Shown one piece after another: positions 1 to 64,000 of a DNA stretch of 64,000 nucleotides (positions are counted from its first letter, which is position 1; every line of letters begins with the position of its first letter). The DNA is taken from the NCBI GenBank assembly GCA_027493375.1, contig JAPVWO010000087.1:2853-66852 (forward strand), read 5' to 3'. Made by a program: the position numbers and the translations under genes. This stretch comes from Candidatus Multivorans thiocomprendens (lineage in GTDB: Bacteria; Acidobacteriota; Thermoanaerobaculia; Multivoradales; Multivoraceae). A model generated the notes under the pieces. It saw only the letters and a program-made list of their open reading frames with translations. It searched no databases and had not been told where the DNA came from.

Positions 1-682
1 GCGCCTCGCCCGTGAACAGATGCACGAAGTCGGCCCGATGCTCGTGGCGCAGCCGCAGGATCTCGCCGTCCTCAAGCACCGAAGAGGACCCCAACGTGTA
101 CTCCACCAAGCGGCCCCGGTCCCGCCCGGCACGGTCCAGGGCGGCCGACGCCTGCGCGATGTGGACGATGTGCGGCTCCACCGGGAGTGAGTTGTTCCGG
201 AACACCATCTTCATGTAGTCCCCGGCGTGGCGGATGGCGGCCACGGGGTCGACGCCGCGAGCCTTCCAGTTCTCCGCCGCCGTGGCGGTGTAAGCCACCA
301 GGATGTCCAGCCGGTCGTGACTCCGGGGATTGCTCACCGGCGCCGGCGGGGCGCCCGCGGAAGCCCCCGCGAAGGCCCGGGCGGGGCCATGAGCGTGACC
401 CTCATGCGCCTCCTCCGCCATCGAGTCCACGCCGCACCAGCCATCCTCCGGCATACCGAAGATCCCCGCCATGCCGCCCCGGCCGTCCCGCTCCGCGTGG
501 ATCCGGTACCCGCCGAAACGGCCCACCATCCGGCCGCCCTCCACCGTCAACACCACCGTGTCGTAGCCGGCGCCCGGCCGGCCGCCGGACCACATCAGGT
601 CGCCGCCGCCGCGATCCTCGAACACGCTCCGCTCAGCGACGAACACGCTGCCGCCGCTGCCCCTCAACCGCGGAGGTCGCCA
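1..682 (-). CDS. secreted zinc metalloprotease, reprolysin-like (M12B-type), N-terminal part only; gene runs off the left edge
   Basis: Absent from the ORF track because there is no stop in the window. My minus-strand translation (codon first bases at 337, 334 ...) reads ...GGYRIHAERDG...NPRSHDRLDILVAYTATAAENWKARGVDPVAAIRHAGDYMKMVFRNNSLPVEPHIVHIAQ...EDGEILRLRHEHRADFVHLFTGEA. This pattern precedes the HExxH helix in bacterial reprolysin-like peptidases. The frame opens after a TGA at 683-685. The start is unresolved (see finding at 636-764). Confidence 0.45.
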
Positions 683-760
683 TCAGCAACGACAACGCGA
701 CGAAGCCGGCCGGCGGAGCCACCCGGCGATACCCGCCAAGCAGTGAAGCGAAAGCACCCG

Positions 761-3739
761 TCACGGTTCCTCCACCGAGACCGTCAAATCCCCCGTGCCG
801 GACCCGAACCACGCTCCGGGGTCCCGCACCATCCGCCAGGCGAACGTGTAGGCGCCGGGCGTCCGCGGCGCCGTGATCGGGAACTCGAACGAGACCTTCT
901 CGTTCGGCGCCACGCTGCCGAACAGGGGCGCCCGCCGCAGGCCCCAGGTTTCGTTGTCCCGCGGGCTCCGCGAGCCGAGACCGTAGCCCCCGAATGGCGT
1001 CCACGTCGTCGTTCCGGAGTTGGTCACGGTCACCGTCACCGTCGCCGTGCCGCCCACGGCCATCCTCGACGGTAGCCCCAGGACCGACACGACGGCCCCA
1101 TCGTCCCTCGCGACGGCCGGCTCGTCTCTCGCCGCCGCCCGCACCGTGATCGAGAACGATAGGGTCGCGGCATTGCCGTTGGCGTCCGTCGCCGTGTACG
1201 CGTAGCCCGTGGCCGGCCGCGGCGTCGAGGGCGTTCCCCACAGCACGCGCGTCGCCAGGTCGAAACTCAGGCCGGCCGGCAGGGGCGGCGCCAGCCCGTA
1301 GACGAACTCCCCTCCGCCGCCGCTCGCGGCGGGAAACGTCAAGGGCGTCAGGGCCTCGTGCTGAACCCAGGCCTGGTCCGGAATCGCGGCGCCGCCGAAC
1401 GACGGGGCCGCCACCGTGACCGACGCGTCCTCGCTGGAGAACGACACCGTCGCGCCCTCGTCGGGGAACGGGACCGGCGCGGCCTCGCTGGAGGATGGGA
1501 GCGCCGCGTCGGTCGCGGTGAAGGTGTATTCCGTCGTGCCCGGCCCTTCCCTCCGCGTGCCGACGGGATCCGCGTCCACCCGGTCGAGAGGGAGTACGCT
1601 CTTTACCGTGAGACCCTTCCGCGCCGCCTGAACCTCCGGTTCAATGGCCGCTCCGATCGGCCGGCTGGTGTAGTAGGTCAGCACCTGTTGGCGGCGGAGA
1701 TCCTCCTTGATCCGCTCGAACACCCGTCGGACCTGGCCCAGAAACTCCGGCGGAGCAAGCTCCGGGTCGATCCGGAACAGCCGCCCGCCGCTCCGGCGGG
1801 CCTGCCGCCGCATTCGCGAGACGTGGTCGGCGGACCGGGCGGTTCGTATCAACGGCGCGGCGGCGGGGCCTCCATCCGGGTCGCCGCCGTTCGGGAGGGC
1901 GATCCGGTCCCGGCCGAGGTCGATGAGGTAGAGCGGAATGCCGACCCGCTCCGCGAAAATCGCCGCCTGCTCCGGTGCGGATCGGCTGTCGATGTCCACG
2001 CCGTCGGTCACGACGACCAGAGCTCGCCGTCCGGGCTCGTCCCCGTAGAGGATCAGTGAGAAGAGAATGCCGTCGTTCAGGGCCGTGCCGCCATTGGGGA
2101 TCAGCCGGTCCATGCCGGTTCTCAGCGCCCGCGGGCTGCCCGTGGGTCGCTGGAGGAGGCGCACGCTCTCGTCGAAGTCGACCAGGAACGCCCTGTCGTC
2201 GGTCCCCAGGGAAGTCTCCAGGAAGGTCCCCGCCACCGATCTGAGTTGACCCCAGATCGGTCTCATGCTCGCGGAGGAATCGATCGCCATGCCCAGGAGC
2301 AACGGCACTTCGCCGGCTTGCCGGACATTCTCGACCGTCTTCCACTCGCCGTCTTCGACGATTCGAAAGTCGGCGGACGTCAGTCCGTCGACCGGAGAGC
2401 CGCCTTCATCCACCACGAGGACCTGCAAGTGAACGAGCTGGACATCGATCTCTCCCTTGAACGTGACGCCTTCGATGAGTTGAGCGTCCTCCAGTTCGCG
2501 GCCGTCCGCGAGCGCGGCGACGACCCGTACATAGTCGTTCGGCGACAGGCCGGGCGTGGACAGGCTTCCGCTGACTGTTCCGAAGCCACCCCCGGCGCCG
2601 CGTTGCGGCGGGACCTCGCTCGCGGCGAAGCTCTCGTTGCGGTAGAAGTCGACCCGTTCCAGGACGGCGCCGCGAGGGACCGCGACGCGGGTCTCCACCT
2701 GAACCGAGGCGCCGTCGGGTTCGCTCGTCGTGACGGCCTCGATCCGGATCCCGAAGGGGGGATCGATGCGATTCAGGACGAGGCTGTCCCCGCCCATGAA
2801 AGCGCCGCGAACGCTGTAGGCGCGGGCCTCCAGAATCTGCTCGCGAGGCGGCTCGGCGAGGTCGATACGGGAGCGAAAGGGGAGCTTACGCGCGCGCCCG
2901 ACCCGTCGACCGTCGAGCAGGAAATCCACGCTGCCGATGGACCGGTCGACAGTCAGGGTCTCGACCTCGATGCCGCCCCCGAGCAGTTCCCGCCGACTGC
3001 CCCGGGGAGGAACGATGAGTATCGTCGCGGGCCGGACGAACCTGCCGGCGCCGCCGGCGGCGGAGACCGCCCCGGGAGACCCGTCGCCGTCCCACTCGTA
3101 GACCGTGAGAAACCTGAGATTCGGGAATGAGGCGCTCTGGATCTCGATGACCCGGTGCAGTTCGCCGGCCTGCCGATAGAAGGTCTCGATCAGGAGCCAG
3201 TCCGGTCGCGCCGTTTCGATCTCGAGCGCGCCGGGGAGGATCAACGCGCGGTGACGATTTCCGTACTGATCGGTGACGGTCGAGCCGTCCGTCGGCAGCG
3301 CGAGTGTCTCGAAGCGCGCGTTCCGGACGTGAACATGACCGTCGGCGGCGTGAAGCCGCAGCTTGCCCAAGCGTTCGGCAAGGCTCGCCGACAACCCCGT
3401 CAGGACGGCGGACGCGCGATCCGGCTCGCGCCAGAGGCCGGCCGTCTTCCGAATCGGATCTTCACTGATTCTCTCGTTCCGTCTCCATTCACCCTCGAGT
3501 GCGGCGATGGACGATGTTGGCGTCCCGGCCTGGCCCTGGACCGGCGCGGGCCGCGCGGACTCACCGCGAGGGTCGACGGACGGTGACGCGAGGACCGCGA
3601 AGACCACGAGAACAGGGGCGGCGAGCAGACTCGATCCGGCCGATCGTTCGCTCCTGGAGCGCGTCGCGCCCTCGCCTTCCGCTCCCGCCGCCGTCGCCAT
3701 TGGCCCTCCCGGGGATCGACCCGTCCCGCGCGGGGGCAA
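761..3739 (-). CDS. large exported VWA-domain protein (VWFA-related) with C-terminal Ig-like/beta-sandwich region
   Basis: 992-aa ORF. MIDAS-type motifs AIDSSASM ... GGTALNDG ... VVVTDGVDIDS. N-terminal hydrophobic segment LLAAPVLVVFAVLASP. C-terminal FSITV / TVTVTVTN beta-sandwich-like stretches. The true start may be the internal Met near 3700. Confidence 0.75.
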   Translation of the reverse strand: MPPRGTGRSPGGPMATAAGAEGEGATRSRSERSAGSSLLAAPVLVVFAVLASPSVDPRGESARPAPVQGQAGTPTSSIAALEGEWRRNERISEDPIRKTAGLWREPDRASAVLTGLSASLAERLGKLRLHAADGHVHVRNARFETLALPTDGSTVTDQYGNRHRALILPGALEIETARPDWLLIETFYRQAGELHRVIEIQSASFPNLRFLTVYEWDGDGSPGAVSAAGGAGRFVRPATILIVPPRGSRRELLGGGIEVETLTVDRSIGSVDFLLDGRRVGRARKLPFRSRIDLAEPPREQILEARAYSVRGAFMGGDSLVLNRIDPPFGIRIEAVTTSEPDGASVQVETRVAVPRGAVLERVDFYRNESFAASEVPPQRGAGGGFGTVSGSLSTPGLSPNDYVRVVAALADGRELEDAQLIEGVTFKGEIDVQLVHLQVLVVDEGGSPVDGLTSADFRIVEDGEWKTVENVRQAGEVPLLLGMAIDSSASMRPIWGQLRSVAGTFLETSLGTDDRAFLVDFDESVRLLQRPTGSPRALRTGMDRLIPNGGTALNDGILFSLILYGDEPGRRALVVVTDGVDIDSRSAPEQAAIFAERVGIPLYLIDLGRDRIALPNGGDPDGGPAAAPLIRTARSADHVSRMRRQARRSGGRLFRIDPELAPPEFLGQVRRVFERIKEDLRRQQVLTYYTSRPIGAAIEPEVQAARKGLTVKSVLPLDRVDADPVGTRREGPGTTEYTFTATDAALPSSSEAAPVPFPDEGATVSFSSEDASVTVAAPSFGGAAIPDQAWVQHEALTPLTFPAASGGGGEFVYGLAPPLPAGLSFDLATRVLWGTPSTPRPATGYAYTATDANGNAATLSFSITVRAAARDEPAVARDDGAVVSVLGLPSRMAVGGTATVTVTVTNSGTTTWTPFGGYGLGSRSPRDNETWGLRRAPLFGSVAPNEKVSFEFPITAPRTPGAYTFAWRMVRDPGAWFGSGTGDLTVSVEEP

Positions 3740-3773
3740 TCGCGGCGACCGAGCAACCAGCGGCTACCCTACA

Positions 3774-4565
3774 TCACCTCTCGCCGGAGAGCGCCTCCAG
3801 CCCCGGATGGCCGACGACGGCGAAGCCGAACGACTCGATCGTCCTCCGTGCCCGGTAACTCCCCAGGAAGAGGTGGAACTCCCGGGCGGCCGGGTTCTCT
3901 CCGCCGCGGTCGAGCAGAACGGCGTCCTGACGGATCGGCGCGTGGAGATGCTCTGGAATCTCCCAGCAGCTCCCCTCACGGCCGTTGCGCGGATCGATGA
4001 CGGAGGAGAGCGCCACGAGGCCCAGTTCCGCGTTGCCGGACGCGGCCATGGTGAAGCTCTGACCCACGTTCTCTCCCACGACGATCTTCGAGCGGAGACT
4101 CTCCCACAGGCCGAGCTCGCGCAGAGTGGCCCGGGCGGCGGCGCCGTAGGGCGCGAGATCCGGATTCGCGATCGCGAGCCAGCGAAACGAGCCCCCGCGC
4201 AGCGTCTCGGCGGAAGCTTCAAGCGTCGGATCCGAACTCCACAGCACCAAGCGGCCGATTGCATAAGTCCGCCGGGAGTCCGCAACGGCCAGGCCCCGCT
4301 CCAGCAACAACCGCGGACGTTCCTGGTCCGCCGCGAGGAAGACGTCGAAGGGCGCGCCGTGGAGGATCTGGGCGTAGAGCTTGCCCGTCGAGCCGACGGT
4401 GACCGTGACGCGATGACCGGTCCGCTGCTCGAAGTCGGCCGCCAGCGCCTCTGCCGCTTCGGCCGCGTTCGCCGCCACCGCAACGGTGACCTCTCCGGCG
4501 GAGGCTCCCGCCGCCGCCAGGAGCAGCGCCGGCGCGAGAGCCGCCAAACCTGTCGCGGGCTTCAT
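3774..4565 (-). CDS. modA: molybdate ABC transporter substrate-binding protein
   Basis: GSTGKLYAQILHGAPFDVFLAADQ and LAIANPDLAPYGAAA motifs typical of ModA. Signal peptide MKPATGLAALAPALLLAAAGASA begins at the internal ATG (cat at 4563-4565). The ORF-track start at 4637 is probably too long. Confidence 0.85.
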   Translation of the reverse strand: MKPATGLAALAPALLLAAAGASAGEVTVAVAANAAEAAEALAADFEQRTGHRVTVTVGSTGKLYAQILHGAPFDVFLAADQERPRLLLERGLAVADSRRTYAIGRLVLWSSDPTLEASAETLRGGSFRWLAIANPDLAPYGAAARATLRELGLWESLRSKIVVGENVGQSFTMAASGNAELGLVALSSVIDPRNGREGSCWEIPEHLHAPIRQDAVLLDRGGENPAAREFHLFLGSYRARRTIESFGFAVVGHPGLEALSGER

Positions 4566-4659
4566 GTTTGGCCCCAGCCCCCACCTCGCCGTGAGCTTGC
4601 GCCGCACAACTTGCTCCCGCTGCGTTTCGCGGCGCAAGCTCCCGGCCGAAGAACTCGCC

Positions 4660-6447
4660 TCAAACGGCGACCGCCCGCGCCGTCCGCCGCGGGTCGCCGC
4701 AGGCGACGGCGCCGTCCTCCTCGATCAGGACGCCCTCGAACGAGCCGCAGAGCCAGTTCCAGGGATTGACCACTTCGACGGTCGCGCCCGCGTCTTCCAG
4801 CCGGCCGACCGGATCGCCGGCCAGATCGGCCTCGACGATCAGCGCGCCCGGCACGCTCATCGACGAGCCGCCGAACCGCGGTTTGTGGACCGAACTCTCG
4901 AGGTCCAGGCCGAAGTCCAGCAGGTTCGTCGTGTTCTGGACGATGTTCTCGGTAAGCGAGACGCTCGGCGAACCCGACGCGAGCACGGGTTTGCCGTCGC
5001 GCGTGAACATGTTCGGGCAGATGCGCGCGTGCGCCCGTCCGCCCGGTTCGACCGGACCGGAGCCGAGGTGGACGCCGGAGGCGCAGGCGTAGACGCCGTC
5101 GACGTAGATTCCGGTCCGGAACGGCATCGACATGACCGAGTGCAGCACGGTGGCGACGTTGCCCGCGGCGTCGACCACCGTGACGTGGTTCGAGCCCGGT
5201 GGAGGCGGCGGCGCCACGCCCAGCGCCTCGTAGCGGTCGTTGGGGCTGGCCGGTCTCCCTTCGAGCGCGGCGAACCGCTCCGCCGCGTACTCCTTGGAGA
5301 TTGCCCGCTCCACGCCGGGCAGCGTGCCGTCGAAGCGGCCGCCCACCGCGTCGGCGTAGACCCGGCCGATGATCTGCATCATCCTGAGCGTCGTCTCGCC
5401 GGACTCGAACGCGGGGCCCGCCTGCTGGAGGTCGAGCAGCTCGACCATGTTCATGATCTCGACCAGGGCCTGGCCGCCGAAGTCCGGCGCCGGCGAACCG
5501 ACGACGCCGTAGTCGCGGTAGGTGCCCTGCACCGGCTCGTCCCAGAACGCCTCGTAGGCCGCCATGTCGTCGGCGGTGATCAGGCCGCCCCTGGCCTGGA
5601 CCGTCTCGGCGTACCGGCGGCCGAACTCGCCCCGGTAGAAGTGGTCGCCGCCGTCTTCGGCGAGCCGGTCCAGCGTGTCGGCCAGTTCGCTCTGCACCAG
5701 CTTGTCGCCGATGTCGCGCAGCGTGCCGCCGTCGAAGTAGATCTCCCGGCTGAAGGGCTCCCGGCCCAGCACCGCGGACTCGACGAACATCTCGCCCCAC
5801 AGAAACGGGTGGATCTCGAAGCCGTCGCGAGCGTAGTGGATGGCCGGGGCCATCACGGTGGCCCGCGGCAGCAGCCCGTGGCGCTCGAGTCCCGCCTCGA
5901 AACCGCCCCAGAACCCCGGCACGAAGCAGAGCGTGCCGTCCGTCTTCGTCATCAGCGCCCCGAACTCGGCCACGTCCATGTTCCGTACGTCCGGTACCGC
6001 CTGGGGCGCCGCCATCATGCCGTTGACGTAGGTGTACTCGCCGGAAGCGGCGTCGTAGTAGAGCATCGACAGGCAGCCCGACAGGGTCGTCATGTGCGGC
6101 TCGACGACGGCCTGGGCGATGCTGGCGGCCAGCACCCCGTCGCAGGCGTTGCCGCCCAGGGCGAGCATGTCGGCCGCGGCGGCGGACGCCAGCGGATGCG
6201 TGCAGATCGCGATGCCGTTGGCGCTCCGGACGGCCTGCTTCGGGCCGAACCGTGCCGTCCCCACCAGGGCCCGCCGCGCCTCGTCATCCGGCGGCGTCCA
6301 GCCGTTGACGGCGGCGGGGGCGGAACCCCCGGGCTCCGAGCCCGGAGCACAGCCGATCGCCATCGCCGCGCCGCCGGCCGCGGCGGCGAGCAGGGTCCGG
6401 CGATTCAGAGTCAGGTCCGCCCCCTCAACGAGTCCTCTTCCCATCAC
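4660..6447 (-). CDS. gamma-glutamyltransferase family protein, Tat-exported
   Basis: 595 aa. Twin-arginine-like NRRTLLAAAAGGAAMA signal. GGT-family blocks SNHVTVVDAAGNVATVLHS (autoprocessing region) and SGSPSVSLTENIVQNTTNLLDFGLDLESSVHKPRFGG. Confidence 0.8.
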   Translation of the reverse strand: MMGRGLVEGADLTLNRRTLLAAAAGGAAMAIGCAPGSEPGGSAPAAVNGWTPPDDEARRALVGTARFGPKQAVRSANGIAICTHPLASAAAADMLALGGNACDGVLAASIAQAVVEPHMTTLSGCLSMLYYDAASGEYTYVNGMMAAPQAVPDVRNMDVAEFGALMTKTDGTLCFVPGFWGGFEAGLERHGLLPRATVMAPAIHYARDGFEIHPFLWGEMFVESAVLGREPFSREIYFDGGTLRDIGDKLVQSELADTLDRLAEDGGDHFYRGEFGRRYAETVQARGGLITADDMAAYEAFWDEPVQGTYRDYGVVGSPAPDFGGQALVEIMNMVELLDLQQAGPAFESGETTLRMMQIIGRVYADAVGGRFDGTLPGVERAISKEYAAERFAALEGRPASPNDRYEALGVAPPPPPGSNHVTVVDAAGNVATVLHSVMSMPFRTGIYVDGVYACASGVHLGSGPVEPGGRAHARICPNMFTRDGKPVLASGSPSVSLTENIVQNTTNLLDFGLDLESSVHKPRFGGSSMSVPGALIVEADLAGDPVGRLEDAGATVEVVNPWNWLCGSFEGVLIEEDGAVACGDPRRTARAVAV

Positions 6448-6527
6448 AGCCTCCCCTCGCGCAGGTACGCGGAGAGGTTACCGCGTAAGATGCCCCACCC
6501 GTTCCACGAACAAGGAGAGTTCGAGCA

Positions 6528-7301
6528 ATGACCGAGCCGGTTCTTCTCGTCGACAAGTCCGATGGCATCGCCACCCTTACCCTGAACCGTCCCGGGGTGC
6601 TGAACGCCCTCTCCGAGGAGCTGCGCAACGACCTCGCCGGAGCGATCGAGGATCTGCGCGGAGACGACGAAGTCGGCGTCGTCATCCTGACCGGCGCCGG
6701 CCGCGCCTTCTGCGCCGGCCTCGACCTGAAGGAGATGAGCGATCCGGACCGCAAGCGCAGGGCGATCGCCGATCCGCCGAAGCTGCTCCGCTCGCTCCAC
6801 CAGCCCGTGATCGGCGCGATCAACGGCATCGCGGTCACCGGCGGCTTCGAGATCGCGCTTTCCTGCGACATCCTGATCGCCGCCCCGGAGGCGCGCTTCG
6901 CCGACACCCACGCCCGGGTCGGCCTGCTCTCCGGCTGGGGTCTCTCCGCGCGCCTGTCGCGGGCCATCGGTCCCGGCCGGGCCAAGGAACTTTCGTTGAC
7001 CGGCAACTACCTCTCCGCCGAGCGCGCCCGCGAATGGGGCCTGGTCAACCGGATCGTGCCGCGCAACGAGCTGCTCCCCACCTGCCGCGCCCTGGCGACC
7101 GACATGCTCACCTGTCAGCGCGACGTGATGTTCCAGTACAAGCGGATGATCGACCGCGGCTTCGACCTGACCCTCGGCGACGCGATGGACTACGAAGTCG
7201 AGGTCAACCGCATGTACCGGGGCCCCAAACCCGAAGAAGTCGGCGAACGGCTCGCCGGCATCCGCGCCCGCGGCCGCGCCCAGGCCGAAGGCGCCCGCTA
7301 G
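6528..7301 (+). CDS. enoyl-CoA hydratase/isomerase (crotonase) family protein
   Basis: 257 aa. ATLTLNRPGVLNAL, VVILTGAGRAFCAGLDLKE and INGIAVTGGFEIALSCD are the crotonase oxyanion-hole blocks. GGAG-type RBS upstream of the ATG. Confidence 0.9.
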   Translation: MTEPVLLVDKSDGIATLTLNRPGVLNALSEELRNDLAGAIEDLRGDDEVGVVILTGAGRAFCAGLDLKEMSDPDRKRRAIADPPKLLRSLHQPVIGAINGIAVTGGFEIALSCDILIAAPEARFADTHARVGLLSGWGLSARLSRAIGPGRAKELSLTGNYLSAERAREWGLVNRIVPRNELLPTCRALATDMLTCQRDVMFQYKRMIDRGFDLTLGDAMDYEVEVNRMYRGPKPEEVGERLAGIRARGRAQAEGAR

Positions 7302-7312
7302 TCGCACACCCG

Positions 7313-7486
7313 CCCGGGAGGGGCCAGCGGGGCTTGGCTCCCTCAGCCGTTCGCGCTCTTTCGGAAGATGGGAGGGCGGCGCTCACTCCATTCCGCTCGC
7401 TCCGGTTCGTCGTCGGTTCCTGGAGCGGCATCGGGAGTCGCTCGCTCCAAGTCCGCTGGAGCCAAGCCCCGCTGACCCCTCCCGGG
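7313..7486. repeat. MITE-like inverted-repeat element, copy 1 (~174 bp)
   Basis: Terminal inverted repeats cccgggaggggccagcggggcttggctcc ... ggagccaagccccgctgacccctcccggg. The interior is the reverse complement of the 9004-9176 copy with few mismatches. Lies between the convergent 3' ends of the crotonase and sulfatase genes. Confidence 0.85.
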
Positions 7487-7511
7487 CTGGTCGGCGTCGG
7501 ACTGCATTGGT

Positions 7512-9212
7512 CTAACCGCCGAAGTACTTCTCCACGATCCAGTCGGGTTGCCAGCGGTCGGGTTCGCGTTCGGTGCCGGTGAGGTCGCGGTGTAGCGGGG
7601 CCGGATCGGAGACGGACAGGGGCACAGTGTCGCCCAAGGCGGTCCGCCAGCCTTGGAGGAGAGCTTCGAGGCGGGAAGCGGTTTCCTTGTGGTCAGGATC
7701 GGCGATGAGATTCGTCAGTTCGTCCGGGTCTTCGGCGAGATCGAACAACTGGCGGTGGTTGACGTTGGGGTACACGATCAGCTTGAAGCGGTCGTCGCGC
7801 ACCGCGCGCATGACGTCCCTGTAGGGCAAGAACACGCTCTGCCGCCAAGTGGGATCGCCGCCGGACCAGAGGGGCGCCAGGTCCCGGCCGTCGATGCCGG
7901 GCGGCATCTCGACGCCACCGGCGGTGAGCAGGGTCGGGAAGAGGTCGTACAGATAGGTAAACGCGTCGGTCGTGCCGTGCGGGATGTCCGGGCCGCGGAT
8001 GATCAGCGGGCAGCGCATGGAGTGTTCGTAGAGGTTCTGCTTGCCCAGGAGGCCGTGGCTGCCGACCGAAAGCCCGTGGTCGGCGGCGTATACGACGATC
8101 GTGTTCTCCGCCTGACCGTTCCCGTCCAGGGCGCCGAGGATCCGGCCCACCTGTTCGTCGAGGTGGGTGATCAGGCCGTAGTACTCGGCGAGCTGGTCGC
8201 GGATCACGTCCTCGGTCCGCGGCCACGCTGCCAGGTTCTCGTCGCGGAGGATGAGGGCGCCGTTGTCGAACGGGTGTTGCGGCTTGTAGTTGGCGGGCAG
8301 CGGCAGGTTGCGGTCGTAGTAGCGCTCGCGGTACTCGGACGGCGGCTGGCGGGGATCGTGCGGCGCCGTGAAGGGCACGTAGGCGAAGAACGGCTGCTCC
8401 GGTTCGCCGCTCGCCTCCGCCGCGGCCCGCTCGTCGAGGAACTCGATGACCGCATCCGCGAAGAGCTCGCTGGAGAACCTCTCCCCCACCCGCCGGCGCA
8501 CCATGCCGCCGTTCTCTATGTCCTGCACCTCGGTCTGGGTGTGATCCGCCATGCCGCCCAGGTAGATCGCCGTGCCCCGGTCGAAGGCGCGCAGCAGCGC
8601 CTCCTCGCCGTTGTGCCACTTGCCGGTGATGAAGGTCCGGTAGCCCTCCGACTCGAGCAACCGGGGCAGGGTCGGCACGCCCTCCATCCTGTTCGGCGAG
8701 CGCATCCAGCTTCGTCCGGTCAGCACCATCGCCCGGCTGGGGACGCAGACGGCGCCGCTGTTCGAGCCGAAGACGTAGTTGCGCCGGAAGCTCCAGCCCT
8801 CGGCCACCAGGCGATCCAGGTTCGGGGTGTCGATCAGGTCGTTGCCCCAGGCGCCGATCGTGTCGGCGCGCTGGTCGTCGGCGAACAGGAACAGGATGTT
8901 CGGCCGCGGCGGCGGCTCGGGATCGCCGGCGGCCTCGTCGGCCGCTGGTGGCGCGCAGGCGAGCAGCGCCAGGACGGTGGCGGCGATCGCCGACGCCGTC
9001 CAGCCCGGGAGTGGCCAGCGGGGCTTGGCTCCAGCGGACTTGGAGCGAGCGACTCCCGATGCCCCCCGGTATCCGACGACCGACCGAAGCGAGCGAAATG
9101 GAGCGAGCGCCGTCACCCCATTCTCCGAGAGAGCGTGAGCGGCCGCTGGAGCCAAGCCCCGCTGGCCACTCCCGGGCAGCCTACAAGCCCGTCGACTAGC
9201 GGGCACGTTCAC
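7512..9212 (-). CDS. sulfatase (formylglycine-dependent arylsulfatase family), exported
   Basis: LFLFADDQRADTIG and CVPSRAMVLTGR (C-x-P-x-R FGly motif). Lipoprotein-like signal AIAATVLALLACAPP. The first ~70 codons of the listed ORF (GTG at 9212) read straight through MITE copy 2, so the true start is uncertain. Confidence 0.85.
   Translation of the reverse strand: MNVPASRRACRLPGSGQRGLAPAAAHALSENGVTALAPFRSLRSVVGYRGASGVARSKSAGAKPRWPLPGWTASAIAATVLALLACAPPAADEAAGDPEPPPRPNILFLFADDQRADTIGAWGNDLIDTPNLDRLVAEGWSFRRNYVFGSNSGAVCVPSRAMVLTGRSWMRSPNRMEGVPTLPRLLESEGYRTFITGKWHNGEEALLRAFDRGTAIYLGGMADHTQTEVQDIENGGMVRRRVGERFSSELFADAVIEFLDERAAAEASGEPEQPFFAYVPFTAPHDPRQPPSEYRERYYDRNLPLPANYKPQHPFDNGALILRDENLAAWPRTEDVIRDQLAEYYGLITHLDEQVGRILGALDGNGQAENTIVVYAADHGLSVGSHGLLGKQNLYEHSMRCPLIIRGPDIPHGTTDAFTYLYDLFPTLLTAGGVEMPPGIDGRDLAPLWSGGDPTWRQSVFLPYRDVMRAVRDDRFKLIVYPNVNHRQLFDLAEDPDELTNLIADPDHKETASRLEALLQGWRTALGDTVPLSVSDPAPLHRDLTGTEREPDRWQPDWIVEKYFGG
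9004..9176. repeat. MITE-like inverted-repeat element, copy 2 (~173 bp), inverted relative to copy 1
   Basis: TIRs cccgggagtggccagcggggcttggctcc ... ggagccaagccccgctggccactcccggg. The interior matches the reverse complement of 7313-7486. Sits in the 5' end of the sulfatase ORF. Confidence 0.85.
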
Positions 9213-10933
9213 GAGCCGGCCGCCGCGACGCGCGCGATCGCGTCGAGCTTCTCCCCCACCTCAGGATCGATCTCCTCTTCCGGCATGAACTCGACCAGCC
9301 GGTGCAGGTTCGCCTTCGCCATGCGGTTGGGTTCTCCCAGCTCCCGGAAGTACCCTTCGAACAACGGCACCAGGAAGTCGTCGCTCACCTTGCACTCATC
9401 GCTCCAGGGCGATGGGCGGCCAAGCCGCACCAGCGCGTTCTCGACCTCCAAGATCATCCGGCGCATCAGTTCGACCCTCCGACGGACCTCGGCATCGGCG
9501 AACAGAGGTCCGGGCGCCACCTCTCTCGCAAGCCACGACGCAAAGGACTCAAGCGTTGCCCGCGTGCAAAGGTAGTTCTCGGCTTCCCGGCGCCGCCACA
9601 ACTCTCGCGCGAGTCCGCCCCCAGGCTCCGTTTCCCGATCCGACTCGTCCATGATCGCGACGGCGCGCAGATCCGGACATGCTTCCCGCAGGCCGAAGAA
9701 GTGCGATTCCGCAGCGGAGATCCGGTTCCCGATGTAGCGCACGAGAGGCCGTTCCAGCGCCTTGATGGCAGCCGAGTGGCCCAGCTTCCTGGCGAATGCC
9801 TGGAGAATCGAAAGATCGGTGGATCCCTCCAGGTACAGAACCCACCCCGTCTGTCTGGCCTGAAGGTACTGGTCGAAGCCGATGCTGCGCAGCGCCTTCT
9901 TCACCTGACTGGGACCGCCGTCGACCCGATGCGGCTCCCCGATGAAGGCTATGACCGTGTCCGCTCCCGCGGCCTCGTTCAACAGCACCTCGGAGTGGCT
10001 TGCAACCAGGAGCTGGCTGTCGTGCTCCTCCGCAACATCGCGGATCAAACGGTAGATCTCCCGTTGGCGCAAGGTCTCCAGATGAGCATCCGGTTCGTCG
10101 ATCAGGAGCACCGTCTCGGGATTCAGTGCGAGATACGAAAGAAGGAGCAACGTTTGCTGGAGCCCCCTGCCGCTGGACGACAGATCGAGCAGCACTCTAC
10201 CTTCGCGGTACTCCATGGCGACTTCGCCCCGATCCGCAACGTAGCGCGGCGCGTCGATCTGGACTCCGAACAACCGCTCGATGGTGCGCACGACGAAATC
10301 CCAGTCGTCGGGCTCCTCGGTATGCAAACGATGGCACAGGTTGCGCAGCACTTCCGAAGTTCGCCCCTCGCCCAACCGGACATTGACCGCTCCGGGGTCG
10401 ATCCGCGCCTCGTTCGCCGCGAGCCCGGACATCGAAGGCAGGTAGGCCAGGCGTACCGCACTCGCCTGCTCCGGGACGGACATTCGTTTCGGCGTCCGAC
10501 CGGCGTCCAACCTCAGCGGGCGGCAGTAGAACGACTCCGCATTCGCGTAGTCGAACTCCAGACCGCAGGACCAGGCGTCCCCGCCGTCACGCCCTTCGAC
10601 AACCACGTCGACGCGGACGTTCTCCGTCCTCTGCCGTCCGTCTTCCACCCGGACGTTGCGGGTATGCAGGTATCGCCAGAGGAGGTTCGCCACCGGCACC
10701 GGCGCCGCGGTGAGGTCGCGCCGGTTGACGGCCACGCCGGGCCGTTTCTCCGGCGCCTTCTGGCCCTCCCTCTTCTCGTTCCAGCGCTTCAGACCGAGAT
10801 CCCAGAGCGCAAGTGCCTGGAGGGCGGACGTCTTGCCCGAGTTGTTCGGCCCAACGAACACCACCGGATTGCCGAGCTCGATCTCGACCTCCTCGAAGCG
10901 CTTGAAGTTGCGGATCGTGAGCTTGGTGAGCAT
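9209..10933 (-). CDS. ABC-type (SMC/OLD-like) ATPase fused to a Toprim/DUF4435-like C-terminal domain
   Basis: 574 aa. Walker A GPNNSGKTS, signature-like LSSSGRGLQQ, Walker B VLLIDEPDAHLE, H-loop VASHSEVLL. C-terminal WVLYLEGSTDLSILQAF (conserved Glu) followed ~50 aa later by VAIMDESD (DxD-like). Size and architecture are like OLD nucleases or fused AriA-AriB. Confidence 0.6.
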   Translation of the reverse strand: MLTKLTIRNFKRFEEVEIELGNPVVFVGPNNSGKTSALQALALWDLGLKRWNEKREGQKAPEKRPGVAVNRRDLTAAPVPVANLLWRYLHTRNVRVEDGRQRTENVRVDVVVEGRDGGDAWSCGLEFDYANAESFYCRPLRLDAGRTPKRMSVPEQASAVRLAYLPSMSGLAANEARIDPGAVNVRLGEGRTSEVLRNLCHRLHTEEPDDWDFVVRTIERLFGVQIDAPRYVADRGEVAMEYREGRVLLDLSSSGRGLQQTLLLLSYLALNPETVLLIDEPDAHLETLRQREIYRLIRDVAEEHDSQLLVASHSEVLLNEAAGADTVIAFIGEPHRVDGGPSQVKKALRSIGFDQYLQARQTGWVLYLEGSTDLSILQAFARKLGHSAAIKALERPLVRYIGNRISAAESHFFGLREACPDLRAVAIMDESDRETEPGGGLARELWRRREAENYLCTRATLESFASWLAREVAPGPLFADAEVRRRVELMRRMILEVENALVRLGRPSPWSDECKVSDDFLVPLFEGYFRELGEPNRMAKANLHRLVEFMPEEEIDPEVGEKLDAIARVAAAGS

Positions 10934-11066
10934 GCGCCGGGCCGGTGACGAGACCCGGCTACGTTAGCGCAGCGCTCGGCAGCCTCAGAGAATGCAGGGG
11001 CAAGCTACACTCACCGCTCCGGTTCCCCACTCGACAGCGCTTACGGCCCTGAAGGGCAAGCACACG

Positions 11067-12599
11067 ATGAGCCAACGCACACCCGTACTGGTCGGCATCG
11101 CGCAGGTGCTACAGCGCGCCGACGATCCGGCCGAAGCCCGTTCGCCGATCGCACTGATGGTCGAGGCGGTCGAGACCGGCCTCGACGACGCCAAGGCGCC
11201 CGGCCTGCGCGACAGGATCGATTCGGTGCGGGCGATGAAGGGCGTGTGGGGTTACCGGAACCCGGCGCTCATGGTGAGCGAGGCCCTCGGCCTCGCGGGG
11301 GTCGAGACCGGCCTCTCCGTGGTCGGCGGCAACCAGGTGCAGACGGTGTTCAACCAGAGTGCCCTGGACATCCAGAGCGGCCGGCGCGAGGCGATCGTGC
11401 TTTGCGCGGCCGAATGCGGCCGCACGATGGGCCGGGCGCGCAAGATGGGGATGGACCTCGACTGGCTGCAGGACGACGATCCTCCCAAGCTCCCGGACAC
11501 GAGTTACGGCGACACCCGCTGGACGCGGCACGAGATGGAGATGAACCGCGGCATCCAGCAGGCCGTCCAGTACTACTCCCTGTTCGACATTGCACTGCGG
11601 AAGCAGGGCGGCGAAACGGTCGAGGGCCACCTCGCCCGCATCGCCGAACTCTGGGCGGGATTCAACCGCGTGGCTCAGGAGAATCCCAACGCGTGGATCC
11701 GGACGCCTCTGACCGCCGCCGAGATCGGCACGGTGTCGCCCGCCAACCGGGCCGTGACCTTCCCCTACACGAAGCTGATGAACGCGAACATGCGCGTCGA
11801 CATGGCGGCGGCGCTCGTGCTCTGCTCGCTGGATGTGGCGCTCGCGTTGGGCGTACCGCGGTCGAAGATGGTCTTTCCGGTCAGCGGCGCCGACGCCGTC
11901 GACCACTACTTCGTCTCCGAGCGCGACAATCTCCACTCGTCGCCGGCGATTCGGCTGGCCGGCAAACGGGCGCTTGAACTCGCCGGCATCGAAGCGGCCG
12001 ATCTCGACTTCGTCGATGTCTACAGTTGCTTCCCGAGTTCCGTGCAGGTGGCGGCAAGAGAGCTCGGTCTCGATCCAAAGCGCCCGCTCACCGTCACCGG
12101 CGGTCTCACCTTCGGTGGCGGACCGCTCAACAGCTACGTCATGCACTCGATCGCCCGCACGGCCGAACTCCTGCGCCAAACGGACGACGGCCGCGCCCTC
12201 GTCACCGCGAACGGCGGCATGCTGACCAAGCACTCCTTCGGTGTCTACAGCGCCGGGGAACCGGATCGACCCTACCGGCACGAGGACCTGACCGCCGAGG
12301 TCCACGCACTCCCGAAGCGCGAAGCCGTGGCCGACTACGCGGGGCCGGCCGAGATCGAGTCCTACACCGTCATGTTCGGCGGCGGCAGCGCGAAGTCGAC
12401 CTCGTACCGTTCGACCTACGGCGAGCGCGAAGCGCCGAGCTTCGAACCCACCGTCGCACATCTGGCCTGCCGCCTGCCGGACGGCCGGAGGAGCTGGGCC
12501 AACGTCGAAGATCCCGACACGCTGGGCGCCATGTGCGAACAGGAGTTCTGCGGCCGACCAGTCCAACTCGACGGCGGCGGCGCCGCCGAATGCCGATGA
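11067..12599 (+). CDS. thiolase-like acetyl-CoA acetyltransferase family protein
   Basis: VLVGIAQV N-terminus. SCFPSSVQVAARELGL and NGGMLTKH thiolase C-terminal blocks. ATG at 11067 preferred over the ORF-track start at 10992. Confidence 0.7.
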   Translation: MSQRTPVLVGIAQVLQRADDPAEARSPIALMVEAVETGLDDAKAPGLRDRIDSVRAMKGVWGYRNPALMVSEALGLAGVETGLSVVGGNQVQTVFNQSALDIQSGRREAIVLCAAECGRTMGRARKMGMDLDWLQDDDPPKLPDTSYGDTRWTRHEMEMNRGIQQAVQYYSLFDIALRKQGGETVEGHLARIAELWAGFNRVAQENPNAWIRTPLTAAEIGTVSPANRAVTFPYTKLMNANMRVDMAAALVLCSLDVALALGVPRSKMVFPVSGADAVDHYFVSERDNLHSSPAIRLAGKRALELAGIEAADLDFVDVYSCFPSSVQVAARELGLDPKRPLTVTGGLTFGGGPLNSYVMHSIARTAELLRQTDDGRALVTANGGMLTKHSFGVYSAGEPDRPYRHEDLTAEVHALPKREAVADYAGPAEIESYTVMFGGGSAKSTSYRSTYGEREAPSFEPTVAHLACRLPDGRRSWANVEDPDTLGAMCEQEFCGRPVQLDGGGAAECR

Positions 12600-14332
12600 T
12601 CATTCGCCTCGCCACGGCCGGCCTCGCCGCCCTGCTGCTGACGGGCTGCCTGGGCCACCCCGCCGCGCCGGCCCGGAGCGCGATGTTCGACTACGACCCG
12701 GGCATGGACCCGATCTCCAACCCCGATTCGCTGTTCGCGCCCTTCGACCCCGAGCGGGCCGACACCGAGGCCACGATCAACCGCTACTCGCTCGACCAGC
12801 CGACCTCGCTCAACCCGCTCTTCATCCGCGCCTGGACCGACGGCTTCCTCTACCGCCTGCTGTTCGACCCGATCGCGCACCGCGCCCCGGACCTCACCGC
12901 GGAGTGGAACCCGGCGATGGTGGACCAGGTCGAGGAGCTGGAGGGCGGTCTCGTCCACCGCATCAAGCTTCACGCCGGCATGCGCTGGCACGACGGCGCG
13001 CCGGTCACCTCCGAAGACGTCCGCTTTTCCCTGGAGGCGATCGCCGACGACAACGTGCCGGCGGTCGACTACAAGTACAAGGCGGCCGAGATCGAGGAGA
13101 TCCGCATCATCGACGACATCACCTTCGACGTCGTCCACCGCCAGGTCTCGGCGCTCCGCATCGACAACCTCTACTTCCCCATCGTCCCGGCGCACATCCT
13201 GAACAACCCGGAGGAGCGCGCGGCCGATCCGACCCTGCGCACCAGCCCCTACTACAACCGCTACCTGCGGGAACTCGGCATCGGCAACGGGCCGTTCCGC
13301 TTCGTCGAGTGGATCCATGCCGACCGCGTCGTCGTCGAACGCTGGGAGGACTACCACCACCAGAAGCCGCCCATCCGCCGTCAGGCGATCACGACCCACA
13401 GCGACCGCAACGCCGCCCTGCTCCAGTTCCGCAAGGGACAGCTCGACGACATCTGGCTGACCGTCCAGCAGCACGGCAGCCAGACCAACGACGAGGAGTT
13501 CCACGCCGGCGGCGTCAAGGCCTGGGGGCCGCGCTGGATGCAGGCCTACATCGGCTGGCAGCAGGGCGGCAACAACCACTTCTTCGGCGATGTCCGGGTG
13601 CGGCGCGCGATGGCCCACGCCTACGATGCCGAGCGCGTCCTGCGGCAGGTGAGTTGGAACGTCTATACGCGCTCGAACGGCATGTTCCCGCCCAGCCACT
13701 GGAGCCACAATCCCGATGTCGAGCCGCTCGAGTACGACCTCGAGAAGGCCGCCGCCCTGCTCGACGAGGCCGGCTGGCTGACCAGCCCCGACGACGGCTG
13801 GCGGTACAAGGAGATCGACGGCGAGGAGGTGCAGTTCCACTTCATGATGAACCTGCCCCAGTCCTTCGTCGACGCCCGCCGCATGGTCGACATCTACCGC
13901 GACGACCTGCGCCGCATCGGCGTCTCCTTCGACACCGAGATCCAGGAGAACGCGAGCCGCTCGCCGCTGCTGATCCAGCACGAGATGATCGCCCACGTCG
14001 ACACCTACCAGGTCTTCGCCGACCCCGACATCTGGCGCAACTTCTTCCACAGCGAAGCGATCGACAACGGCCGCAACTACGACAGCTACAGCAACCCCAA
14101 GGTCGACGAACTCTTCGACCGCTCCCGCATGGAACTCGACCGCGACCGCCGCGCCGAACTGCTGCGCGAACTGCAGGCCCACGTCCAGGCCGACCAGCCC
14201 GCCCTGTTCCTGTGGAACTACAGCACCACCTGGGGCTTCAGCAAGCGGATGCGCGGCGTCGAGCTCGGCCCGGCGGGCGTCACCGCGTTCGTCCCCGGTA
14301 CGCGGGCGTGGTGGGTTGAGAAGGAAGAATAG
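12590..14332 (+). CDS. ABC transporter substrate-binding lipoprotein, family 5 (peptide/nickel type)
   Basis: In-frame ATG at 12590 gives MPMIIRLATAGLAALLLTGCLG (lipobox). The rest has SBP_bac_5-like blocks (WHDGAPVTSEDVRFS, NPKVDELF..., QPALFLWN). Overlaps the thiolase stop by 10 nt. The upstream 188 codons of the ORF-track entry are not coding. Confidence 0.8.
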   Translation: MPMIIRLATAGLAALLLTGCLGHPAAPARSAMFDYDPGMDPISNPDSLFAPFDPERADTEATINRYSLDQPTSLNPLFIRAWTDGFLYRLLFDPIAHRAPDLTAEWNPAMVDQVEELEGGLVHRIKLHAGMRWHDGAPVTSEDVRFSLEAIADDNVPAVDYKYKAAEIEEIRIIDDITFDVVHRQVSALRIDNLYFPIVPAHILNNPEERAADPTLRTSPYYNRYLRELGIGNGPFRFVEWIHADRVVVERWEDYHHQKPPIRRQAITTHSDRNAALLQFRKGQLDDIWLTVQQHGSQTNDEEFHAGGVKAWGPRWMQAYIGWQQGGNNHFFGDVRVRRAMAHAYDAERVLRQVSWNVYTRSNGMFPPSHWSHNPDVEPLEYDLEKAAALLDEAGWLTSPDDGWRYKEIDGEEVQFHFMMNLPQSFVDARRMVDIYRDDLRRIGVSFDTEIQENASRSPLLIQHEMIAHVDTYQVFADPDIWRNFFHSEAIDNGRNYDSYSNPKVDELFDRSRMELDRDRRAELLRELQAHVQADQPALFLWNYSTTWGFSKRMRGVELGPAGVTAFVPGTRAWWVEKEE

Positions 14333-14365
14333 GGTCCGTCCCTCACGCCGGGTTATACTCCCGGT

Positions 14366-14608
14366 ATGAAGACTGCGGTTTCGATCCCGGACGACATCTA
14401 CGCGCGAGCCGAGCTTCTTGCCCGTCAGGCTGGCCGATCGCGAAGCGACGTGTACGCCGCCGCCCTCGACGAGTACGTCGCGCGCCACGCACCCGACGAG
14501 ATCACGGACGAGATGAACCGGGTCTGCGACGCTCTGGGGGAGGACAAGGAGGAGGATGGCTTCCTCGCCGCCGCCGCACACCGCGCCCTCCGACGCGTCG
14601 AGTGGTGA
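14366..14608 (+). CDS. type II antitoxin, ribbon-helix-helix (CopG/MazE-like)
   Basis: 80 aa. MKTAVSIPDDIYARAELLARQAGRSRSDVYAAALDEYV is a classic RHH N-terminus. Overlaps the toxin gene by 7 nt. Confidence 0.8.
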   Translation: MKTAVSIPDDIYARAELLARQAGRSRSDVYAAALDEYVARHAPDEITDEMNRVCDALGEDKEEDGFLAAAAHRALRRVEW

Positions 14609-14949
14609 TCAGCCAGGGCGATGTCTCCTGGGCTGAACTGCCCGAGCCGACGGGATCGGGACCAGGATTCCGCCGGCCGGTAGTCGTCGTCCAAGGCGAC
14701 GCATTGAACCGAAGTCGAGTAGCGACCGTCGCCTGCGTACCGCTGACCAGCAATCTTCGCTGGGCTGACGCTCCCGGCAACGTCCGACTGACCAGGCGGC
14801 TGACGGGATTGCCAAAGGACTCGGTCGCCAACGTCTCGCAAGTGATCGCTCTCGACCGGGTGCTCCTGGAACCTGCCGTCGCTCGCATTCCGCAAGCCAA
14901 GATCGACCTCGTTCTCTCCGGGATCGATACCGTCCTCGGACGAGAGTGA
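14602..14949 (+). CDS. type II toxin, MazF/PemK family endoribonuclease
   Basis: 115 aa. GDVSWAELPEPTGSGPGFRRPVVVVQGDALN ... VACVPLTSN ... SVANVSQVIALDR matches the PemK/MazF pattern. Confidence 0.85.
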   Translation: MVISQGDVSWAELPEPTGSGPGFRRPVVVVQGDALNRSRVATVACVPLTSNLRWADAPGNVRLTRRLTGLPKDSVANVSQVIALDRVLLEPAVARIPQAKIDLVLSGIDTVLGRE

Positions 14950-15033
14950 CGCTCTGGACTCGGCCCTTTCGAGGGCCGCCCTCCCCTCGGGCAGGTTGCA
15001 GACTTGGTCTCTCTTCTGGTCCACTACCAGACC

Positions 15034-15340
15034 ATGCGGCGCCTCAACATCTCCGACGCGAAGACGCACCTCTCAAGGTACTTGAAGCGAGTCGAGCGGG
15101 GGAGACGATCCTCCTCTGCCGGCGCAATCTCCCGACCGCGGAGATTCGGCCGCTGGACCGAGATACCGCCACGCTGCGCCCCGTCGGCACGGTGCCCGAC
15201 CTCAGAGTTTCTCCCGAGTTCTTCGACCCTCTGCCGGACGATGTCCTCCGTGCCTTTGAAGGCGGCGCCCCGAGGAAGAAAGCGAGTCCACTTGAAGCTC
15301 CTGGCCGACGCCCGTGCGTTTCCTCTGGCTCGCCGCTGAC
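15034..15340 (+). pseudogene. decayed Phd/YefM-type antitoxin (frameshifted) plus truncated VapC/PIN toxin N-terminus
   Basis: MRRLNISDAKTHLSRYLKRVERG (frame of 15034) continues as ETILLCRRNLPTAEIRPL...VSPEFFDPLPDDVLRAFEGG in another frame. The shift maps to the G5 run at 15098-15102. TTG at 15292 then gives KLLADARAF and, after another shift, LWLAADNPLQ, the start of a PIN toxin. This ends after ~25 codons. Confidence 0.7.
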
Positions 15341-15369
15341 AATCCGCTCCAAGCAACGGGAGACGAACC

Positions 15370-15651
15370 GTGATCCTGCTGGTCCGCAACCGCGTGAAAC
15401 ACATCGACCATTGGAAGCGTGTCTTCGACGAGCAGGAGGGCGCCGGGATGGCTGCCGGCCTGTCGGTCCGGCACGTCTGGCGCTCGGCCGACAAGACCGA
15501 TGAGGTGTTCTTCATCCTCGGTGTAGAGGACCGGGCAATGGCCGAGGCGTACATGGCGACGCCTGAAGCCGCAGCCGTCGGCGAAGAAGCAGGCGCGATC
15601 GACGGTGAGTACTGGTTCCTGGAGGACTTCTCGGCAACCAAGGAAGGTTGA
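15370..15651 (+). CDS. small hypothetical protein (possible ferredoxin-like alpha+beta fold)
   Basis: 93-aa ORF with GTG start. VRNRVKHIDHWKRVFDE...VFFILGVEDRAMAEAYM resembles small stress/ABM-like proteins. No firm family call. Confidence 0.4.
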   Translation: MILLVRNRVKHIDHWKRVFDEQEGAGMAAGLSVRHVWRSADKTDEVFFILGVEDRAMAEAYMATPEAAAVGEEAGAIDGEYWFLEDFSATKEG

Positions 15652-15726
15652 GTCGGGCCGGGATCTACTGGCCGGATCCTCCGCCACCGCAGCGAGGCGC
15701 GGCAACGGCGCTATCCTTCCGCCGAA

Positions 15727-18700
15727 GTGGCCGCCCCCACGATCTTCGAGACCTGCCAGCCCCGCGACGACATCCTCCGCGGGGCCGTGACCGATGCCGA
15801 CTTCGCCGCCGATCTCGCGTCGGTCCTGAGCGGTTCCGGCAGTCCGGCCTACGCCGACCCCGCCCGGTTCTTCGCCAACACTTATCCCACGCGCGGTCTG
15901 CGGAATCTGCTCGCGAACGTCTGCCGCCGCCTGAGCGGGGCCGGCGGCGAGGCCGCGGCGATCTTCCGGCTCGACACCTCCTACGGCGGCGGCAAGACGC
16001 ACGGCCTCATCGCGCTGGTCCATGCGGCGCAGGGCATGCACGGCGTCGCCGACGCTTCCGAGTTCCTCGACCCGTCGCTGCTGCCAGCGGGCAAGGTGCG
16101 CGTCGCGGCATTCGACGGCGAGAACGCCGACCCCGCCAACGGGCGGGCGCTCGGCGACGGCGTTCTGGCCTACACGCCGTGGGGCGAGATCGCTTACGCT
16201 CTCGCCGGCCCGCCGGGTTACGAGCGCGTACGCAAGAGCGACGAGCTGCGGGCGGCGCCCGGGGCCGGAACGCTCCAGGAGCTGTTCGGCGGCGAGCCGA
16301 CCCTCATCCTGCTCGACGAGCTCTCCGTGTATCTGCGCAAGGTCCGGCGGCTCGACGATGCACGAGACCAGTTGACCGCCTTTCTGACCTCACTGTTCAA
16401 GGCGATCGAGAACGCACCGAAAGCCGCCCTGGTCTACACGCTGGCGATCGGCAAGGCAGACGGCGGCGCGCCGGACGCTTACAGCGAGGAGAACCGCTTC
16501 ATCGCCGACCAGATGGCCGAAGCCGAAAGCGTCTCCGCCCGCAAGGCGACGCTCCTCAACCCGACCGCGGACGACGAGACGATCCAGGTGCTCCGGCGGA
16601 GGCTCTTCGAGAGCATCGATCCTGACGCGGCGGCCGACGTCGCCGGCAAGTACCGCGGGCTCTGGTCCGCTCACGCCGACTCGCTTCCGACTTCGGTCAA
16701 CCCGTCCTCCAACGCAGAGACTTTCGCCGACAGCTACCCACTGCACCCCGAAGTCCTGGAGACCCTGACCGGCAAGACGGCGACCCTCGCCACCTTCCAG
16801 CGCGTGCGCGGCATGTTGCGGTTGCTGGCGCGCACGGTCGGCCAGTTGTGGGAAGAGCACCCGGACGACGCCACGGCCATCCACCTGCACCACATCGACC
16901 CCGGACACGAGCCGATTCGCCAGGAGATACTCACCCGGTTGGGCCAGGACGCCTACGCACCCGCCATCGCCAACGACATTGCGGGCCCGGCCGGCAGGAG
17001 ATCGCTCGCCCAGGAGATCGACGCCACCAACCACGGCAGTCTGCCACCGTACGCGGAGTACGCCGCGCGGACGATCTTCATGCATACGCTGGCGTTCAAC
17101 GAACCGCTCAAGGGACTGGCGCCCGACCAACTGCGCTACTCCATGCTCGGCCCTGAGCTGGACATCAGCTTCATCGAGAAAGCGCGCAAGAACTTCGTCA
17201 CCGAGTCCGCGTACCTGGACGACCGGCCCGCCGCGCCGCTGCGCTTCCTGGCCGAGGCGAACCTGAGCCAGATCATCCGGCGCGAGGAACAGCACATTGA
17301 CAGCGCCGAGGCTCAAGCTGAATTGAACGACCGCATCCGCCGGATCTTCGACGGTCCGGTCTTCGACGCGATCACCTTTCCGGGTGGCCCCTTCGACGTG
17401 CCGGACGAAGTGGGCGACGGCTGCCCCAAGCTCGTCGTCGTCTCCTACGACGCGGTATCCGTTGGGGCAACGGTCGACGAAGTGCCCGACTTGGTGGAAC
17501 GGATCTACTCGCGGAAGGGTGCGGAGAGCCTCTCGCTACGGGCTCTTCGGAATCACCTGGTCTTCGTCGCGGCCGAGGAAGCGCGCAAGTCGAACATGCA
17601 GGATCGGAGCCGCCGGCGGCTGGCGCTGCGCGAGCTGAAGAAGCCGGAACGTTTGGCTGAGTTGGCCGAACACCAGCAGGACCAGGTGCGCGAACAGCAC
17701 CGCCGTTCCGAGCAGGAGCTCGCGGTGGCGATTCAACAGGCATACCGGCACGTCTTCTACCCGTCCCGAAACCGGCTCGGAAGCCATCTCGTTGACCTTG
17801 CGCACACGGCCATTGACATGCAGTCGTCCTCGGAGAGCCCCGGCGCCGGCCAGCGGCAGATCGTCCGCGCGCTGCGCGACCTCGGCAAGCTGCGGCTATC
17901 GGAGGATCAGCCGGACTCTCCGGCCTACGTTCGCGACCGCACGCCGCTGAAGAAGGGACAAATCTCGACCGGCGTCCTTCGCGATGAGTTCCGTCGCGAC
18001 CCTGGACTCCCCATGCTCTCGGGGAACGATGTCTTCATCCGGGGAATCCGCCGGGGCGTTGAACTCGGCGAGTACGTCTACCAGCGCGGAGATCTCCTCT
18101 ACGGTCCCGGCGACCCGGCTCCGACGATCGAGATCGACGAACAGTCGATGATCTTCACCATGGCCTATGCCAGAAACGAGTTGATCTGGCCGCGGCCGAG
18201 CAACGAAGAACTGAAGCCGGGCACGTCCAGCGAGATCCGGGACAAACCAGACGGCCCAGAGCCTTCGCCCGAATCGGGGTTCGCTGTCACGACGGTGCCC
18301 GCCGAGTTCTCCGCCGAGGGACCTTTCAGTGAGGCGCTCATCAAGCTTTGGGAGCAGGCGCGCGACCGGCAGGTCGAGGCGCTCGCAATCTTGACTATCT
18401 CGATGTTCGAGGCGCGCGACGCGTTTCCCATGGTGAACGCGGTCAACGCGGTGTCCGGAGCGACAAAGACGATCCGGTTCGAAGGCGGCTACGAGACTCG
18501 CGACGGCGGTACTCTCGAACTGGCCTTCAGGGGCCCGCCCTCCGACGCCCAACCAGTGCGCGAGTTCCTCCAGCCGCAGTTCCGGGACGCCCCCGAGTCG
18601 ACGATTGAGGCCGCGTTCCACCTGGAGTTCACAGACGGCCTGCCGCTGGACGGCGACGCGCCTGAGCAACTCGCCGGCCAACTGACCCGGTTTGCTGGGG

Positions 18701-18792
18701 GCGCCGCACACGTCTCCGCGTCCGCACAGGCCTGCCCGGCGGACCAGCCATCCAAAGACGACAGGCCTGCCGATGACGGGGACACGGCATGA
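15727..18792 (+). CDS. DUF499-type P-loop ATPase (defence-island ATPase)
   Basis: 1021 aa. N-terminus FETCQPRDDILRG..DFAADLASVL...FFANTYPTRGLRNLL...LDTSYGGGKTHGLIAL (Walker A-like GGGKTH). Walker B LILLDELSVYL. GTG start. Stop overlaps the next start (ATGA 18789-18792). Confidence 0.75.
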   Translation: MAAPTIFETCQPRDDILRGAVTDADFAADLASVLSGSGSPAYADPARFFANTYPTRGLRNLLANVCRRLSGAGGEAAAIFRLDTSYGGGKTHGLIALVHAAQGMHGVADASEFLDPSLLPAGKVRVAAFDGENADPANGRALGDGVLAYTPWGEIAYALAGPPGYERVRKSDELRAAPGAGTLQELFGGEPTLILLDELSVYLRKVRRLDDARDQLTAFLTSLFKAIENAPKAALVYTLAIGKADGGAPDAYSEENRFIADQMAEAESVSARKATLLNPTADDETIQVLRRRLFESIDPDAAADVAGKYRGLWSAHADSLPTSVNPSSNAETFADSYPLHPEVLETLTGKTATLATFQRVRGMLRLLARTVGQLWEEHPDDATAIHLHHIDPGHEPIRQEILTRLGQDAYAPAIANDIAGPAGRRSLAQEIDATNHGSLPPYAEYAARTIFMHTLAFNEPLKGLAPDQLRYSMLGPELDISFIEKARKNFVTESAYLDDRPAAPLRFLAEANLSQIIRREEQHIDSAEAQAELNDRIRRIFDGPVFDAITFPGGPFDVPDEVGDGCPKLVVVSYDAVSVGATVDEVPDLVERIYSRKGAESLSLRALRNHLVFVAAEEARKSNMQDRSRRRLALRELKKPERLAELAEHQQDQVREQHRRSEQELAVAIQQAYRHVFYPSRNRLGSHLVDLAHTAIDMQSSSESPGAGQRQIVRALRDLGKLRLSEDQPDSPAYVRDRTPLKKGQISTGVLRDEFRRDPGLPMLSGNDVFIRGIRRGVELGEYVYQRGDLLYGPGDPAPTIEIDEQSMIFTMAYARNELIWPRPSNEELKPGTSSEIRDKPDGPEPSPESGFAVTTVPAEFSAEGPFSEALIKLWEQARDRQVEALAILTISMFEARDAFPMVNAVNAVSGATKTIRFEGGYETRDGGTLELAFRGPPSDAQPVREFLQPQFRDAPESTIEAAFHLEFTDGLPLDGDAPEQLAGQLTRFAGGAAHVSASAQACPADQPSKDDRPADDGDTA

Positions 18793-19280
18793 CGGCCCAC
18801 CCGCAGCAAACGGACCAGTTCGCTTCGATCGCCCCCCGGCATTCAGCCCCCAGCTACGAGTTGCGAGTCCGCAGACTGGGCGCTGCTCTCTCCATGTACG
18901 AGGTTTGGCAACTCCCGGCGGTGTCGACGCCCCAGATCGCCGCGCCGATTCGCGTAGCCGGCCTCAAGGGCCGCAACCTGGAGTTGGTCGAACACCGCGT
19001 CCTCCGGCGACTCTCTCAAGCCGGCATCAAGCTCGCCCGGCCTGCCGCCGAGCCGATGCACGGACTCCCTCTCAGCGAAGATCTCGCCCTACACCTGGGC
19101 CTCATGTTCCGGGCTCTCGCGCCGATGCGAAGCCGCGAGCGGATGCGCGCCGTAGCGGAAGGCATTGAACGAATGGACCGAGAGGAGGCCGCGTACTGGC
19201 TCGGCATGGCGATGCACCGGCGGCGACCACGGCGAGTCCTGGCGGCGTTGCGGACGCTGTTGACGGCGCCGCCGCGGTGA
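18789..19280 (+). CDS. small protein translationally coupled to the DUF499 ATPase (position/size consistent with the DUF3780-type accessory gene)
   Basis: 163 aa with no motif I can name. The call rests only on the ATGA coupling and on my recollection that a ~180-aa DUF3780 protein follows DUF499 in such modules. Confidence 0.35.
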   Translation: MTAHPQQTDQFASIAPRHSAPSYELRVRRLGAALSMYEVWQLPAVSTPQIAAPIRVAGLKGRNLELVEHRVLRRLSQAGIKLARPAAEPMHGLPLSEDLALHLGLMFRALAPMRSRERMRAVAEGIERMDREEAAYWLGMAMHRRRPRRVLAALRTLLTAPPR

Positions 19281-19331
19281 GGTCGTTTCAGCCGAGCCGC
19301 CAGGCCTGATCGGTGCGTTAGGCTCCCACCG

Positions 19332-20576
19332 ATGTCGGACAGCGAACCGTCAGGCCCCCAACGGCACTCTGCGCCGGCCGCGTCCGCGGAGGATGCCGGA
19401 ACATCGAGCCTCGACGGACACGGCGTCGCCGAGCCGCTGCCCGACGGTCCGAACCAAGAGCCGTCCGATGAGGCGAAGGCCGCAGCTCCAGACGCTCCCG
19501 TGGGCGAGGACATTGAGGGCCTCGACGAGCACGGCGCTTCCTGGGGCGACTATCCGATCGACTCTCTCCTGATCCGACCCGAGCACCGGACCGTCCATGA
19601 CGTGGTGCGCCGCATCGATCGCGAAACCTACATCCTGAATCCGGACTTCCAGCGCGACTTCATCTGGGACGTATCCACCCAGAGCCGGTTAATCGAGTCC
19701 ATTCTGATGCGCATTCCCCTTCCCGTTCTCTACCTCGCGGAGAACGACGACGGAAAGGTGGTCGTCGTGGACGGCCTGCAACGCCTCCGCACGTTGCAAC
19801 GCTTTCTGGATGATGAGTTGAAACTGCGCCTCCCCGACAGGCCGGACTTGCACGGCAAACGGTTTTCCGACCTCTCCGAGAAGCTCCAGAACCGCGTCGA
19901 GGACTGCGGCCTGACGCTCTACTCCATCGACTCGAAGGTGCCGGAACGCGCCCGGCTCGACATCTTCGAGCGCGTCAACAGCGGCGTTCCGCTGACGCGG
20001 CAGCAGATGCGGAACTGCCTTTACATGGGACCGGCGACCCAATTCCTCGCGAAGGAAGCCGGCACGGACCTGTTCAGGAACGCGACGGGGGGGAGTCTCA
20101 AGCAGAAGACGATGCGGGATCGGGAGTTCGTGAACCGCTTCTGCGCGTTCCACCTCTTGTCCCTCAAGGACTACGACGGAGACATGGACCGCTTCCTTGC
20201 AAGGGCGCTCGGCCGCATGAATCGAGCCAACGACGCGACGCTCCATGACGTCCGAGAGGCCTTCCACCGAACATTGACAAACAACCACATGTTGTTCCAG
20301 AAACAGGCCTTCCGGAAGCACGAGCCCGACCAGAACCGGAGAGGGGTCATCAACGCATCGCTGTGGGACGTGATGTCGACCGGTCTGGCCCCCTACGACG
20401 CGATGCGCGTGCTGGAACGAGCCGAGGCCTTCAGGGCCGCCTTCTTCGCACTGCTCCAGGACGAGAAGTTCAACGAAGCGATCACGTACGGCCCGAACGA
20501 CGCTAGGAAGGTCCGCCGCCGGTTCAGGATGGCCGGCCGGATGTTTCGGGAGACCCTGGGTGCTGACGCGGATTGA
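19332..20576 (+). CDS. DUF262 (ParB/GmrSD-N-terminal-like) domain protein without a DUF1524/HNH nuclease domain
   Basis: 414 aa. FQRDFIWDVSTQSRLIESILMRIPLPVLYL ... VVVVDGLQRLRTLQRF (DGQQR-type motif) ... FERVNSGVPLTRQQMRN. Acidic, low-complexity N-terminal ~70 aa. Confidence 0.8.
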   Translation: MSDSEPSGPQRHSAPAASAEDAGTSSLDGHGVAEPLPDGPNQEPSDEAKAAAPDAPVGEDIEGLDEHGASWGDYPIDSLLIRPEHRTVHDVVRRIDRETYILNPDFQRDFIWDVSTQSRLIESILMRIPLPVLYLAENDDGKVVVVDGLQRLRTLQRFLDDELKLRLPDRPDLHGKRFSDLSEKLQNRVEDCGLTLYSIDSKVPERARLDIFERVNSGVPLTRQQMRNCLYMGPATQFLAKEAGTDLFRNATGGSLKQKTMRDREFVNRFCAFHLLSLKDYDGDMDRFLARALGRMNRANDATLHDVREAFHRTLTNNHMLFQKQAFRKHEPDQNRRGVINASLWDVMSTGLAPYDAMRVLERAEAFRAAFFALLQDEKFNEAITYGPNDARKVRRRFRMAGRMFRETLGADAD

Positions 20577-21744
20577 ACTCCGGCACTTCAAGTGCTTCGA
20601 GTTGCTCAAGTTGCCCTTGGCGCCCCTGACGCTGCTCGCGGGGGCCAACGCGTCCGGCAAGAGCACGGTCCTGCAGGCGATCGGCCTCCTGCATCAGACG
20701 GTGAAGGACTCGCCGTTCGCAAACCGGCTGCTCCTCAACGGATCGGTGCTGCGGCTGGGAAGCGCGGTCGATGTGATCGATCAGGTGCATGGCCGACGCT
20801 CCTGCTCGATCACCCTGATCGACTCCATCCTCGGACCTGCCGGCGAGCGGCCGAACGACTCGGCCGCCTCGGGCGAGGAAAGGGAGCTTCTTCACTCCTG
20901 GACCTTCGCGGGCGAGCCAGCGGACCGCTCCTTGAGGCTGACGGCCATGCACTATGAGGACGACGTCGCCAGCGACACGCTCGAAGGCGAGGGCCTGATT
21001 CCACCCGAGATGATGGGCACTCTGCCGACTCGGCTGGAAGAGCTGACCTATCTCACGGCCGAGCGTCTGGGGCCTCGCGACTTCTATCCGCTCCGGGACT
21101 CGGAGGAGGACTCGGCAGTCGGTCCCGCCGGTGAGAACGCGGCCGCGATCCTGGAAGCGCGCCGAAGCGGCGAAGTGCTGCCGGATCTCGTCCTGGAGAA
21201 CGCGCCCCCCACTTGCCTGCTCCAGGCTCAAGCGCGCATGGCGTCGTTCTTTCCCGGCTGCGTACTCGACGTGCGGCAGGTTCCGGGGACGGGCGTCGTG
21301 ACGCTTCGCATCCGGACCTCGGACGACACCGATTTCCATCGCCCCGTGCACACGGGCTTCGGGTTGACCCAGGTGCTGCCCATGGTCGTAGCCGCTCTCT
21401 CCGCCGAGTACGACGCTCTGCTCCTGTTCGAGAACCCCGAGGTTCACCTCCATCCAGCGGGACAGGCCCGGATGGGCGTCTTCCTGGCCGAGGTCGCCGC
21501 AGCTGGCGTGCAAGTGCTCGTCGAAAGCCACAGCGACCATGTGCTGAACGGCATCCGCCGCGCCGTGAAAGCCGGAATCTTGGAACCGAACGATGCCGCG
21601 CTCCACTTCTTCTCGCCACGTTCCGCCGACGCCTCGCAAGTTCAGACACCTGCGATGGATGCTGACGGAAGGTTGGATTTCTGGCCTGACGGCTTCTTCG
21701 ACCAGTTCGACAAGGACCTGAGCGCCCTCGCGGGCTGGGATTGA
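20560..21744 (+). CDS. AAA/ABC-like ATPase with C-terminal DUF3696 motif
   Basis: 394 aa. IELRHFKCF...LLAGANASGKSTVLQAIG (Walker A), YLTAERLGPR, GFGLTQVLPMV, LLLFENPEVHLHPAGQ (Walker B), LVESHSDHVL, C-terminal FWPDGFFDQF. GTG start overlaps the DUF262 gene by 17 nt. Confidence 0.8.
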   Translation: MLTRIELRHFKCFELLKLPLAPLTLLAGANASGKSTVLQAIGLLHQTVKDSPFANRLLLNGSVLRLGSAVDVIDQVHGRRSCSITLIDSILGPAGERPNDSAASGEERELLHSWTFAGEPADRSLRLTAMHYEDDVASDTLEGEGLIPPEMMGTLPTRLEELTYLTAERLGPRDFYPLRDSEEDSAVGPAGENAAAILEARRSGEVLPDLVLENAPPTCLLQAQARMASFFPGCVLDVRQVPGTGVVTLRIRTSDDTDFHRPVHTGFGLTQVLPMVVAALSAEYDALLLFENPEVHLHPAGQARMGVFLAEVAAAGVQVLVESHSDHVLNGIRRAVKAGILEPNDAALHFFSPRSADASQVQTPAMDADGRLDFWPDGFFDQFDKDLSALAGWD

Positions 21745-22706
21745 CGCACGTGCATATCCTAGCCAACGAGCTCTCGGTTCACGGGCAGTTTCCAGACGAT
21801 CTCTCCTTTTGGAACGCCATCGGTCGGCTGATGCAAATGCGGGAGGTCGCACAGCGCCACGGTCACGAGATCTACTGCTCGCGCAGCTTTCGGCATGTCC
21901 AGCCGCGCCCTGGTGTGCGTCTCGAACCAGCTCTCGCTCGTCTGCAACGAGACAGGCGAAGCCTCTTTCTCTCTTGGCTGAATCGTGGTGGCCCCTTCTG
22001 GGACGATACCGGTCGCCACGATCCAGGCGACTGGCTGGAGTGTCCGGAGTGGCCCGAGAAGGTGGTCACCGACACGTCCGTCGGTGAAGCAGCGTTCCGC
22101 GCCCTGAGCGGGTTCAGCTGCGCACTGGTCAGCCTCAGGCCGTCGGACTGGGACTACACGCCGGTTCGCGTCTTTCGCCGGCGCGGGGACCAAGAACTGC
22201 CAGCTGAACATACGGAACTGCCGAACTGGAGGGATCCCGACTCTCTCAAGGAAGGCCTTCGGGACGCGGAACCCCACGTCCAATCGTGGACGGACCTCCG
22301 GCGCGAGACTCGCCGCTTCCCGAACCTGCGCTTCGCGCCCGACTGCCTGGATCCTCTCCGCGGCCTTCCGTTCAGCGAGGGCGCCGCCGACGAGATCCTA
22401 AGGCGGCTCGACGTTCTGAACCGCTTCGCTGGCCTCCACGGCGAGACTGACGCTCCTGCTCCCGAAAGACGCAGGCTTCATCAGAAGTACTTCCGTGGCA
22501 GGAAGGCGTGGTTCTCCGACTCCTCCGACGAAGAGAAGGCCGCGTTCCGTGCCAAGATGACTTTCCATCACCCGGACAGGTCCAGCGGACACCTGTTCTG
22601 CCCCTGGCACGGCAAGGTCAAGATCCAACAGCTCCGCATTCACTTCTCCTGGCCTGAACCGCCAATCTACGTCGTGTACATCGGCCAGAAGATCACCCGC
22701 CGGTGA
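21741..22706 (+). CDS. orphan hypothetical protein, third gene of the DUF262/DUF3696 module
   Basis: 321-aa ORF. TTG start overlaps the upstream stop (TTGA); a GTG at 21750 is an alternative. No recognisable catalytic motif. His/Cys clusters HGHEIYCSRSFRH and HLFCPWHGK. Confidence 0.6.
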   Translation: MTHVHILANELSVHGQFPDDLSFWNAIGRLMQMREVAQRHGHEIYCSRSFRHVQPRPGVRLEPALARLQRDRRSLFLSWLNRGGPFWDDTGRHDPGDWLECPEWPEKVVTDTSVGEAAFRALSGFSCALVSLRPSDWDYTPVRVFRRRGDQELPAEHTELPNWRDPDSLKEGLRDAEPHVQSWTDLRRETRRFPNLRFAPDCLDPLRGLPFSEGAADEILRRLDVLNRFAGLHGETDAPAPERRRLHQKYFRGRKAWFSDSSDEEKAAFRAKMTFHHPDRSSGHLFCPWHGKVKIQQLRIHFSWPEPPIYVVYIGQKITRR

Positions 22707-22718
22707 GGTATTCTAACC

Positions 22719-24032
22719 GTGAAACTGGCATCCGTCGAGATCGAGAACTACCGGGCCATAGAGGGTCTGGAACTGGAGCCGGACCCGGCGCTGACCGTGC
22801 TGTTCGGCACGAACGCGTGTGGCAAGACGAGCGTCCTGAGCGGGATTGCGACCGGGCTGGGCGCCATCCAGAGCTTCTTCTTTCCCAGGAAGGGGATCAA
22901 CTTCCTCAAGACCGACAGGAGGGCGAACGGAGAGCCCGTTCGCATCCGGCTGACGCCGACGGGCGGCCTCTCCTGGTTGCGGGAAGAAACCGGACGGGGG
23001 TTCGCGAAGATCACCGAGAACAAGATGACACCCTGGTACGAGTTGCGAAGGTGGCTAGCCGACATCAGAAGCAGACACGAGAAGGGCGAAGTCGTCGACC
23101 TGCCGATCATCGCGTTCTACGACACGGACCGGGTCGTTTTCGACGCGCCGCGGAGGCGGCGTGGTTTCGCCGAAGAGTTCGACCGGTTCGGCGCGCTCGA
23201 GGGCGCCCTCTCGGCGCGTACGGACTTCCGGCAGTTCTTCCGGTGGTTCTACGCGATGGAGAACGCGGAGTTCCGGGCATCGAGACGCCTAAGAGAGAGA
23301 GGACGAGATTCAGGCGCCGGCACCCGCGCCGTCGTCCCGGAACTGCATGCCGTCCGTTCCGCGATAGAGGCCATGGTCAAAGGCGTCACCTCTCCGAGAA
23401 TCGAAGAGAACCCGTTGCGGTTCGTCGTGTCGCGGGAGAACGAATCCACCGACCTCGAAGAACTAGCTTTGGATCAACTGAGCGGCGGTTACCGAGCCGT
23501 TCTCACGCTCGCGGCCGATTTGGCGCGACGCATGGCCCAAGGCAATCCGCATCTGGAGGATCCGCTGAAGTCCGAGGCCGTAGTCCTGATCGACGAGATC
23601 GAACTGCATCTCCATCCCGAATGGCAGCAGCGGATCCTGGGCGACCTGCGCCGGACGTTCCCCAACGCGCAGTTCATCGTCTCCACCCACAGTCCCCAGG
23701 TGCTAACCACGGTGGAGCCTAAGCACATTCTGGAGTTGGTCGACGATGACGGGAGTATCGTGGCGAGAGCCCCGGCGTCGAGCACGTTCGGCGTGGAGGC
23801 CGGAGACGTCCTAAGCACCGTAATGGGCGTCGACGAACGCCCGGACAACTGGTACACAACGGCGCTCAACGCGTACCGCCGCCTAGTGAGCAGCGACCAG
23901 GGCGAGTCGGAGGAAGCGCAGGCGTTGCGGACGAAATTAGAGGACGCCTCGCCCGACGACCCGGCGCTTCACAGGGCCGATCTGGAAGTCCGCCAGCGCC
24001 GGATGTTCCGGCGGATGTCCGAATCGAAGTGA
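22719..24032 (+). CDS. PtuA-like ABC/SMC-type ATPase (Septu-like system)
   Basis: 437 aa. VEIENYRAIEGLEL...VLFGTNACGKTSVL (Walker A), LSGGYRAVLTLAADL (signature), VVLIDEIELHLHPEWQQ (Walker B), FIVSTHSPQVL. GTG start with GGTGAGG ~11 nt upstream. Confidence 0.65.
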   Translation: MKLASVEIENYRAIEGLELEPDPALTVLFGTNACGKTSVLSGIATGLGAIQSFFFPRKGINFLKTDRRANGEPVRIRLTPTGGLSWLREETGRGFAKITENKMTPWYELRRWLADIRSRHEKGEVVDLPIIAFYDTDRVVFDAPRRRRGFAEEFDRFGALEGALSARTDFRQFFRWFYAMENAEFRASRRLRERGRDSGAGTRAVVPELHAVRSAIEAMVKGVTSPRIEENPLRFVVSRENESTDLEELALDQLSGGYRAVLTLAADLARRMAQGNPHLEDPLKSEAVVLIDEIELHLHPEWQQRILGDLRRTFPNAQFIVSTHSPQVLTTVEPKHILELVDDDGSIVARAPASSTFGVEAGDVLSTVMGVDERPDNWYTTALNAYRRLVSSDQGESEEAQALRTKLEDASPDDPALHRADLEVRQRRMFRRMSESK

Positions 24033-24793
24033 AGCCCATCCGAGAAGTGACCCCGCCGCCGCAAGGGCTGGCGGACTACCTGGACTTGGTGGGAAACCAG
24101 AAGTACTGGGACGAGTTTCGGTCCCACGATTCCGGCAACGCGCTTGACGAACTCCGGGAGACGTTGACTCTCAATCAGCACGGACTCTGCGCCTATTGTG
24201 AGTCGACACTCGGGCCAAACCGACGCCAACTCGAGCACGTCGTGCCCCGCAGCGAGCCGTCACACGGCGAGGCCTTGGAACTCGATGTCTCGAACATGGT
24301 GGCCTGCTGCCTCCGCGTCGGCCGCGCCGCACCGACACCGGCCGAGCGGAGCGATACTGACGCGGGGCTAAACCAGGGAGGAGGCGGAGAGAGTTGCGGT
24401 CAAGCCAAGGCCGACGTGTGGTGGAACTCCTTCCTGGACCCGCGAAGCCTGCCGCCGGCGCCGAGCCTGCTAGCCGTGCACGCCGACGGGAGCATCGAAG
24501 TCGACGAGCGCGCCTGCAAGGATGCAGGCTTCAGGCCAGAGGACGCGCGCTGCTCTATCAAGACACTGAATCTCAACGCGAGGCGCCTCCGTCACGCGCG
24601 GCACTCGCAGTGGAACAACCTTGTGGACCTCTCCGCAAACGTGACGGATGAAACGAGCATGGACACCTGGATCCGGACCGTGCTGACACCGGACGAGCGT
24701 GGACAGCTTCAGCCTTTCTTCACCACGTCCCGCTCCTTCTTCGGACGAACCGGCGAACTCGTTCTCGCCGAGCGGCCTCAGAACTGGATCTGA
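24029..24793 (+). CDS. PtuB-like HNH endonuclease (TIGR02646-type)
   Basis: 254 aa. HGLCAYCES...RQLEHVVPRS...NMVACC...CGQAK is an HNH/Cys4 arrangement. GTGA overlap with the upstream ATPase. Confidence 0.65.
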   Translation: MKPIREVTPPPQGLADYLDLVGNQKYWDEFRSHDSGNALDELRETLTLNQHGLCAYCESTLGPNRRQLEHVVPRSEPSHGEALELDVSNMVACCLRVGRAAPTPAERSDTDAGLNQGGGGESCGQAKADVWWNSFLDPRSLPPAPSLLAVHADGSIEVDERACKDAGFRPEDARCSIKTLNLNARRLRHARHSQWNNLVDLSANVTDETSMDTWIRTVLTPDERGQLQPFFTTSRSFFGRTGELVLAERPQNWI

Positions 24794-24796
24794 ACG

Positions 24797-27700
24797 ATGA
24801 CCGACGCCCGCCTCATCGAACGCTGGCTGCCGATCGCCGAACTGGGCGAGGAGTCCGCCCGCGAGCGCAGGTCGATGACCGCACTGCCGCCTACCTACTA
24901 CCTGCACGTCTGGTGGGCGCGGAGGCCGCTGGTTGCGTCTCGCGCCGCCGTGCTGGCTTCCCTGCTGCCGGCGAACGCTGACCGGGAACAGTTCCTACAC
25001 GCTGTCGGGATACACGGCGATCCTGTGGCCTCGCGACGTCGAATCGACGCTGCCCGACGGAAGGGCGAACGGTTCAAGGGCGAGGCTTACAGCTACGCCC
25101 GGGCCTTCACGTACTCGCCTCAGTCGGAAGAGCGGGAGCGCCTCGAAGGAGCCTTCGGGGCGCGTGCCGGCGTTTTCACTTGCCTCGACCCGACCGCCGG
25201 CGGCGGCAGCATTCCCTTCGAAGCGGCTCGGCTGGGCGTTCAAGCAATCGCAAACGACCTCAACCCCGTCGCCGCCTTCATCATGCAGGCCACGGTCGAC
25301 TGGCCGGTCAGGCACGGCACCGCGGTGCTCGAAGAGTTCCAGAGGTTGGCGGCCGATTTCGTCGAGCGTAGAGAGGCAGCCCTTCACGCTTGCTACCCGC
25401 CCGAGCCACAAGACAGAGCAGTCAGCACGAACTACCTCTGGGCCCGAACCGTCTCCTGCCCCTACTGCGACGGCCTCGTGCCGCTATCGCCGAACTGGCG
25501 GCTCGCGCCTGGAACCGGCGTGCGGCTGCGACCCGAAGTCACCGGCGGCCCCGGAACCGCAGGACGAGTCTGTTCGTTCGAGATCGTGGAGTCCGCGGAC
25601 GAACAGTCCACCGGGACGGTTGCGCGTGGCGACGGAACCTGCCCGTTCCCCGACTGCGGCCGGGTGATCGACGGAGACGAGATCAAGGAGCAGGCTCAGG
25701 ACGGTCGCATGGGCGAACAGCTCTATGCCGTCGTCTTCAAGCGGCGGGTCGAGACGCGGACGAAGACGGGAAGGATCCGCGAGAAGTGGGTGCGCGGCTA
25801 CCGTGCACCGCGGCCCGAGGACGACAACTCGGCGGAGATCGCGGGCCGTCTGGCCGAGAAGATGCCGGTGTGGGAGGCGTTCGACATCGTGCCGAACGAA
25901 CGATTCCCGGAGGATGGAAACGACACCCGACCGATCCAGTACGGCATGCCACTCTGGCGCGACCTATTCTCGCCCCGGCAACTGCTCTGCCATGGCACCA
26001 GCGTCGAGGTCTTCCGCGAGATGTTCGACGCGGACCAAGCGGCAAGTCCGGTTGGCGACGTTCGGAAGGCGGCCTACGGATACTTGGCCCTTTCGTTGGA
26101 CAAGCTATTGAACTACAGCGCACGAATGACGCGGTGGCACGCGAGCCGCGAGGTCCTCGCAGGCACGTTCGACCGACACGACTTTTCCTTCAAGTGGTCG
26201 TACGCCGAGATGGCACCGCTGATCACCGGACTCGGCTACGACTGGGCGATCAAACAAACCGCCAAGTGCATCGGGGAACTCGTCCGGCTCGTCCACGGCG
26301 ACACCGCTGCCGTGAACGGCACCGGACCCGCCAACCAACTCCGGCTTGCCGGCCCGAACGATGGAACGACGGTCCCAAGCGGGCCGGGCGACCTCCTCGC
26401 GTCGATTCAGCGAGAGCCCTGGGCCGGAGCCCCGGAATCGCCCCCTGTAGCGATCACCTGCAAACCAGCCGAGAGCCTCGACCACATCGAGGACGCCTCT
26501 ATCGACGTCGTCGTCATGGACCCGCCCTACTACGACAACGTGATGTACGCCGAACTGGCCGATTTCTTCTACGTCTGGCTCAGGCGCACCGCGGGGCACG
26601 TCTTCCCGGAGCTCTTCCGGCACCGCCTGACGGACAAGGAGAACGAGGCCATCGCCAACCCGGCCAGGTTCAAGGGGAAGAAAGGCGCACGGGCGCTGGC
26701 GGGGCGCGACTACCAGGAGCGCATGGCAGCTATCTTCCGGGAGTGCGCCAGGGTGCTCAAGCCGGACGGCATCATGACCCTGATGTTCACCCACAAGGCG
26801 ACCGGCGCCTGGGACGCGCTGACGACGGGACTCATGGAAGCGGGCTTCCAGATCACGGCCTCCTGGCCGATCAACACGGAGGCGGCGGGCAGCCTGCACA
26901 TCAAGGACAAGGCTGCCGCCAAGAGCACGATCTTCCTCGTTTGCCGGCCGCCCGATGATCCCGGCGCGGCCGAACTCCGGGACAGCGGAACGTACTGGGA
27001 AGACGTGGAGCCGGAAGTCGCCAAGGCGGTCCGCGACCGCGTCGGCGAGTTTCAGGACGCCGGCATCGGCGGCGTGGACCTGTACCTCGCCTGCTTCGGC
27101 CCGGCGCTCCAGCGGTTCTCGGAACACTGGCCGCTGCGGCGCGGCACGCCCCGGGAACTGCCGGCCAGCGCTCGGCGAAGAGGTCATCAGGCGACCTTGC
27201 AGCTCGAAGAGCAGGACCCTTACGCCGTCACGCCGGAGGACGCGCTCGACGTCGCACGCCGGGAAGTGAAGCGCTGGAGGCTGGAGCAACTGACCCACCT
27301 CAAGGCCAATGTGGACCTCGACCCGGCGACCGCCTTCTTCGTGCTGGCCTGGGACGCCTTCAAGGCGCCCGGTTTCTCCTACGACGAGGCGCTGCGCTTG
27401 GCCCGCGCCACGGGCGTCGACCTGGACCGCGACATCGTCGGACGGCTCGCGCTCAAGAAGAGCGGCAACCTTCAACTCTGGGACAGCGAGCGCCGGGCCG
27501 CCCGGGGCGCCCTCGGACCGGCCGACGGTTCCCGCGGGATGATCGACGCCCTCCATCACGCGGCGCACATGGCGCGCAACAGGTCGCTGGAGGAGGCCCG
27601 CGACCTGCTCGCGCGCGCCGAGGTCGACGAGGATCCGCTCTTCCTGGCCGCCTTCGAGGCCGTGCTCGAGGTGCTCCCGGTGTCCTCGACCTTCACCGGC

Positions 27701-27832
27701 GTCGCCCTCAAGGGTGAGATCGCCGCCTTCAGCAACGACTTCGAGGCTCTCTACAACCTCCGGCGCTTCGCCTTCGCCGACCAGATCGATGAGCCGGAAC
27801 AGCTCGCGATCTGGCGCCGAGACGCGACGTGA
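24797..27832 (+). CDS. DUF1156-domain N6-adenine DNA methyltransferase
   Basis: 1011 aa. N-terminal DUF1156 signature ERWLPIAELGEESARERR...YYLHVWWARRPLVASRA. AdoMet motif CLDPTAGGGSIPFEA. Zn-ribbon insert CPYCDG...CPFPDCG. Catalytic motif IV VVMDPPYYDNVMY. Confidence 0.85.
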   Translation: MTDARLIERWLPIAELGEESARERRSMTALPPTYYLHVWWARRPLVASRAAVLASLLPANADREQFLHAVGIHGDPVASRRRIDAARRKGERFKGEAYSYARAFTYSPQSEERERLEGAFGARAGVFTCLDPTAGGGSIPFEAARLGVQAIANDLNPVAAFIMQATVDWPVRHGTAVLEEFQRLAADFVERREAALHACYPPEPQDRAVSTNYLWARTVSCPYCDGLVPLSPNWRLAPGTGVRLRPEVTGGPGTAGRVCSFEIVESADEQSTGTVARGDGTCPFPDCGRVIDGDEIKEQAQDGRMGEQLYAVVFKRRVETRTKTGRIREKWVRGYRAPRPEDDNSAEIAGRLAEKMPVWEAFDIVPNERFPEDGNDTRPIQYGMPLWRDLFSPRQLLCHGTSVEVFREMFDADQAASPVGDVRKAAYGYLALSLDKLLNYSARMTRWHASREVLAGTFDRHDFSFKWSYAEMAPLITGLGYDWAIKQTAKCIGELVRLVHGDTAAVNGTGPANQLRLAGPNDGTTVPSGPGDLLASIQREPWAGAPESPPVAITCKPAESLDHIEDASIDVVVMDPPYYDNVMYAELADFFYVWLRRTAGHVFPELFRHRLTDKENEAIANPARFKGKKGARALAGRDYQERMAAIFRECARVLKPDGIMTLMFTHKATGAWDALTTGLMEAGFQITASWPINTEAAGSLHIKDKAAAKSTIFLVCRPPDDPGAAELRDSGTYWEDVEPEVAKAVRDRVGEFQDAGIGGVDLYLACFGPALQRFSEHWPLRRGTPRELPASARRRGHQATLQLEEQDPYAVTPEDALDVARREVKRWRLEQLTHLKANVDLDPATAFFVLAWDAFKAPGFSYDEALRLARATGVDLDRDIVGRLALKKSGNLQLWDSERRAARGALGPADGSRGMIDALHHAAHMARNRSLEEARDLLARAEVDEDPLFLAAFEAVLEVLPVSSTFTGVALKGEIAAFSNDFEALYNLRRFAFADQIDEPEQLAIWRRDAT

Positions 27833-27836
27833 TGCG

Positions 27837-30800
27837 ATGCTCTCGGACCACTACTGGCGTCTGAAGTACACGCCGGACGACGGCGACCTGGTGCGGATCT
27901 TCTATCTCCCGGCACTCGAGGACGCGGAGAGCTACGACCGGCTGACTGGTTACTTCAAGGCCGGCGCGCTGACCCTGGCGGCGCGAGGAATCGAGGGGCT
28001 GGTCCGCAACGCAGGCCGCATGAGGCTGCTGGTGGGCTGCACCCTGGACCCGCCCGAGATCGAAGCGATCGAACGAGGCGAGAACCTTCGGGACGCCGTA
28101 GAGCAACACTTGGGCGCCATCCCGCTCGAACCCGCGGACCAGGAATCGACCGACGCCCTGGAACTGCTGGCCTGGATGGTCGCAGGCGGCCACCTCGAAG
28201 TGAAGGTCGCCGTGCCCTGCGACGCGAACCGGCGGCCCATTTTCGCCGAGGGCATCTTCCACGAGAAGTCGGGCGTGATCGAAGACCGGGTCGGCGACCG
28301 GATCGCCTGGACCGGCAGCCTCAACGAGACCGCGGCGGGCTGGCGCCAGAACTGGGAGAGCATCAGCGTCTTCAAGAGCTGGGGTGAAGGATCGGAGCCC
28401 GAGCGGGTGACCCGCGAACAGACGAACTTCGATCGCCTGTGGGCCGACGAGTCGCCCCATGTCGTCGTGCTCGACGCGCCGGAGGCAGCGCGCCGGGATC
28501 TGCTGCGCTTCATGCCGGAGAGTGACAAGCCGGCCCGACTGAAGAGGGGTGAGCTGGCCGCGACGCCGGACGAGCCGCCAGCTCCCGTCACCGGACCGCC
28601 CGCCCCACCACCCAAGGCCGAGCCGGACCTGAGGAGCCGCGTGTGGTCCTTCATCCAACAGGCACCTTCTCTGCCGGGTGGCGGCCGGCGGGTCGGCGAA
28701 GCCACCGCGGCAGTGACCCCCTGGCCGCACCAGGTCCGGGCCTTCGAGCGACTCTACGCCGAATGGCCGCCGCGGTTGCTGATCGCCGACGAGGTCGGCT
28801 TGGGCAAGACGATCCAGGCCGGCATGCTGCTGCGGCAAGCCTGGCTCGCAGGGCGCGCGAAGCGCATCCTCGTGCTGGCGCCCAAGGCGGTGTGTCGGCA
28901 GTGGCAGATCGAATTGCGTGAGAAGTTCAACCTGAACTGGCCGATCTACGATGGTAGACGGTTGGTGCGCTACCCCTCACCGGCGCTCCAGGGCGCAAAC
29001 GAACGCGATGTCGGCCGAGACGACTGGCACAAGGCGCCCGCCGTCATGGTGTCGAGCCATCTCTTGCGCCGGAGCGATCGCGCCCGGAGCCTGCTCGATC
29101 AGGCCGAGTCGTGGGACCTGATCGTCGTCGACGAGGCCCACCACGCCCGCCGGCGGGAACTCGGCGGCAGCCGCCGCGCGCAGAGGCCGAACGCCATGCT
29201 GGGGTTGCTTCAGGCCATCTCGCAGAGAACCCAAGGGCTGGTTCTGTTGACCGCGACGCCGATGCAAGTTCATCCGGTCGAGGTCTGGGATCTGCTGGCC
29301 CTCCTCGGCCTGCCGCCCGAATGGACGCAGGAGCGGTTCCTGAAGTTCTTCGAGGACATCGAAGAGCCGAACCCCTCGCACGAGGCACTGGACCGGATCG
29401 CGGAAATGTTCCGAGCGACCGAGGCGCGCTACGGAACAACCGGAAAGGCAGTGGCCGAGGGCGCGACCGGCCTTCGCTCACTCGGCGCCGGCAAAGTGCT
29501 GAGGGCGCTGAGGAGCCCCTCCTCCATCGCCCGCCGGCGGCTGCAGGCACCGGAACGGAGGGCCGCCATCGCCGTCGCGCGGGCCAACACGCCGATTCGC
29601 CACCTCGTGTCGCGCCATACGCGCAGGCTGCTACGCGGATACCGCGAACGCGGCATGGTGGACGCGTCGGTCGCGGACCGGAACGTCGAGGATCGCATGG
29701 TGACGATGAGCACCGAGGAACGACGAGTCTACGAAGCGGTCGGAACCTACATCTCCAGCACCTACAACAAGGCCGAAGCCCGCGAGCGCAACGCGGTCGG
29801 ATTCGTGATGACCACCTACCGGCGGCGGCTGGCCAGCAGCTTCCAGGCGCTTCGCAACACGCTCCGGGATCGGCTGGAAGCCTTCGCAGACCCTGAGCGC
29901 GAACGTAATACCGACCTCGACGAGGACGCCTTCGAGGACGAGATCCGGGCCGAGAACTGGGACGCCGAGGACTTGGCCGAGGAGGAACGCGCCGCCCTGG
30001 AGGCGGAAGAGCAGACCATGATCGCCGAGCTTCTCGACCGGGCCCAACGACTGCCACCCGACAGCAAGCTGGCGGCACTCAAGGACGAACTCAACCGCCT
30101 GCGCGACGAGGGCTACGGGCAGGTCATGGTGTTCACCCAGTACACCGACACGATGGACTTCCTGCGGGAAGCGCTCGCCGACGCCAAGCTCATGTGCTAT
30201 TCGGGCCGCGGCGGCGAAGCGCCAACCGCCGACGGCGGCTGGCGCAAGATCGACCGCGACGAAGTCAAGCGGCGCTTCCGCGAGGGCGACGCGGACATCC
30301 TGCTATGCACCGACGCAGCCTCGGAGGGCCTCAACTTCCAGTTCTGCGGCGCTCTCGTGAACTACGACATGCCGTGGAATCCGATGCGGGTAGAACAGCG
30401 GATAGGCCGCATCGACCGCCTGGGCCAGCGGAGTCCCACAATCCAGATCGTCAACCTCCACTACGAAGACACGGTCGAGACCGACGTGTATCAGGCGCTG
30501 CGCGATCGCATCGGCCTGTTCGAGGCCGTCGTCGGCCGGCTGCAACCGATCCTGGCGGAGTTGCCGCGTTCGATCACTGCGGAAGTTCTCGCCGACCGGG
30601 CCTCCTCGGCCTCCCTCGCCCATCGCCTCGAGGGGCAAATCGTCGAAGCCCAAGCCGGCGGCTTCGACCTCGACGAAGTGCTCGAAGAAGATCTGGAGAT
30701 GCCCGTCCTGCCAGAGTCGCCCCTCACGATGGCCGACCTCGACCGCGTCATCTCACGGCCCGACCTGATGCCGTCTGGAGTGGAGATTCGCCCGATGGGC

Positions 30801-31022
30801 GCTCGCGAGTACAGCCTACTGGCTCCCGGAATGAAGGAGGCGCTTCGAGTCACGACGGACCAGGAGTACTACGAAGAGCACTCGGAGAGCCTTGAGCTCT
30901 GGTCGCCGGGAAACCCGCTGTTCGAACCTCCGGAGCGGGCAGTGCCCGACACTTCGCATCAAGGGGACCGTGACCAAGCAAAGGCGCCGCGGACCCTTCG
31001 CGACCTGCTCAGCACGCGATAG
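27837..31022 (+). CDS. PLD-nuclease / SNF2-family helicase fusion
   Basis: In-frame ATG at 27837, 4 nt after the MTase stop. PLD HxK(x)4D motif FHEKSGVIED with GSLNET. SNF2 motifs LIADEVGLGKTIQAG (I), LIVVDEAHHARR (II), VLLTATPMQ (III), LLCTDAASEGLNFQ (V), WNPMRVEQRIGRIDRLGQ (VI). Confidence 0.85.
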   Translation: MLSDHYWRLKYTPDDGDLVRIFYLPALEDAESYDRLTGYFKAGALTLAARGIEGLVRNAGRMRLLVGCTLDPPEIEAIERGENLRDAVEQHLGAIPLEPADQESTDALELLAWMVAGGHLEVKVAVPCDANRRPIFAEGIFHEKSGVIEDRVGDRIAWTGSLNETAAGWRQNWESISVFKSWGEGSEPERVTREQTNFDRLWADESPHVVVLDAPEAARRDLLRFMPESDKPARLKRGELAATPDEPPAPVTGPPAPPPKAEPDLRSRVWSFIQQAPSLPGGGRRVGEATAAVTPWPHQVRAFERLYAEWPPRLLIADEVGLGKTIQAGMLLRQAWLAGRAKRILVLAPKAVCRQWQIELREKFNLNWPIYDGRRLVRYPSPALQGANERDVGRDDWHKAPAVMVSSHLLRRSDRARSLLDQAESWDLIVVDEAHHARRRELGGSRRAQRPNAMLGLLQAISQRTQGLVLLTATPMQVHPVEVWDLLALLGLPPEWTQERFLKFFEDIEEPNPSHEALDRIAEMFRATEARYGTTGKAVAEGATGLRSLGAGKVLRALRSPSSIARRRLQAPERRAAIAVARANTPIRHLVSRHTRRLLRGYRERGMVDASVADRNVEDRMVTMSTEERRVYEAVGTYISSTYNKAEARERNAVGFVMTTYRRRLASSFQALRNTLRDRLEAFADPERERNTDLDEDAFEDEIRAENWDAEDLAEEERAALEAEEQTMIAELLDRAQRLPPDSKLAALKDELNRLRDEGYGQVMVFTQYTDTMDFLREALADAKLMCYSGRGGEAPTADGGWRKIDRDEVKRRFREGDADILLCTDAASEGLNFQFCGALVNYDMPWNPMRVEQRIGRIDRLGQRSPTIQIVNLHYEDTVETDVYQALRDRIGLFEAVVGRLQPILAELPRSITAEVLADRASSASLAHRLEGQIVEAQAGGFDLDEVLEEDLEMPVLPESPLTMADLDRVISRPDLMPSGVEIRPMGAREYSLLAPGMKEALRVTTDQEYYEEHSESLELWSPGNPLFEPPERAVPDTSHQGDRDQAKAPRTLRDLLSTR

Positions 31023-31135
31023 ACGAGGCGCTTGCGCGGCTGACGCGGAAGTGATCGGCTAGGCGCACCGGAGGTCGGACGAGGTCACGGACTCGGCCGA
31101 CGAGAACTCACGTTGTCAAAGCGCGCCAGCGCGCG

Positions 31136-32209
31136 TCAGTTGGAGGAGCAGCTCGTTTGACTGCCGGGTGGCTCCCACAGAACAAGCATGTGGCGGACGC
31201 AGACAGCCGTACGCGCAGCAATCCAGTCGTACTGTTCCGCAAACTCCGCGAACTCGTCAACGTGCTGTGCAGTGTCAACAACTTTGATGAGTACAAGCGC
31301 CGAATCGAGTTCGGTCCGGACGAAGTCTCGATAGCTACTGTCTGAGATCGATCGGCAAAGCCACTCGATCTTGGTAGCGCGCGTTGGGCGACCGTGCCCG
31401 TCCAGCTCCTTGTTGTTTTCCTCTGCCCACGGAAGAACAGAGTTGTTTGGCGCGACTGAGTGCAGGACTCCCTTTAGGAGCTTACGCATTGAAGCACTGC
31501 CCTGAGTCCAGCCATCTGGACCAGGGCTCCCGCCCCGCTGCTTGACGCCCCGGTACTGCTCGAGGAAAGCAGGCTTCAACTTCGGCAGCTCCCGCTCAAG
31601 GTAGTCGTCCGTCTCCCGGATAGTCACGTCGCCCAAGGGGCCAGCCAGTACCTCGGGCTCATCCTCCCGCGGCTCGTGGGGCGTGATGCTGCGAACCGCA
31701 GACGTATGCACGAACACCGCCCGTGTCGGCAAGTCACAGGCAGCAAGACGAACCGACCGGGCCAACTTGGTCTCTCGACCAATCGACGCGACAAGATCTG
31801 CGTGTCTTGAAACCAATCGGCCTGTAAGGCGCGCCAGTTCCTCTTGTTGCCGGTCAATCGCCCCGATCAGTTTCCCCGCGTCCGCCAAGTCGATAGAGGC
31901 GAGTCTGCTTCGAGTCAACTCGACAACTGAGGACACCGCGCCAACGTCAACGTCGAAACCTCTGTACACCCTGTCAAGACCCACGGACGCAGCGTCTATC
32001 GCGCGCCGAACCCGCTCCTCCTCAGCGAACGCCGACTGGGCCGCCGTCTGAAGCCGGCTGAAGACCTCTGACACGGAGTCCAAACGCGAGAATAGGTCGT
32101 GCGCTCGCAACGTCGCCACTTGGTTCTCAAGGAGCCGCCTCGCAGGATCTTCGGCGAGTCGCCCGAGGAGTTCGTTCTGCCTTGCCAGTTCTCGGCGCAA
32201 ATCACTCAA
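31136..32209 (-). CDS. orphan hypothetical protein; coiled-coil N-half, possible HEPN-like C-terminus
   Basis: 357-aa ORF. TTG start overlaps the BCCT stop (TTGA). Heptad-like N-terminal region (LRRELARQNELLGRLAED...). C-terminal R-x6-H (ARTAVCVRH) fits the loose HEPN Rx4-6H pattern. Hand-counted GC is ~53-63% against ~68% in flanking genes. Confidence 0.45.
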   Translation of the reverse strand: MSDLRRELARQNELLGRLAEDPARRLLENQVATLRAHDLFSRLDSVSEVFSRLQTAAQSAFAEEERVRRAIDAASVGLDRVYRGFDVDVGAVSSVVELTRSRLASIDLADAGKLIGAIDRQQEELARLTGRLVSRHADLVASIGRETKLARSVRLAACDLPTRAVFVHTSAVRSITPHEPREDEPEVLAGPLGDVTIRETDDYLERELPKLKPAFLEQYRGVKQRGGSPGPDGWTQGSASMRKLLKGVLHSVAPNNSVLPWAEENNKELDGHGRPTRATKIEWLCRSISDSSYRDFVRTELDSALVLIKVVDTAQHVDEFAEFAEQYDWIAARTAVCVRHMLVLWEPPGSQTSCSSN

Positions 32210-33756
32210 GTCGAATCGTCCAAAGAGATCGCTGCGACGCTACCACCCCGCGCCGCGGCACACAGGCCGACCCAGATGCTGTAGCACATGGCCAGCAGCA
32301 CCAGGGTGAACGGCAGGCCGGTCGAGACGGTCATCGCCCGCAGGGCGTCCAGCGCGCCGGTGCCGCCGACCAGGAGCAGGACCGCGGCGACGACGCCTTC
32401 GAGGGTGGCCCAGAAGACACGCTGGCTGGTCGGCACGTCCTCCTTGCCGCCCGCGGTGATCGTGTCGACGACGAGCGAGCCGGAGTCGGACGACGTGACG
32501 AAGAACACGAGCACCAGGACGACGCCGGCGAGCGACAGCACCGCACTGAGGGGGAACTGCTCGACCATCCGGAAGAACATGACCTCCTGGGCCGCGGACG
32601 CCACCGGCGCCGTGCTGTCCGCGATCGTCTGGGAGATCGCCGTGCCGCCGAAAGCCGCCATCCAGACGATCGACAGCAACGTCGGGATGAGAATCACGCA
32701 CACGACGAACTCGCGCACGGTTCGGCCGCGGGAGACTCGGGCGATGAACATGCCGACGAACGGCGACCAGGACACCCACCAGGCCCAGTAGAACGTGGTC
32801 CAGTCATGCGAGAAGCTCACGTCCTCACGACCGAACGGCATCGCCAGCGGCGCGAAGTTCGCGCCATAGGCCAGGGCGCCCCTGGCGGCGGTGACCAGGA
32901 TCTCGCCAGTCGGGCCAATCACGACGACCGCGAGCAACAGGGCAAGGGCAAGGGTCATGTTGACTCCCGACAGCACCTTGATGCCTCGGTCAATGCCGCG
33001 TACCACCGAAACGACGGCGAGCAACGTGATGAGGCCGATCAGCACCACGGCGGCAAGACCGCCCGTGCCCCAGCCGTAGAGCAGGTTGAACCCGGCCAGG
33101 GCCTGGGTGGTCCCCAGTCCGAGCGACGTCGCCAGGCCGAACAGGGTGGCGAGTACGGCGAGGACGTCGATCAGGTGTCCCCACCAGCCGCGCACGCGGT
33201 CGCCCAGGATCGGATAGAAGGCCGAGCGCAGGGTCAGCGGCAAGCCGTGGTTGTAGGCGAAGAACGCCAGCGCCAGGGCGACCACGGCGTAGATCGCCCA
33301 CGGATGCAGTCCCCAGTGGTAGATCGTCGCCGCCATCGCGAGGTCGCGCGCGGCCATCGCGTCACCGGCGGCGCCCCCGAGCGGCGCGGCGTCGCTCCGC
33401 AGGCCGTCGCCGTCGATCACCGGCCCGTCGAAGGCGGCGCCGAAGTGGGACAGCGGCTCCGAAACGCCGAAGTACATCAGGCCGATCCCCATGCCGGCGG
33501 CGAACAGCATCCCGAACCAGCCCGGATACGAGAACTCCGGCTTCGCGTCCGGGCCACCCAGCCGCACCCCGCCGACCGGCAGGAACACGAGCAGCAGGGC
33601 GAAGAGAACGAAGACGTTGCCGGCCGACAGGAAGAACCAGTCGAAGGCGCCGATGATCGCCGGAAGCAGCCAACTGAAGAACCGCGCCGCCTGGCTCTGG
33701 AAGACCAGCGTGCCGAGGACGAACAGGACGATCGCAGCCGCCGAGACGACGAACAC
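32206..33756 (-). CDS. BCCT family (betaine/carnitine/choline) transporter
   Basis: 516 aa, polytopic. BCCT signature region FYWAWWVSWSPFVGMFIARVSRGRTVREF. Confidence 0.85.
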   Translation of the reverse strand: MFVVSAAAIVLFVLGTLVFQSQAARFFSWLLPAIIGAFDWFFLSAGNVFVLFALLLVFLPVGGVRLGGPDAKPEFSYPGWFGMLFAAGMGIGLMYFGVSEPLSHFGAAFDGPVIDGDGLRSDAAPLGGAAGDAMAARDLAMAATIYHWGLHPWAIYAVVALALAFFAYNHGLPLTLRSAFYPILGDRVRGWWGHLIDVLAVLATLFGLATSLGLGTTQALAGFNLLYGWGTGGLAAVVLIGLITLLAVVSVVRGIDRGIKVLSGVNMTLALALLLAVVVIGPTGEILVTAARGALAYGANFAPLAMPFGREDVSFSHDWTTFYWAWWVSWSPFVGMFIARVSRGRTVREFVVCVILIPTLLSIVWMAAFGGTAISQTIADSTAPVASAAQEVMFFRMVEQFPLSAVLSLAGVVLVLVFFVTSSDSGSLVVDTITAGGKEDVPTSQRVFWATLEGVVAAVLLLVGGTGALDALRAMTVSTGLPFTLVLLAMCYSIWVGLCAAARGGSVAAISLDDST

Positions 33757-33824
33757 CGGGTGGTGAATGTCGAGCCCGAACGGGCTGATGTTGTCCCGCC
33801 CGACGCGGAACTGGGGGCGCCGAC

Positions 33825-35363
33825 TCAGTTGAACTGTTCGCGCAGCAGCCGCTTCAGGATCTTCCCGGACGGGTTCCGCGGCAACTGGTCGATGAAGTGG
33901 ACGGCGACCGGCTGCTTGAAGCGGGCCAGCTTGTCCTGGCAGAACTCGAGGATCTCCTCACCTTCGAGGCTCTCGTCGGAGCGGACGACGATCGCGACCG
34001 GGGACTCGCCCCACTTCTCGCTCTCGCGGCCGATGACGCCGACTTCGAGCACCTTGGGGTGGCGGCCGATGACCTCTTCGAGTTCCGCCGGATAGACGTT
34101 CTCGCCGCCGGAGATGATCATGTCCTTCAGCCGGTCCTGGATGTACACGAAGCCGTCCTCGTCCATCACCGCGCCGTCGCCGGTGTGGAACCAGCCGTCC
34201 ACGAGACTCTCGGCCGTGGCTTCCGGCCGGTTCCAGTACTCCTTCATCAGGTGGCGGCCGGCGACCAGGACCTCGCCCGCTTCGCCGGGGGCGCAATCCT
34301 TGCCGTCGTTGTCCACGACGCGCACGGAGGTGTGGAAGAAGGCCTTGCCGGTCGAACCGGCCTTGCGGATGGCGTCCTCTGGCGAGATCAGGCAGGCCGG
34401 GCCGCAGGTCTCGGTGAGGCCGTAGACCTGGTGGATCTCGATGCCCAGCTTGTCGTAGGCCTCGATCAGGTTGACCGGTACCGGCGCCGCGCCGCTCATG
34501 CACCAGCGGAGCCGCTCATGCTTGCAGCGCTCGGGATCGTAGACCTGGAGCATGAAGTTGAGCATCGCCGGCACCTTCAGCATCACGTCGATCTTCTCTT
34601 CGTCGATCAACCGCCAGGTGCGGACCGGGTCGAAGGCCCGCAGCACGACGCTGGTGCTGCCGCGGTGCACGTTGCCGGTGGCCGGGGTCAGCGCGCCGAC
34701 ATGGAAAAGCGGCAACGAGACGAGGTAGCGGTCGCCGTAGCGGGTGTCGGCGCTGGCCATGATCGTCAGGCCCGCCCACAACGCGGACGCGTGGGTGTGG
34801 ACCGCGCCCTTGGGCAGGCCGGTCGTGCCCGAGGTGTACATGATGTACAGCAGGTCGTCGTCGAGGGCCCCGATCTCGGGCTCCGCGTCGCTCGCCGCCG
34901 ACGTCGCGTCGAGGTACGAGAGGCAGCCGTCCGGCCGCTGCTCGTCCGGGCCCACGTGCACCCACCGCGTCACGTTCGTGCCGTTCTCGCCGCCGCCGCG
35001 CGCGATCAGGTCCAGCACCTGGGCCTGGAACTCGTCGCCGAAGACGAGGGTCTCGGCGCCGGCGTCGCGGATGATGAAGGAGAGCTCCTCGGGCGTCAGC
35101 CGCCAGTTGAGCGGCACGCATACGGCGCCGATCTTGGCGACCGCGAAGAAGGTCTCCATGTACTCGACGCTGTTCATCAGCAGCAGCGCGACGCGGTCGC
35201 CCTTGCCCACGCCGAGTTCCCGAAGAGCGTTGGCGGTCCGGTTCGAGCGCAGGTTCCACTCGGCGAAGGTGAAGCGGCGCTCCGTCTCGACGTCGACGAA
35301 GCCCTCCATGTCCGGCGACAGGGAGGCGCGCTTGGTCAGGATGAGTCCGACGTTGTCTCGCAT
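33825..35363 (-). CDS. AMP-dependent acyl-CoA synthetase/ligase
   Basis: 512 aa. YTSGTTGLPKGAVHTH (AMP-binding motif), GWFHTGDGAVMDEDGFVYIQDRLKDMIISGGENVYP, C-terminal PRNPSGKILKR. Confidence 0.9.
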   Translation of the reverse strand: MRDNVGLILTKRASLSPDMEGFVDVETERRFTFAEWNLRSNRTANALRELGVGKGDRVALLLMNSVEYMETFFAVAKIGAVCVPLNWRLTPEELSFIIRDAGAETLVFGDEFQAQVLDLIARGGGENGTNVTRWVHVGPDEQRPDGCLSYLDATSAASDAEPEIGALDDDLLYIMYTSGTTGLPKGAVHTHASALWAGLTIMASADTRYGDRYLVSLPLFHVGALTPATGNVHRGSTSVVLRAFDPVRTWRLIDEEKIDVMLKVPAMLNFMLQVYDPERCKHERLRWCMSGAAPVPVNLIEAYDKLGIEIHQVYGLTETCGPACLISPEDAIRKAGSTGKAFFHTSVRVVDNDGKDCAPGEAGEVLVAGRHLMKEYWNRPEATAESLVDGWFHTGDGAVMDEDGFVYIQDRLKDMIISGGENVYPAELEEVIGRHPKVLEVGVIGRESEKWGESPVAIVVRSDESLEGEEILEFCQDKLARFKQPVAVHFIDQLPRNPSGKILKRLLREQFN

Positions 35364-35416
35364 GGGTTCCTTCTCCTCCGGCGTTCAGCGACTCGCCGGA
35401 TCCTAGCGCGGCCGGT

Positions 35417-36058
35417 CTAGTCGCCGGCGGCGGCCACTGCCTCGTCGAGACCGTAGCCCTCGAGCGTCCCGTGCAGGGCGACGATGTCGAGCCCCATGAC
35501 GAGCAGGTCGTGCTTCTCGCCGGAGAGGTCGCGGACGTGATTCCGCATCAGCCCCTCGGGGCGGAAGCCAAGTCCCTCGAAGGCCGCGACGGCGCCCTTC
35601 TGGTCCGGCGTCATCCGCGCCACGACCTTCTCGATGCCGGCCGCGACAGCCGCCTGGAACGCCTGCTCGACGAGCAGCCGGCCCAGGCCCTTGGCACGCG
35701 CGGAGTCGGAGATCACGACCCGGATCTCGGCGACGTGGGAGGACCACTGCAACTGGCTGCGGTCGATCGAGGCGTAGCCGATCAGCTTGGCGTCCGCCAG
35801 GGCGAGCAATGTCGTCATCTGGCCCGACTCGATCTCGCCGATCCACTGGTCGACCACGTCGGCCTCGCGGATGTCCCGGCGCAGGAACAGGAGATCGTGG
35901 TCCGGCAGACCGTCGGCGAAGGCGAGGACGGCTGAGCGGTCGTCCGCGTCCATGGGCCGCACCGTCAGGTCGCGGGCGTTCAGCCGCCGGGCGACACGGT
36001 CTACGGCCGCCATCGACAGCGGGCCGTTCTCCGCGACCGGGTTCCTGTCGTCCGCCAT
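35417..36058 (-). CDS. GNAT family N-acetyltransferase
   Basis: 213 aa. AEIRVVISDSARAKGLGRLLVEQAFQAAVAAGIEKVV (acetyl-CoA binding R/Q-x-x-G-x-G/A block). Confidence 0.8.
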   Translation of the reverse strand: MADDRNPVAENGPLSMAAVDRVARRLNARDLTVRPMDADDRSAVLAFADGLPDHDLLFLRRDIREADVVDQWIGEIESGQMTTLLALADAKLIGYASIDRSQLQWSSHVAEIRVVISDSARAKGLGRLLVEQAFQAAVAAGIEKVVARMTPDQKGAVAAFEGLGFRPEGLMRNHVRDLSGEKHDLLVMGLDIVALHGTLEGYGLDEAVAAAGD

Positions 36059-36071
36059 CCTGTTCCTCCCC

Positions 36072-37199
36072 TCAGACCGAGCGCTCGGCCAGCCACCCCT
36101 CGAGGCGCGGCCACAGGCGGCGCACCGCGTTCCCCCCGGCGACCAGGCTGACGTGGCCGCCCTTCAGCATGAGCTCCTGCCTGTCTTCGGAGCCGACCAT
36201 TCCGACCAGGTCGCGGGCCGCCTCGTACGGCACGATGTGGTCGTGCTCCGCGACGACGTGGATGAAGGGGACCTTGATGTTCGACAGGTCGACGAGCCTG
36301 CCGCCGAGCCGGAACTCGCCCTTGATCAGCAGGTTCTGCTGCTGGAGCTCCTTCGTCGTCTGGCGGAAGCACTCGCCCGGGAACGGGATCTGGTCGGCGG
36401 CCCAGCGCTGGAGTCGGCGGTACGAGGTCACGAACTCGTCGTTCCACATGTTGTCCCAGAGACGCACCCGGCCCGCGACCTGTGACGCCGGCCGCAGTGC
36501 GTTGAAGGAGGCGTAGAGCATCTGGGGCGGGACGTTGCCCAGTCGATCGACGATCCGGTCGACGTCGAAGTGGGCCGGGTCCGTCCAGGTCCTGAAGAGT
36601 CCCATCCCGTCGTAGTCGACCGGGGTCGTGAAGCAGGCCAGGTTGCGCAGCCGCCCGCCGGACGACGCATCCGGATGAAGCGCCGCGTACAGCGCGCCCA
36701 GCAGCCCGCCCATGCAGTAGGCGACGATCGACACGTCGGGTTCGCCGCTCCGCTCGTGGACGACCTCCACGCACTCGGGAATGAAGTCGAGCACGTAGTC
36801 CTCCAGCCGCAGGCGGCTGTCCTCGGGCCGGGGCGTGCCCCAGTCGATCATGTAGACGTCGAAGCCGCGGTCGAGCAGAAACTCGATCAGGCTGTGGCCC
36901 GGCGCCAGGTCGAGGATGTAGGGCTTGCTGATCAGCGACATGACCAGCAGGATCGGCGTCCGGTACACCTCGTCCACCCGCGCCCGGTAGTGATACAGGC
37001 GGAGCGTGCCCCGGCTGTGGACCGTGTCCTTCGGCGTCAGGCCTACGCCCGGATCGCCCGTGGAGATGTACTCCAGGCCCTTGACGCTCCGCCGGAACGC
37101 GCGCTCCATTTCGCGCCGTACGCTCTCCGCGACCCCGGCGGTCGCGTCCAGTACGGGCGTCGCGCTGCGGGCCGAAGGGCCGGCCGACGCCGTCGTCAT
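36072..37199 (-). CDS. phaC: class III poly(R)-hydroxyalkanoate synthase, PhaC subunit
   Basis: 375 aa from the ATG at 37199 (ATGA overlap with the upstream gene). PILLVMSLISKPYILDL, FDVYMIDWG, lipase-box IVAYCMGG, HIVP. The longer 573-aa ORF-track N-terminus overlaps phaE in another frame and is rejected. Confidence 0.85.
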   Translation of the reverse strand: MTTASAGPSARSATPVLDATAGVAESVRREMERAFRRSVKGLEYISTGDPGVGLTPKDTVHSRGTLRLYHYRARVDEVYRTPILLVMSLISKPYILDLAPGHSLIEFLLDRGFDVYMIDWGTPRPEDSRLRLEDYVLDFIPECVEVVHERSGEPDVSIVAYCMGGLLGALYAALHPDASSGGRLRNLACFTTPVDYDGMGLFRTWTDPAHFDVDRIVDRLGNVPPQMLYASFNALRPASQVAGRVRLWDNMWNDEFVTSYRRLQRWAADQIPFPGECFRQTTKELQQQNLLIKGEFRLGGRLVDLSNIKVPFIHVVAEHDHIVPYEAARDLVGMVGSEDRQELMLKGGHVSLVAGGNAVRRLWPRLEGWLAERSV

Positions 37200-37612
37200 T
37201 CCGATGCCGACCCTTCGTCCGGAGCTGTCGCCTTCCGCTCCGACGGTGGACGGCGGGTGCGAGCGGGCCGGGGGGCCGGGTTCGCGTCGCCCTTCCGGCC
37301 GATCGCCTGGGCGAGCAACCCCTCGATCCGCAGCAGCCTCTCCTCGACCGCGGTCAAGCGCTCCGCGAGGTCGCCGAGGTCGTTCCGCGTCGGCAGGTTG
37401 ACCGCCTGGAAGTAGCGCTGCGCGCCCTCGTTCATCGTCTGCTGGAACATGGTCATCGCCTCGATCCAGCCGCCCGAGGCACGGGCGAACTGCTCCGTGC
37501 CCATCATGTCGTTGAACACCTTGTTCATCTGGTGCTCGGACTGGGTGACCCACTCGCGCCAGGCGGCGAAGGGGTCGGCGGGCGGCGAAGGGGTCGGGCG
37601 TTCGTCGGACAT
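37196..37612 (-). CDS. phaE: PHA synthase PhaE-like subunit (short form)
   Basis: 138 aa immediately upstream of and overlapping phaC. WREWVTQSE...FQQTMNEGAQRYFQAVNLPTRNDLGDLAERLTAVEERLLRIEGLL matches the conserved PhaE C-terminal box. Confidence 0.6.
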   Translation of the reverse strand: MSDERPTPSPPADPFAAWREWVTQSEHQMNKVFNDMMGTEQFARASGGWIEAMTMFQQTMNEGAQRYFQAVNLPTRNDLGDLAERLTAVEERLLRIEGLLAQAIGRKGDANPAPRPARTRRPPSERKATAPDEGSASE

Positions 37613-37621
37613 GACGGGAGC

Positions 37622-37957
37622 TTACGCCGACTCCTCCGCCCGCGCGGTGAGCGAGTCGAGGTAACTGTTCGCCAGACCGAAGCTCGCGTCGACCGCGGAG
37701 CGGTAGGAGTTGCGACCGTCCTGGAACAACCGGACCCACTCCTGGACCAGGCTCTTGGCCTCGGCCGGAAGCCGCTCGGAGTTCTCGGTCCACTTGGTGA
37801 TCGTTTCTTCGCGGCGCTCCTGCATGGAAGCCACCATGTCGAAGCTGGTGTCGAACACGCGCTTCTGGAAGTCGAGCGCCTGCCGGTTGGCATCGATCAA
37901 CGAGCCGCGCCAGGCCTGGCTCGGGCTCTTCGTCGCGGTGGTTGTGCTGGTCGTCAT
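37622..37957 (-). CDS. phasin family PHA-granule protein
   Basis: 111 aa from the ATG at 37957, with GGAG 7-8 nt upstream. Helical, phasin-like (ANRQALDFQKRVFDTSFDMV...). Sits between phaE and divergent phaR. Confidence 0.6.
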   Translation of the reverse strand: MTTSTTTATKSPSQAWRGSLIDANRQALDFQKRVFDTSFDMVASMQERREETITKWTENSERLPAEAKSLVQEWVRLFQDGRNSYRSAVDASFGLANSYLDSLTARAEESA

Positions 37958-38090
37958 CTGAGGTCTCCTGAGTGGTACGATCCGTTGCTCGGACGGCCCA
38001 CGTGCCTCTGCCCCACCGGGTCTCGCGGCTCGCAGGCCTGTTTCGTCGGTTGCACTAGTGACGGCCGCTTCACTTGACGATGTCCGTCTT

Positions 38091-38131
38091 GTGCAACGCA
38101 GCAAGAATGCTGCACAATATGCTGCACTGTG
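38091..38131. promoter_or_regulatory. candidate PhaR operator (three TGCTGC-type half sites) in the phasin/phaR divergent promoter region
   Basis: gtgcaacgcagca agaa tgctgcac aata tgctgcac tgtg: one inverted copy and two direct copies of TGCTGC(A/G)(C/T), 53 nt upstream of the phaR ATG. Confidence 0.4.
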
Positions 38132-38183
38132 TCAACCCCCCTCCGCATGACCGACTCCTCGCGGCTCGACCCACACCCGTGAC

Positions 38184-38804
38184 ATGAACACTTCCCGCAA
38201 GTCGCTCGCGCCGATCGTCATCAAGAAGTACGAAAACCGCCGGCTGTACGACACCCACAACAGCCGCTACGTGAACCTCGAGAGTGTCGCCGAACTCGTC
38301 CGCGGCGGGCGGGACATCCAGGTCGTCGACTCGAAGACGGGAGAGGACGTCACCCGCCACGTTCTGACCCAGATCATCGTCGACGGCGCGAAAGATCCGG
38401 AGCACGGACCGCCGCTCGAGTTCCTCCGCGACCTGGTGAGGGCGCGGGACCAGGCGGGCCGGGACTTCTTCCAGTGGTACCTGAAGAGCGCCGGCGAAGT
38501 CTACGAACGGGTCCGCGAGACGATGCAGCGAAGCCCGTTCGCGCCGGACCCGTCCTGGATGCGCCTCTGGGACCCTCGCGCCATGGCGGAGGAGATGCAC
38601 GCGCAGATGACGCGGCAGATGGAGGGGGTGTTCGGCAGAGGCGGCGGCGCCGGCCGCGGCCGTGAAGCTCAAGAGCCGCCGGCCCCTCCACCCACGGCCG
38701 CATCCGCGCCCGAAGACGGCGGCGACGCCACGCGCGCCGAACTCGACGAACTGAAGGGCCGGCTCCAGGACCTGGAGCGCCGCCTGGCGGACGCTCCCGA
38801 CTGA
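38184..38804 (+). CDS. phaR: polyhydroxyalkanoate synthesis repressor PhaR
   Basis: 206 aa. IKKYENRRLYDTHNSRYVNLESVAELVRGGRDIQVVDSKTGEDVTRHVLTQII is the canonical PhaR N-terminal DNA-binding domain. Confidence 0.9.
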   Translation: MNTSRKSLAPIVIKKYENRRLYDTHNSRYVNLESVAELVRGGRDIQVVDSKTGEDVTRHVLTQIIVDGAKDPEHGPPLEFLRDLVRARDQAGRDFFQWYLKSAGEVYERVRETMQRSPFAPDPSWMRLWDPRAMAEEMHAQMTRQMEGVFGRGGGAGRGREAQEPPAPPPTAASAPEDGGDATRAELDELKGRLQDLERRLADAPD

Positions 38805-38826
38805 CCCGGTACGGAGGCGCGACGCA

Positions 38827-39702
38827 ATGCCCCTCTCCACCGCCGCGGCCGGCTGCGAACTCAGCTCCTCGACGGTCGAGGCCACCGTACGCGACGTGCT
38901 CGCCTACGCCGCCGGCATCGGCGACACCTGCGACGCGGTGTTCGACGACGCCCGGAGCGGCGGCGTCGCGGCGCCGCCTTCGTACTGCGTGTCGCTCGAG
39001 TGGCCCGTCGTCAGCCGCGGCCGCGGCTCCGAGCTCCTCGGCGGCGAGCCGCACGAGCTGAGGCGCGGCGTTCACGCCAGCCAGGACTCCCACTTCCACC
39101 GGCCGATCCGCCCCGGCGATTCGCTGACCACCCGCGGCCGCTACGTCGGCATCCGGAGCACGCGGGCCGGCGCGCTGCTGACCACCCGCCTCGACACGGT
39201 CGACGGGAAGGGCCGCCCGGTCACGACCTCCTGGTCGCGTTCGATCTTCCGCGGCGTCGACACGACGGGCCCCAACGCCGAGACGGAGCCGGCGCCCGAG
39301 ACTCCCAGGCTGTCCTGGAACGGGAACGGCCGGCAGCGGAGCGAGATCTTCGTGCCGCGGGGGTTGCCGCACGTCTATACCGAGTGCGCGCGGATCTGGA
39401 ACCCGATCCACACGGAACGCGAGGTGGCACTCGCCGCCGGCCTGCCCGACATCATCCTCCATGGCACCGCGACCTGGGCTCTCGCCGGCCGCGAGGTGCT
39501 CCGCGCCCACGGCGGCGGCGACCCGCTCCGGCTCAGACGGCTCCACGGCCGGTTCAGCGCGATGGTCATCCCCGGCACGACGATCGCGGTGGAGCACGCG
39601 CCCGCCGGCGAGGCGGAAGACGGCGGACGCCTCGTCGCCTTCCGGGTCCTCAACGCGGAGGGCCAGGAGGCGGTGAGCCAGGGCGTCGCGGTCGTCGCGT
39701 AG
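38827..39702 (+). CDS. MaoC-like (double hot-dog) dehydratase / (R)-specific enoyl-CoA hydratase family
   Basis: 291 aa. YAAGIGD...HASQDSHFHRPIRPGD in the N-half and IWNPIHTEREVALAAGLPDIILHGT in the C-half (MaoC hydratase motif). Confidence 0.7.
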   Translation: MPLSTAAAGCELSSSTVEATVRDVLAYAAGIGDTCDAVFDDARSGGVAAPPSYCVSLEWPVVSRGRGSELLGGEPHELRRGVHASQDSHFHRPIRPGDSLTTRGRYVGIRSTRAGALLTTRLDTVDGKGRPVTTSWSRSIFRGVDTTGPNAETEPAPETPRLSWNGNGRQRSEIFVPRGLPHVYTECARIWNPIHTEREVALAAGLPDIILHGTATWALAGREVLRAHGGGDPLRLRRLHGRFSAMVIPGTTIAVEHAPAGEAEDGGRLVAFRVLNAEGQEAVSQGVAVVA

Positions 39703-39751
39703 AGTACCGGCCCCGATCGACAGCAGGACCAACCGACGGAGACACGAAGAG

Positions 39752-40660
39752 ATGGGAATCCTCGAAGGCAGGACGGCAATCGTCACCGGCGCCGGACGCG
39801 GCATCGGCAAGGGCATCGCGATCAGGTTCGCGGAGGAGGGCGCGAACGTGGTGGTCAACGACCTGGGCGGCGCGACCGACGGCACCGGCGGTTCGCGAAT
39901 CGCCGACGAGGTGGTCGAGGAGATCCGGAGCGCCGGCGGTTCGGCGGTTGCGAACTACGACTCCGTGGCCACCGTCGAGGGCGGACAGAACATCTTCCAG
40001 ACCGCGATCGACTCGTTCGGCGGCCTGGACATCCTCGTGAACAACGCCGGCATCCTGCGCGACCGGACGATCTTCAACCTGGAAGAGACCGACTGGGACG
40101 CCGTGCTCGACGTCCACCTGAAGGGCCACTACTGCTGCAGCCGGCCGTTCGCCCGCTACATCCGCGAGACGAACCGCCCGGACTGCCGGATCATCAACTT
40201 CTCCTCGGTGTCGGGCCTCTACGGCAACTTCGGCCAGTCCAACTACGCCGCCGCCAAGGCCGGCATTGCCGGTCTTTCCCGGGTCCTGGCGCTGGAGCTG
40301 GCCAAGTACCGCTGCACCGTCAACACGATCTCGCCGGGCGCCACGACGCGGATGACGGCCGAGCTGCGAGCCGGCCGCGGCATGGAGATCGACGAGGACG
40401 CGCCGGAGCAGAGTCCGAATCAGATCGCGCCGGTCTGCGCCTGGCTGGCATCCGACGCGGGCGCGGACATGACCGCCCAGATCATCGACGTGATGCGCGG
40501 CTGGGTCGGCATCATGCAGCAGCCCAAGGTGATCCGGAAGTTCAGCAAGGACGGCATGTGGGACAGCCGCGACATCGACCTGATCATGCCGCAGTTGCTC
40601 AAGGCGAAGCAGGACCACGACGAGGCGGTCGACGCGAAGGCGGAGCCGACGCCGGTCTAG
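39752..40660 (+). CDS. SDR family NAD(P)-dependent oxidoreductase (MFE-2 dehydrogenase-like)
   Basis: 302 aa. TGAGRGIGKGIA (TGxxxGxG), NNAGI, SSVSG...YAAAK (S-Y-K triad). Confidence 0.85.
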   Translation: MGILEGRTAIVTGAGRGIGKGIAIRFAEEGANVVVNDLGGATDGTGGSRIADEVVEEIRSAGGSAVANYDSVATVEGGQNIFQTAIDSFGGLDILVNNAGILRDRTIFNLEETDWDAVLDVHLKGHYCCSRPFARYIRETNRPDCRIINFSSVSGLYGNFGQSNYAAAKAGIAGLSRVLALELAKYRCTVNTISPGATTRMTAELRAGRGMEIDEDAPEQSPNQIAPVCAWLASDAGADMTAQIIDVMRGWVGIMQQPKVIRKFSKDGMWDSRDIDLIMPQLLKAKQDHDEAVDAKAEPTPV

Positions 40661-40679
40661 CGCGCTTCCTGGCGCCGGA

Positions 40680-40916
40680 TCAGGTCAGCCAGCGGACGTA
40701 CCAGGGCGTCCCGTCCGCCTTCTGCTGCTCCTTGTAGCGCTGGCGCTCCAGCTTCCTCAGGAACGCCTCGCCCTTGTCGAAGCAGCAGTCCTTGTACTTC
40801 CTGCCGCTGCCGCAGGGGCAGGGTTCGTTGCGCTGCACCTTGCTGAAGCGCCGCGGCGCGGTAACCACCGATTTGCGGGTCGCGATCGCGTTGCTCAGCC
40901 GTCGTCCGCGTTTCAT
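40680..40916 (-). CDS. small SEC-C motif metal-binding protein
   Basis: 78 aa containing CPCGSGRKYKDCC. Confidence 0.75.
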   Translation of the reverse strand: MKRGRRLSNAIATRKSVVTAPRRFSKVQRNEPCPCGSGRKYKDCCFDKGEAFLRKLERQRYKEQQKADGTPWYVRWLT

Positions 40917-41122
40917 CGACTCACCGTGGTCCCTCGTCTGCCGGTCCTTCGCATGGTCTCCTTCGCGCCGCCGGCCGCGGCCGAGCGAACGAAGCGCTCC
41001 GAGCCCTGTAACATAGCAGCCGTACCGTCACCGGGCGAGGCCGGCAATGGCCGACCGTCAGCGCGCCCCCGGACGATCCGCAGCCCGGACGATATGACCG
41101 CCACACGCAAGCCGAGGCTGAC

Positions 41123-42454
41123 ATGAGAATCTGCGTTGTCGGCTCCGGCTACGTCGGCCTGGTGACGGGGGCCTGCCTGGCGGACTTCGGCATGGATGTC
41201 GTCTGCGTCGACCAGGACGAGTCGAAGATCGCCCAGTTGCAGGCGGGCCGGATTCCGATCTACGAGCCAGGCTTGGCGACCCTGGTTGCCAAGAACGAGG
41301 AAGCCGGACGCCTGGGTTTCACGACCGAGCCGGGGCCGGCTCTTGAAGCCGCAACGGCTGTCTTCATCGCCGTCGGCACGCCGCCCCGCGAGGACGGCTC
41401 TTCGGATCTCCGCTACGTCCGCGAGGTGGCCCAGGCAATCCGTGGAAGGCTCAACAGCTACAAGGCAATCGTCACCAAGAGCACCGTGCCGGTCGGCACC
41501 GGCCGAATGATCGAAGACATCATCGGTCGCGGCCGCACCTTCTCCGTTGTCAGCAACCCCGAGTTCCTGCGCGAGGGCTCGGCCATCGAGGACTTCATGC
41601 GGCCGGACCGCCTGGTCATCGGCAGCCGCGACCAGCGCGCCACCGACATCATGCTCGAGATCTACTCGCCGCTCCGCGCGCGCGGCGTCCCGATCGTGGT
41701 CACGGACGTCGAGACCGCGGAGATGATCAAGTACGCCTCCAACAGCTTCCTGGCCACCCGCATCTCCTTCATCAACGAAGTGGCGGAGTTGTGCGAGCGA
41801 ACCGGGGCCGATGTCCAGGTCGTTGCCCATGGCATGGGCCTGGATCGCCGGATCGGACCGCTGTTCCTGCGCCCGGGGCCGGGCTTCGGCGGGTCATGCT
41901 TTCCCAAGGACACGCGGGCCATGGTTTCCATGGCGCGCGACGCCGGCGCCCGAGCCGAGATCGTCGAAGCAACCCTTCACGTCAACCATCGAATCCAGGA
42001 ACGGATGCTCGCCAGGATCGAGTCCGTGCTCGGTAGTCCCGAAGGCCGGAACGTGGCGCTGCTGGGACTGTCCTTCAAGCCCAACACGGACGACATCCGT
42101 GAATCTCCCGCGATGTTCGTGCTCGAGAACCTCCTGTCGCGGGGCGCGACGGTCCGGGTCTACGATCCAGCGGCGATGGAGAACGCCCGCCGCATTCGCC
42201 CGGAAGCCGTCTACTGCAGTGACCCGTACGAAGTGGCCGAGGACGCCGACCTGCTGGTCATCCTGACCGAGTGGAACCAGTTCCGGGCGCTCGAGTTCGA
42301 GCGGCTGAGGCAGTTGCTGCGCGAGCCTCAGATACTCGATCTGCGCAATCTCTACGAGCCTGGACGCGTGGCGGACGCCGGCCTCAGATACTCCTCGCTC
42401 GGGCGCGCCGACGCCGTCCCGGCCGCTGCAGTTCCGGGAGTGAAGGCCTCGTGA
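41123..42454 (+). CDS. ugd: UDP-glucose 6-dehydrogenase
   Basis: 443 aa. [20 protein letters not shown] Rossmann motif, [10 protein letters not shown], catalytic [10 protein letters not shown]. Confidence 0.9.
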
Positions 42455-43410
42455 GCCAACCGCTTTCCGTGGTCACCGGCGGCGCCGGTTTCATCGGCTC
42501 CCATCTCTGCGAACGGTTGCTCGCAGAGGGTCACCGCGTCTACTGCGTCGACAACTTCATCACCGGCAGCCCGGCGAACATCGAACACCTGCGCGACAAC
42601 GAGCGCTTCACGCTGATCGAGCACGATGTCAGCAAGCCGGTCTACGTCGGGCCCGACGTCGACAACGTTCTCCACTTCGCCTCGCCGGCAAGCCCGGTCG
42701 ACTACCTGGAACTCCCGATCCAGACGCTCAAGGTGGGATCGCTCGGCACCCACAACTCGCTCGGCCTGGCCAAGCACCACGGCGCCCGCTACCTGCTCGC
42801 CTCGACGTCGGAGGTCTACGGCGATCCCCTGGTCCACCCGCAGCCGGAGTCCTACTGGGGCAACGTGAACCCGGTCGGTCCGCGCGGCGTCTACGACGAG
42901 GCGAAGCGCTTCGCGGAAGCGATGGTCATGGCCTACCACCGGATCCACGGCCTCGACACCCGGATCGTCCGCATCTTCAACACGTACGGACCGCGGATGC
43001 GGCTCCGCGACGGTCGCGTCGTGCCGAACTTCATCCGCCAGGCACTCTCGGGCAGACCGATGACCGTCTACGGCGACGGCAGCCAGACGCGTTCCTTCTG
43101 CTACATCGACGACCTGGTCGAAGGAGTCTGGCGGCTTCTCAATTCCTCGGAGACCGACCCCGTCAACCTCGGCAACCCGCGCGAGATGACCGTGCTCGAG
43201 TTCGCCCGGGTCATCCAGGGTCTGACCGGGAGTCGCAGCGACATCGAGTTCCAGTCCCTGCCGGTCGACGACCCGAAGACGCGCCAGCCCGACATCACCC
43301 GCGCCACCGGCGTGCTCGACTGGGAGCCCCAGGTGGACCTGGAGGCCGGCCTGGAGAAGACGATCCGCTACTTCGCGGACCTGCTGGGAGACCAGGAGCT
43401 TGGGCCGTAG
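42451..43410 (+). CDS. uxs: UDP-glucuronate decarboxylase (UDP-xylose synthase)
   Basis: In-frame GTG at 42451 (GTGA overlap with ugd). [32 protein letters not shown] (YxxxK), [10 protein letters not shown]. Confidence 0.85.
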
Positions 43411-43486
43411 AAGGCAGCGGCCTGTAGGATCGGGCGATCTCCCGAGCCACGCCAGCCAGGAGATGGACAGAACCAGCCACGAGGAG

Positions 43487-44038
43487 ATGTCCATGAACCT
43501 GATCGCTTCCAGTTCCAGAGCCCTCCCCGCAGTCATCCTCGGCGCCGCGCTCGCCGTTGCCTGGTTTGCCGGCACTCCGGCAGCCGCCCAGGACGAACGC
43601 TTCGTCGGCATCTGGCAGAAGGACATCTCGCGCAGCGACGCGCCCTGGCCCGGGCGGCCCGATCGACCGCAACCGAACGCGGCCGACATCGAGATCGAGT
43701 TCCGCCTGGTCGGCGACGATGTCGAGTTGACCCAGACCAGCCGCCGGCGCGACTGGCCTACCCCCCAAAACCTCAACGTCACGTACATCACGAACAACAG
43801 GCCGCACGCGGCGGCCGACCTGGGCAGCGGCCGGATGCAGGAAGTGCGGGCCAGGTGGCGGAAGAAGAAACTGACCGTTTCGTTCACGGTCAGCCTGCCG
43901 GGCTTCGAGGCGGACGTACAGCAGATCTGGGAGATAACCAAGCAGGGCGACCTGTTGCAGACCGTCGCCGGACGTGGCGCCGAGGGCCGCCCCGACATCC
44001 GCAGGAACTACTTCGTCCGCGCCTCGACCGTCCAGTAG
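43487..44038 (+). CDS. exported hypothetical protein
   Basis: Signal peptide MSMNLIASSSRALPAVILGAALAVAWFAGTPAAAQ. Start is 43487 or 43493 (GGAG upstream). No family recognised. Confidence 0.5.
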   Translation: MSMNLIASSSRALPAVILGAALAVAWFAGTPAAAQDERFVGIWQKDISRSDAPWPGRPDRPQPNAADIEIEFRLVGDDVELTQTSRRRDWPTPQNLNVTYITNNRPHAAADLGSGRMQEVRARWRKKKLTVSFTVSLPGFEADVQQIWEITKQGDLLQTVAGRGAEGRPDIRRNYFVRASTVQ

Positions 44039-44129
44039 CCGGACCTCACGCACGCCAACGAACGAAAACGAACCGGTCCGGCGTCGGGCTGCGCCGACGC
44101 GGACTGCGAGGAAGCAGGAGCAATCAAGA

Positions 44130-45248
44130 ATGCGGACAGCGATCGGCATAGGGAGCGCGTACGCCTCCGGAACGAACTGGGACGCCCTGGCGGAGTACGT
44201 CGTCGAGGCGGACCGCATGGGCATCGACGACGTCTGGTCGGCGGAGGCCTGGGGCACCGACGCGGTGACTCCGCTCGCCTTTCTCGCCGGGCGGACCGAG
44301 CGGGTCCGTCTCGGCACCGGCATCATGCAGATCTCGGCGCGGGCGCCGTCGATGACCGCGATGACCGCGATGTCGCTGGCGTCCATCTCGAGGGACCGCT
44401 TCGTGCTGGGACTCGGCGTCAGCGGCCCGCAGGTGGTCGAGGGTCTTCACGGCGTGCCCTTCGCCATGCCGCTGGGCCGCCTCCGCGAGTACGTCGACAT
44501 CCTGAAGATTGCCCTGTCGGGCGAGAAGATCGCGTACGACGGCAGGCACTACACCCTGCCCCGGCCGGGAGGCGAGGGCAAGGCGATCCGGATGTCGCAG
44601 CCGCCCCGGCCCGACCTGCCGATCTACCTCGCGACCCTAGGTCCGAAGTCCCTGGAGTACACCGGCGAGGTCGCCGACGGCTGGCTCGGCACGTCCTTCA
44701 TCCCGGAGCACACCGACGCCTTCTTCCCGGCGATGCGCGCCGGCGCCGAGCGCGCCGGCAGGTCGTTCGGAGACATTGACATCCAGGTTGGCGGCGACGT
44801 CGAGTTCGGCGACGACCTGGAACGGATGGCCACCCGCCGCAAGCCGGCGATGGCCTTCACCCTCGGCGCGATGGGCTCGGCGCAGACGAACTTCTACAAC
44901 GACGCCTACCGCCGTGCCGGCTTTATCGAAACCGCCCGTGAGGTGCAGGCTCTCTGGATCTCCGGCAAGCGGGAGGAGGCCGCGGCGCGGGTTCCGGACG
45001 AGATGGTGCTCGGCAACACCCTGATCGGCGACGAGGCCCGCGTCCGCGCGCGCATTCGCGCCTACCGCGACGCCGGCGTGACCACCCTGCGCCTCAACCC
45101 GGCCGGAGCCACGGTGCGGGAGCGGCTCGACACCCTGGGCCGGTTCCTGGAGCTGGTCCGCGAGGAGGCTCCCGCCGGAGGCCAGGAACGCTGCCGGCCG
45201 CCGGCCGAGCCGCAAGCAACGGGTCCACAGCCCGGTAGTCGCCGCTGA
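44130..45248 (+). CDS. LLM-class (luciferase-like) flavin/F420-dependent oxidoreductase
   Basis: ATG at 44130 with AGGAG upstream. EADRMGIDDVWSAEAWGTDAVTPLAFLAGRTERVRLGTGIMQISARAP is typical of LLM oxidoreductases. Confidence 0.8.
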   Translation: MRTAIGIGSAYASGTNWDALAEYVVEADRMGIDDVWSAEAWGTDAVTPLAFLAGRTERVRLGTGIMQISARAPSMTAMTAMSLASISRDRFVLGLGVSGPQVVEGLHGVPFAMPLGRLREYVDILKIALSGEKIAYDGRHYTLPRPGGEGKAIRMSQPPRPDLPIYLATLGPKSLEYTGEVADGWLGTSFIPEHTDAFFPAMRAGAERAGRSFGDIDIQVGGDVEFGDDLERMATRRKPAMAFTLGAMGSAQTNFYNDAYRRAGFIETAREVQALWISGKREEAAARVPDEMVLGNTLIGDEARVRARIRAYRDAGVTTLRLNPAGATVRERLDTLGRFLELVREEAPAGGQERCRPPAEPQATGPQPGSRR

Positions 45249-45267
45249 GCATGCGACGCCGACTGGA

Positions 45268-45948
45268 ATGAGCTTCCCGGCACGGCACGGCACGGAACTC
45301 CTCGCCCACGCCGAGCGGAACCTGGGGCGCTTCGAGCAGCGCGCGCTCGACCCGGAAACCGCCGCGGCGCGGGCCGCCGAGGCTTCCGGCCACACCGGCG
45401 CGGCGCCGGCCAACGCGCACGCCGCGGTCGCCGTGACGCTGCTGCCCGACCAGAGCGGCAGCGGTTGCTTCCTGCTTACGCGGAGGTCGCTCCGGCTGCG
45501 GCGGCACCGCGGCCAGTGGGCCCTCCCGGGCGGCCGGATCGACGAGTCGGAGACACCCGAACAGGCGGCGCTCCGCGAACTCCACGAAGAGGTGGGCCTG
45601 GACCTCGACTCCTCTGCCGTCCTCGGACGACTCGACGACTTCGGCACCCGCTCCGGCTTCGTCATCACGCCGGTCGTCTTCTGGTGCGACGACTATCGCG
45701 AGCTCGAGCCGAATCCGGCCGAGGTCTACAGGGCGTACCGCATCCCCCTGATCGACCTGGACCGTCCGGACGTGCCGGTGCTGCGGGAGATACCGGAGAG
45801 CGAGAATCCCGTGCTCTCCATGCCCATCCGCGGCGGCCTCGTCCACTCGCCGACGGCAGCGATCGTGTACCAGATGCTCGAGGTCGTGCTCCGCGGCAAC
45901 GATGTCCGCGTGGCCCACTACGAGCAGCCGGTCTTCGCCTGGCGTTGA
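45268..45948 (+). CDS. NUDIX hydrolase, CoA pyrophosphatase-like
   Basis: 226 aa. LLTRRSLRLRRHRGQWALPGGRIDESETPEQAALRELHEEVGL (Nudix box GX5EX7REUXEEXGU). Confidence 0.85.
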   Translation: MSFPARHGTELLAHAERNLGRFEQRALDPETAAARAAEASGHTGAAPANAHAAVAVTLLPDQSGSGCFLLTRRSLRLRRHRGQWALPGGRIDESETPEQAALRELHEEVGLDLDSSAVLGRLDDFGTRSGFVITPVVFWCDDYRELEPNPAEVYRAYRIPLIDLDRPDVPVLREIPESENPVLSMPIRGGLVHSPTAAIVYQMLEVVLRGNDVRVAHYEQPVFAWR

Positions 45949-45952
45949 CTCG

Positions 45953-47083
45953 ATGACCCCGCGCCGGCCTCTCGACGGCGTCCTCGTGGTGGCCATCGAG
46001 CAAGCGGTTGCGGCGCCGCTGGCTACCTGCCGGCTCGCCGACGCCGGGGCCCGGGTGATCAAGATCGAGCGCGAAGGCGGCGACTTCGCCCGCGGCTACG
46101 ACGGCAGCGGCGGCGTCTCGGCCTATTTCGCGTGGCTGAACCGCGGCAAGGAGTCCATCGTGCTCGACATCAAGGACGCTGAGGACCGGACCCTTCTCGA
46201 ACGGATGCTCGAGCGTGCGGACGTGTTCATCCAGAACCTCGCTCCGAGCGCCGCCGCGCGCGCGGGCTTCGGGTCGAAGGACCTCGGCAAGCGTCATCCG
46301 CAACTGATCACCTGCGACATCTCGGGCTACGGCGAGGAGGGACCGTACCGGTCGATGCGCGCCTACGACCTCCTGGTCCAGGCCGAGAGCGGCGTCGCAT
46401 CGATCACCGGCTCACCGGCGGAGCCCGGCCGGGTCGGCGTGTCGATCTGCGACTTCGCCACCGGCATCTACGCTTACTCCGCCATCCTCGAAGCCCTGAT
46501 CGAGCGCGAGCGCACCGGCGCCGGCCGCAACGTCGAGGCCACCCTCTTCCACACGATGGCCGACTGGATGGCCGTGCCTCTGCTGCGCTTCGAACAGCAG
46601 GGTCTCGACTGGCCGCGCGTCGGCCTCGGCCATCCGACGATCGTGCCCTACGGCCTGTTCGAGCTCGGTGACGGCGACTCCGTCCTGATCGGCGTTCAGA
46701 ACGACCGCGAGTTCGTGCGACTGTGCAACGAGGTTCTCGACCAGCCGGAGCTGGCCGAGGCCTACCCCCGGAACGTGGACCGCGCCAACGCCCGCGACAA
46801 CGTAGAAGGCGCGATCCGTGCTGTCTTCCTGCGCCACGACCGGGCCTCGATCCAGGCCGCGCTGAACCAGGCGCGCATCGCCTACGGCTTCCTCAACGAC
46901 GTGGCCGCCCTGTCGGGGCATCCGCAACTCCGCCGGGCCAGGCAACCTCTCCCCGACGGCACCGAGATCGACATGGTCGCACCCGCCGCCGCACCCAACG
47001 AACCGGGAAAGCGCCTGCCGCCGGTTCCCAAGCTCGACCAGCACGGCGCCGCGATCCGGGCCGAGTTCGCGGTTGACATCTGA
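45953..47083 (+). CDS. family III CoA-transferase (CaiB/BaiF/Frc type)
   Basis: ATG at 45953. PLDGVLVVAIEQAVAAPLATCRLADAGARVIKIE and FAWLNRGKESIVLDIK blocks. Confidence 0.85.
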   Translation: MTPRRPLDGVLVVAIEQAVAAPLATCRLADAGARVIKIEREGGDFARGYDGSGGVSAYFAWLNRGKESIVLDIKDAEDRTLLERMLERADVFIQNLAPSAAARAGFGSKDLGKRHPQLITCDISGYGEEGPYRSMRAYDLLVQAESGVASITGSPAEPGRVGVSICDFATGIYAYSAILEALIERERTGAGRNVEATLFHTMADWMAVPLLRFEQQGLDWPRVGLGHPTIVPYGLFELGDGDSVLIGVQNDREFVRLCNEVLDQPELAEAYPRNVDRANARDNVEGAIRAVFLRHDRASIQAALNQARIAYGFLNDVAALSGHPQLRRARQPLPDGTEIDMVAPAAAPNEPGKRLPPVPKLDQHGAAIRAEFAVDI

Positions 47084-47107
47084 TGCTTGATGCGTGATGC
47101 TCACGCC

Positions 47108-47338
47108 ATGCGTACCACGTTGAACCTCGCCGAAGATGTCCTCTGGGCTGCCAAGGAACTCGCCGCGCAGCGTGGCGTTCCCATGGGTCAGGTCGTTTCG
47201 GAGTTGGTCAGAAAAGGGCTCAAGCCCAAAGAAGATCGAACCGTGACGAGAAACGGCATACATCTCCTGCCGCCGCGTGAAGGCGCCCGACCTGTCTCGC
47301 TCGAGGTGGTCAACGCTCTTCGGGACGAGGAACCTTGA
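47108..47338 (+). CDS. type II antitoxin, VapB-like
   Basis: MRTTLNLAEDVLWAAKELAAQRGVPMGQVVSELVRKGL. Stop overlaps the toxin start (TTGA). Confidence 0.7.
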   Translation: MRTTLNLAEDVLWAAKELAAQRGVPMGQVVSELVRKGLKPKEDRTVTRNGIHLLPPREGARPVSLEVVNALRDEEP

Positions 47339-47772
47339 CGGCACTGCTCGACATCAACGTGCTGATCGCACTGTTCGACACGGAGCACATCCACTACGAG
47401 ACGGCACACGACTGGTTCGAGAGCACCGGGCGCGGCCTTTGGGCCACTTGTCCATTGACCGAGAACGGCTTCGTTCGCATCGTCTCCAGCCCCAGGTATC
47501 CCGGCCGCCGGACCACCGTCGCCGAAACGGCCGAGCGCCTGCGACGCTCTTGCCACGAGTCCGACGATCACGTCTTCTGGCCTGACTCGCTGTCGCTCCG
47601 CGATCAGGAGCACTTCACCGCCGGCGCTCTTCGCGGCTACCGCCAGATCACGGACGTCTATCTCCTCGCGTTGGCTGTTCACAACGACGGCGTCCTGACC
47701 ACCTTCGACGACTCGATTCCGACTGGCGCGGTGCCGGGAGCTGGCGACAACCGCATCGTGCTGCTGAGATAG
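47335..47772 (+). CDS. type II toxin, VapC-family PIN-domain ribonuclease
   Basis: 145 aa. LLDINVLIAL (first acidic residue), TENGFVRI, QITDVYLLALA, VLTTFD - the PIN acidic quartet pattern. Confidence 0.8.
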   Translation: MTALLDINVLIALFDTEHIHYETAHDWFESTGRGLWATCPLTENGFVRIVSSPRYPGRRTTVAETAERLRRSCHESDDHVFWPDSLSLRDQEHFTAGALRGYRQITDVYLLALAVHNDGVLTTFDDSIPTGAVPGAGDNRIVLLR

Positions 47773-47776
47773 CCCG

Positions 47777-48663
47777 CTACAGGGTCGCGTGGCCCGCGAC
47801 CACGGCGATCCAGATCAGCGGCAGCACGATGAGGGAACCGAGGAAGAGGATCCGTGCGCGGGCGGAGCCGCGGTCGAAGGCGAACCGCGCGGCGAGTAGA
47901 GCGAAGGCGCCGCTGAAGGCGGCGGCCGCGACGGCGAAGGCCGCGGGTGTAAGGCCGACGGCGGCCCCGAGAAGACACAGGACGGCAAGCACGAGGGCCC
48001 AGACGAGGGAGTGAGTCGCGGTGCGGCGCCCCGTCGGATCGTCCACCGCCAGCACCTTGAAGCCCGCTCGGGCGTAGTCGTCGCGGTGGAGCCAGGCCAG
48101 CGAGTGGAAGTGCGGGAGCTGCCAGGCGAAGACGATGCCGAAGAGAAGCCAGGCCTCGACGGTCAGGGCGCCGGTCGCGGCGACCCAACCGATGACCGGC
48201 GGCAGGGCGCCGGGCACCGCGCCGACGAGGACGGCCCAGGGCGTGCTGCGCTTGAGCGGCGTGTAGATCCAGGCGTAGCTGACGAGGGTCGCCAACGCCA
48301 CAACTGCGGAGAGCGGGTTGGCGCCGAGGGCAAGGACGATGAGACCCGCGATGCTCAGAACGGTGGCGAAGAGCTGGCCCGCCGCCGGCGAGATGCCGCC
48401 CAGGGCAGCGGCCGGGACCGAGTGCGGGTCATCAGGGCGTCGAGGTCGCGCTCGGCGACCTGGTTGAAGGCGGCGCCGCCCGCGGCAACGAGACCGGAGC
48501 CGATCAGGACGGAGATGAGGACTCCCAGGTCGAGCGCGCCGGCTCCGAGGTAGTAGCCGATGCCGACCGTGGCAACGGCCAGGGCATTGAGCCGCGGCTT
48601 GGCCAATGCCAGCCACAGGGCGGCACGGTTCGGCCGTGTCGCTTCCGCGGCGAGGAGCGTCAC
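47777..48663 (-). pseudogene. ctaB: protoheme IX farnesyltransferase (heme O synthase) with an apparent frameshift
   Basis: The N-terminal 86 codons (GTG 48663; ...KPRLNALAVATV...FNQVAERDLDALMTRTRSRPLP) are in one frame. The remainder (GGISPAAGQLFATV...YTPLKRSTPW...GWVAATG...AWQLPHFHSLAW) is in another. The junction is at ~48395-48410 (ccctggg run). This is either a real pseudogene or a 1-nt assembly error. Confidence 0.8.
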
Positions 48664-49637
48664 GCCGGGACCCGCCCGGGGGCGTCACCGGTGCTCGTCG
48701 CGAAGCGGGTAGCCCGGATGGACGAAGCGTCGCCGAACCAGGCGCGGTGCACCCGCAACGCCAGCGCCACCGAGACGACCCAGAGCAGGCCGCCGGTCGC
48801 CACGTGCGCCGTGTTGATGTGCGGCTGCAGGCCGCTCCAGACGGTCCATGCGCCGAGGCCGACCTGAGCCAGCAGCACCGTCCCCAGCAGCAGCGCCGCG
48901 CGGGCTAGCTCCGGCCGGTGCCGATGAACCCTGAGAACGCGCACGATCAGGGCCACCGCCGCGACGGTCACGGCGACAGCGCCCAGCCGGTGCGCGAAGT
49001 GAAGTGAGATGCCCAGGCTCCACTCGGGCGGCAGCAACCGGCCGAAGGCCAGCGGGAAGTCCGGGATGGCGAGCCCGGCGTCGTTGTGACGCATCGTCGC
49101 GCCGAGGAGGATCTGGACGTACACGAAAGCCGGAACCGCCAGCGCAAGCCGGGCCAGCAGCGGGTCGTCCAGCGGTTCCGAACGTCCGAAGCCCGCTCGC
49201 CAACCCGGTGACGTGAACACGCCCAGGCTCACGACCAGGGCGAAGAAGAGCTGGGCCAGGCCGGCATGGCTGATCGAGATCGGTTTCGGCAGCAGGTAGA
49301 TCACCGTGATGCCGCCGAGCAGTCCCTGAGCCACGACCGCGGCGAGCGCCGTCCAGGCCAGCCGGCGCACCCAGGCGCGGGTCTCGACCCGCCAGGCCCA
49401 GACCGCCAGACCGATCGTCAGCAGGCCGACCACGCTCGCGATCAGGCGGTGGCCGTGCTCGTAGAGGATGCCGCCCACCATCTTGGAGAACGGGAAGGCG
49501 AACATGAAGTAGCCGTACGTGTTCGGCCAGTCGGGAACGGCCAGTCCCGAGTCGGTGCTCGTGACCAGGCCGCCGGCCGCGATCAGCAGCAGGGACGCCG
49601 CGGCCAGCAGCCGAAGGTAGTAGTGCAGCCATGGCAC
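48660..49637 (-). CDS. ctaA: heme A synthase (COX15/CtaA)
   Basis: 325 aa. GGLVTSTDSGLAVPDWPNTYGYFMF, YEHGHRL and HFAHRLGA histidine motifs in a polytopic protein. Confidence 0.85.
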   Translation of the reverse strand: MPWLHYYLRLLAAASLLLIAAGGLVTSTDSGLAVPDWPNTYGYFMFAFPFSKMVGGILYEHGHRLIASVVGLLTIGLAVWAWRVETRAWVRRLAWTALAAVVAQGLLGGITVIYLLPKPISISHAGLAQLFFALVVSLGVFTSPGWRAGFGRSEPLDDPLLARLALAVPAFVYVQILLGATMRHNDAGLAIPDFPLAFGRLLPPEWSLGISLHFAHRLGAVAVTVAAVALIVRVLRVHRHRPELARAALLLGTVLLAQVGLGAWTVWSGLQPHINTAHVATGGLLWVVSVALALRVHRAWFGDASSIRATRFATSTGDAPGRVPA

Positions 49638-49726
49638 GACCGGCGGACTCTATCCGCGCAGCCGCACGCCTGGGTACGCTGGTCTGACATCCGACCGCCC
49701 GATGACGGGCGCTCGGACTGTGACGC

Positions 49727-49808
49727 GGCTGGCGCGGGGACGCGCCAGCCGGGTTCTGACCCGCTGCCGCCGCAGGCGGCGGGAGAACGCCGCCGCGAAG
49801 CGGCGACC
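49727..49808. repeat. solo-TIR-like palindrome followed by double-hairpin REP-like repeat, copy A
   Basis: ggctggcgcg-ggga-cgcgccagcc (49727-49750) resembles the joined outer ends of the 61404-61579 element. 49751-49808 (gggttctgacccgctGCCGCCgcaGGCGGCgggagaaCGCCGCgaaGCGGCGacc) aligns with 61622-61681. Confidence 0.6.
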
Positions 49809-49826
49809 TCAATACCTCGCAGTTCT

Positions 49827-51008
49827 TCAGCCGACGATGTTCTGACGACGCAGTTCGTCGATCTCGGCCGCGGTCATGCCCAGACCGCCCAGAAGATCGT
49901 CGGCGCCCTCGCCCAGGGGCGGCGACGGCGCGACCGGCGCCGGCGGCGTACCCGAGAACTTCGCCGCCGGACGGGGCACCCTCATGCGGCCGACCTGCGG
50001 ATGATCGACTTCCCGCAGCAACTCGTTCCCGACCACCTGCGGATCGGTCAACACCTCGTTGCGGGTCAGGATCGGCGCACAGGGCACGTCCTCCGCTTCA
50101 AGCGCGGCGATCCACTCGGCGGAGGTGCGTTGCCGCATGACGTCGCCGACCATGCCCAGGCGCGAGTCCGCGTTCGAGATCCGCCCCGCCGCCGTGTTGT
50201 ACCGCTCGTCCTCCAGCCACTCGAGATGACCGGTGGCCCGCGCCATTCCCTCCCACTCGGCGTCGGAGATGGTGGACGCCGTAATGTAGCCGTCGGCGGT
50301 CTGGTAGATCAGGTCGCTGGTCGACCCGGGCCGGCCATGCGCGACCTCGCCGCCGACCAGGATCTGGCGCACGAAGCCCTCGGGCCAGGTGAAGGAGATC
50401 GTCGCGTCAAGCATCGCGAGCTCGAGATGCTGGCCCTCGCCCGTCCGTTCGCGGGCCAGCAGCGCCGCCGTGATCGCCTGGGCCGCGGTCAAGCCGGTCA
50501 CCTTGTCCGGGATGATCGTCCGCACCATCTTCGGCTCGCCCGTGACCCGATCGGCCTGGATGTCCGCGAATCCCGACAGGGCCTGGATGATCGGGTCGTA
50601 CACGCGCTTCTGAGCGTACGGCCCTTCCTGGCCGAATCCGCTGATCGACACGTAGACGAGACGAGGGTTCGACTCGCGCAGGCGATCGGCGCCCAGGCCC
50701 AGCTTGTCGACCACGCCGGGCCGGAAGTTCTGAACGAAGACGTCGGCGGTACCGACCAGGTCGAGCAGGATCCCGATGCCACGCTCGTGCTTCAGGTCGA
50801 GCACGAGGGACCGCTTGCCCCGGTTGATCGTCGCGAATCCGGCCGTGACGCCGCCCCGCTGGGGTCCCAGCCGGCGCATGATGTCGCCGCCCGGGGGCGC
50901 CTCGACCTTGATCACTTCGGCGCCCTGATCCGCCAGCAGCATGGTGGCGATCGGCCCCGAGACCATCGTCGCCAGTTCAATCACCCGAAAGCCGTCGAGC
51001 GGACCCAT
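49827..51008 (-). CDS. family III CoA-transferase (CaiB/BaiF/Frc type), paralogue of 45953-47083
   Basis: 393 aa. GPLDGFRVIELATMVSGPIATMLLADQGAEVIKVE and FATINRGKRSLVLDLK. Confidence 0.85.
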   Translation of the reverse strand: MGPLDGFRVIELATMVSGPIATMLLADQGAEVIKVEAPPGGDIMRRLGPQRGGVTAGFATINRGKRSLVLDLKHERGIGILLDLVGTADVFVQNFRPGVVDKLGLGADRLRESNPRLVYVSISGFGQEGPYAQKRVYDPIIQALSGFADIQADRVTGEPKMVRTIIPDKVTGLTAAQAITAALLARERTGEGQHLELAMLDATISFTWPEGFVRQILVGGEVAHGRPGSTSDLIYQTADGYITASTISDAEWEGMARATGHLEWLEDERYNTAAGRISNADSRLGMVGDVMRQRTSAEWIAALEAEDVPCAPILTRNEVLTDPQVVGNELLREVDHPQVGRMRVPRPAAKFSGTPPAPVAPSPPLGEGADDLLGGLGMTAAEIDELRRQNIVG

Positions 51009-51026
51009 GGCGGCGCAGGGTACCAG

Positions 51027-52835
51027 CTACTCCATCCGCTCCCGCAACACGAGATCCACGGTCAGAGACTGCCGAGGATTCAGAATCGTCTCGAACGCCT
51101 CACTTGTTTCCCAGCGGGCTTGCGTCAAACGCTGGGCCGAGATTCTCACCCAGCCGGGCGGAACGCCGCGAGCGGAATAGGCGCCGTCCTCGCCGGAGGT
51201 CGCCTGGTGAACGAGCTGCCCGTCCGCGGACTCGAAGCGGACGATGGCGCGCTCCGCCGGCTGACCCGTGGACGCGCTCAGCACACGGCCCTGGACGACG
51301 GTGTCGGCGAGTTCCAGAACCAGAGGCTCGTCCGCCGGCACGTCGATGTCGTGGAAGAACTGAATCAGCTCGTAGTCAGGCGCGACCACGTCGACCCGCC
51401 AACCCTCCCGACCCGGCAGCGCGCCCCTGAACCAGCCCTCGGCATCGGTCCGGAAGGTCAAGTCCGGCGAGGTCTGCCGGCCGCCGAAAAACACAAGACC
51501 AGTTACCGGCACCTTGTCCAGCGTCAGGCGGCCCACCACCGGTACGAGGTCAAGTTCCACGACAGCCGTCCGGTCGGTCACGACCTCAAGATAGTCGAGG
51601 CCGCCAAAACGCCCACCCGCCTCGTCGGCAATCTCAACGCTGAAGGCGCCGTTGCCCGGCACGTGAAACAGCGCCCGGCCGTTCTCGACGACGGCTCTCT
51701 GCTGGGAGTACTCCCCGGGGCGGTACTCGCGCCAGAACCCGGCCGGGTCCTCCGGCTCGATCTGCTTCAACCGGGCGACCCAGTGGCTGTCGTAGGGCGG
51801 ATCGGCGGGCAGCACGGAGACCTCCAGTAGGTGGCTTCGCATGAGAGAAACCCGCTTCCGGGGGAACATCTCGGCGTTCCTCTGGAGAGTGTAGGGACCC
51901 GCGCGCGCGGCCACCCGGCTGTCGCAGTCCACCTGGATCCAATGGTGGCCGGGACCCAGTCCCGGCGCCTGGAAGAAACCGTCCCTGGCCACTTCCACCG
52001 TCGTCACGACGTCCTCGAGACCGGTCGTCCAGAACGCGGGATCCGCCTTCGCCACGTGGACGACGCAACGTTCGATCAACTCCCTGAAGCCCGGCCCCGC
52101 GGCGACGAAACCGGCCAGACTGGCGCCGGGGACGAGCCTCTGGTCGCCCATGCGAAGCTGCCGCCGGCCGAACAACGGCGTCTCCCAGCGGTACTCCGGC
52201 GAGTGTCCGGGCAGCCAGAACACGATGTGAACCAGGGTGCCCGGCAGGTCGCAGGACCAGCGGCCGTCGTCCGCCACCGGGCACCGGATCCTCGCTCCCT
52301 TCAGGCTGAAGCGCGGGTCCATCCGCTCGGAGTCGACGTCGCCGAGAAGGATCAGGATTTCCGAAACCGGGCGCCGCGGACCGACCACCCGTCCCGAACC
52401 GGAAACCGCCGGGAAAACCGGCACCTCGAAGACCGGCACGACCGAGGGGGCCGGCTCATCGCTTCCGTCGGCCTCCGGCCCCGGCTCGCCTGGATCGTCC
52501 GGCTCCAGGTCGGGGTCGATGTAGACCTCACGACCCCAGAACCCGCTGCCGGACGCCGGCCGGACGTTCCAGGGTCCGGGCTCGAACAGAAACACCTGGA
52601 ACGGCTGACCACTGACCACCGGCAGCTCCTGCTCGGCGCCGTCCGCGTTCCTGGCCACGAGCGTCACTTCGGCCGAGACCGTGCGGTAGGCGACCGCCTT
52701 CAGCACGACGGGGGAAACCTCATCCGCCGTCCGGTCGGCGGTTCCGTCCGGTTCCTGGGCATGGGAAGCGGCGGTTCCCAGGACAAGGCTCAAGCCGAGA
52801 GCCGTACCGATCGCCCTCAGCCGCCGTTCGCTCAT
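51027..52835 (-). CDS. exported protein with carboxypeptidase-regulatory-like (CarboxypepD_reg) beta-sandwich domains
   Basis: ATG at 52835 gives the signal MSERRLRAIGTALGLSLVLGTAASHAQ. C-terminal VVQGRVLSASTGQPAERAIVRFESADGQLVHQATSGEDGAYSARGVPPGWVRISAQ fits the domain pattern. The 856-aa ORF-track N-terminus is antisense to map and is rejected. Confidence 0.55.
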   Translation of the reverse strand: MSERRLRAIGTALGLSLVLGTAASHAQEPDGTADRTADEVSPVVLKAVAYRTVSAEVTLVARNADGAEQELPVVSGQPFQVFLFEPGPWNVRPASGSGFWGREVYIDPDLEPDDPGEPGPEADGSDEPAPSVVPVFEVPVFPAVSGSGRVVGPRRPVSEILILLGDVDSERMDPRFSLKGARIRCPVADDGRWSCDLPGTLVHIVFWLPGHSPEYRWETPLFGRRQLRMGDQRLVPGASLAGFVAAGPGFRELIERCVVHVAKADPAFWTTGLEDVVTTVEVARDGFFQAPGLGPGHHWIQVDCDSRVAARAGPYTLQRNAEMFPRKRVSLMRSHLLEVSVLPADPPYDSHWVARLKQIEPEDPAGFWREYRPGEYSQQRAVVENGRALFHVPGNGAFSVEIADEAGGRFGGLDYLEVVTDRTAVVELDLVPVVGRLTLDKVPVTGLVFFGGRQTSPDLTFRTDAEGWFRGALPGREGWRVDVVAPDYELIQFFHDIDVPADEPLVLELADTVVQGRVLSASTGQPAERAIVRFESADGQLVHQATSGEDGAYSARGVPPGWVRISAQRLTQARWETSEAFETILNPRQSLTVDLVLRERME

Positions 52836-52849
52836 CCCCGCTCCACCCG

Positions 52850-52890
52850 CTACGACAGCGTCATCACCAGGGGCTTCTTGCGAGTAACGA
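52850..52890. repeat. degenerate duplicate of the map gene 3' end
   Basis: ctacgacagcgtcatcaccaggggcttcttgcgagtaacga (52850-52890) versus ctacggcaaggtcatcactagcggtttcttgcgagtgacga (52913-52953), 63 nt apart. Confidence 0.7.
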
Positions 52891-52912
52891 GGAGTACTCA
52901 CGCAAGAACCAC

Positions 52913-53659
52913 CTACGGCAAGGTCATCACTAGCGGTTTCTTGCGAGTGACGACGATCGTGTGCTCGAACTGGACCGTCGTCGTTCCGGGCTTGTTGAGC
53001 AGCGTCCAGCCGTCCTTCGCGGTCTTCGCCTGCTCGCGGCCGTTGGTCAGGAACGGCTCGATCGTCAGCACCATGCCGTCGTGCAGGAAGCGGTCGTCGT
53101 TCGGATCGTCGAAGCCGGGTACGAACTTCGGCTCCTCGTGGAGCGAGCGGCCGATGCCGTGCGAGCCGAGGTTGCGGATCAGGCCGAAACCGGCCCTGGT
53201 CGCCGTCTCCTCGATCGCGCGGCCGATGTTGCGCAGCCGGCGCCCGTGGCGGGCCTGCCGCATCGCCTCCCGCAGCGCCCGCCGGGTGGCCGAGATCATC
53301 CGCCGCCTCACCTCGTTCACTGGCGGAACCGGGTACGCCGCGCCCGTATCGCTGAAGTAGCCGTCGAGTTCGAGGGAGACGTCGACGTGCACGAGGTCCC
53401 CTGCCTCGATCCGCCGCTCGCCGGCGATGCCGTGCGCGACTTCCTCGTTGACGCTGATGCAGGTGGCCGCCGGGAAGTCGTAGCAGAACTCGGGCGCCGA
53501 GCGCGCGCCGTGGGCCTCCATGTACTCCCGGCCGACCAGATCCAGCTCGGCCGTCGTCATGCCCGGCTCGAGCGCCTCGCCCATCCGCGCCAGACACCGG
53601 GCCGCTACCCGACCCGCGCGGCGCAGCCCCTCCAGGTCCTCGCGGCCGTCGATGGTCAT
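52913..53659 (-). CDS. map: type I methionine aminopeptidase
   Basis: 248 aa. Metal-ligand blocks DLVHVDVS, HGIGRSLHEEP, VLTIEP, QFEHTIVVT. Confidence 0.9.
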   Translation of the reverse strand: MTIDGREDLEGLRRAGRVAARCLARMGEALEPGMTTAELDLVGREYMEAHGARSAPEFCYDFPAATCISVNEEVAHGIAGERRIEAGDLVHVDVSLELDGYFSDTGAAYPVPPVNEVRRRMISATRRALREAMRQARHGRRLRNIGRAIEETATRAGFGLIRNLGSHGIGRSLHEEPKFVPGFDDPNDDRFLHDGMVLTIEPFLTNGREQAKTAKDGWTLLNKPGTTTVQFEHTIVVTRKKPLVMTLP

Positions 53660-53661
53660 CG

Positions 53662-54381
53662 TCAGTCGGGCAGCACGAGGATGCGGAGGTTACGGAACCA
53701 GATCTCGTTGCCGTGGTCCTGAAGCGCGATGTGGCCCGTCTCCATCATCCCGTAGCCGGGCATGGAGACTTTCTCGCCGTTCAGCCAGTGCGTGACCGCG
53801 GCGCCCTCGACCCGCAACGCGCTCGTGTTGAACTCGCCCAGGGGTGCCAGCTCGCCGCCCTGCCGGGCGTGAAGGGCGTAGTTCGAGGCTGCCGAGGTTT
53901 CCATCCGCTGACCGTCCCGGTGCCCGCCGTCGTCCAGGATCTGGAACTCGGGGCCCGTCGAATAGGACGCTCGGGCGTCTTCTGAAACGTGGAACATCAC
54001 CCCGCTGTTTCCGCCCGGCGTCACCGCCCAGTCGAACCGGAACTCGAATGACCGGTACTGCTCCCGGGTCATCAGATCGGCCCGCGGCCCGGCGTCGTCG
54101 CCCTCGGGCGGCACGAAGTGGATCACGCCGTCCGCCACCGCCCAGCCGGCCGGCACCTGGTCGAGCCTGAAGCCCCGCCAGTGCTTGAGGGACTCGCCGT
54201 CGAAGAGCGACTGGAACCCGGCCGCGGCCTCCTCGGCCGTGAGCTCACCCGGGGCCGCGTCCACGGCGGCCGCGGCCTCTTCGCTTTCGGCGCTGTCCGC
54301 AGTGCTTACCCGAACTTCCACACAGGCGGCCGCTCCGATCGCCAGCAGCGTTGCAACAACAACCATCGACATCGTCTTCAT
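53662..54381 (-). CDS. DUF1080 (3-keto-disaccharide hydrolase-like) exported protein
   Basis: ATG at 54381 with GGAGG 8 nt upstream. Signal MKTMSMVVVATLLAIGAAAC. WRGF...GWAVADGVIH, GGNSGVMFH, PEFQILDD, GHIALQDHGNEIWFRNLRI. Confidence 0.8.
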   Translation of the reverse strand: MKTMSMVVVATLLAIGAAACVEVRVSTADSAESEEAAAAVDAAPGELTAEEAAAGFQSLFDGESLKHWRGFRLDQVPAGWAVADGVIHFVPPEGDDAGPRADLMTREQYRSFEFRFDWAVTPGGNSGVMFHVSEDARASYSTGPEFQILDDGGHRDGQRMETSAASNYALHARQGGELAPLGEFNTSALRVEGAAVTHWLNGEKVSMPGYGMMETGHIALQDHGNEIWFRNLRILVLPD

Positions 54382-54512
54382 CCGTTCATCCTCCATGGCA
54401 GGGAATCGCGCTCGCTGCTTCGCAGCCTCGCGCTCGATGCGGGTCAGAAGACCCGCGCACCCGGAGAAGTGGCGCCGGGTAGCGCGATTCTCTTCTGCAA
54501 CCGACGGTCTTT

Positions 54513-56450
54513 CTACTGCCCATAGCGAACGCCGATCCGGACCGAGCGTTCCGGGCCCGGGAAACCGACCTGGGTCTCGTACGACCCGTCGAAGGCATTG
54601 TCGGCGCGCAGGCTGATCCGCCACCGCTCCGCGGCCTGCCAGGCGAGCGACAGGCCGACCAGATCCCGGCCGGCCACCGAAGTCCGGAACGGCGCCGGAA
54701 TCTGCTCGTCGAGATAGGAACCGGTGTGCCGGGCCTCGAGGCCTAGCCGGACCGACTCGCTCACGTCGACCCGCAAGCCGACGCCTCCGTAGAGATCCGG
54801 CCTGCGACGCAGCGTCCGGCCGGTAGCCAGGTCCTCGGTGTCCTGCGAGGTCAGGCGGACGTCGACTCCGACGCGCGCCGACGGATTCCACACGAGGAAC
54901 GCCTCCACGCCCTGGGCGTCCACCTTGCTCCGGTTCACGATCTGGAAGGTGTCGAAGTCGAAGTCGATCAGGTTCTCGAAGCGGTTCGAGAACAGGGTGA
55001 GGCCGCCACGTACCGCGCCGGCGGCGTGGAACTCGACTCCCAGGTCCGCCCCGGCGCTGGTCTCGGCCTGCAGGTTCGGGTTGCCGCCGATCGCCCGCGG
55101 AGTCGCCAGGGCGTAGAGGCTCGGCAGCTTGAAGGCCTCGCCCGCCGACGCCCGCACCGACCACGCGCCGCCCTCGGGGGTGTATCGCAAGCCGACCCGT
55201 GGACTCACTTCCTCGCCTTCACCCTCGAAGAAGTCGGCGCGCGCACCGAGCTCGGCCACGAAACCGCCGCGGCTCCAGCGCCACTCCGCGAACGCGCCGG
55301 CACGCTCCCGCTCGATCAGGTAGTCGCCGGCGAGCGGGCCGCCGAAGTAGGGCGGCAGCAGCAGCAGACTCTGGTTGCGGCCCTCCTCCGCGAGGCCCTC
55401 GACGCCCAGGCTGATGTCGTACGGCGCGCCGCCGGCCGGAGCGAAGGCGCCGGTCCAGGCCACCCGCAGGTCGTCGAACTCCGTGGACTCGGTGATCGGC
55501 GGCACGACGGGAACGATGGGGGGACTGGTCCTGTCGAGCGTGTGCTCGTAGAACGTCGACCGCAGCGTGTGGCGCCAAGCCTCCCCGGCGCCCAGGTCGA
55601 CCGTCGCCGCGAGCCCGAGATCGCCGTGGTCCGACTCCCGCAGGTCGCCGCTGCCGAAGACCGGACCGCCGGAGCCGTCCGAGTAGTCGTCCGCCTTCCA
55701 GTCGGAGAAGCGCCCCGAGAGGCGAAGCGCGGAAGCCTCACCCAGGTTCCGGCCCCAGCGCGCGCTGAACGTCTGCTGCTCCAGCGCGTCCTCGCCGACC
55801 CGGCCCTGTTCCTCGCGAACCGCGGCATTGATCGAGCCGTGCGACGACTCGCCGGCGCGCCCCCAGGAAAGCCGGCTGCTGAGGTGGTCGTGATCTCCCG
55901 CTTGCGCGCTCCAGCCCAGGAAGGGCGCCTCGTCGCGCGGGGCCGCCGTGATCAACTGCACCGCTCCGGCCAGGGAACTCGACCCGTAGAACGACGACAG
56001 CGGCCCGCGAACCACCTCCAGCCGTTCGATCTCGGCCGCTCCCACGCTGCCGAGCGGAAAGGCGCCGCCGTACTGGTCGGTGCTGTCCGCCATCGGCACG
56101 CCGTCGATCAGGACGAGGGAGAAGTTCGCGTCGCCGCCGCGTAGCGAGATGCCCGCGAGTGCGGCGCTGGAGTCGTTCCCGAGCACCCAGGCGCCGGGAA
56201 CCAGGCGCAGCGCCTCGGCCGCATCGCGCACCGCCAGGTGCTGCAACTCGTCCCTGTCGACGACCTGTACCGAGGCGGTCGCACCCTCCAGGGCGCGGGC
56301 CCGCACCGTGGCCGTCTCGTAGAACACGGTTTCCGGAGCCGAGCCGTCCCGATCTCCGCCGTCTGCGGGATCCGCATTCTGGTCCTGCGCGACGAGAACT
56401 GGCGGAGCCAGTGTCGCGAGCGCCGCGAGCGCAATCGCAAGGGTATTCAC
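54513..56450 (-). CDS. TonB-dependent outer-membrane receptor
   Basis: 645 aa. Signal MNTLAIALAALATLAPPVLVAQ. Plug-domain blocks (VVDRDELQHLAVRDAAEALRLVPG, ISLRGGD, IERLEVVRGP). Beta-barrel C-terminus ...RSVRIGVRYGQ. Confidence 0.85.
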   Translation of the reverse strand: MNTLAIALAALATLAPPVLVAQDQNADPADGGDRDGSAPETVFYETATVRARALEGATASVQVVDRDELQHLAVRDAAEALRLVPGAWVLGNDSSAALAGISLRGGDANFSLVLIDGVPMADSTDQYGGAFPLGSVGAAEIERLEVVRGPLSSFYGSSSLAGAVQLITAAPRDEAPFLGWSAQAGDHDHLSSRLSWGRAGESSHGSINAAVREEQGRVGEDALEQQTFSARWGRNLGEASALRLSGRFSDWKADDYSDGSGGPVFGSGDLRESDHGDLGLAATVDLGAGEAWRHTLRSTFYEHTLDRTSPPIVPVVPPITESTEFDDLRVAWTGAFAPAGGAPYDISLGVEGLAEEGRNQSLLLLPPYFGGPLAGDYLIERERAGAFAEWRWSRGGFVAELGARADFFEGEGEEVSPRVGLRYTPEGGAWSVRASAGEAFKLPSLYALATPRAIGGNPNLQAETSAGADLGVEFHAAGAVRGGLTLFSNRFENLIDFDFDTFQIVNRSKVDAQGVEAFLVWNPSARVGVDVRLTSQDTEDLATGRTLRRRPDLYGGVGLRVDVSESVRLGLEARHTGSYLDEQIPAPFRTSVAGRDLVGLSLAWQAAERWRISLRADNAFDGSYETQVGFPGPERSVRIGVRYGQ

Positions 56451-56499
56451 GGGCGAAGAGCTTAGCCGAGAGGCTCGCTGCTATCGTGCCGGTTCGCTC

Positions 56500-58869
56500 A
56501 TGAACGCGCTACGACGAACGGCACCGGCGATCGCCCTGTTCGTCGCCGCAACCAGCGCGGCCCAGGAGATCGGGACGACCCGCTTCGAGATCCCGGGGAT
56601 CGAGGCGCCAGTCGAGATCCTGGTCGACCGCTGGGGCGTCGCCCACGTCTTCGCCGGCGGCCAGGACGACCTGTTCTTCGCCCAGGGCTGGAACGCGGCC
56701 CGCGACCGGCTGTGGCAGATCGACCTCTGGCGGCGGCGGGGCGAGGGCACGCTGTCCGAGGTCTTCGGGCCCCGCTTCGTCGAGCAGGACCGGGCCGCCC
56801 GGCTGCTGCTCTACCGCGGAGACATGCACGCGGAGTGGCTCGCCTACGCCTCGGACACGAAGCGCATCGTCACCGCCTGGACGCGCGGCGTCAACGCCTA
56901 CGTCGACCTGGTGCTGGAACGGCCCGAGCTGATGCCGCCCGAGTTCGAGGCCCTGGGCTACGAGCCGTCGCATTGGACGCCGGAGGCGGTGACGCGGATC
57001 CGCAGTCATGGTCTGCTGCGGAACGCGACGAGTGAGTTCTCCCGGGCCGCGTTCCTGAACGAACACGGACCGGAAGCGCTCGCCCTTCGTGACCGCTACC
57101 AGCCGGACCACCGGCTTTCGGTGCAGGAGGGTTTTGATCGCAGCTCGCTTGCGGCGATTTCCCGTGCGATCGCCGTCTACCGGCAGGGCACGCGCGGCGT
57201 CAGCTTCAACAACCTCGAGCCCGGCTTCCAGGACGCGGCCGACGCCGCATCCCAGGGCAGCAACAACTGGGCGATCTCGCCGCGCCGCACCGCCACCGGC
57301 CGGCCCCTTCTGGCGAACGATCCGCACCGCACCCAGGCCGTGCCCTCGCTCCGCTACATCGTCCACCTCAGCTCGCCGGGGCTCGACCTGATCGGCGCGG
57401 GCGAACCCGCCCTGCCCGGCATCTCGATCGGACACAACGGCACGATCGCCTTCGGGCTGACCATCTTCAGCATCGACCAGGAAGACCTCTACGTCTACCG
57501 GACGAAGCCCGGCGAGCCCGACTTCTACGAGCACCGGGGCAACTGGCTGCCGATGGAGACGATCGAGGAGACGATTCCGGTGCGCGGCGGTGACGCCCGC
57601 ACGGTGGAACTCCGCTTCACCCGTCACGGCCCCGTCCTCTACCAGGACCTCGACCGGGATCTCGCCATCGGTCTGCGCGCGGCCTGGCTGGAGCCCGGCA
57701 TGGCGCCCTACCTCGGGTCGATCGAGTACATCCGGGCCCGCAACTGGGACCAGTTCCTGGCTGCCATGAACCGCTGGGGAACGCCGTCCGAAAACCAGGT
57801 CTACGCGGACACGAGCGGCAACATCGGCTGGAAGCCGGGCGGCCTCGCGCCGATCCGGCCCAACTGGGACGGTCTGCTGCCGGTACCGGGAGACGGCCGG
57901 TACGAGTGGAGCGGCTACCGGGACATGGACGAACTGCCGGTCGAGTACAACCCCGAGCGCGGCTGGGTCGCGACCGCGAACGAGATGAACCTGCCCGCCG
58001 GCTACGACGTGCCGCTGGGCTGGGAGTGGGCCGGGCCGTACCGGCGGCAGCGAATCGGGGAAGTGCTGGACGCCGAAGACGCGATGACGGTGAAGGGCGC
58101 CGTCCGGCTGCAGACCGACTACGTCTCGATTCCCGCCCGCCGTCTTCACGCGCTGCTGGGACGAGCAAGTCCGACACCGGAGGCCGGGCCGGCGCTCGAA
58201 CTCCTTGGCGGCTGGAACGCGGAGCTCGCCGCGGACAGCGCGGCGGCCGCGCTGTTCGAGGTCTGGTGGCGACGGCACCTCGAAGCCGAGGTCGGCCGGC
58301 GAATGGCGGCGGCCCTCGGGGCGGCCGAAGACCCGCTCCCCGTCCAGGACGAGCACCTGCTCCGGATCCTCGAGGAACTCGACCCGCGGCTCGGCGACCG
58401 GCCGCGGCGGGCCCGCGACGAGGCTCTCCTCGACAGCCTGCGGGCCGCCTGGGCCGACGTCAGCGAGCGTCTCGGCCCGGATCCCGCCGCCTGGCGCTGG
58501 GGCGACCTGCACCAGATCGAACTGCGGCATCCGATGTCGGCGCACCTTCCGGACGACATCCGCCGACTCGCCGACGTCGGCCCGGCCGAGCGCGGCGGCT
58601 CCGGCGACACGGTCGGCAACACGAGCTACGGCGACGACTTCAACCAGCGCTCCGGCGCCTCCTTCCGCATGGTCATCGACGTCGGCAACTGGGACGCTTC
58701 CGTGGCGATGAACAACCCCGGCCAGTCCGGCGATCCCAGGAGTCCGCACTACCGGGACCTCTTCGAGCCCTGGGCCAACGACCAGGCCTTTCCGCTGCTT
58801 TACACCCGCCCCGCCATCCTCGAGGCGGCCGAGGCCCGGATCGAGCTGATTCCCGCTCCTTCGAGGTAG
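56500..58869 (+). CDS. penicillin acylase family Ntn-hydrolase, exported
   Basis: 789 aa. Signal MNALRRTAPAIALFVAATSAAQ. DRLWQIDLWRR. Nucleophile region QGSNNWAISPRRTATGRPLLANDPH. Confidence 0.85.
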   Translation: MNALRRTAPAIALFVAATSAAQEIGTTRFEIPGIEAPVEILVDRWGVAHVFAGGQDDLFFAQGWNAARDRLWQIDLWRRRGEGTLSEVFGPRFVEQDRAARLLLYRGDMHAEWLAYASDTKRIVTAWTRGVNAYVDLVLERPELMPPEFEALGYEPSHWTPEAVTRIRSHGLLRNATSEFSRAAFLNEHGPEALALRDRYQPDHRLSVQEGFDRSSLAAISRAIAVYRQGTRGVSFNNLEPGFQDAADAASQGSNNWAISPRRTATGRPLLANDPHRTQAVPSLRYIVHLSSPGLDLIGAGEPALPGISIGHNGTIAFGLTIFSIDQEDLYVYRTKPGEPDFYEHRGNWLPMETIEETIPVRGGDARTVELRFTRHGPVLYQDLDRDLAIGLRAAWLEPGMAPYLGSIEYIRARNWDQFLAAMNRWGTPSENQVYADTSGNIGWKPGGLAPIRPNWDGLLPVPGDGRYEWSGYRDMDELPVEYNPERGWVATANEMNLPAGYDVPLGWEWAGPYRRQRIGEVLDAEDAMTVKGAVRLQTDYVSIPARRLHALLGRASPTPEAGPALELLGGWNAELAADSAAAALFEVWWRRHLEAEVGRRMAAALGAAEDPLPVQDEHLLRILEELDPRLGDRPRRARDEALLDSLRAAWADVSERLGPDPAAWRWGDLHQIELRHPMSAHLPDDIRRLADVGPAERGGSGDTVGNTSYGDDFNQRSGASFRMVIDVGNWDASVAMNNPGQSGDPRSPHYRDLFEPWANDQAFPLLYTRPAILEAAEARIELIPAPSR

Positions 58870-58898
58870 AGCGCGGTTACACTGTCCGGGCCACCCCG

Positions 58899-59348
58899 AT
58901 GACAGTTGTCACAAGAGCGCTCCGCGTTGCGACGTTCCTCTCGCTCGGCTTGGCCGCGGCCGCGGTCGCCCAGTCCGAGGCGTCCCAGGGCGCCGGCGCG
59001 GCAGACGATCCGGCGGTACCGGCCGTCAACCCGACGCCGTACACCGAGGCCGCCGAGAAGAGGGGGCGCACCCACTACCTGCGGCACTGCCAGATCTGCC
59101 ACGGCTTCGACGGCCGCGCGCTCGAGAACATCGACTTCGAGGCCACCGACCTCACCGACCCCGAACGCTGGCGGTTCGGGACCACCGATGGCGATCTCTT
59201 CCGTTCCACCAAGTTCGGCGCCGGCCTCGACATGCCGCCGTTCGAAGCCGAACTCGACGACGCGGAGATCTGGGAGCTAGTCCACTACCTGCGCAGCCTC
59301 GGCCCCGAGGAGCACCGCGCGGCGGCTGAACCGGAGAATCGACCATGA
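58899..59348 (+). CDS. class I c-type cytochrome, exported
   Basis: ATG at 58899. Signal MTVVTRALRVATFLSLGLAAAAVAQ. Heme site CQICH. Distal ligand region GLDMPPF. Stop overlaps the next start (ATGA 59345-59348). Confidence 0.8.
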   Translation: MTVVTRALRVATFLSLGLAAAAVAQSEASQGAGAADDPAVPAVNPTPYTEAAEKRGRTHYLRHCQICHGFDGRALENIDFEATDLTDPERWRFGTTDGDLFRSTKFGAGLDMPPFEAELDDAEIWELVHYLRSLGPEEHRAAAEPENRP

Positions 59349-61378
59349 GCAAACCGCAACGCCCGTCCCCAGCGCCTTCACCGGCGCAGAACGCCGCGGA
59401 CCCTGCCGCCGCCAATCGGGAGAAACCCGCGAGAACGGTCGACACGGGCGACGCCAGGGCCGACTCCGGCCTCTCGCGGCGCAGCTTCGTCGCGACCGGC
59501 GCCGCCGGCGTCGGCGCAGCCGCCCTGTTCGCGCAGCAGGCCAGGGCCGCCGCCGCCGACCGCGAGGATCGGCCAATCAGCGTTCCGGACGAGATTCCCC
59601 GCACCCGCAACGAGGCCCCCGACCCCGCCGACTTCCCGATGAACGGCGCGCAGGTGTTCGCCCGCGCCTGCGCCAACGAGGGCCTCAAGGCGCTCTTCTG
59701 CGCCCCCGGCAACTACCAGGTGATCAACGCGATCGCGGCGGAGGGCATCCCCACCTACGGCGGCCGCACCGAGGGCAGCATGTGCGCCGCCGCCGACGGC
59801 TTCATCCGCGTGACCGGCGAGGCCGCCGCCTGCTCGGGCACCGAGGGCCCGGGGTTCACGAACATGATCATGAACATCGGCGCCGCCAACGCCGCCCGCA
59901 CCCCGCTCCTCGTTCTCGCCAGCAACATGACGGTCAGCGGCGACGACACGGAACGCGGCATCCAGCGCGGCTACCAGCAGCCGACGACGGTCGGCCTCAA
60001 GAAGTACGGCAAGCGGCTGATCACCCCGAACCGGGTCTACGAGTACGCCGCCTACGCCTTCCGGCACCTGCGCACCGGCGTGCCGCGGCCGGTCCACCTC
60101 GACTTCACCGGTGAGGTCGCGCGGGCCCGGTTCGACGCCCCCGACGACCTGCTCTACTACCACGACAAGAGCGCGTACCGGACCGAGTCCCACCCGCATC
60201 CGTCCAAGGCGGACACGGAGAAAGCGGTTGAGATGATCGGAAAGGCCGAACGGCCGATCATCGTCGCCTCGACCGGCGTGTTCTACGACCGGGCCTGGGA
60301 CGTCCTGCGTACGGTGGCGGAGCGGGCGGACATCGCGGTCGTCGAATCCGGGCCGATGCGAGGCCACTTCCCCGACAGCCATCCCCTGTCGGTCAGCACC
60401 GGTCCCGACGCGCTCCTCTCGGCCGACCTCGTCATCTTCGCCGGCCAGTACTCGATGCCCAACGTCGGCGAGGTCGCCTTCGACCCGGACGCGAAGGTGA
60501 TCCGCATCGATCCGGACGCGGCGGACATCGGGCGCAATCTGCCGGTCGATCTGGGGCTCGTCGCCAGTGCCCGCGGCGGCCTGGAGGCTCTGGCGGAGGC
60601 ACTGCCCCCGGCGTCGCGGCCAGCCTGGCGCGCCGAACTGGCTGCCGCCCGCGACGCGTTCGAGAAGCAGAACGCGGAGTGGGTCGAACTCGGACTCAAG
60701 CACAGCGCGTCCACCGACACGATCCATCCGGCCGTGATCGCCCAGGAACTCTCGAACTTCCTCTACTCCGGCGACCTGCCGAAGGAGCAGACGACGGTGG
60801 TCTCGGGCGGCTACGGCATCGCCCGCTACACGCGGCGGTGGCTGCGCGCTCACCGGCCCGGCCAGATCCTGAACGGCGCGTACCAGTACGGCGCCATCGG
60901 ACCCGACGTCGGCTACACGGTCGGCGCCGGCGCCGCGGTGATGAACGGCGTCGGCCCGCAGGAGCCGTACCAAGGGGCGCCCGTGTTCGGCATCACCGGC
61001 GACGGCGGCATCGCCTACTCCGGCATGGAGTTCGAAACGCTGGCCAAGTACCGCATCCCGGCGGTCATGATCGTCTACAACAACAACGCCTGGGGCGTCT
61101 ACGGATCGGCCCGCCGCGCCACGCGGTCGATGCACATGTACCTCTTCCAGGAGAACCTGCGCTACGACAAGATCGCCGAGGGCCTGGGCGCCCGTGGCGA
61201 GTACGTCACCTCCCCCGAACAACTCCGCGAAGCCCTGCCCCGCAGCTACGAGATGGCCGCCAACGACGGCGTCTCCACCCTAATCAACTGCCAGGCCATC
61301 AAGGAGTTCTGGACCAACGAGTATGCGCCCGGACTGCCCCGCAAGGTCGAACCCGGCTGCATGGCGTACTACCACTGA
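59345..61378 (+). CDS. thiamine-diphosphate-dependent enzyme (acetolactate-synthase-like fold) with a twin-arginine signal
   Basis: 677 aa. SRRSFVATGAAGVGAAALF Tat motif. TPP_enzyme_N block GGRTEGSMCAAADGF...GPGFTNM. ThDP motif GDGGIAYSGMEFETLAKYRIPAVMIVYNNN (GDG-x24-NN). Confidence 0.8.
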   Translation: MSKPQRPSPAPSPAQNAADPAAANREKPARTVDTGDARADSGLSRRSFVATGAAGVGAAALFAQQARAAAADREDRPISVPDEIPRTRNEAPDPADFPMNGAQVFARACANEGLKALFCAPGNYQVINAIAAEGIPTYGGRTEGSMCAAADGFIRVTGEAAACSGTEGPGFTNMIMNIGAANAARTPLLVLASNMTVSGDDTERGIQRGYQQPTTVGLKKYGKRLITPNRVYEYAAYAFRHLRTGVPRPVHLDFTGEVARARFDAPDDLLYYHDKSAYRTESHPHPSKADTEKAVEMIGKAERPIIVASTGVFYDRAWDVLRTVAERADIAVVESGPMRGHFPDSHPLSVSTGPDALLSADLVIFAGQYSMPNVGEVAFDPDAKVIRIDPDAADIGRNLPVDLGLVASARGGLEALAEALPPASRPAWRAELAAARDAFEKQNAEWVELGLKHSASTDTIHPAVIAQELSNFLYSGDLPKEQTTVVSGGYGIARYTRRWLRAHRPGQILNGAYQYGAIGPDVGYTVGAGAAVMNGVGPQEPYQGAPVFGITGDGGIAYSGMEFETLAKYRIPAVMIVYNNNAWGVYGSARRATRSMHMYLFQENLRYDKIAEGLGARGEYVTSPEQLREALPRSYEMAANDGVSTLINCQAIKEFWTNEYAPGLPRKVEPGCMAYYH

Positions 61379-61403
61379 CGGTGGCGTCGGTGGCGGGGAC
61401 CCG

Positions 61404-61579
61404 CTGGCGCGTGGACGGGGGTGGAGGGTCCCAGCGGACGCTCACGCCCGCTTGGTGGATGTGAGGTTGGGCGTTCGCTTCGGTCGCCTGCGCTCCGGCT
61501 TGTCCGTGGTTCATGCAAGGTCCTGGGCAGTCGCTTGGCTCCAGCCCGCTGGGACCCTCCATCCCCGTCCCCGCGCCAG
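61404..61579. repeat. MITE-like inverted-repeat element, copy 3 (diverged, ~176 bp)
   Basis: 34-nt TIRs ctggcgcgtggacgggggtggagggtcccagcgg ... ccgctgggaccctccatccccgtccccgcgccag (3 mismatches). The interior shares blocks with copies 1/2 (ccagcgg.cgctcacgc ... ttcgcttcggtcg ... gtcgcttggctccag). Confidence 0.75.
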
Positions 61580-61613
61580 TTGGACGTCGCCGGACTGCCG
61601 GAAGCGGTGCTCG

Positions 61614-61681
61614 GGGTGCGCGGGTCTTCTGACCCGCTGCCGCCGGAGGCGGCCGGGAAATGACGCCGAAAAGCGGCGACC
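61614..61681. repeat. double-hairpin REP-like repeat, copy B
   Basis: gggtcttctgacccgctGCCGCCggaGGCGGCcgggaaatgaCGCCGaaaagCGGCGacc aligns with 49751-49808, and both stems are conserved. 61614-61635 is an exact 22-nt reverse-complement match to 54441-54462. Confidence 0.65.
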
Positions 61682-61723
61682 GCATTGGATAAAACGAGTC
61701 ACCACGAGGCTTGACGCGCTGAC

Positions 61724-62197
61724 ATGACTCCGCCGCGAGAGATTGTCCTGAGCTGCCTGCGGGGGTATGCGGATCGGGGTGTGTTCCGGGGATTCGGCGC
61801 CGGTGAGGGTCGGCGAGGAAGTCTGGAGTGCCGTTTCCTGTGGCATGCGCCGGAGCCGCATCGGTTGCGGTTCGAAGCGGGGCGGAGCGAACTGGTCTTC
61901 GTCAATCTCCTGCCGGGAGTGCCCTACCCGTCCGAGATGGACCGGGCGCTCAGGGCCTTCGTTGCCGGGCGCGCGAGCGACGACCTGCCTGGTCACCGGC
62001 GGATCGATCCGGCGAAGGCGAGCTGCCGTTGCCGGAACCGGGGCGGCAAGGTGTCGATCGAGGTCCGTTGCCTGGACGGAGACGTCGAGTACGCCGCCGG
62101 CAAGGCGGTCAAGCTGGTCAACGAGATCTTCCTCAACTTCCTGGCCGGCCCCTACGACGGCTACATGATCGAGCACTTCGGGGCGCCGGAGGAGTGA
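61724..62197 (+). CDS. hypothetical protein
   Basis: 157-aa ORF with coding-like composition. No motif recognised. Confidence 0.45.
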   Translation: MTPPREIVLSCLRGYADRGVFRGFGAGEGRRGSLECRFLWHAPEPHRLRFEAGRSELVFVNLLPGVPYPSEMDRALRAFVAGRASDDLPGHRRIDPAKASCRCRNRGGKVSIEVRCLDGDVEYAAGKAVKLVNEIFLNFLAGPYDGYMIEHFGAPEE

Positions 62198-62248
62198 ACG
62201 CCGGGCGCTACACTGGCAAGCGTCCCCAACAACAGGAGGAGCATTCAC

Positions 62249-62653
62249 ATGCACTTTGCCGACCTGAACTGGCTTGCCGTCGTCGTGTCCGCCGTCGCCT
62301 TCTTCGCTTTCGGCGCCGTCTGGTACTCCTTCCTCTTCGGCAAGGCGTGGGCCGCCGAGATGGGCATCGACATGGAGAACCCGCCGGAAGCGAACATGGT
62401 CAAGACGATGGGCGGCTCGTTCGTCCTGGAGTTGATCGCCGCGATCGTCGTCGGCATGGTGATGATGGACATGGGCGGGGGCTACATGGTCGGGATCCAC
62501 GTCGGCCTGCTGCTCGGCCTCGGCATCGCGTCGATGCTGATGGGCGTCCAGTACCTGTTCGAGCAGCGGTCCCTCAAGCTGTGGCTGATCAACGCCGGAC
62601 ACATGACGATCGGCCTGGCGATGGTCGGTGCGATCCAGGGGGCCTGGCAGTAA
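62249..62653 (+). CDS. DUF1761 family membrane protein
   Basis: 134 aa. LNWLAVVVSAVAFFAFGAVWYSFLFGKAW N-terminus and four hydrophobic segments. AGGAG upstream. Confidence 0.7.
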   Translation: MHFADLNWLAVVVSAVAFFAFGAVWYSFLFGKAWAAEMGIDMENPPEANMVKTMGGSFVLELIAAIVVGMVMMDMGGGYMVGIHVGLLLGLGIASMLMGVQYLFEQRSLKLWLINAGHMTIGLAMVGAIQGAWQ

Positions 62654-62739
62654 CACCTGTGGGAGAGCGGGCGTCTCGCTCGCATCCCGGCACCGTGTCA
62701 TCCAGGCGTCCAACCGCGGGGGCTCGGCCCGGTTCGCGA

Positions 62740-64000
62740 GTGGCGCGGAACCGCGCGGCCCGGGTTGCGGGCCTGGTTCTGGCTATCGCGTCTGCCTGTT
62801 CGGCGCCGCCCGACTCCGGTGTGGCGCCGGCGGAAGCGCCGGGAGCCGGCCCGGAGGCCACGCCCGCCGTCCGCTTCGTCGACGTGACAGCCGAGAGCGG
62901 CATCGACCAGGTCCTGCCGAGCGGCACGGACTCGACCTACCCGATGCCGGCGGTGATGGGCGGCGGCCTGGCCGTGTTCGACGCGGACGGCGACGGCGAC
63001 CTCGACCTCTACGTCGTCGCCCCGGCGGCCGGCGGCAACCGCTTCTACGTCCAGCAGGAAGACGGCCACTTCACGGACGCAACCACGGCCGCCGGACTGG
63101 AAGGAGACGGCATGGGCTGCGCCGTCGGCGACCTGGACAACGACGGCGACCTCGACCTCTACGTGACCCGGGTCGGCCCGGACCGCCTTTTCCTCAACGA
63201 CGGCAAGGGCGTGTTCGCCGACCGTTCGGCGGCCTGGGACGCGGCTGTTCCCGGTTGGTCGTCCTCCGCCGCTCTGCTCGACTACGACCGGGACGGCTAT
63301 CTCGACCTCTACGTCGCCCGCTACGTCGCCTTCGACCCGGCGCGCGTCTGCTCTCAGCACGGCGGGCGGCGGGACTTCTGCGGTCCGACCGAGTTCGAGG
63401 GCCTGAGCGACATCCTGCTCCACAACCTGGGCGGGAACGGGTTCGAGAACGTGAGCGCCGTCGCCGGCATCAACGCCGTGGAAGACGCCGGCCTGGGCGT
63501 CGTCGCCGCCGACTTCGACCACGACGGCGAGGTCGACATCTACGTCGCGAACGACGCCGACCCGAACAACCTCTGGATCCACCAGGGCAGCGGGCGCTTC
63601 CTCGACGACGGCGTCCTGCAGGGCGCGGCGTTCAACCGCTGGGGCAACAGCGAGGCGGGAATGGGCATCGCCGCCGGCGATGCCGACCTCGACCTGGACC
63701 TCGACCTGTTCGTGACCCACCTGATCACCGAGACGAACACCTACTACCGCAACCTCATGCTGCCCGGCTTCGAGGACGCGACGATCGACACCGAACTCGG
63801 CGCGGCGAGCCTCGATCTGACCGGCTTCGGCGCCGCCTTCTTCGACGCCGACAACGACGGCGACCTCGACCTCGCGGTGGCGAACGGAGCGGTCAAGCGG
63901 CGGCCGTCGGCGCTAGCTACGCCCGGTGGCGTCGACGCTCCTCCCGCGTTCTGGTCCGAGTACGCCGAACCGAACCTTCTCCTGGTCAACGACGAAGGCC
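62740..64000 (+). CDS. CRTAC1/ASPIC-UnbV-type FG-GAP (VCBS) repeat lipoprotein, partial (runs off the right edge)
   Basis: Absent from the ORF track (no stop in window). My translation from the GTG at 62740 gives MARNRAARVAGLVLAIASAC (lipobox) then VRFVDVTAESGID...GGGLAVFDADGDGDLDLYVV with recurring DxDGDLDLYV FG-GAP calcium-binding repeats. An alternative GTG lies at 62695. Confidence 0.75.
   Translation, partial: MARNRAARVAGLVLAIASACSAPPDSGVAPAEAPGAGPEATPAVRFVDVTAESGIDQVLPSGTDSTYPMPAVMGGGLAVFDADGDGDLDLYVVAPAAGGNRFYVQQEDGHFTDATTAAGLEGDGMGCAVGDLDNDGDLDLYVTRVGPDRLFLNDGKGVFADRSAAWDAAVPGWSSSAALLDYDRDGYLDLYVARYVAFDPARVCSQHGGRRDFCGPTEFEGLSDILLHNLGGNGFENVSAVAGINAVEDAGLGVVAADFDHDGEVDIYVANDADPNNLWIHQGSGRFLDDGVLQGAAFNRWGNSEAGMGIAAGDADLDLDLDLFVTHLITETNTYYRNLMLPGFEDATIDTELGAASLDLTGFGAAFFDADNDGDLDLAVANGAVKRRPSALATPGGVDAPPAFWSEYAEPNLLLVNDEG

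What the first reader, a model, noticed from the sequence alone, without database searches (positions are those of the whole stretch)
15727..31022. Ten-gene, translationally coupled defence super-operon in which an RM-like DUF499/DUF1156/PLD-SNF2 module is split by two other defence modules
SEEN: ten + strand ORFs run from 15727 to 31022. The junctions are ATGA (18789-18792), a 51-nt gap (19281-19331), a 17-nt overlap (20560-20576), TTGA (21741-21744), a 12-nt gap, GTGA (24029-24032), a 3-nt gap and a 4-nt gap. The gene order is: DUF499-type ATPase, a 163-aa protein, DUF262, a DUF3696-type ATPase, a 321-aa orphan, a PtuA-like ATPase, a PtuB-like HNH, a DUF1156 MTase and a PLD-SNF2 helicase. 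KNOWN: DUF499 ATPases, DUF1156 N6-adenine methylases and SNF2/PLD helicases normally sit adjacent as one RM-like defence-island module. Septu (PtuAB) is an autonomous two-gene system. INFERENCE: here the RM-like module is separated into 5' and 3' halves by ~5.5 kb carrying two further modules, with no room for terminators or promoters except possibly 19281-19331. One explanation is defence cargo nested inside another defence operon. Hand-counted lines near 19.7 and 23.0 kb are ~57-58% GC, against ~68-75% for sampled DUF499/MTase/helicase lines, although sampling was noisy. The alternative is a genuinely composite multi-effector system under one promoter. I do not recognise either arrangement as described.
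Basis: partly seen in the sequence, partly recalled or inferred. Interest (0 to 1): 0.85.

Follow-up and report, generated by a model that had tools for sequence, protein, structure and literature searches.

The report
Defence genes nested inside a defence operon
This is a restriction-modification-like phage-defence operon (Hma / MANTIS-like) carrying two complete extra defence systems, Menshen and Septu, in a conserved cargo slot between two of its genes, an arrangement already published as "embedded" defence systems, so it is a good example and not a new kind of thing.

Summary
The GC dip in the middle is about 3-4 points, not about 12.

HMM searches support every domain call and identify the two unnamed proteins. 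The 163-aa protein is DUF7680. The 321-aa "orphan" is NsnC, so genes 3-5 form a Menshen system.

The four outer genes are a DUF499 ATPase, DUF7680, a DUF1156 N6-adenine methyltransferase and a PLD-SNF2 helicase. They have the gene order of MANTIS (Gao_RL, Type-2 BREX-related) and hit PADLOC's Hma models.

In 83 related loci the DUF7680|methyltransferase junction is a dedicated cargo slot. It holds more than 200 nt of insert in 56 of 62 loci. Contents include nothing, Septu, Menshen, both in either order, and at least seven other cassettes.

Fragments of the flanking core genes sit between cassettes, and synonymous-site divergence is discordant along the operon. Both point to cassette exchange by recombination between such loci.

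Payne et al. (bioRxiv 2024) reported embedded genes in 62.7% of Hma systems, most commonly Septu. Possibly new here: the undescribed DUF7680 subunit, the single dominant slot, the recombination scars and the five-gene double cassette.

The parts
15652..15726 (+). 75-nt non-coding stretch upstream of the first gene. It is the only sizeable intergenic space before the operon. A promoter here is presumed, not shown.
   Evidence: Sequence. The sigma-70 consensus scan found nothing here, but that scan is not calibrated for Acidobacteriota.
15727..18792 (+). hmaC / mtsA-like gene: DUF499 ORC/Cdc6-type AAA+ ATPase, 1021 aa. Walker A is YGGGKTHG (residues 86-93) and Walker B is LILLDE (193-198).
   Evidence: Pfam DUF499 2e-38. 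PADLOC HmaC 1e-95. NCBIfam DUF499_antiphage 7e-60, below the curated cut-off. 23% identity to a canonical MANTIS-type DUF499 protein. Motifs.
18789..19280 (+). DUF7680 small protein, 163 aa. It occupies the position of MtsB (DUF3780) in MANTIS, and its stop codon is the 5' border of the cargo slot.
   Evidence: Pfam DUF7680 2e-42. 2566 homologues. Adjacent to the DUF499 gene in 83 of 84 loci. AF2 model with pLDDT 84.9 shows 4 strands and 5 helices. No PDB fold match. hhalign against DUF3780 gives probability 0.14%.
19281..19331 (+). 51-nt spacer at the left edge of the cargo slot. Homology among close relatives ends exactly at the DUF7680 stop codon.
   Evidence: Border alignment. No terminator-like or promoter-like consensus.
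19332..20576 (+). nsnA (Menshen): ParB/DUF262-type protein, 414 aa. It has a DGLQR motif at residues 147-151 and a low-complexity N-terminus of about 70 aa.
   Evidence: PADLOC NsnA 6.5e-112. Pfam GmrSD_N 2e-23. Sequence.
20560..21744 (+). nsnB (Menshen): ABC ATPase with a C-terminal DUF3696 domain, 394 aa. Walker A is GANASGKS.
   Evidence: PADLOC NsnB 5.4e-98. Pfam AAA_15, AAA_21 and DUF3696. Motif.
21741..22706 (+). nsnC (Menshen effector component), 321 aa, or 318 aa if it starts at GTG 21750.
   Evidence: PADLOC NsnC PDLC03896 1.2e-96 over the full length. No Pfam hit. Alternative start seen in other assemblies.
22719..24032 (+). ptuA (Septu): ABC ATPase, 437 aa. Walker A is GTNACGKT.
   Evidence: PADLOC PtuA 1.8e-110. 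NCBIfam PtuA 5.6e-82, below the curated cut-off. Motif.
24029..24793 (+). ptuB (Septu): HNH endonuclease, 254 aa.
   Evidence: PADLOC PtuB 4.7e-49. NCBIfam TIGR02646, 60.4 bits against a cut-off of 52.15. The last ~40 nt plus the 3-nt gap to hmaB are conserved in relatives, including a remnant in L002.
24797..27832 (+). hmaB / mtsC-like gene: DUF1156 N6-adenine DNA methyltransferase, 1011 aa. Motif IV is DPPY at residues 575-578. Its start codon is the 3' border of the cargo slot.
   Evidence: Pfam DUF1156 3e-16. PADLOC HmaB 1.6e-72. NCBIfam DUF1156_antiphage 1e-65, below the cut-off. Motif.
27837..31022 (+). hmaA / mtsD-like gene: N-terminal PLD (HKD) nuclease fused to a Swi2/Snf2 helicase, 1061 aa. 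Motifs are H142-x-K144, GSLN, GLGKT (321), DEAH (432) and QRIGR (854).
   Evidence: Pfam PLDc_2, SNF2-rel_dom and Helicase_C. PADLOC BrxHI 2e-78, PLD_Helicase 2e-73 and HmaA 3e-62. NCBIfam phospholipD_antiphage 9e-115, below the cut-off. RapA is the closest solved relative. Motifs.

Best explanation
The locus is one four-gene, methylation-based, restriction-like defence system with two self-contained defence systems embedded in it.

Core system. The four core genes are a DUF499 AAA+ ATPase, a small DUF7680 protein, a DUF1156 N6-adenine methyltransferase and a PLD-nuclease/SNF2-helicase. PADLOC detects this as Hma. Its gene order and domain set match MANTIS (Gao_RL, Type-2 BREX-related).

Embedded cargo. 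Menshen (NsnABC) and Septu (PtuAB) lie in tandem in the junction between the DUF7680 gene and the methyltransferase gene. In this subfamily that junction is a conserved cargo slot.

How it most likely works (inferred by analogy with the MANTIS preprint and the Septu/Menshen literature, not shown here):
1. The ATPase and the small protein load the methyltransferase onto short asymmetric sites, marking self DNA.
2. The same recognition complex licenses the dimeric PLD-helicase to cut unmodified DNA.
3. Menshen and Septu act as independent ABC-ATPase-gated nuclease systems, giving a second layer of defence.
4. All nine genes are probably read from one promoter upstream of 15727, because the junctions are overlaps or gaps of at most 51 nt.

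How it arose (supported by comparative data): cassettes are swapped and stacked between homologous loci by recombination that uses the conserved flanking core genes as homology arms. No dedicated mobile element is involved.
For: Identity of parts: HMM hits, and intact catalytic motifs.

The slot:
- In 83 related loci plus the window, inserts longer than 200 nt occur at DUF7680|hmaB in 56 of 62 loci (52 of them longer than 1 kb).
- The other junctions are rarely occupied: hmaC|DUF7680 in 1 of 84 and hmaB|hmaA in 6 of 45.
- Slot length ranges from 21 nt to 9.2 kb.
- Contents are Septu (~28 loci), Menshen (~16), both in either order, an unannotated three-gene MBL-fold cassette (12-13), M78 peptidase + DUF4411 (6), a STAND-TPR protein (6), HATPase + Dcm + Vsr (3), ABC-3C (3), TIR + SLOG, an Hsp70-like set and TPR-GreAB-C-PIN.

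Same site, different cargo: L001 and L002 share the thiolase / SBP_bac_5 left flank (L002 also the BCCT right flank), with hmaC 85-90% identical, but carry Septu only or M78 + DUF4411.

The core can stand alone: an Aminobacter plasmid carries the four genes with overlapping stops and starts.

Sharp borders: homology stops at the DUF7680 stop codon and resumes at the end of ptuB and the hmaB ATG.

Recombination:
- hmaB 5' fragments (aa 1 to about 40-80) and DUF7680 3' fragments lie between cassettes in L027, L040, L024, L057, L013 and L017, and next to displaced cassettes in L041, L042 and L048.
- Some fragments are closer to other loci than to the resident gene. In L013 the fragment is 95% identical to another locus against 79% to the resident gene.
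- Four-fold-site identity between the window and L004 is 0.84 and 0.83 in hmaC and hmaA, but 0.44-0.65 in the cargo and 0.56 in hmaB.
- ptuB occurs as two alleles, 43% against 73% identical, within one clade.

Literature:
- Embedding in Hma: 62.7% of 1,485 systems have embedded genes, Septu is the commonest, and 96.7% of embedded genes are co-oriented (bioRxiv 10.1101/2024.01.29.577857; also PMC11232893 and PMC12839542).
- Core mechanism: bioRxiv 10.64898/2026.09.23.753747.
- Menshen and Septu architecture: PMC12065111.
Against: - Co-transcription is inferred only from spacing and orientation. No expression data exist, and promoters inside coding sequence cannot be excluded. The promoter and terminator scan uses E. 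coli-type consensus and is weak evidence for an acidobacterium.
- The small subunit is not MtsB. DUF7680 shows no detectable sequence similarity to DUF3780, and the ATPase is only 23% identical to a canonical MANTIS-type protein. Transfer of the MANTIS mechanism is therefore an analogy.
- Cargo identity correlates with core identity across loci (Spearman 0.74-0.82). Much of the association is therefore long-lived co-inheritance, which is also compatible with functional coupling.
- In the window itself there is no scar between Menshen and Septu (12-nt gap) and there are no flanking repeats. The history of this particular array is inferred from relatives.
Confidence: 0.82

Rival explanations
1. 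The nine genes form one integrated multi-effector machine. On this view Menshen and Septu are not autonomous here but are wired to the core. For example, they could be held inactive by the core complex and released when a phage anti-restriction protein disables it, as PrrC is controlled by EcoprrI.
For: - Cargo is co-oriented and tightly packed, and the ptuB-hmaB junction is conserved across the clade.
- Cargo identity tracks core identity (rho 0.74-0.82).
- The commonest cargo types are ABC-ATPase-gated nucleases, a class with members known to be triggered by anti-restriction proteins. This is discussed in bioRxiv 10.1101/2024.01.29.577857 and PMC12839542.
Against: - The slot is empty in about 10% of loci and in a plasmid copy, so the core is complete without cargo.
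- At least ten unrelated cassettes occupy the same slot, and the order of Septu and Menshen flips in L027 and L067.
- Both systems are reported as active on their own (PMC12065111 for Menshen. Septu rests on established literature, Doron et al. 2018, which was not re-read here).
- No fusion or shared subunit links cargo to core.
Confidence: 0.12
2. The modules are ordinary neighbours in a defence island. Each has its own promoter lying inside the upstream gene's coding sequence, and the split of the core is incidental.
For: The only support is the 51-nt gap at 19281-19331 and the general possibility of intragenic promoters. The consensus scan is uninformative for this phylum.
Against: - Four junctions overlap and three are gaps of 3-12 nt.
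- The same junction is used in 56 of 62 related loci, while the other two junctions are almost never used. A random island layout would not produce that pattern.
Confidence: 0.05
3. The five middle genes arrived recently on a mobile element (transposon, integron-like cassette or integrative element) that happened to land in the operon.
For: GC and GC3 are slightly lower in the middle genes. Payne et al. report that 3.1% of Hma-embedded genes are mobility-associated.
Against: - The slot contains no transposase or integrase, the window has no tRNA, and there are no flanking direct or inverted repeats beyond chance.
- The same Menshen + Septu array is present in three other species-level genomes with 64-80% protein identity, so it is old.
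Confidence: 0.01

Closest known systems
Hma systems with embedded defence systems (Payne et al. 2021; bioRxiv 10.1101/2024.01.29.577857, 2024; Halomonas meridiana Hma, PMC11232893)
   Same: - The core is a DUF499 ATPase, a DUF1156 methylase and an SNF2 helicase, all detected by PADLOC Hma models.
- Other defence systems, most often Septu, lie between the hma genes in the same orientation.
- Most systems are occupied: 62.7% in Payne et al., and 66.5% in the Halomonas paper's survey of ~1,079 hmaA homologues across phyla.
   Different: - The helicase here carries an N-terminal PLD nuclease rather than the C-terminal NOV_C/REase of the tested Halomonas HmaA.
- A fourth conserved gene, DUF7680, is present.
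- Cargo is concentrated at one junction.
- Six genes lie between hmaC and hmaB. The 2024 survey allowed at most three per junction, so arrays like this one were outside its search.
- Two complete systems are stacked in tandem.
MANTIS (Gao_RL / Gao_29; Type-2 DUF499-centred BREX-related system): MtsA-MtsB-MtsC-MtsD (bioRxiv 10.64898/2026.09.23.753747; PMC12839542)
   Same: - The four-gene order is the same: AAA+ DUF499 ATPase, small protein, DPPY N6-adenine methyltransferase, N-terminal HKD/PLD nuclease + SF2 helicase.
- The genes are tightly coupled, as in the A. baumannii plasmid example L093.
- NCBIfam's anti-phage DUF499, DUF1156 and PLD models hit the three large proteins.
   Different: - The small protein is DUF7680, with no detectable similarity to DUF3780/MtsB.
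- The three large proteins score far below NCBIfam's equivalog cut-offs (203-385 bits against 1000-1200).
- The ATPase is only 23% identical.
- Methylation specificity and orientation-dependent restriction are untested here.
- The canonical examples inspected had no cargo between the small protein and the methylase.
BREX and type I RM loci with embedded systems (PrrC in EcoprrI, BrxU in pEFER BREX, PARIS in BREX)
   Same: A methylation-based system hosts an unrelated, co-oriented second-line system inside its operon. This is discussed in bioRxiv 10.1101/2024.01.29.577857 and PMC12839542.
   Different: The host system and the cargo are different. A functional link of the PrrC-EcoprrI kind has not been shown for this locus.
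Septu (PtuAB) and Menshen (NsnABC) as stand-alone systems
   Same: All components are present with intact ATPase motifs and full-length HMM matches.
   Different: Here they have no intergenic space of their own and sit inside another operon. NsnA carries a low-complexity N-terminal extension of about 70 aa.

Membership tests
Hma (PADLOC definition) | HmaC: DUF499 AAA+ ATPase | tested here: met
   PADLOC HmaC 1.1e-95 covering residues 8-701. Pfam DUF499 2e-38.
Hma (PADLOC definition) | HmaB: DUF1156 DNA adenine methylase | tested here: met
   PADLOC HmaB 1.6e-72. Pfam DUF1156 3e-16. DPPY at residues 575-578.
Hma (PADLOC definition) | HmaA: SNF2/DEAD helicase | tested here: inconclusive
   The HmaA model hits at 2.7e-62, but BrxHI (2.4e-78), PLD_Helicase (1.6e-73) and DrmD score better. 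The nuclease domain is an N-terminal PLD, not the C-terminal NOV_C/REase of the characterised HmaA (PMC11232893).
Hma (PADLOC definition) | At most three intervening genes between hma genes (operational rule of the 2024 embedding survey) | tested here: not met
   Six genes (DUF7680 plus five cargo genes) lie between hmaC and hmaB. The rule is quoted from bioRxiv 10.1101/2024.01.29.577857.
MANTIS / Type-2 BREX-related system | MtsA: DUF499 ORC/Cdc6-clade AAA+ ATPase with Walker A/B | tested here: met
   It is a distant homologue of a canonical example (23% identity, E 4e-27).
MANTIS / Type-2 BREX-related system | MtsB: standalone DUF3780 protein (present in 98% of Type-2 BR taxa) | tested here: not met
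   None of the nine proteins has a DUF3780 Pfam hit. The protein in that position is DUF7680. hhalign of the DUF7680 profile against an annotated DUF3780 protein gives probability 0.14%. The AF2 model has 4 strands and 5 helices, the same element count as described for DUF3780 in PMC12839542. A fold comparison could not be run.
MANTIS / Type-2 BREX-related system | MtsC: N6-adenine methyltransferase with DPPY motif | tested here: met
   DPPY at residues 575-578. DUF1156. NCBIfam DUF1156_antiphage 1e-65, below the cut-off.
MANTIS / Type-2 BREX-related system | MtsD: N-terminal HKD/PLD nuclease fused to an SF2 helicase | tested here: met
   PLDc_2 domain with HEK...D...GSLN at residues 142-164. 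GLGKT, DEAH and QRIGR helicase motifs. NCBIfam phospholipD_antiphage 9e-115, below the cut-off.
MANTIS / Type-2 BREX-related system | Hemimethylation of asymmetric 6-bp sites and restriction favouring inverted site pairs | not testable with these tools
   This needs methylome data or biochemistry.
Septu | PtuA ABC ATPase followed by PtuB HNH nuclease as an adjacent pair | tested here: met
   PtuA 1.8e-110 and PtuB 4.7e-49. TIGR02646 is above its cut-off. GTGA overlap. Walker A is GTNACGKT.
Menshen | NsnA (ParB/DUF262), NsnB (ABC ATPase + DUF3696) and NsnC in one operon | tested here: met
   NsnA 6.5e-112, NsnB 5.4e-98 and NsnC 1.2e-96. DUF3696 6e-16. The genes overlap.
Menshen | NsnC architecture: inactive-PIN N-domain plus a nuclease/toxin C-domain (PMC12065111) | not tested
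   Only the full-length PADLOC match was obtained. No structure was predicted for NsnC.

The most novel reading that the evidence does not exclude
The DUF7680|methyltransferase junction may be more than a tolerated insertion point. It could be a selected docking site that makes expression of the methylase and nuclease depend on read-through of the cargo. The resident ABC-ATPase systems (Septu, Menshen) could then be functionally coupled to the core as sensors of anti-restriction proteins, in the way PrrC is coupled to EcoprrI. On this reading DUF7680 would be an undescribed, non-homologous replacement of MtsB that defines a separate MANTIS-like family. That family would act as a shared cassette-exchange platform across at least eight phyla.
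Probability: 0.15. Interest if true: 0.6.

Novelty: new member of a known kind. Interest (0 to 1): 0.3.

Why it matters
The general phenomenon is published, so this locus does not change the picture of prokaryotic immunity. It still has three uses:
1. It is a clean, high-occupancy example in which one junction of a four-gene restriction-like operon takes nearly all the cargo. That makes it a good place to mine for new defence genes. One recurrent three-gene cassette in the slot has no hit in PADLOC, Pfam or NCBIfam for two of its proteins.
2. The fragments of flanking core genes between cassettes give direct sequence evidence for how embedded cassettes are exchanged and stacked. The embedding paper left this question open.
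3. The core carries DUF7680 where MANTIS carries MtsB. MtsB's role is the least understood step of the MANTIS mechanism, so a non-homologous protein in the same position is a useful comparison.

Tried and rejected
- DUF7680 function: a profile search of PDB sequences gave only a chance hit. Foldseek of a confident AF2 model against PDB gave nothing below E 0.078 and no TM-score above 0.4. Pfam at E up to 10 gave only weak RovC_DNA-bd and ANTAR hits, which I do not trust.
- DUF7680 = DUF3780? Not supported by hhalign. A fold-to-fold comparison was not possible because only window or database proteins can be modelled, and the MANTIS structures are not in the PDB copy.
- Mobile-element signatures: the window has no tRNA, and there are no meaningful direct or inverted repeats around the cargo.
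- Promoter and terminator scan: one promoter-like hit and five terminator-like hits, at or below the number expected by chance, and only two weak ones on the coding strand inside the operon. This is uninformative for this phylum.
- Habitat of the host: the closest genomes are Candidatus Multivorans / Thermoanaerobaculia MAGs. A literature search for the genus gave nothing usable, so I make no habitat claim.
- GC as evidence of foreign origin: the difference is real but small. I rely on synteny and synonymous-site divergence instead.
- Assembly artefact: rejected, because the locus recurs in at least 7 assemblies.

Full report
**1. What is in the sequence**

Nine + strand ORFs run from 15727 to 31022.

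The junctions are as described:
- ATGA at 18789
- a 51-nt gap at 19281-19331
- a 17-nt overlap at 20560-20576
- TTGA at 21741
- a 12-nt gap
- GTGA at 24029
- a 3-nt gap
- a 4-nt gap if the last gene starts at ATG 27837

One junction is uncertain. NsnC may start at GTG 21750 instead, because both starts are called in other assemblies.

The same nine-gene locus, in the same flanks, occurs in at least seven independent assemblies from JGI, ENA and Logan. It is therefore not an assembly artefact.

The closest genomes are Candidatus Multivorans and Thermoanaerobaculia MAGs of the Acidobacteriota.

**2. What the genes are**

| Gene | Coordinates | Identity | Key evidence |
|---|---|---|---|
| 1 | 15727-18792 | DUF499 AAA+ ATPase | PADLOC HmaC 1e-95 |
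| 2 | 18789-19280 | DUF7680 | Pfam 2e-42 |
| 3 | 19332-20576 | NsnA | 6.5e-112 |
| 4 | 20560-21744 | NsnB | 5.4e-98 |
| 5 | 21741-22706 | NsnC | 1.2e-96 |
| 6 | 22719-24032 | PtuA | 1.8e-110 |
| 7 | 24029-24793 | PtuB | 4.7e-49 |
| 8 | 24797-27832 | DUF1156 N6-adenine methyltransferase | HmaB 1.6e-72, DPPY motif |
| 9 | 27837-31022 | N-terminal PLD (HKD) nuclease fused to a Swi2/Snf2 helicase | Pfam PLDc_2, SNF2-rel_dom, Helicase_C |

Genes 6-7 are Septu. ATPase, methylase and nuclease motifs are intact throughout.

NCBIfam's three "anti-phage" models for DUF499, DUF1156 and the PLD protein hit genes 1, 8 and 9, but far below their equivalog cut-offs.

**3. Composition**

The five middle genes have 63.3-65.8% GC against 67.2-68.5% for the outer four. 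GC3 is 0.75-0.83 against 0.79-0.85. The lowest 500-nt windows are 0.61-0.62. The dip is real but far smaller than the hand count suggested.

Housekeeping genes in the window have GC3 of 0.85-0.95. The whole island is therefore somewhat atypical, not only its middle.

**4. Comparative evidence**

The DUF499 protein has more than 2,400 homologues and DUF7680 has a similar number. I collected 83 loci and located the nine proteins in them by tblastn.

The order DUF499-DUF7680-[variable]-DUF1156-helicase is the rule. Inserts longer than 200 nt are distributed as follows:

| Junction | Loci with insert >200 nt |
|---|---|
| DUF7680 to methylase | 56 of 62 (52 of them >1 kb) |
| ATPase to DUF7680 | 1 of 84 |
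| methylase to helicase | 6 of 45 |

Slot length runs from 21 nt (L011, L012, L023) to 9.2 kb.

Clustering the slot ORFs and annotating representatives gave these contents:
- Septu in about 28 loci
- Menshen in about 16 loci
- Menshen then Septu, as in the window, in L004, L006 and L073
- Septu then Menshen in L027 and L067
- an unannotated three-gene cassette ending in an MBL-fold protein, in 12-13 loci
- an M78 peptidase + DUF4411 pair in 6 loci
- a STAND-TPR protein in 6 loci
- HATPase + Dcm + Vsr in 3 loci
- an ABC-3C pair in 3 loci
- TIR + SLOG, an Hsp70-like set and a TPR-GreAB-C-PIN set, once each

Two relatives share the window's thiolase / SBP_bac_5 left flank, and L002 also its BCCT right flank. 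They carry Septu only (L001, ATPase 90% identical) or M78 + DUF4411 (L002).

An Aminobacter plasmid carries just the four core genes with overlapping stops and starts. A Pseudanabaena plasmid, whose ATPase is only 34% identical, still has DUF7680 followed by a MazF/RHH pair in the slot.

This shows that the middle genes are cargo in a conserved slot and that the four outer genes are a complete unit.

**5. How cargo gets there**

Among close relatives, homology ends exactly at the DUF7680 stop codon. It resumes in the last ~40 nt of ptuB and at the methylase ATG. L002 retains that ptuB tail as a remnant.

Several multi-cassette loci have short pieces of the methylase 5' end (aa 1 to about 40-80) and of the DUF7680 3' end between cassettes. 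These are L027, L040, L024, L057, L013 and L017. Similar pieces lie beside displaced cassettes in L041, L042 and L048. Some pieces resemble other loci more than the resident gene. In L013 the fragment is 95% identical to another locus against 79% to the resident gene.

Four-fold-site identity between the window and its closest relative, L004, varies along the operon:
- 0.84 in the ATPase and 0.83 in the helicase
- 0.44-0.65 in the cargo
- 0.56 in the methylase

Against L001, by contrast, the methylase matches the flanks at 0.72. ptuB exists as two alleles, 43% against 73% identical, within one clade.

Together these results indicate exchange and stacking of cassettes, and of methylase alleles, by recombination between homologous loci using the core genes as arms. 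The window has no transposase, integrase, tRNA or flanking repeats.

Across loci, cargo identity still tracks core identity (rho 0.74-0.82). Between exchanges, cargo and core are therefore inherited together.

**6. Mechanism**

The core has the gene order and domain set of MANTIS (Gao_RL, Type-2 BREX-related). In MANTIS an AAA+ ATPase and a small dimeric protein load a DPPY methyltransferase that hemimethylates asymmetric 6-bp sites. The same recognition step licenses a dimeric PLD-helicase to restrict DNA, preferentially between inverted unmodified sites (bioRxiv 10.64898/2026.09.23.753747; classification in PMC12839542).

I infer the same logic here, with a caveat:
- The small protein is DUF7680, not DUF3780/MtsB. 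No Pfam link exists, and hhalign gives probability 0.14%.
- A confident AF2 model has four strands and five helices.
- The model has no PDB match.
- The ATPase is only 23% identical to a canonical example.

Menshen and Septu are ABC-ATPase-gated nuclease systems described as autonomous (PMC12065111). I take them to act independently as a second layer of defence.

Co-transcription of all nine genes is inferred from spacing and orientation only. The consensus promoter and terminator scan is uninformative.

**7. Comparison with the literature**

Embedding is published in three places:
- Payne et al. (bioRxiv 10.1101/2024.01.29.577857) report that Septu is commonly encoded between hma genes. They find that 931 of 1,485 Hma systems (62.7%) have embedded genes in 376 cassette types, and that embedded genes are co-oriented in 96.7% of cases. 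They used this "guilt by embedding" to find new systems.
- The Halomonas Hma paper (PMC11232893) calls the hma region a defence-gene insertion hotspot.
- Rakesh and Krishnan (PMC12839542) catalogue OLD-ABC + HNH dyads and other effectors inside BREX-related loci.

I did not find the following described:
- DUF7680. No paper in the library mentions it.
- The near-exclusive use of one junction in this subfamily.
- The core-gene fragments between cassettes as evidence of the exchange route.
- Arrays as long as this one. With six genes between hmaC and hmaB, it exceeds the three-gene limit of the 2024 survey.

**8. Verdict**

The "nested cargo" interpretation is supported. The arrangement is a further member of a known kind. 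Interest is modest. Its value lies in the slot as a place to mine for defence genes, the recombination evidence, and DUF7680 as a comparator for the poorly understood MtsB step.

Noticed in passing
window 14366-14949 (+): A ribbon-helix-helix protein (80 aa) overlaps a PemK/MazF-family toxin (115 aa). This is a toxin-antitoxin pair lying between the SBP_bac_5 gene and the defence operon.
   Followed up: partly
window 9209-10933 (-): A solitary 574-aa ABC ATPase with weak AriA, NsnB and GajA-type hits (about 1e-22) sits next to a sulfatase gene. It may be a further defence-type gene outside the island.
   Followed up: partly
window 31136-32209 (-): A 357-aa protein with a pPIWI-associated nuclease domain (pP_pnuc_1, 5e-8) lies in the lowest-GC stretch of the region (about 0.60), directly downstream of the helicase gene. 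Relatives carry different genes at this position.
   Followed up: no
L010 13751-16249 (also L013, L016, L021, L022, L024, L030, L033, L040, L044, L053, L057): A recurrent co-oriented three-gene cassette occupies the slot: proteins of about 230 aa and 200 aa, plus an MBL-fold protein of about 365 aa. The first two proteins have no Pfam or PADLOC hit, and the second also has none in NCBIfam. The third has only weak LmuA and RT-associated-MBL hits. Lone remnants of 106-130 aa of the middle gene occur in L036, L037, L061, L065, L074 and L080. This is a candidate undescribed defence system.
   Followed up: partly
L001 5874-9981: In a relative with the same left-flank genes as the window, an HTH-M78 regulator and a CBASS operon (SMODS, E2, patatin) are inserted immediately upstream of the DUF499 gene. 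The 5' flank of the operon is therefore also variable.
   Followed up: no
L050, L062, L063, L069, L076, L078: In several Vicinamibacterales genomes the methylase and helicase genes lie on the opposite strand, upstream of the DUF499-DUF7680 pair. This is a divergent layout of the same four genes.
   Followed up: no
L004-L083 (table): DUF499 proteins 62-70% identical to the window's occur in MAGs assigned to many phyla: Alpha- and Gammaproteobacteria, Binatia, Latescibacterota, Spirochaetia, Gemmatimonadota, Acidobacteriota and Entotheonella. This implies wide horizontal spread of this subfamily.
   Followed up: no
window 24797-24900 and relatives (alignment): The first ~30 codons of the methylase occur as two distinct alleles among close relatives, and the alleles do not follow the cargo type. 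Whole-gene synonymous divergence also switches partner: it is close to L001 and far from L004. This suggests recombination breakpoints inside or next to the methylase, and possibly swaps of specificity.
   Followed up: partly
L041 3497-5729: An orphan Septu pair preceded by a DUF7680 3' fragment lies about 4 kb upstream of an intact core that carries Menshen. It looks like a displaced cassette.
   Followed up: partly
L003 17307-18067: An IS element (DDE_Tnp_1 / DUF4096) interrupts the methylase gene of a relative that carries Septu in the slot.
   Followed up: no

Follow-up and report, generated by a model that had tools for sequence, protein, structure and literature searches.

A probable Type I Menshen (NsnABC) module embedded with a Septu pair in an Hma locus of an uncultivated high-GC bacterium

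The closest described counterpart of the locus reported here is Menshen, a member of which, from Solibacillus silvestris, blocks T2, T4, T6 and Fado according to the account of Millman et al. 2022 given in PMC12065111, and functions on its own in both E. coli and B. subtilis (PMC12065111). Loss of the DUF262 gene abolished defence by the S. silvestris system (PMC10952713). A bioinformatic study by Li et al. 2025 catalogued 1997 Menshen loci and dissected the system into a sensor, an ABC-ATPase transducer and a nuclease effector, with a predicted NsnB4-NsnC2 complex in which contact is made via DUF3696 and the N-terminal domain of NsnC (PMC12065111). Menshen systems as yet have no published biochemical mechanism.

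The second system that bears on the locus is Hma, also named the DUF499-centred BREX-related system, of which the carriage of embedded auxiliary defence genes is a described property (PMC12839542; bioRxiv 10.1101/2024.01.29.577857). Defence systems, typically Septu, are often nested in Hma; in 96.7% of cases nested genes run in the direction of the system around them, and the preprint of Payne et al. permitted at most three embedded genes between hma genes (bioRxiv 10.1101/2024.01.29.577857). PADLOC takes only HmaA, HmaB and HmaC as the Hma core.

The stretch of DNA analysed here (the window, 64,000 nucleotides) comes from an uncultivated host with a genome GC content of about 66-68%, whose nearest relatives are Acidobacteriota MAGs. 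A triad of genes at 19332-22706 sits, together with a Septu pair (PtuAB), between hmaC/DUF7680 and hmaB of an Hma locus:

15727-18792, + strand: hmaC, DUF499 ATPase, upstream frame gene of Hma (PADLOC HmaC 1.1e-95; Pfam DUF499 2.2e-38)
18789-19280, + strand: DUF7680 gene (Pfam DUF7680 2.2e-42)
19332-20576, + strand: nsnA, candidate Menshen sensor (PADLOC NsnA, Pfam GmrSD_N, motifs I-III)
20560-21744, + strand: nsnB, ABC-type ATPase with a C-terminal DUF3696 helix (PADLOC NsnB, Pfam, motifs)
21741-22706 (likely true start GTG 21750), + strand: nsnC, candidate effector (PADLOC NsnC, homologues, AlphaFold2, Foldseek)
22293-22703, + strand: predicted RelE/ParE-like C-terminal domain of NsnC, residues 185-321 (AlphaFold2 model, Foldseek)
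22719-24032, + strand: ptuA, Septu ATPase of the second embedded system (PADLOC PtuA 1.8e-110)
24029-24793, + strand: ptuB, Septu HNH nuclease (PADLOC PtuB 4.7e-49; NCBIfam TIGR02646 2e-16)
24797-27832, + strand: hmaB, DUF1156 N6-adenine methyltransferase, downstream frame gene of Hma (PADLOC HmaB 1.6e-72; Pfam DUF1156 3.3e-16)
27837-31022, + strand: hmaA, PLD/HKD nuclease-SNF2 helicase fusion (NCBIfam phospholipD_antiphage 1.1e-114; Pfam PLDc_2, SNF2-rel_dom, Helicase_C)

Homology indicates that the triad is very probably a Type I Menshen (NsnABC) anti-phage system, acting as an autonomous three-gene module. The three proteins match PADLOC profiles at full length (NsnA 6.5e-112, NsnB 5.4e-98, NsnC 1.2e-96), the next-best unrelated profiles being much weaker (PD-T4-2_A 5.5e-37; PDC-M55A 2.1e-31), and the genes are adjacent and co-directional in the Menshen order: DUF262 protein, ABC ATPase, third protein. 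An earlier reading made from the letters alone (the sequence-only reading) had considered this combination to be without experimentally characterised function and the best candidate in the window for a novel system, to be checked against DefenseFinder or PADLOC. Because PADLOC assigns all three proteins to Nsn families, the triad is not a new system but an already named one, of which the S. silvestris member has been validated experimentally (PMC12065111). The co-occurrence of the third gene with a DUF262/DUF3696 pair, which the same reading had suggested looking for across genomes, was borne out: of 80 species-level loci, 79 have nsnA and nsnB homologues immediately upstream of that of nsnC, the remaining one being cut by a contig end, and an independent context look-up (locus L001) returned the same arrangement.

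The tight packing of the three genes is likewise as first described. The genes nsnA (414 aa) and nsnB (394 aa) overlap by 17 nt, the GTG of nsnB lying at 20560 and the TGA of nsnA at 20574-20576, and a TTGA is seen at the nsnB/nsnC junction. Comparison with homologues makes GTG 21750 (318 aa) a more likely start for nsnC than 21741 (321 aa): the closest homologue (P0001; 97% identical) is 318 aa long with the N-terminus MHILANELS, and others begin with MD(L/I)L at the position matching GTG 21750. The apparent 4-nt TTGA overlap may therefore instead be a 5-nt spacer.

All motifs listed for the first two genes by the sequence-only reading are present, and both of its domain calls, a DUF262 protein devoid of a DUF1524/HNH half and an ABC-like ATPase ending in DUF3696, agree with Pfam. 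NsnA consists of a low-complexity segment (residues 1 to about 80), a ParB-type DUF262 domain (about 90-231) and a C-terminal region reaching residue 414, and its residues 75-410 align to positions 38-384 of the 385 in the PADLOC NsnA profile. Pfam identifies GmrSD_N (DUF262; 1.9e-23) and no DUF1524/HNH half, NCBIfam assigns no family, and the PADLOC profiles of HEC-05 and HEC-06 cover only residues 85-156. Motifs I-III of the DUF262 domain read QRDFIW (107-112), DGLQR (147-151) and FERVN (212-216); the N-terminal tail of about 80 residues is acidic and rich in Pro, Ala and Ser, and there is no additional folded N-domain. NsnB displays a Walker A motif (GANASGKS, 28-35), a GFG signature (266-268), a Walker B motif with an EN end (FEN, 290-292), an H-loop (ESHSDH, 322-327) and a DUF3696 region (342-390) that includes FWPDGFF (374-380), with Pfam matches to AAA_15 (1.8e-19), AAA_21 (2e-18) and DUF3696 (6.1e-16). 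The EN-type Walker B and the GxG signature are peculiarities of NsnB (PMC12065111).

The third protein had been regarded as an orphan with no assignable motif. This stands as far as Pfam and NCBIfam are concerned, which name no family for NsnC, even when its two halves are searched separately against Pfam at E up to 10; the orphan status does not, as the protein has at least 845 homologues and its full-length PADLOC match is to the NsnC model PDLC03896 (residues 6-321 against profile positions 3-319 of 319). Seven additional NsnC models match less strongly, and PDLC03879, which we assume to be the S. silvestris-type model, matches at only 3.3e-14. An AlphaFold2 model (pLDDT 89.4 for the full protein and 91.5 for the C-domain) divides NsnC into an alpha/beta N-domain (about residues 1-180) and a candidate RelE/ParE-like (BECR) C-domain (about 185-321). 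In Foldseek comparisons of the C-domain with the PDB, approximately 37 of the 44 top matches are toxins of the RelE/ParE/YafQ/YoeB/HigB/MqsR type, each individually non-significant (best E 0.16, probability 0.77; target-normalised TM-scores 0.55-0.59), making RelE/ParE-like (BECR) a candidate fold for this domain. With the full-length protein the best E was 0.59, RelE-type toxins were already enriched and PIN matches were absent, so that the inactive PIN-like N-domain of Menshen NsnC was not recovered in this search; against viral structures the C-domain gave nothing significant, one 'cytotoxic translational repressor' appearing at E 0.34. At the sequence level, a profile of 40 NsnC homologues returned only noise from all PDB sequences (E about 1), phmmer with RelE, YoeB and YafQ of E. 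coli as baits gave 0 matches in all loci translated in six frames, and hhalign of the C-domain alignment against single RelE, YoeB and YafQ sequences, which are weak templates, gave a signal not above shuffled controls. Across 40 homologues of 45-78% identity, H290, K292, R299, H301, Y313 and K317 are invariant, and the H290/R299/H301 cluster is consistent with an H-R-H triad described in PB-BECR1, a domain of the archetypal NsnC (PMC12065111). We note that ParE-type members of this superfamily are not RNases, so that the substrate does not follow from the fold by itself.

Homology and the published in-silico model together suggest how the module may work. NsnA, a ParB-type DUF262 NTPase whose C-terminal domain would bind DNA, would sense incoming phage DNA, possibly modified, and signal to NsnB, the ABC-type ATPase predicted to form a tetramer whose C-terminal DUF3696 helices would hold NsnC by its N-terminal domain. 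On binding or hydrolysing ATP, NsnB would then release NsnC or activate it allosterically, and the RelE/ParE-like (BECR) domain of NsnC may cleave RNA by means of the invariant histidine-arginine-histidine cluster, shutting down translation or phage gene expression in what would probably be an abortive infection-like response. The division into DUF262 sensor, ATPase switch and third-gene effector that the sequence-only reading had put forward agrees with the in-silico Menshen model (PMC12065111). Since the module and the Septu pair are embedded, in the same orientation, in a methylation-based Hma locus, Menshen is most likely a complementary layer beside Hma, not a part of it.

Neither the Hma locus nor the adjacent Septu pair had been noticed in the sequence-only reading. 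The DUF7680 gene has a 4-nt overlap with the 3' end of hmaC, which it follows in every related locus; nsnA begins 51 nt further downstream, 12 nt separate the end of nsnC from the start of ptuA, and the likely start of hmaA is ATG 27837, where HMM coverage opens, not GTG 27714. Carriage as mobile-element cargo was considered and rejected: the window contains no tRNA gene, and no integrase or transposase family among the selected ORFs scanned (approximately 12.0-37.8 kb). The nine genes from hmaC to hmaA share one orientation, are never more than 51 nt apart and have no convincing terminator between them, and judging from this layout they are probably co-transcribed.

Such packing would also suit a composite system, in which Menshen in this clade is a working part or extra restriction arm of Hma, HmaB methylation marking self and NsnA sensing unmethylated DNA or else depending on Hma proteins. 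The triad occupies the identical position, co-oriented with and flanked by hmaC/DUF7680 and hmaB, in 19 of 80 species-level relatives; further loci retain Hma gene fragments at the triad edges; and Li et al. raised the possibility that DUF262 targets non-modified genomes where Menshen adjoins methylases (PMC12065111). Among embedded loci, the pairwise divergences of Nsn proteins are also correlated with those of Hma proteins (Spearman 0.75-0.83), a correlation that shared host phylogeny alone may explain. We nevertheless hold a composite system to be unlikely. Menshen genes are not core Hma, the family not being restricted to Hma loci: 61 of the 80 lack an intact Hma around the triad, and one free triad has housekeeping surroundings, being preceded by dcd and a STAS-domain gene and followed by gyrB. 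On the Menshen tree, embedded copies are dispersed (14 parsimony changes for 20 embedded tips), and the order of the cassettes is not constant, being Menshen-Septu in some loci and Septu-Menshen in others. Unrelated autonomous systems are, moreover, often embedded in Hma (bioRxiv 10.1101/2024.01.29.577857), and the S. silvestris system is active by itself.

A more specific history can be suggested tentatively, and we regard it as rather doubtful: that this Menshen subfamily, far from neighbouring Hma by chance, has a particular, long-standing tie to it, cassettes being inserted, swapped and lost at a single defined junction that follows the 3' end of the DUF7680 gene and precedes the 5' end of hmaB. 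The 'free' copies, several of which bear Hma scars at their edges, would then be escapees or survivors, and Menshen, its DUF262 sensor perhaps detecting modified DNA, would functionally complement the methylation-based Hma much as BrxU does BREX. The Menshen and Hma literature examined describes no junction-specific exchange and no link of Menshen with Hma, and PMC12065111 makes no mention of Hma, DUF499 or DUF1156.

A DNA-targeting, type IV-like mode of restriction, in which NsnA recognises modified phage DNA in the manner of GmrSD, BrxU and SspE and the effector cuts DNA instead of RNA, appears very improbable. T-even phages carry hypermodified cytosines. The validated Menshen protects against phages of this group (PMC12065111), in GmrSD and SspE it is the DUF262 domain that senses modified DNA (PMC12065111, PMC10952713), and GmrSD-like proteins in BREX and Hma have been proposed to complement methylation-based systems (bioRxiv 10.1101/2024.01.29.577857), all of which would fit such a mode of action; against it, Pfam finds no DUF1524/HNH, Toprim or PLD domain in any triad protein, and the sole candidate for a catalytic domain resembles toxins of the RelE/ParE/YafQ type, most of which are RNases. 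That the triad is a previously undescribed three-gene defence system, as the silence of Pfam and NCBIfam on gene 3 and of NCBIfam on gene 1 might suggest, is practically excluded by the full-length Nsn matches of all three genes and by the existence of a dedicated 2025 catalogue of such loci (PMC12065111).

The main value of the present analysis is thus one of correction, in that a candidate that looked novel by sequence alone is a catalogued system and is not to be prioritised as a discovery. Menshen being mechanistically unsolved by experiment, a subfamily with this many homologues, a confident NsnC model and an invariant H/K/R/H cluster offers concrete residues for mutagenesis. The window further provides a clean case of a nine-gene stack, apparently a single operon, in which Hma encloses both Menshen and Septu, and the Hma scars around free Menshen copies bear on the exchange of embedded defence cassettes.

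Among known systems, Hma encloses the triad physically and most relatives of this Menshen are without it. HEC-03, an Hma-embedded candidate found to pair an ABC ATPase with a PIN-type protein and validated for defence activity (Payne et al. 2024 preprint), resembles the triad in that residues 264-382 of NsnB match a PADLOC model labelled HEC-03B (4.3e-29), but this match spans only part of NsnB, and HEC-03 has two genes, no DUF262 sensor and a VapC-like PIN protein. PD-T4-2 was rejected, its PD-T4-2_A profile scoring 125.7 bits on the DUF262 protein against 372.6 bits for NsnA. Septu (PtuAB), PARIS (AriAB) and Gabija (GajAB) have in common with Menshen an OLD/AAA_15-type ABC ATPase controlling a bound or fused nuclease, and Li et al. 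predict a GajA-like NsnB tetramer holding NsnC much as PtuA holds PtuB (PMC12065111); Menshen differs by its separate DUF262 sensor, its DUF3696 tail and its predicted RelE-like effector in place of HNH or Toprim. As identities for the triad, Septu was discarded, the PtuA, GajA and AriA profiles matching NsnB weakly (1e-14 to 1e-22) and a genuine Septu pair adjoining the triad, and so was Gabija/OLD, NsnB ending in DUF3696 without Toprim and its GajA and Old matches being partial (about 1e-14). The type IV enzymes GmrSD, BrxU and SspE (DUF262-DUF1524) share the ParB-type DUF262 NTPase with QRxxxW, DGxQR and FxxxN motifs, a helical DNA-binding region after DUF262 and frequent nesting in methylation-based systems; the triad was not assigned to them because the DUF262-DUF1524 fusion is missing, its effector being a separate protein reached via a separate ABC ATPase. 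Type I Menshen, with its inPIN + BECR-type NsnC (Millman et al. 2022; PMC12065111), differs from the window copy in that the latter comes from an uncultivated high-GC genome, has an acidic NsnA tail and carries an NsnC of the PDLC03896 subfamily. The two agree in gene order, in all three protein families, in the DUF262 motifs, in the EN Walker B, GxG signature and DUF3696 tail of NsnB, in an NsnA free of a folded extra N-domain, and in an NsnC of two domains, of which the C-terminal one, a candidate RelE/YafQ-like domain, holds a conserved H-R-H cluster.

The three consecutive genes designated nsnA, nsnB and nsnC are a real feature of the window and represent an instance of Menshen (NsnABC), a named, experimentally validated and already known defence system. 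Their positions are as follows:

19332-20576, forward strand: nsnA (gene 1), 414 aa
20560-21744, forward strand: nsnB (gene 2), 394 aa
21741-22706, forward strand: nsnC (gene 3), 321 aa as the longest ORF

The identification follows from the full-length matches of all three products to PADLOC-DB profiles: NsnA at 6.5e-112 (residues 75-410 against profile positions 38-384 of 385), NsnB at 5.4e-98 (residues 1-392 against 1-344 of 345) and NsnC at 1.2e-96 (profile PDLC03896; residues 6-321 against 3-319 of 319). The runner-up, unrelated profiles in the same database fell far behind: PD-T4-2_A (5.5e-37), PDC-M55A (2.1e-31) and GajA, PtuA and Old (~1e-14). The proposal of the sequence-only reading that the triad is a novel, uncharacterised system is thus contradicted by the match to a named one. 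Its description of the genes is otherwise largely accurate. The three ORFs, the 17-nt overlap of genes 1 and 2 (GTG 20560, TGA 20574-20576) and the TTGA where gene 2 meets gene 3 are all found in the sequence, as is every motif that it quoted: QRDFIW (107-112), DGLQR (147-151) and FERVN (212-216) in NsnA; GANASGKS (28-35), FEN (290-292), ESHSDH (322-327) and FWPDGFF (374-380) in NsnB. Pfam likewise agreed with its domain assignments, matching NsnA to GmrSD_N/DUF262 (1.9e-23) with no DUF1524, matching NsnB to AAA_15, AAA_21 and DUF3696 (6.1e-16), and assigning no family to NsnC, in which no motif had been recognized. What probably does not stand is the TTGA overlap as a gene junction. The closest NsnC homologue (P0001; 97% identity, 318 aa) begins MHILANELS and further homologues begin at the equal position, so that the nsnC start is most likely GTG 21750, which would leave a 5-nt spacer.

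Li et al. 2025 (PMC12065111) catalogued 1997 Menshen loci. The Solibacillus silvestris system is described there, after Millman et al. 2022, as giving protection from the E. coli phages T2, T4 and T6 and the B. subtilis phage Fado, and loss of the DUF262 gene removes the defence according to a review (PMC10952713).

The co-occurrence of the three genes, which the sequence-only reading had put forward for checking, is well supported. When one genome per species was scanned, 301 loci with NsnC relatives emerged, the best 80 of which were kept; in 79 of these 80, NsnA and NsnB homologues lie directly upstream of the NsnC relative on the same strand, the sole exception being a 2.5-kb contig that terminates inside nsnB. 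Hosts among these best 80 of 301 loci include Acidobacteriota, Alpha- and Gammaproteobacteria, Binatia, Nitrospirales, Thermodesulfobacteriota, Rhodothermales, Cyanobacteria, Spirochaetia and Dehalococcoidia, among others, and the closest NsnC relatives in the species scan (67-74% identity) come from Acidobacteriota MAGs (Candidatus Multivorans, Thermoanaerobaculia, Vicinamibacteraceae), a probable pointer to where the window originates. An intact Hma system is absent around the triad in 61 of the best 80 of 301 loci, and the Menshen triad therefore behaves as an autonomous unit; one of these 61 copies has housekeeping genes around it, dcd and a STAS-domain gene on its upstream side and gyrB on its downstream side.

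In the window the triad forms the middle of nine co-oriented genes with almost zero intergenic space (15727-31022). Three defence systems are stacked here, Menshen and Septu splitting Hma (hmaC, DUF7680 gene, hmaB, hmaA):

15727-18792, co-oriented with the triad: hmaC (DUF499)
18789-19280, co-oriented with the triad: DUF7680 gene
19332-22706, forward strand: nsnABC
22719-24032, co-oriented with the triad: ptuA (Septu)
24029-24793, co-oriented with the triad: ptuB (Septu)
24797-27832, co-oriented with the triad: hmaB (DUF1156 methyltransferase)
27837-31022, co-oriented with the triad: hmaA (PLD-SNF2 helicase)

The longest ORF for hmaA starts at GTG 27714, with a 119-nt overlap with hmaB; judging from profile coverage and relatives, the true start is probably ATG 27837, 4 nt past the hmaB stop. 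The DUF7680 gene shares 4 nt with the 3' end of hmaC, and each of the 19 embedded relatives has it after hmaC. It seems to be a fourth gene conserved in this Hma subtype, and PADLOC-DB offers no model for it. A consensus scan, weak evidence for such an organism, gave no convincing forward-strand terminator inside the array and a first plausible one at 31383, past hmaA.

Upstream, the island is bordered by a MazEF-like pair (14366-14949) and a solute-binding protein gene, and downstream by an ORF resembling a pPIWI-associated nuclease (31136-32209, reverse strand) and a BCCT transporter gene. The MazEF-like pair is a type II toxin-antitoxin module made up of overlapping genes for an RHH antitoxin (14366-14608) and a PemK/MazF toxin (14602-14949). 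The downstream ORF (357 aa) weakly matches pP_pnuc_1, a predicted pPIWI-associating nuclease family (5.1e-08), with no Argonaute gene nearby. No tRNA genes lie within the window. A Phd/YefM-type antitoxin gene (~15034-15310), for which no partner toxin was seen, carries an apparent frameshift in a five-G run (15099-15103) that places its N-terminus, MRRLNISDAKTHLSRYLKRVERG, and the remainder, ETILLCRRNLP..., in different frames. Once repaired conceptually, the protein matches PhdYeFM_antitox (4.2e-07), and the gene is either a pseudogene or the product of a homopolymer sequencing error.

The nesting of defence systems in Hma has already been described: 62.7% of Hma loci hold embedded genes, typically Septu, 96.7% of embedded genes point the same way as the flanking system, and embedded GmrSD-like proteins were argued to complement methylation-based systems (Payne et al., bioRxiv 10.1101/2024.01.29.577857). 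A 2026 paper (PMC12839542) renamed Hma a DUF499-centred BREX-related system and described embedded 'backup effectors'. Less well documented are the occurrence of Menshen in a fixed Hma slot, the variable cassette order and the Hma fragments at free copies; Hma, DUF499 and DUF1156 are unmentioned in the text of Li et al. 2025 (PMC12065111). The window Hma holds five guest genes and the DUF7680 gene between hma genes, above the limit of three embedded genes in the published survey. The same slot (hmaC, DUF7680 gene, triad, hmaB, all on one strand) recurs in 19 of the best 80 of 301 loci, and eight of these 19 also carry Septu. The order is Menshen-Septu in the window, L003, L005 and L006, and Septu-Menshen in L035 and L060. 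Embedded copies lie scattered across a neighbour-joining NsnA+B+C tree, on which parsimony needs 14 changes to account for 20 embedded tips. Several non-embedded Menshen copies bear Hma gene fragments at their borders:

L008 7450-7521, L055 7661-7723, L062 7463-7693 and L063 7424-7702: 3' end of the DUF7680 gene directly upstream of nsnA
L041 and L046 (Hma fragments at 10977-11114, and at 7239-7677 and 10987-11170, respectively): first 40-46 codons of hmaB directly downstream of nsnC
L079 6797-7385: HmaC(1-89)::HmaA(931-1041) deletion fusion upstream of the triad
L040 6967-7110 and 12271-12597: duplicated hmaB 5' ends at the cassette borders

These remnants suggest that, at the DUF7680/hmaB junction, Hma was lost or cassettes were exchanged more than once. 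In the closest locus, L003 from a Ca. Multivorans MAG, the Hma frame is far more conserved relative to the window (HmaC 94%, HmaA 92%, DUF7680 89% identity) than the guests (NsnA 80%, NsnB 74%, NsnC 74%, PtuA 69%, PtuB 43%), and HmaB is at 78%; PtuB of L006 is 73% identical to that of the window. This gap points to allele swapping or, alternatively, fast evolution of the cassettes. Nsn and Hma protein divergences are correlated (Spearman 0.75-0.83), a pattern for which shared host phylogeny can account. Altogether, the slot, order, tree, fragment and L003 data suggest that cassettes were repeatedly exchanged or lost at a single junction and that this Menshen clade has long shared its history with Hma; they do not establish functional dependence.

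For NsnC, the candidate effector, homologues number at least 845. Aligning 40 that share 45-78% identity with the window's NsnC revealed invariant F258, D260, S261, S262, E265, C287, W289, H290, G291, K292, R299, H301, W304, V312, Y313, G315, K317 and T319 within the last 65 residues, and a conserved His/Lys/Arg cluster lies in a small, confidently modelled C-terminal domain (AlphaFold2 pLDDT 91.5 and pTM 0.87 for residues 185-321 alone; 89.4 and 0.80 for the whole protein). No Foldseek match of this domain to the PDB is individually significant, the top one being 3oei_C (RelE3/RelK; E 0.16, probability 0.77, target-normalised TM-score 0.57). About 37 of the 44 top matches are RelE, ParE, YafQ, YoeB, HigB or MqsR-type toxins, with a like enrichment for the full-length model. 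Together with the invariant H290, R299 and H301, these matches fit the BECR-type domain and H-R-H triad of the archetypal NsnC (PMC12065111). We consider the RelE-like nature of the modelled domain likely rather than proven; Pfam, a PDB sequence-profile search and hhalign against RelE, YoeB and YafQ all came back empty. The PIN-like nature of the NsnC N-terminal domain was not reproduced in the present analysis.

The sketch of a sensor, an ATPase switch and an effector made from the sequence alone is sound and agrees with the division into sensor, transducer and effector that Li et al. 2025 (PMC12065111) proposed for Menshen. NsnA would sense phage DNA through its DUF262 NTPase and DNA-binding region; NsnB, as a tetrameric ABC ATPase, would grip NsnC through DUF3696; an ATP-driven change would then free or activate NsnC, whose RelE-like domain may cut RNA and thereby shut down translation. 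Phage resistance requiring the DUF262 gene is reported for a Menshen homologue (PMC12065111, PMC10952713). What the locus still offers is its pattern of embedding in Hma and a set of defined residues through which the Menshen mechanism could be probed.

Catalytic-type motifs are intact in NsnA and NsnB. N-terminal to its DUF262 domain, NsnA carries nothing but a low-complexity tail of ~80 residues, enriched in A, S, D, P, G and E, as in 'Type I' of Li et al. (PMC12065111). We note that this acidic, Pro/Ala/Ser-rich extension, encoded by 19332-19570, was aligned by tblastn in the nearest Acidobacteriota relatives only, distant homologues aligning from residue ~45-59, so that the true nsnA start codon is uncertain. 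As in the NsnB-type ATPases of Li et al., Walker B of the window NsnB ends in EN instead of DE (FEN 290-292), a GxG signature (GFG 266-268) takes the place of SGG, and an H-loop is followed by the DUF3696 tail.

What the first reader, a model, noticed from the sequence alone, without database searches (positions are those of the whole stretch)
21741..22706. 321-aa orphan protein with His/Cys clusters and a RelE/ParE-like-looking C-terminal tail: possible effector
SEEN: there is no P-loop, HNH, PD-(D/E)xK, PLD or TIR/Sir2 motif that I can find. There are two His/Cys clusters: HGHEIYCSRSFRH near the N-terminus and HLFCPWHGK near the C-terminus. The last ~60 residues are KMTFHHPD..GHLFCPWHGKVKIQQLRIHFSWPEPPIYVVYIGQKITRR. 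They show short alternating beta-strand-like segments ending in I-Y-V-V-Y-I-G-x-K. INFERENCE (weak, by eye): this tail resembles the C-terminal strands of RelE/ParE-superfamily toxins. If so, the protein could be the toxic effector of the triad. The start codon is ambiguous (TTG 21741 or GTG 21750).
Basis: inference. Interest (0 to 1): 0.6.

Follow-up and report, generated by a model that had tools for sequence, protein, structure and literature searches.

The report
Menshen defence effector NsnC, RelE-like tail

Summary
The ORF is real (21741 or, more likely, 21750 to 22706, + strand), and the quoted motifs are there. It is not an orphan. It matches the PADLOC NsnC model over its full length (E 1.2e-96) and has more than 800 homologues. 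In 82 of 83 fetched loci it follows NsnA (DUF262) and NsnB (ABC ATPase with DUF3696).

An AlphaFold2 model of the last 132 residues (pLDDT 92) retrieves almost only RelE/ParE/YafQ/YoeB/HigB toxins from the PDB: at least 43 of the top 50 hits. Target TM-scores reach 0.57 and probability 0.85, but no single hit is significant (best E 0.07). No sequence or profile similarity to ParE/RelE families is detectable.

H290, K292, R299, H301, Y313 and K317 are 97-100% conserved in 196 homologues. They fit the H-R-H triad published for the Menshen PB-BECR1 RNase domain (Li et al., NAR 2025). The N-terminal His cluster is not conserved (about 10%), so a metal site is unlikely.

The cassette sits with a Septu pair inside an Hma (DUF499/DUF1156/helicase) system, which is also a published pattern.

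Verdict: the by-eye inference was essentially right, but the family, fold and effector role are already described. RNase activity remains untested. Low novelty.

The parts
21750..22706 (+). nsnC coding sequence. The likely start is GTG 21750 (318 aa). The alternative start TTG 21741 gives 321 aa; residue numbers in this report count from 21741.
   Evidence: PADLOC NsnC PDLC03896 E 1.2e-96, full length. 845 homologues. Homologue N-termini align with V4.
21750..22307 (+). NsnC N-terminal alpha/beta domain (residues about 4-189). In the literature this is the 'inactive PIN-like' (inPIN) domain, predicted to dock on the NsnB DUF3696 domain.
   Evidence: The AF2 model has alternating strands and helices, pLDDT about 90. 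Three other NsnC HMMs match only this part (PDLC03889, 03891, 03886). PIN similarity was not recovered by Foldseek.
22308..22703 (+). NsnC C-terminal RelE/YafQ-like (BECR-fold) domain, residues 190-321. This is the putative RNase effector module.
   Evidence: Domain model pLDDT 91.9, pTM 0.87. At least 43 of the top 50 PDB hits are RelE/ParE/YafQ/YoeB/HigB toxins, TMt up to 0.57. PDLC03887 matches only this half.
22599..22643 (+). Motif C287-P-W-H290-G-K292 ... R299-x-H301 on the beta2-beta3 hairpin. This is the candidate H-R-H catalytic triad plus a lysine.
   Evidence: H290 and H301 are 100% conserved; K292, R299 and C287 are >=97% conserved in 196 homologues. Strands at 289-293 and 298-302. 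Coordinates checked.
22677..22691 (+). Y313-x-G315-x-K317 on the last strand: conserved C-terminal residues of the putative active site.
   Evidence: >=97% conserved. Invariant in A1 and A2.
20560..21744 (+). nsnB: ABC ATPase with a C-terminal DUF3696, the predicted transducer that holds NsnC.
   Evidence: PADLOC NsnB PDLC03878 E 5.4e-98. Pfam AAA_15, AAA_21 and DUF3696. Immediately upstream of NsnC in all 83 loci.
19332..20576 (+). nsnA: ParB/DUF262 (GmrSD_N) protein, the predicted sensor.
   Evidence: PADLOC NsnA PDLC03877 E 6.5e-112. Pfam GmrSD_N. Present in 82 of 83 loci.
22719..24793 (+). Septu pair ptuA (22719-24032) and ptuB (24029-24793). A neighbouring, separate defence module.
   Evidence: PADLOC PtuA E 1.8e-110 and PtuB E 4.7e-49. 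NCBIfam PtuA, PtuB and TIGR02646.
15727..19280 (+). Left arm of the Hma system: hmaC (DUF499 ATPase, 15727-18792) and a DUF7680 gene (18789-19280).
   Evidence: PADLOC HmaC E 1.1e-95. Pfam DUF499 and DUF7680.
24797..31022 (+). Right arm of the Hma system: hmaB (DUF1156 methylase, 24797-27832) and hmaA (PLD-SNF2 helicase, 27837-31022).
   Evidence: PADLOC HmaB E 1.6e-72. PLD_Helicase, HmaA and BrxH models E 1e-62 to 1e-78. Start checked.

Best explanation
The gene encodes NsnC, the third protein of a Type I Menshen (NsnA-NsnB-NsnC) anti-phage cassette.

It has two domains. The N-terminal alpha/beta domain (about residues 4-189) is the module that, according to published AlphaFold3 models, docks between the DUF3696 tails of an NsnB ABC-ATPase dimer. 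The C-terminal domain (about 190-321) has the RelE/YafQ-type BECR fold. It carries an invariant basic/His patch on its sheet: H290 and K292 on one strand, R299 and H301 on the paired strand, and Y313 and K317 on the last strand.

The most likely mechanism is as follows. NsnA (ParB/DUF262 plus a DNA-binding domain) senses phage DNA. NsnB couples this to ATP binding or hydrolysis. NsnC is then released or switched on, and its BECR domain cuts RNA without a metal, using His/Arg/Lys general acid-base chemistry as in YafQ and RelE. This stops translation of phage and/or host.

Shown here: family membership, conserved gene order, two-domain architecture, a RelE-like fold of the model, and invariance of the candidate catalytic residues. 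Inferred: RNase activity, its RNA target, control by NsnB, and sensing by NsnA.

My estimates: that this is NsnC of Menshen, about 0.95; that the C-domain is a true BECR/RelE-fold domain, about 0.85; that it acts as an RNase effector, about 0.65.
For: Family membership:
- PADLOC NsnC, NsnB and NsnA match with E 1.2e-96, 5.4e-98 and 6.5e-112, each over the full length.
- The gene order NsnA-NsnB-NsnC is kept in 82 of 83 loci from more than 10 phyla, down to 41% NsnC identity.

Fold:
- The full-length model has pLDDT 89 and the C-domain model 91.9. Helices are followed by an antiparallel sheet.
- In the Foldseek PDB search with the C-domain, at least 43 of the top 50 hits are RelE/ParE/YafQ/YoeB/HigB toxins. 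The best probability is 0.85 (3oei_C). TMt is 0.53-0.57 for RelE, YafQ and YoeB.
- The same toxin families head the whole-protein search.

Conserved residues:
- H290 and H301 are 100% conserved; K292, R299, Y313, G315 and K317 are >=97% conserved in 196 homologues.
- The same residues are kept in P0262, where the domain is attached to an unrelated N-terminal part.

Literature:
- The same paper predicts an NsnB4-NsnC2 complex via DUF3696.

The NsnB here shows the published hallmarks read directly from its sequence: GANASGKST, LLLFEN and GFGLTQ.
Against: No Foldseek hit is individually significant: the best E is 0.069, none is <=0.001, and rmsd is 6-8 A.

There is no sequence-level link to RelE/ParE. 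Pfam finds nothing at E<=10. A PDB profile search finds nothing. hhalign against 22 ParE_toxin (PF05016) members gives probability below 2%.

The fold evidence rests on predicted structures, not solved ones.

I could not inspect model coordinates. That the invariant residues lie on one face is inferred from strand pairing.

No RNase activity has been shown for any PB-BECR1 NsnC. Published Menshen biochemistry (bioRxiv 10.1101/2025.07.10.664194) concerns a Toprim-type variant.

The PIN-like nature of the N-domain was not recovered here.
Confidence: 0.8

Rival explanations
1. The C-terminal domain is a ParE-type toxin module that poisons DNA gyrase or binds another protein target, rather than an RNase.
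For: The lowest-E Foldseek hits are ParE proteins (6x0a, 8c26). ParE and RelE share the same fold.
Against: ParE hits have lower TM-scores (0.32-0.46) and probabilities than the RelE, YafQ and YoeB hits (0.53-0.57, probability up to 0.85). The invariant His/Lys/Arg/His/Tyr/Lys set on the sheet resembles RelE and YafQ catalytic sets. The published assignment is RNase (PMC12065111).
Confidence: 0.07
2. NsnC is a non-catalytic nucleic-acid-binding adaptor or regulator, and killing or restriction is carried out by NsnA (DUF262 NTPase or nickase-like) or by neighbouring systems.
For: No enzymatic activity has been shown for this NsnC type. The basic patch could simply bind RNA or DNA. DUF262 proteins are active parts of GmrSD, BrxU and SspE systems.
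Against: Two histidines plus Arg are absolutely conserved across 41-97% identity and across a domain swap, which is typical of catalysis. In other Menshen variants the same position is filled by bona fide nuclease domains such as Toprim, PLD and other BECR families (PMC12065111). NsnA here lacks a DUF1524/HNH nuclease half.
Confidence: 0.1
3. The His/Cys clusters form metal (zinc) sites, making the protein a metal-dependent nuclease or zinc-finger protein.
For: His and Cys are locally dense in this one sequence. C46 and C287 are conserved at 94-97%.
Against: H40, H42, H52 and H284 are kept in only 3-12% of homologues. No set of four conserved ligands lies together. C287 is Ala in P0262, which keeps all the other motif residues. 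RelE-type BECR RNases are metal-independent (established knowledge).
Confidence: 0.03

Closest known systems
NsnC of the Menshen system (Millman et al. 2022; Li, Tan, Basu, Corbett, Zhang, NAR 2025, PMC12065111), inPIN + PB-BECR1 type
   Same: Full-length HMM match. Third gene after DUF262 NsnA and DUF3696 NsnB. Two-domain layout. RelE/YafQ-like C-domain with a conserved His-Arg-His set. Type I layout: NsnA has only a low-complexity leader before DUF262.
   Different: The host is an uncultured Acidobacteriota-like MAG lineage; the closest named relatives are 'Candidatus Multivorans'. Which numbered inPIN family it belongs to could not be determined because the paper's supplements are not held. 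Direct comparison with the S. silvestris archetype was not possible.
Type II toxin-antitoxin RNases RelE, YafQ and YoeB (BECR fold)
   Same: Fold of the C-domain model (TMt 0.53-0.57). Basic/His residues on strands beta2, beta3 and beta4, as with RelE K52/K54/R61/R81/Y87 and YafQ H50/H63/H87 (recalled from memory).
   Different: No detectable sequence or profile similarity. About 40 extra residues are inserted. The domain is fused behind a 190-aa domain. There is no small antitoxin gene; control is presumably by the NsnB ATPase.
Septu (PtuAB), PARIS (AriAB) and Gabija: ABC-ATPase plus nuclease defence systems
   Same: An ABC ATPase of the AAA_15/AAA_21 type is paired with a toxic nuclease effector that it holds in check. 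NsnB hits AriA, GajA and PtuA models.
   Different: Menshen adds a ParB/DUF262 sensor protein. It uses a RelE-like rather than an HNH or Toprim effector.
Hma system with embedded defence cassettes (Payne et al., bioRxiv 10.1101/2024.01.29.577857)
   Same: HmaC and DUF7680, then the embedded cassettes, then HmaB and HmaA, all on one strand. Septu embedded in Hma is the published archetype.
   Different: Here two cassettes (Menshen and Septu, five genes) are embedded together. The published screen allowed at most three genes between hma genes.

Membership tests
Menshen NsnC | Significant full-length match to an NsnC profile | tested here: met
   PADLOC PDLC03896 E 1.2e-96, residues 6-321 against profile 3-319 of 319. 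Seven further NsnC models match at E 3e-14 to 2e-3.
Menshen NsnC | Encoded directly downstream of NsnA (ParB/DUF262) and NsnB (ABC ATPase + DUF3696) | tested here: met
   Window genes 19332-20576 and 20560-21744. The same order is found in 82 of 83 homologous loci.
Menshen NsnC | N-terminal PIN-like (inPIN) Rossmann-type domain lacking the PIN acidic tetrad | tested here: inconclusive
   The AF2 model shows an alpha/beta domain. Foldseek gave no PIN hit, only weak flavodoxin- or Rossmann-like fragments.
Menshen NsnC | C-terminal effector (nuclease-type) domain | tested here: met
   RelE/YafQ-like fold with invariant H, K, R, H, Y and K.
Menshen NsnC | Confers phage resistance together with NsnA and NsnB | not testable with these tools
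   Needs a plaque assay in a laboratory host.
BECR / RelE-ParE fold superfamily | [quoted passage not shown] | tested here: met
   Helices at 213-231 and 241-250, then strands at 284-293, 298-302 and 309-316. At least 43 of the top 50 PDB hits are superfamily members, TMt up to 0.57 and probability up to 0.85, but the best E is only 0.069.
BECR / RelE-ParE fold superfamily | Conserved catalytic residues on the sheet face (H-R-H in PB-BECR1) | tested here: met
   H290 100%, R299 >=97% and H301 100% conserved, plus K292, Y313 and K317. Placement on the same face is inferred from hairpin pairing, not from coordinates.
BECR / RelE-ParE fold superfamily | RNA cleavage activity | not testable with these tools
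   Needs biochemistry.
Pfam ParE_toxin / RelE family (PF05016) and type II TA toxins | Sequence or profile similarity to the family | tested here: not met
   No Pfam hit at E<=10. hhalign against 22 PF05016 members from related genomes gives probability below 2%. No PDB sequence hit.
Pfam ParE_toxin / RelE family (PF05016) and type II TA toxins | Small stand-alone toxin with an adjacent antitoxin gene | tested here: not met
   The domain is the C-terminal third of a 318-aa protein. The neighbours are NsnB and PtuA, with no antitoxin-sized ORF. 512 cluster representatives carry the domain, nearly all about 315-325 aa with the domain at the C-end.

The most novel reading that the evidence does not exclude
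In this large NsnC subfamily the N-terminal domain may not be a mere 'dead PIN' docking module. It may carry its own functional pocket.

N9, S12, Q16, H93, T110, E116, S131, S135 and N162 are >=97% conserved, and most of them lie at the C-terminal ends of the parallel strands, where Rossmann- and PIN-type active or ligand sites lie. That pocket could bind a nucleotide signal or a specific RNA, or even be catalytic. NsnC activation or target choice would then be decided in the N-domain.

Separately, the tight nesting of Menshen and Septu inside Hma could reflect functional coupling rather than mere co-location.
Probability: 0.12. Interest if true: 0.5.

Novelty: already known. Interest (0 to 1): 0.2.

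Why it matters
It settles the annotation of an unnamed gene. The DUF262 / DUF3696 ATPase / 'orphan' triad is a Menshen system, and the orphan is its RelE-like effector.

It also gives concrete residues (H290, K292, R299, H301, Y313, K317) for the first biochemical test of the most common Menshen effector type. The RNase activity of that type is so far only predicted.

Beyond that, it is one more example of defence cassettes nested in an Hma system. This one comes from a poorly studied group of uncultured bacteria.

Tried and rejected
- Sequence searches of the whole protein and of each half found nothing outside PADLOC. Libraries tried: Pfam (E<=10), NCBIfam, PHROGs and PDB sequences.
- Profile-profile comparison (hhalign) of the C-domain, its 72-residue core and the N-domain against an alignment of 22 ParE_toxin members from related genomes gave probability below 2%. 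The RelE link therefore exists only at fold level.
- Foldseek of the full model against viral structures (BFVD) gave nothing significant. The best plausible hit is a phage 'cytotoxic translational repressor' at probability 0.54.
- The metal-site idea was rejected on conservation and on the Cys-to-Ala change in P0262.
- A PIN assignment for the N-domain could not be reproduced with Foldseek.
- The supplements of PMC12065111 are not held, and the 2026 BECR-classification preprint that mentions Menshen could not be opened. The exact inPIN and PB-BECR family numbers therefore remain unassigned.
- The long proteins carrying the C-domain (420-621 aa) have no Pfam domains. One is an N-terminally extended NsnC and one has an unrelated N-part.

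Full report
**Observation.** The TTG at 21741 overlaps the stop of the upstream gene (aTTGAcgcacGTG). Gene-called homologues, including one that is 97% identical (P0002, 318 aa), begin at a Met that aligns with V4. GTG 21750 is therefore the more likely start, but this is not settled. Residue numbers below count from 21741.

**Not an orphan.** Pfam, NCBIfam and PHROGs have no model for the protein. PADLOC-DB does: NsnC model PDLC03896 matches residues 6-321 with E 1.2e-96.
- The two upstream genes match NsnA (PDLC03877, E 6.5e-112; Pfam GmrSD_N/DUF262) and NsnB (PDLC03878, E 5.4e-98; Pfam AAA_15, AAA_21 and DUF3696). The triad is therefore the Menshen anti-phage system.
- A search of 5.8 billion proteins gave 845 homologues. 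A scan of one genome per species gave 342 loci. These come from Acidobacteriota, Binatia, Latescibacterota, Alpha- and Gammaproteobacteria, Thermodesulfobacteriota, Nitrospirales, Chloroflexota, Cyanobacteria and others.
- In all 83 fetched loci NsnB lies directly upstream of NsnC. In 82 of them NsnA lies upstream of that; the exception is cut by a contig end.
- Within the window's own genus 8 of 24 other genomes carry the gene, and none of 16 genomes from other genera of the order do. This is the patchy pattern expected of an accessory defence gene.

**Structure.** An AlphaFold2 model built on 71 sequences is confident (mean pLDDT 89) and shows two domains.
- Residues about 4-189 alternate strands and helices.
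- Residues about 190-321 have two long helices followed by an antiparallel sheet (strands 284-293, 298-302 and 309-316).
- A Foldseek search of the PDB with the whole model put ParE, RelE, PrpT, YafQ and YoeB toxins at the top, but with E of 0.7-4.
- I then modelled the C-domain alone, using 73 sequences cut from the window and the fetched loci (A2). That model has pLDDT 91.9 and pTM 0.87.
- With it, at least 43 of the 50 best PDB matches are RelE/ParE-superfamily toxins (ParE, RelE, RelK, YafQ, HP0894, YoeB, HigB, PrpT, PfiT).
- Target-normalised TM-scores are 0.53-0.57 for RelE, YafQ and YoeB, and Foldseek probability reaches 0.85.
- No single hit passes E 0.001 (best 0.069), and rmsd values are 6-8 A, partly because the domain carries about 40 inserted residues.
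- The fold assignment therefore rests on how consistently one superfamily is retrieved, and on a predicted structure.

**No sequence-level link.**
- Pfam finds nothing in either half at E<=10.
- A profile of the C-domain finds no PDB sequence.
- hhalign against 22 ParE_toxin (PF05016) proteins taken from related genomes gives probability below 2%.

The domain works like a RelE-type module and shares its fold. It is not a member of the Pfam RelE/ParE sequence families, and it is not a type II toxin: there is no antitoxin gene and it is always fused. A profile search of 1.84 billion cluster representatives found 512 carriers. Nearly all are 313-331 aa with the domain at the C-terminus.

**Conserved residues.** I examined 196 unique homologues of 41-97% identity.
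- H290 and H301 are invariant.
- K292, R299, Y313, G315, K317 and C287 are at least 97% conserved.
- H290 and K292 sit on one strand and R299 and H301 on the paired strand of a hairpin. By the alternation rule, all four should face the same side of the sheet. This is an inference, because I could not open the coordinates.
- The pattern mirrors the strand-borne catalytic sets of RelE and YafQ.
- The N-terminal 'cluster' is not conserved: H40, H42 and H52 are kept in 9-12% of sequences, and H284 in 3%.
- P0262 (621 aa) carries the same C-domain behind an unrelated N-terminal region. It has Ala in place of C287 but keeps H, K, R, H, Y and K.
- This argues against a metal site. It also shows that the C-domain moves as a module. 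The PADLOC hits point the same way: three NsnC models match only the N-domain and one matches only the C-half.

**Literature.** Li et al. (NAR 2025, PMC12065111) analysed Menshen computationally.
- They conclude that NsnA is the sensor, NsnB the transducer and NsnC the effector.
- They describe NsnC as an inactive-PIN-like N-domain plus a variable C-terminal effector.
- AlphaFold3 models predict an NsnB tetramer whose DUF3696 tails clamp the NsnC N-domain.

H290, R299 and H301 are the only invariant His-Arg-His set here, so they fit that description. The NsnB in the window shows the published peculiarities: Walker B 'FEN' and a GxG signature, read. No paper I could find shows RNase activity for this NsnC type. 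A preprint that handled Menshen biochemically used a Toprim-type variant.

**Context.** The Menshen cassette and a Septu pair (PtuA E 1.8e-110, PtuB E 4.7e-49) lie between HmaC plus DUF7680 on one side and HmaB plus HmaA on the other. Embedding of Septu and other systems inside Hma is published (bioRxiv 10.1101/2024.01.29.577857). Among the 83 loci, about 25-27 show Menshen next to or inside Hma genes, and 7 also have PtuA.

**Verdict.**
- The gene is a member of an already described family with an already published functional prediction.
- What remains open is experimental: whether the domain cleaves RNA, which RNA, and how NsnB controls it.
- Novelty is low. The residual interest lies in the precise mutational targets and in the strongly conserved pocket-like residues of the N-domain.

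Noticed in passing
L005, L007, L008 (same-genus loci) compared with window 15727-31022: In close relatives with the same Hma-Menshen-Septu layout, the Hma scaffold genes are 87-95% identical to the window (HmaC, HmaA). The embedded genes and the methylase are far more diverged: NsnA 77-80%, NsnB 73-76%, NsnC 68-74%, PtuA 65-71%, PtuB 44-73% and HmaB 60-78%. This suggests cassette exchange or faster evolution inside a conserved scaffold.
   Followed up: partly
window 21750-22307 (NsnC N-domain): The supposedly inactive PIN-like domain has many residues that are >=97% conserved: N9, S12, Q16, F17, W79, G84, P85, W87, H93, V109, T110, G115, E116, S131, P134, S135, W137 and N162. Several lie at the C-terminal ends of the predicted parallel strands. 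Foldseek found no PIN match.
   Followed up: partly
P0262 (621 aa, from the representative search): The NsnC C-domain (H/K/R/H/Y/K kept, Cys replaced by Ala) is attached to an unrelated 455-residue N-terminal region with no Pfam domain. Its genomic context was not examined.
   Followed up: partly
window 14366-14949: An RHH antitoxin / MazF-like toxin pair sits just left of the Hma system, judged from the sequences. It has no PADLOC hit.
   Followed up: no
G000 and relatives, whole genomes: The genome is rich in ParE/RelE-type toxins: 8 PF05016 matches in G000, and 37 of the 41 genomes searched (G000 and 40 relatives) have at least one. None of them is related in sequence to the NsnC C-domain.
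   Followed up: yes
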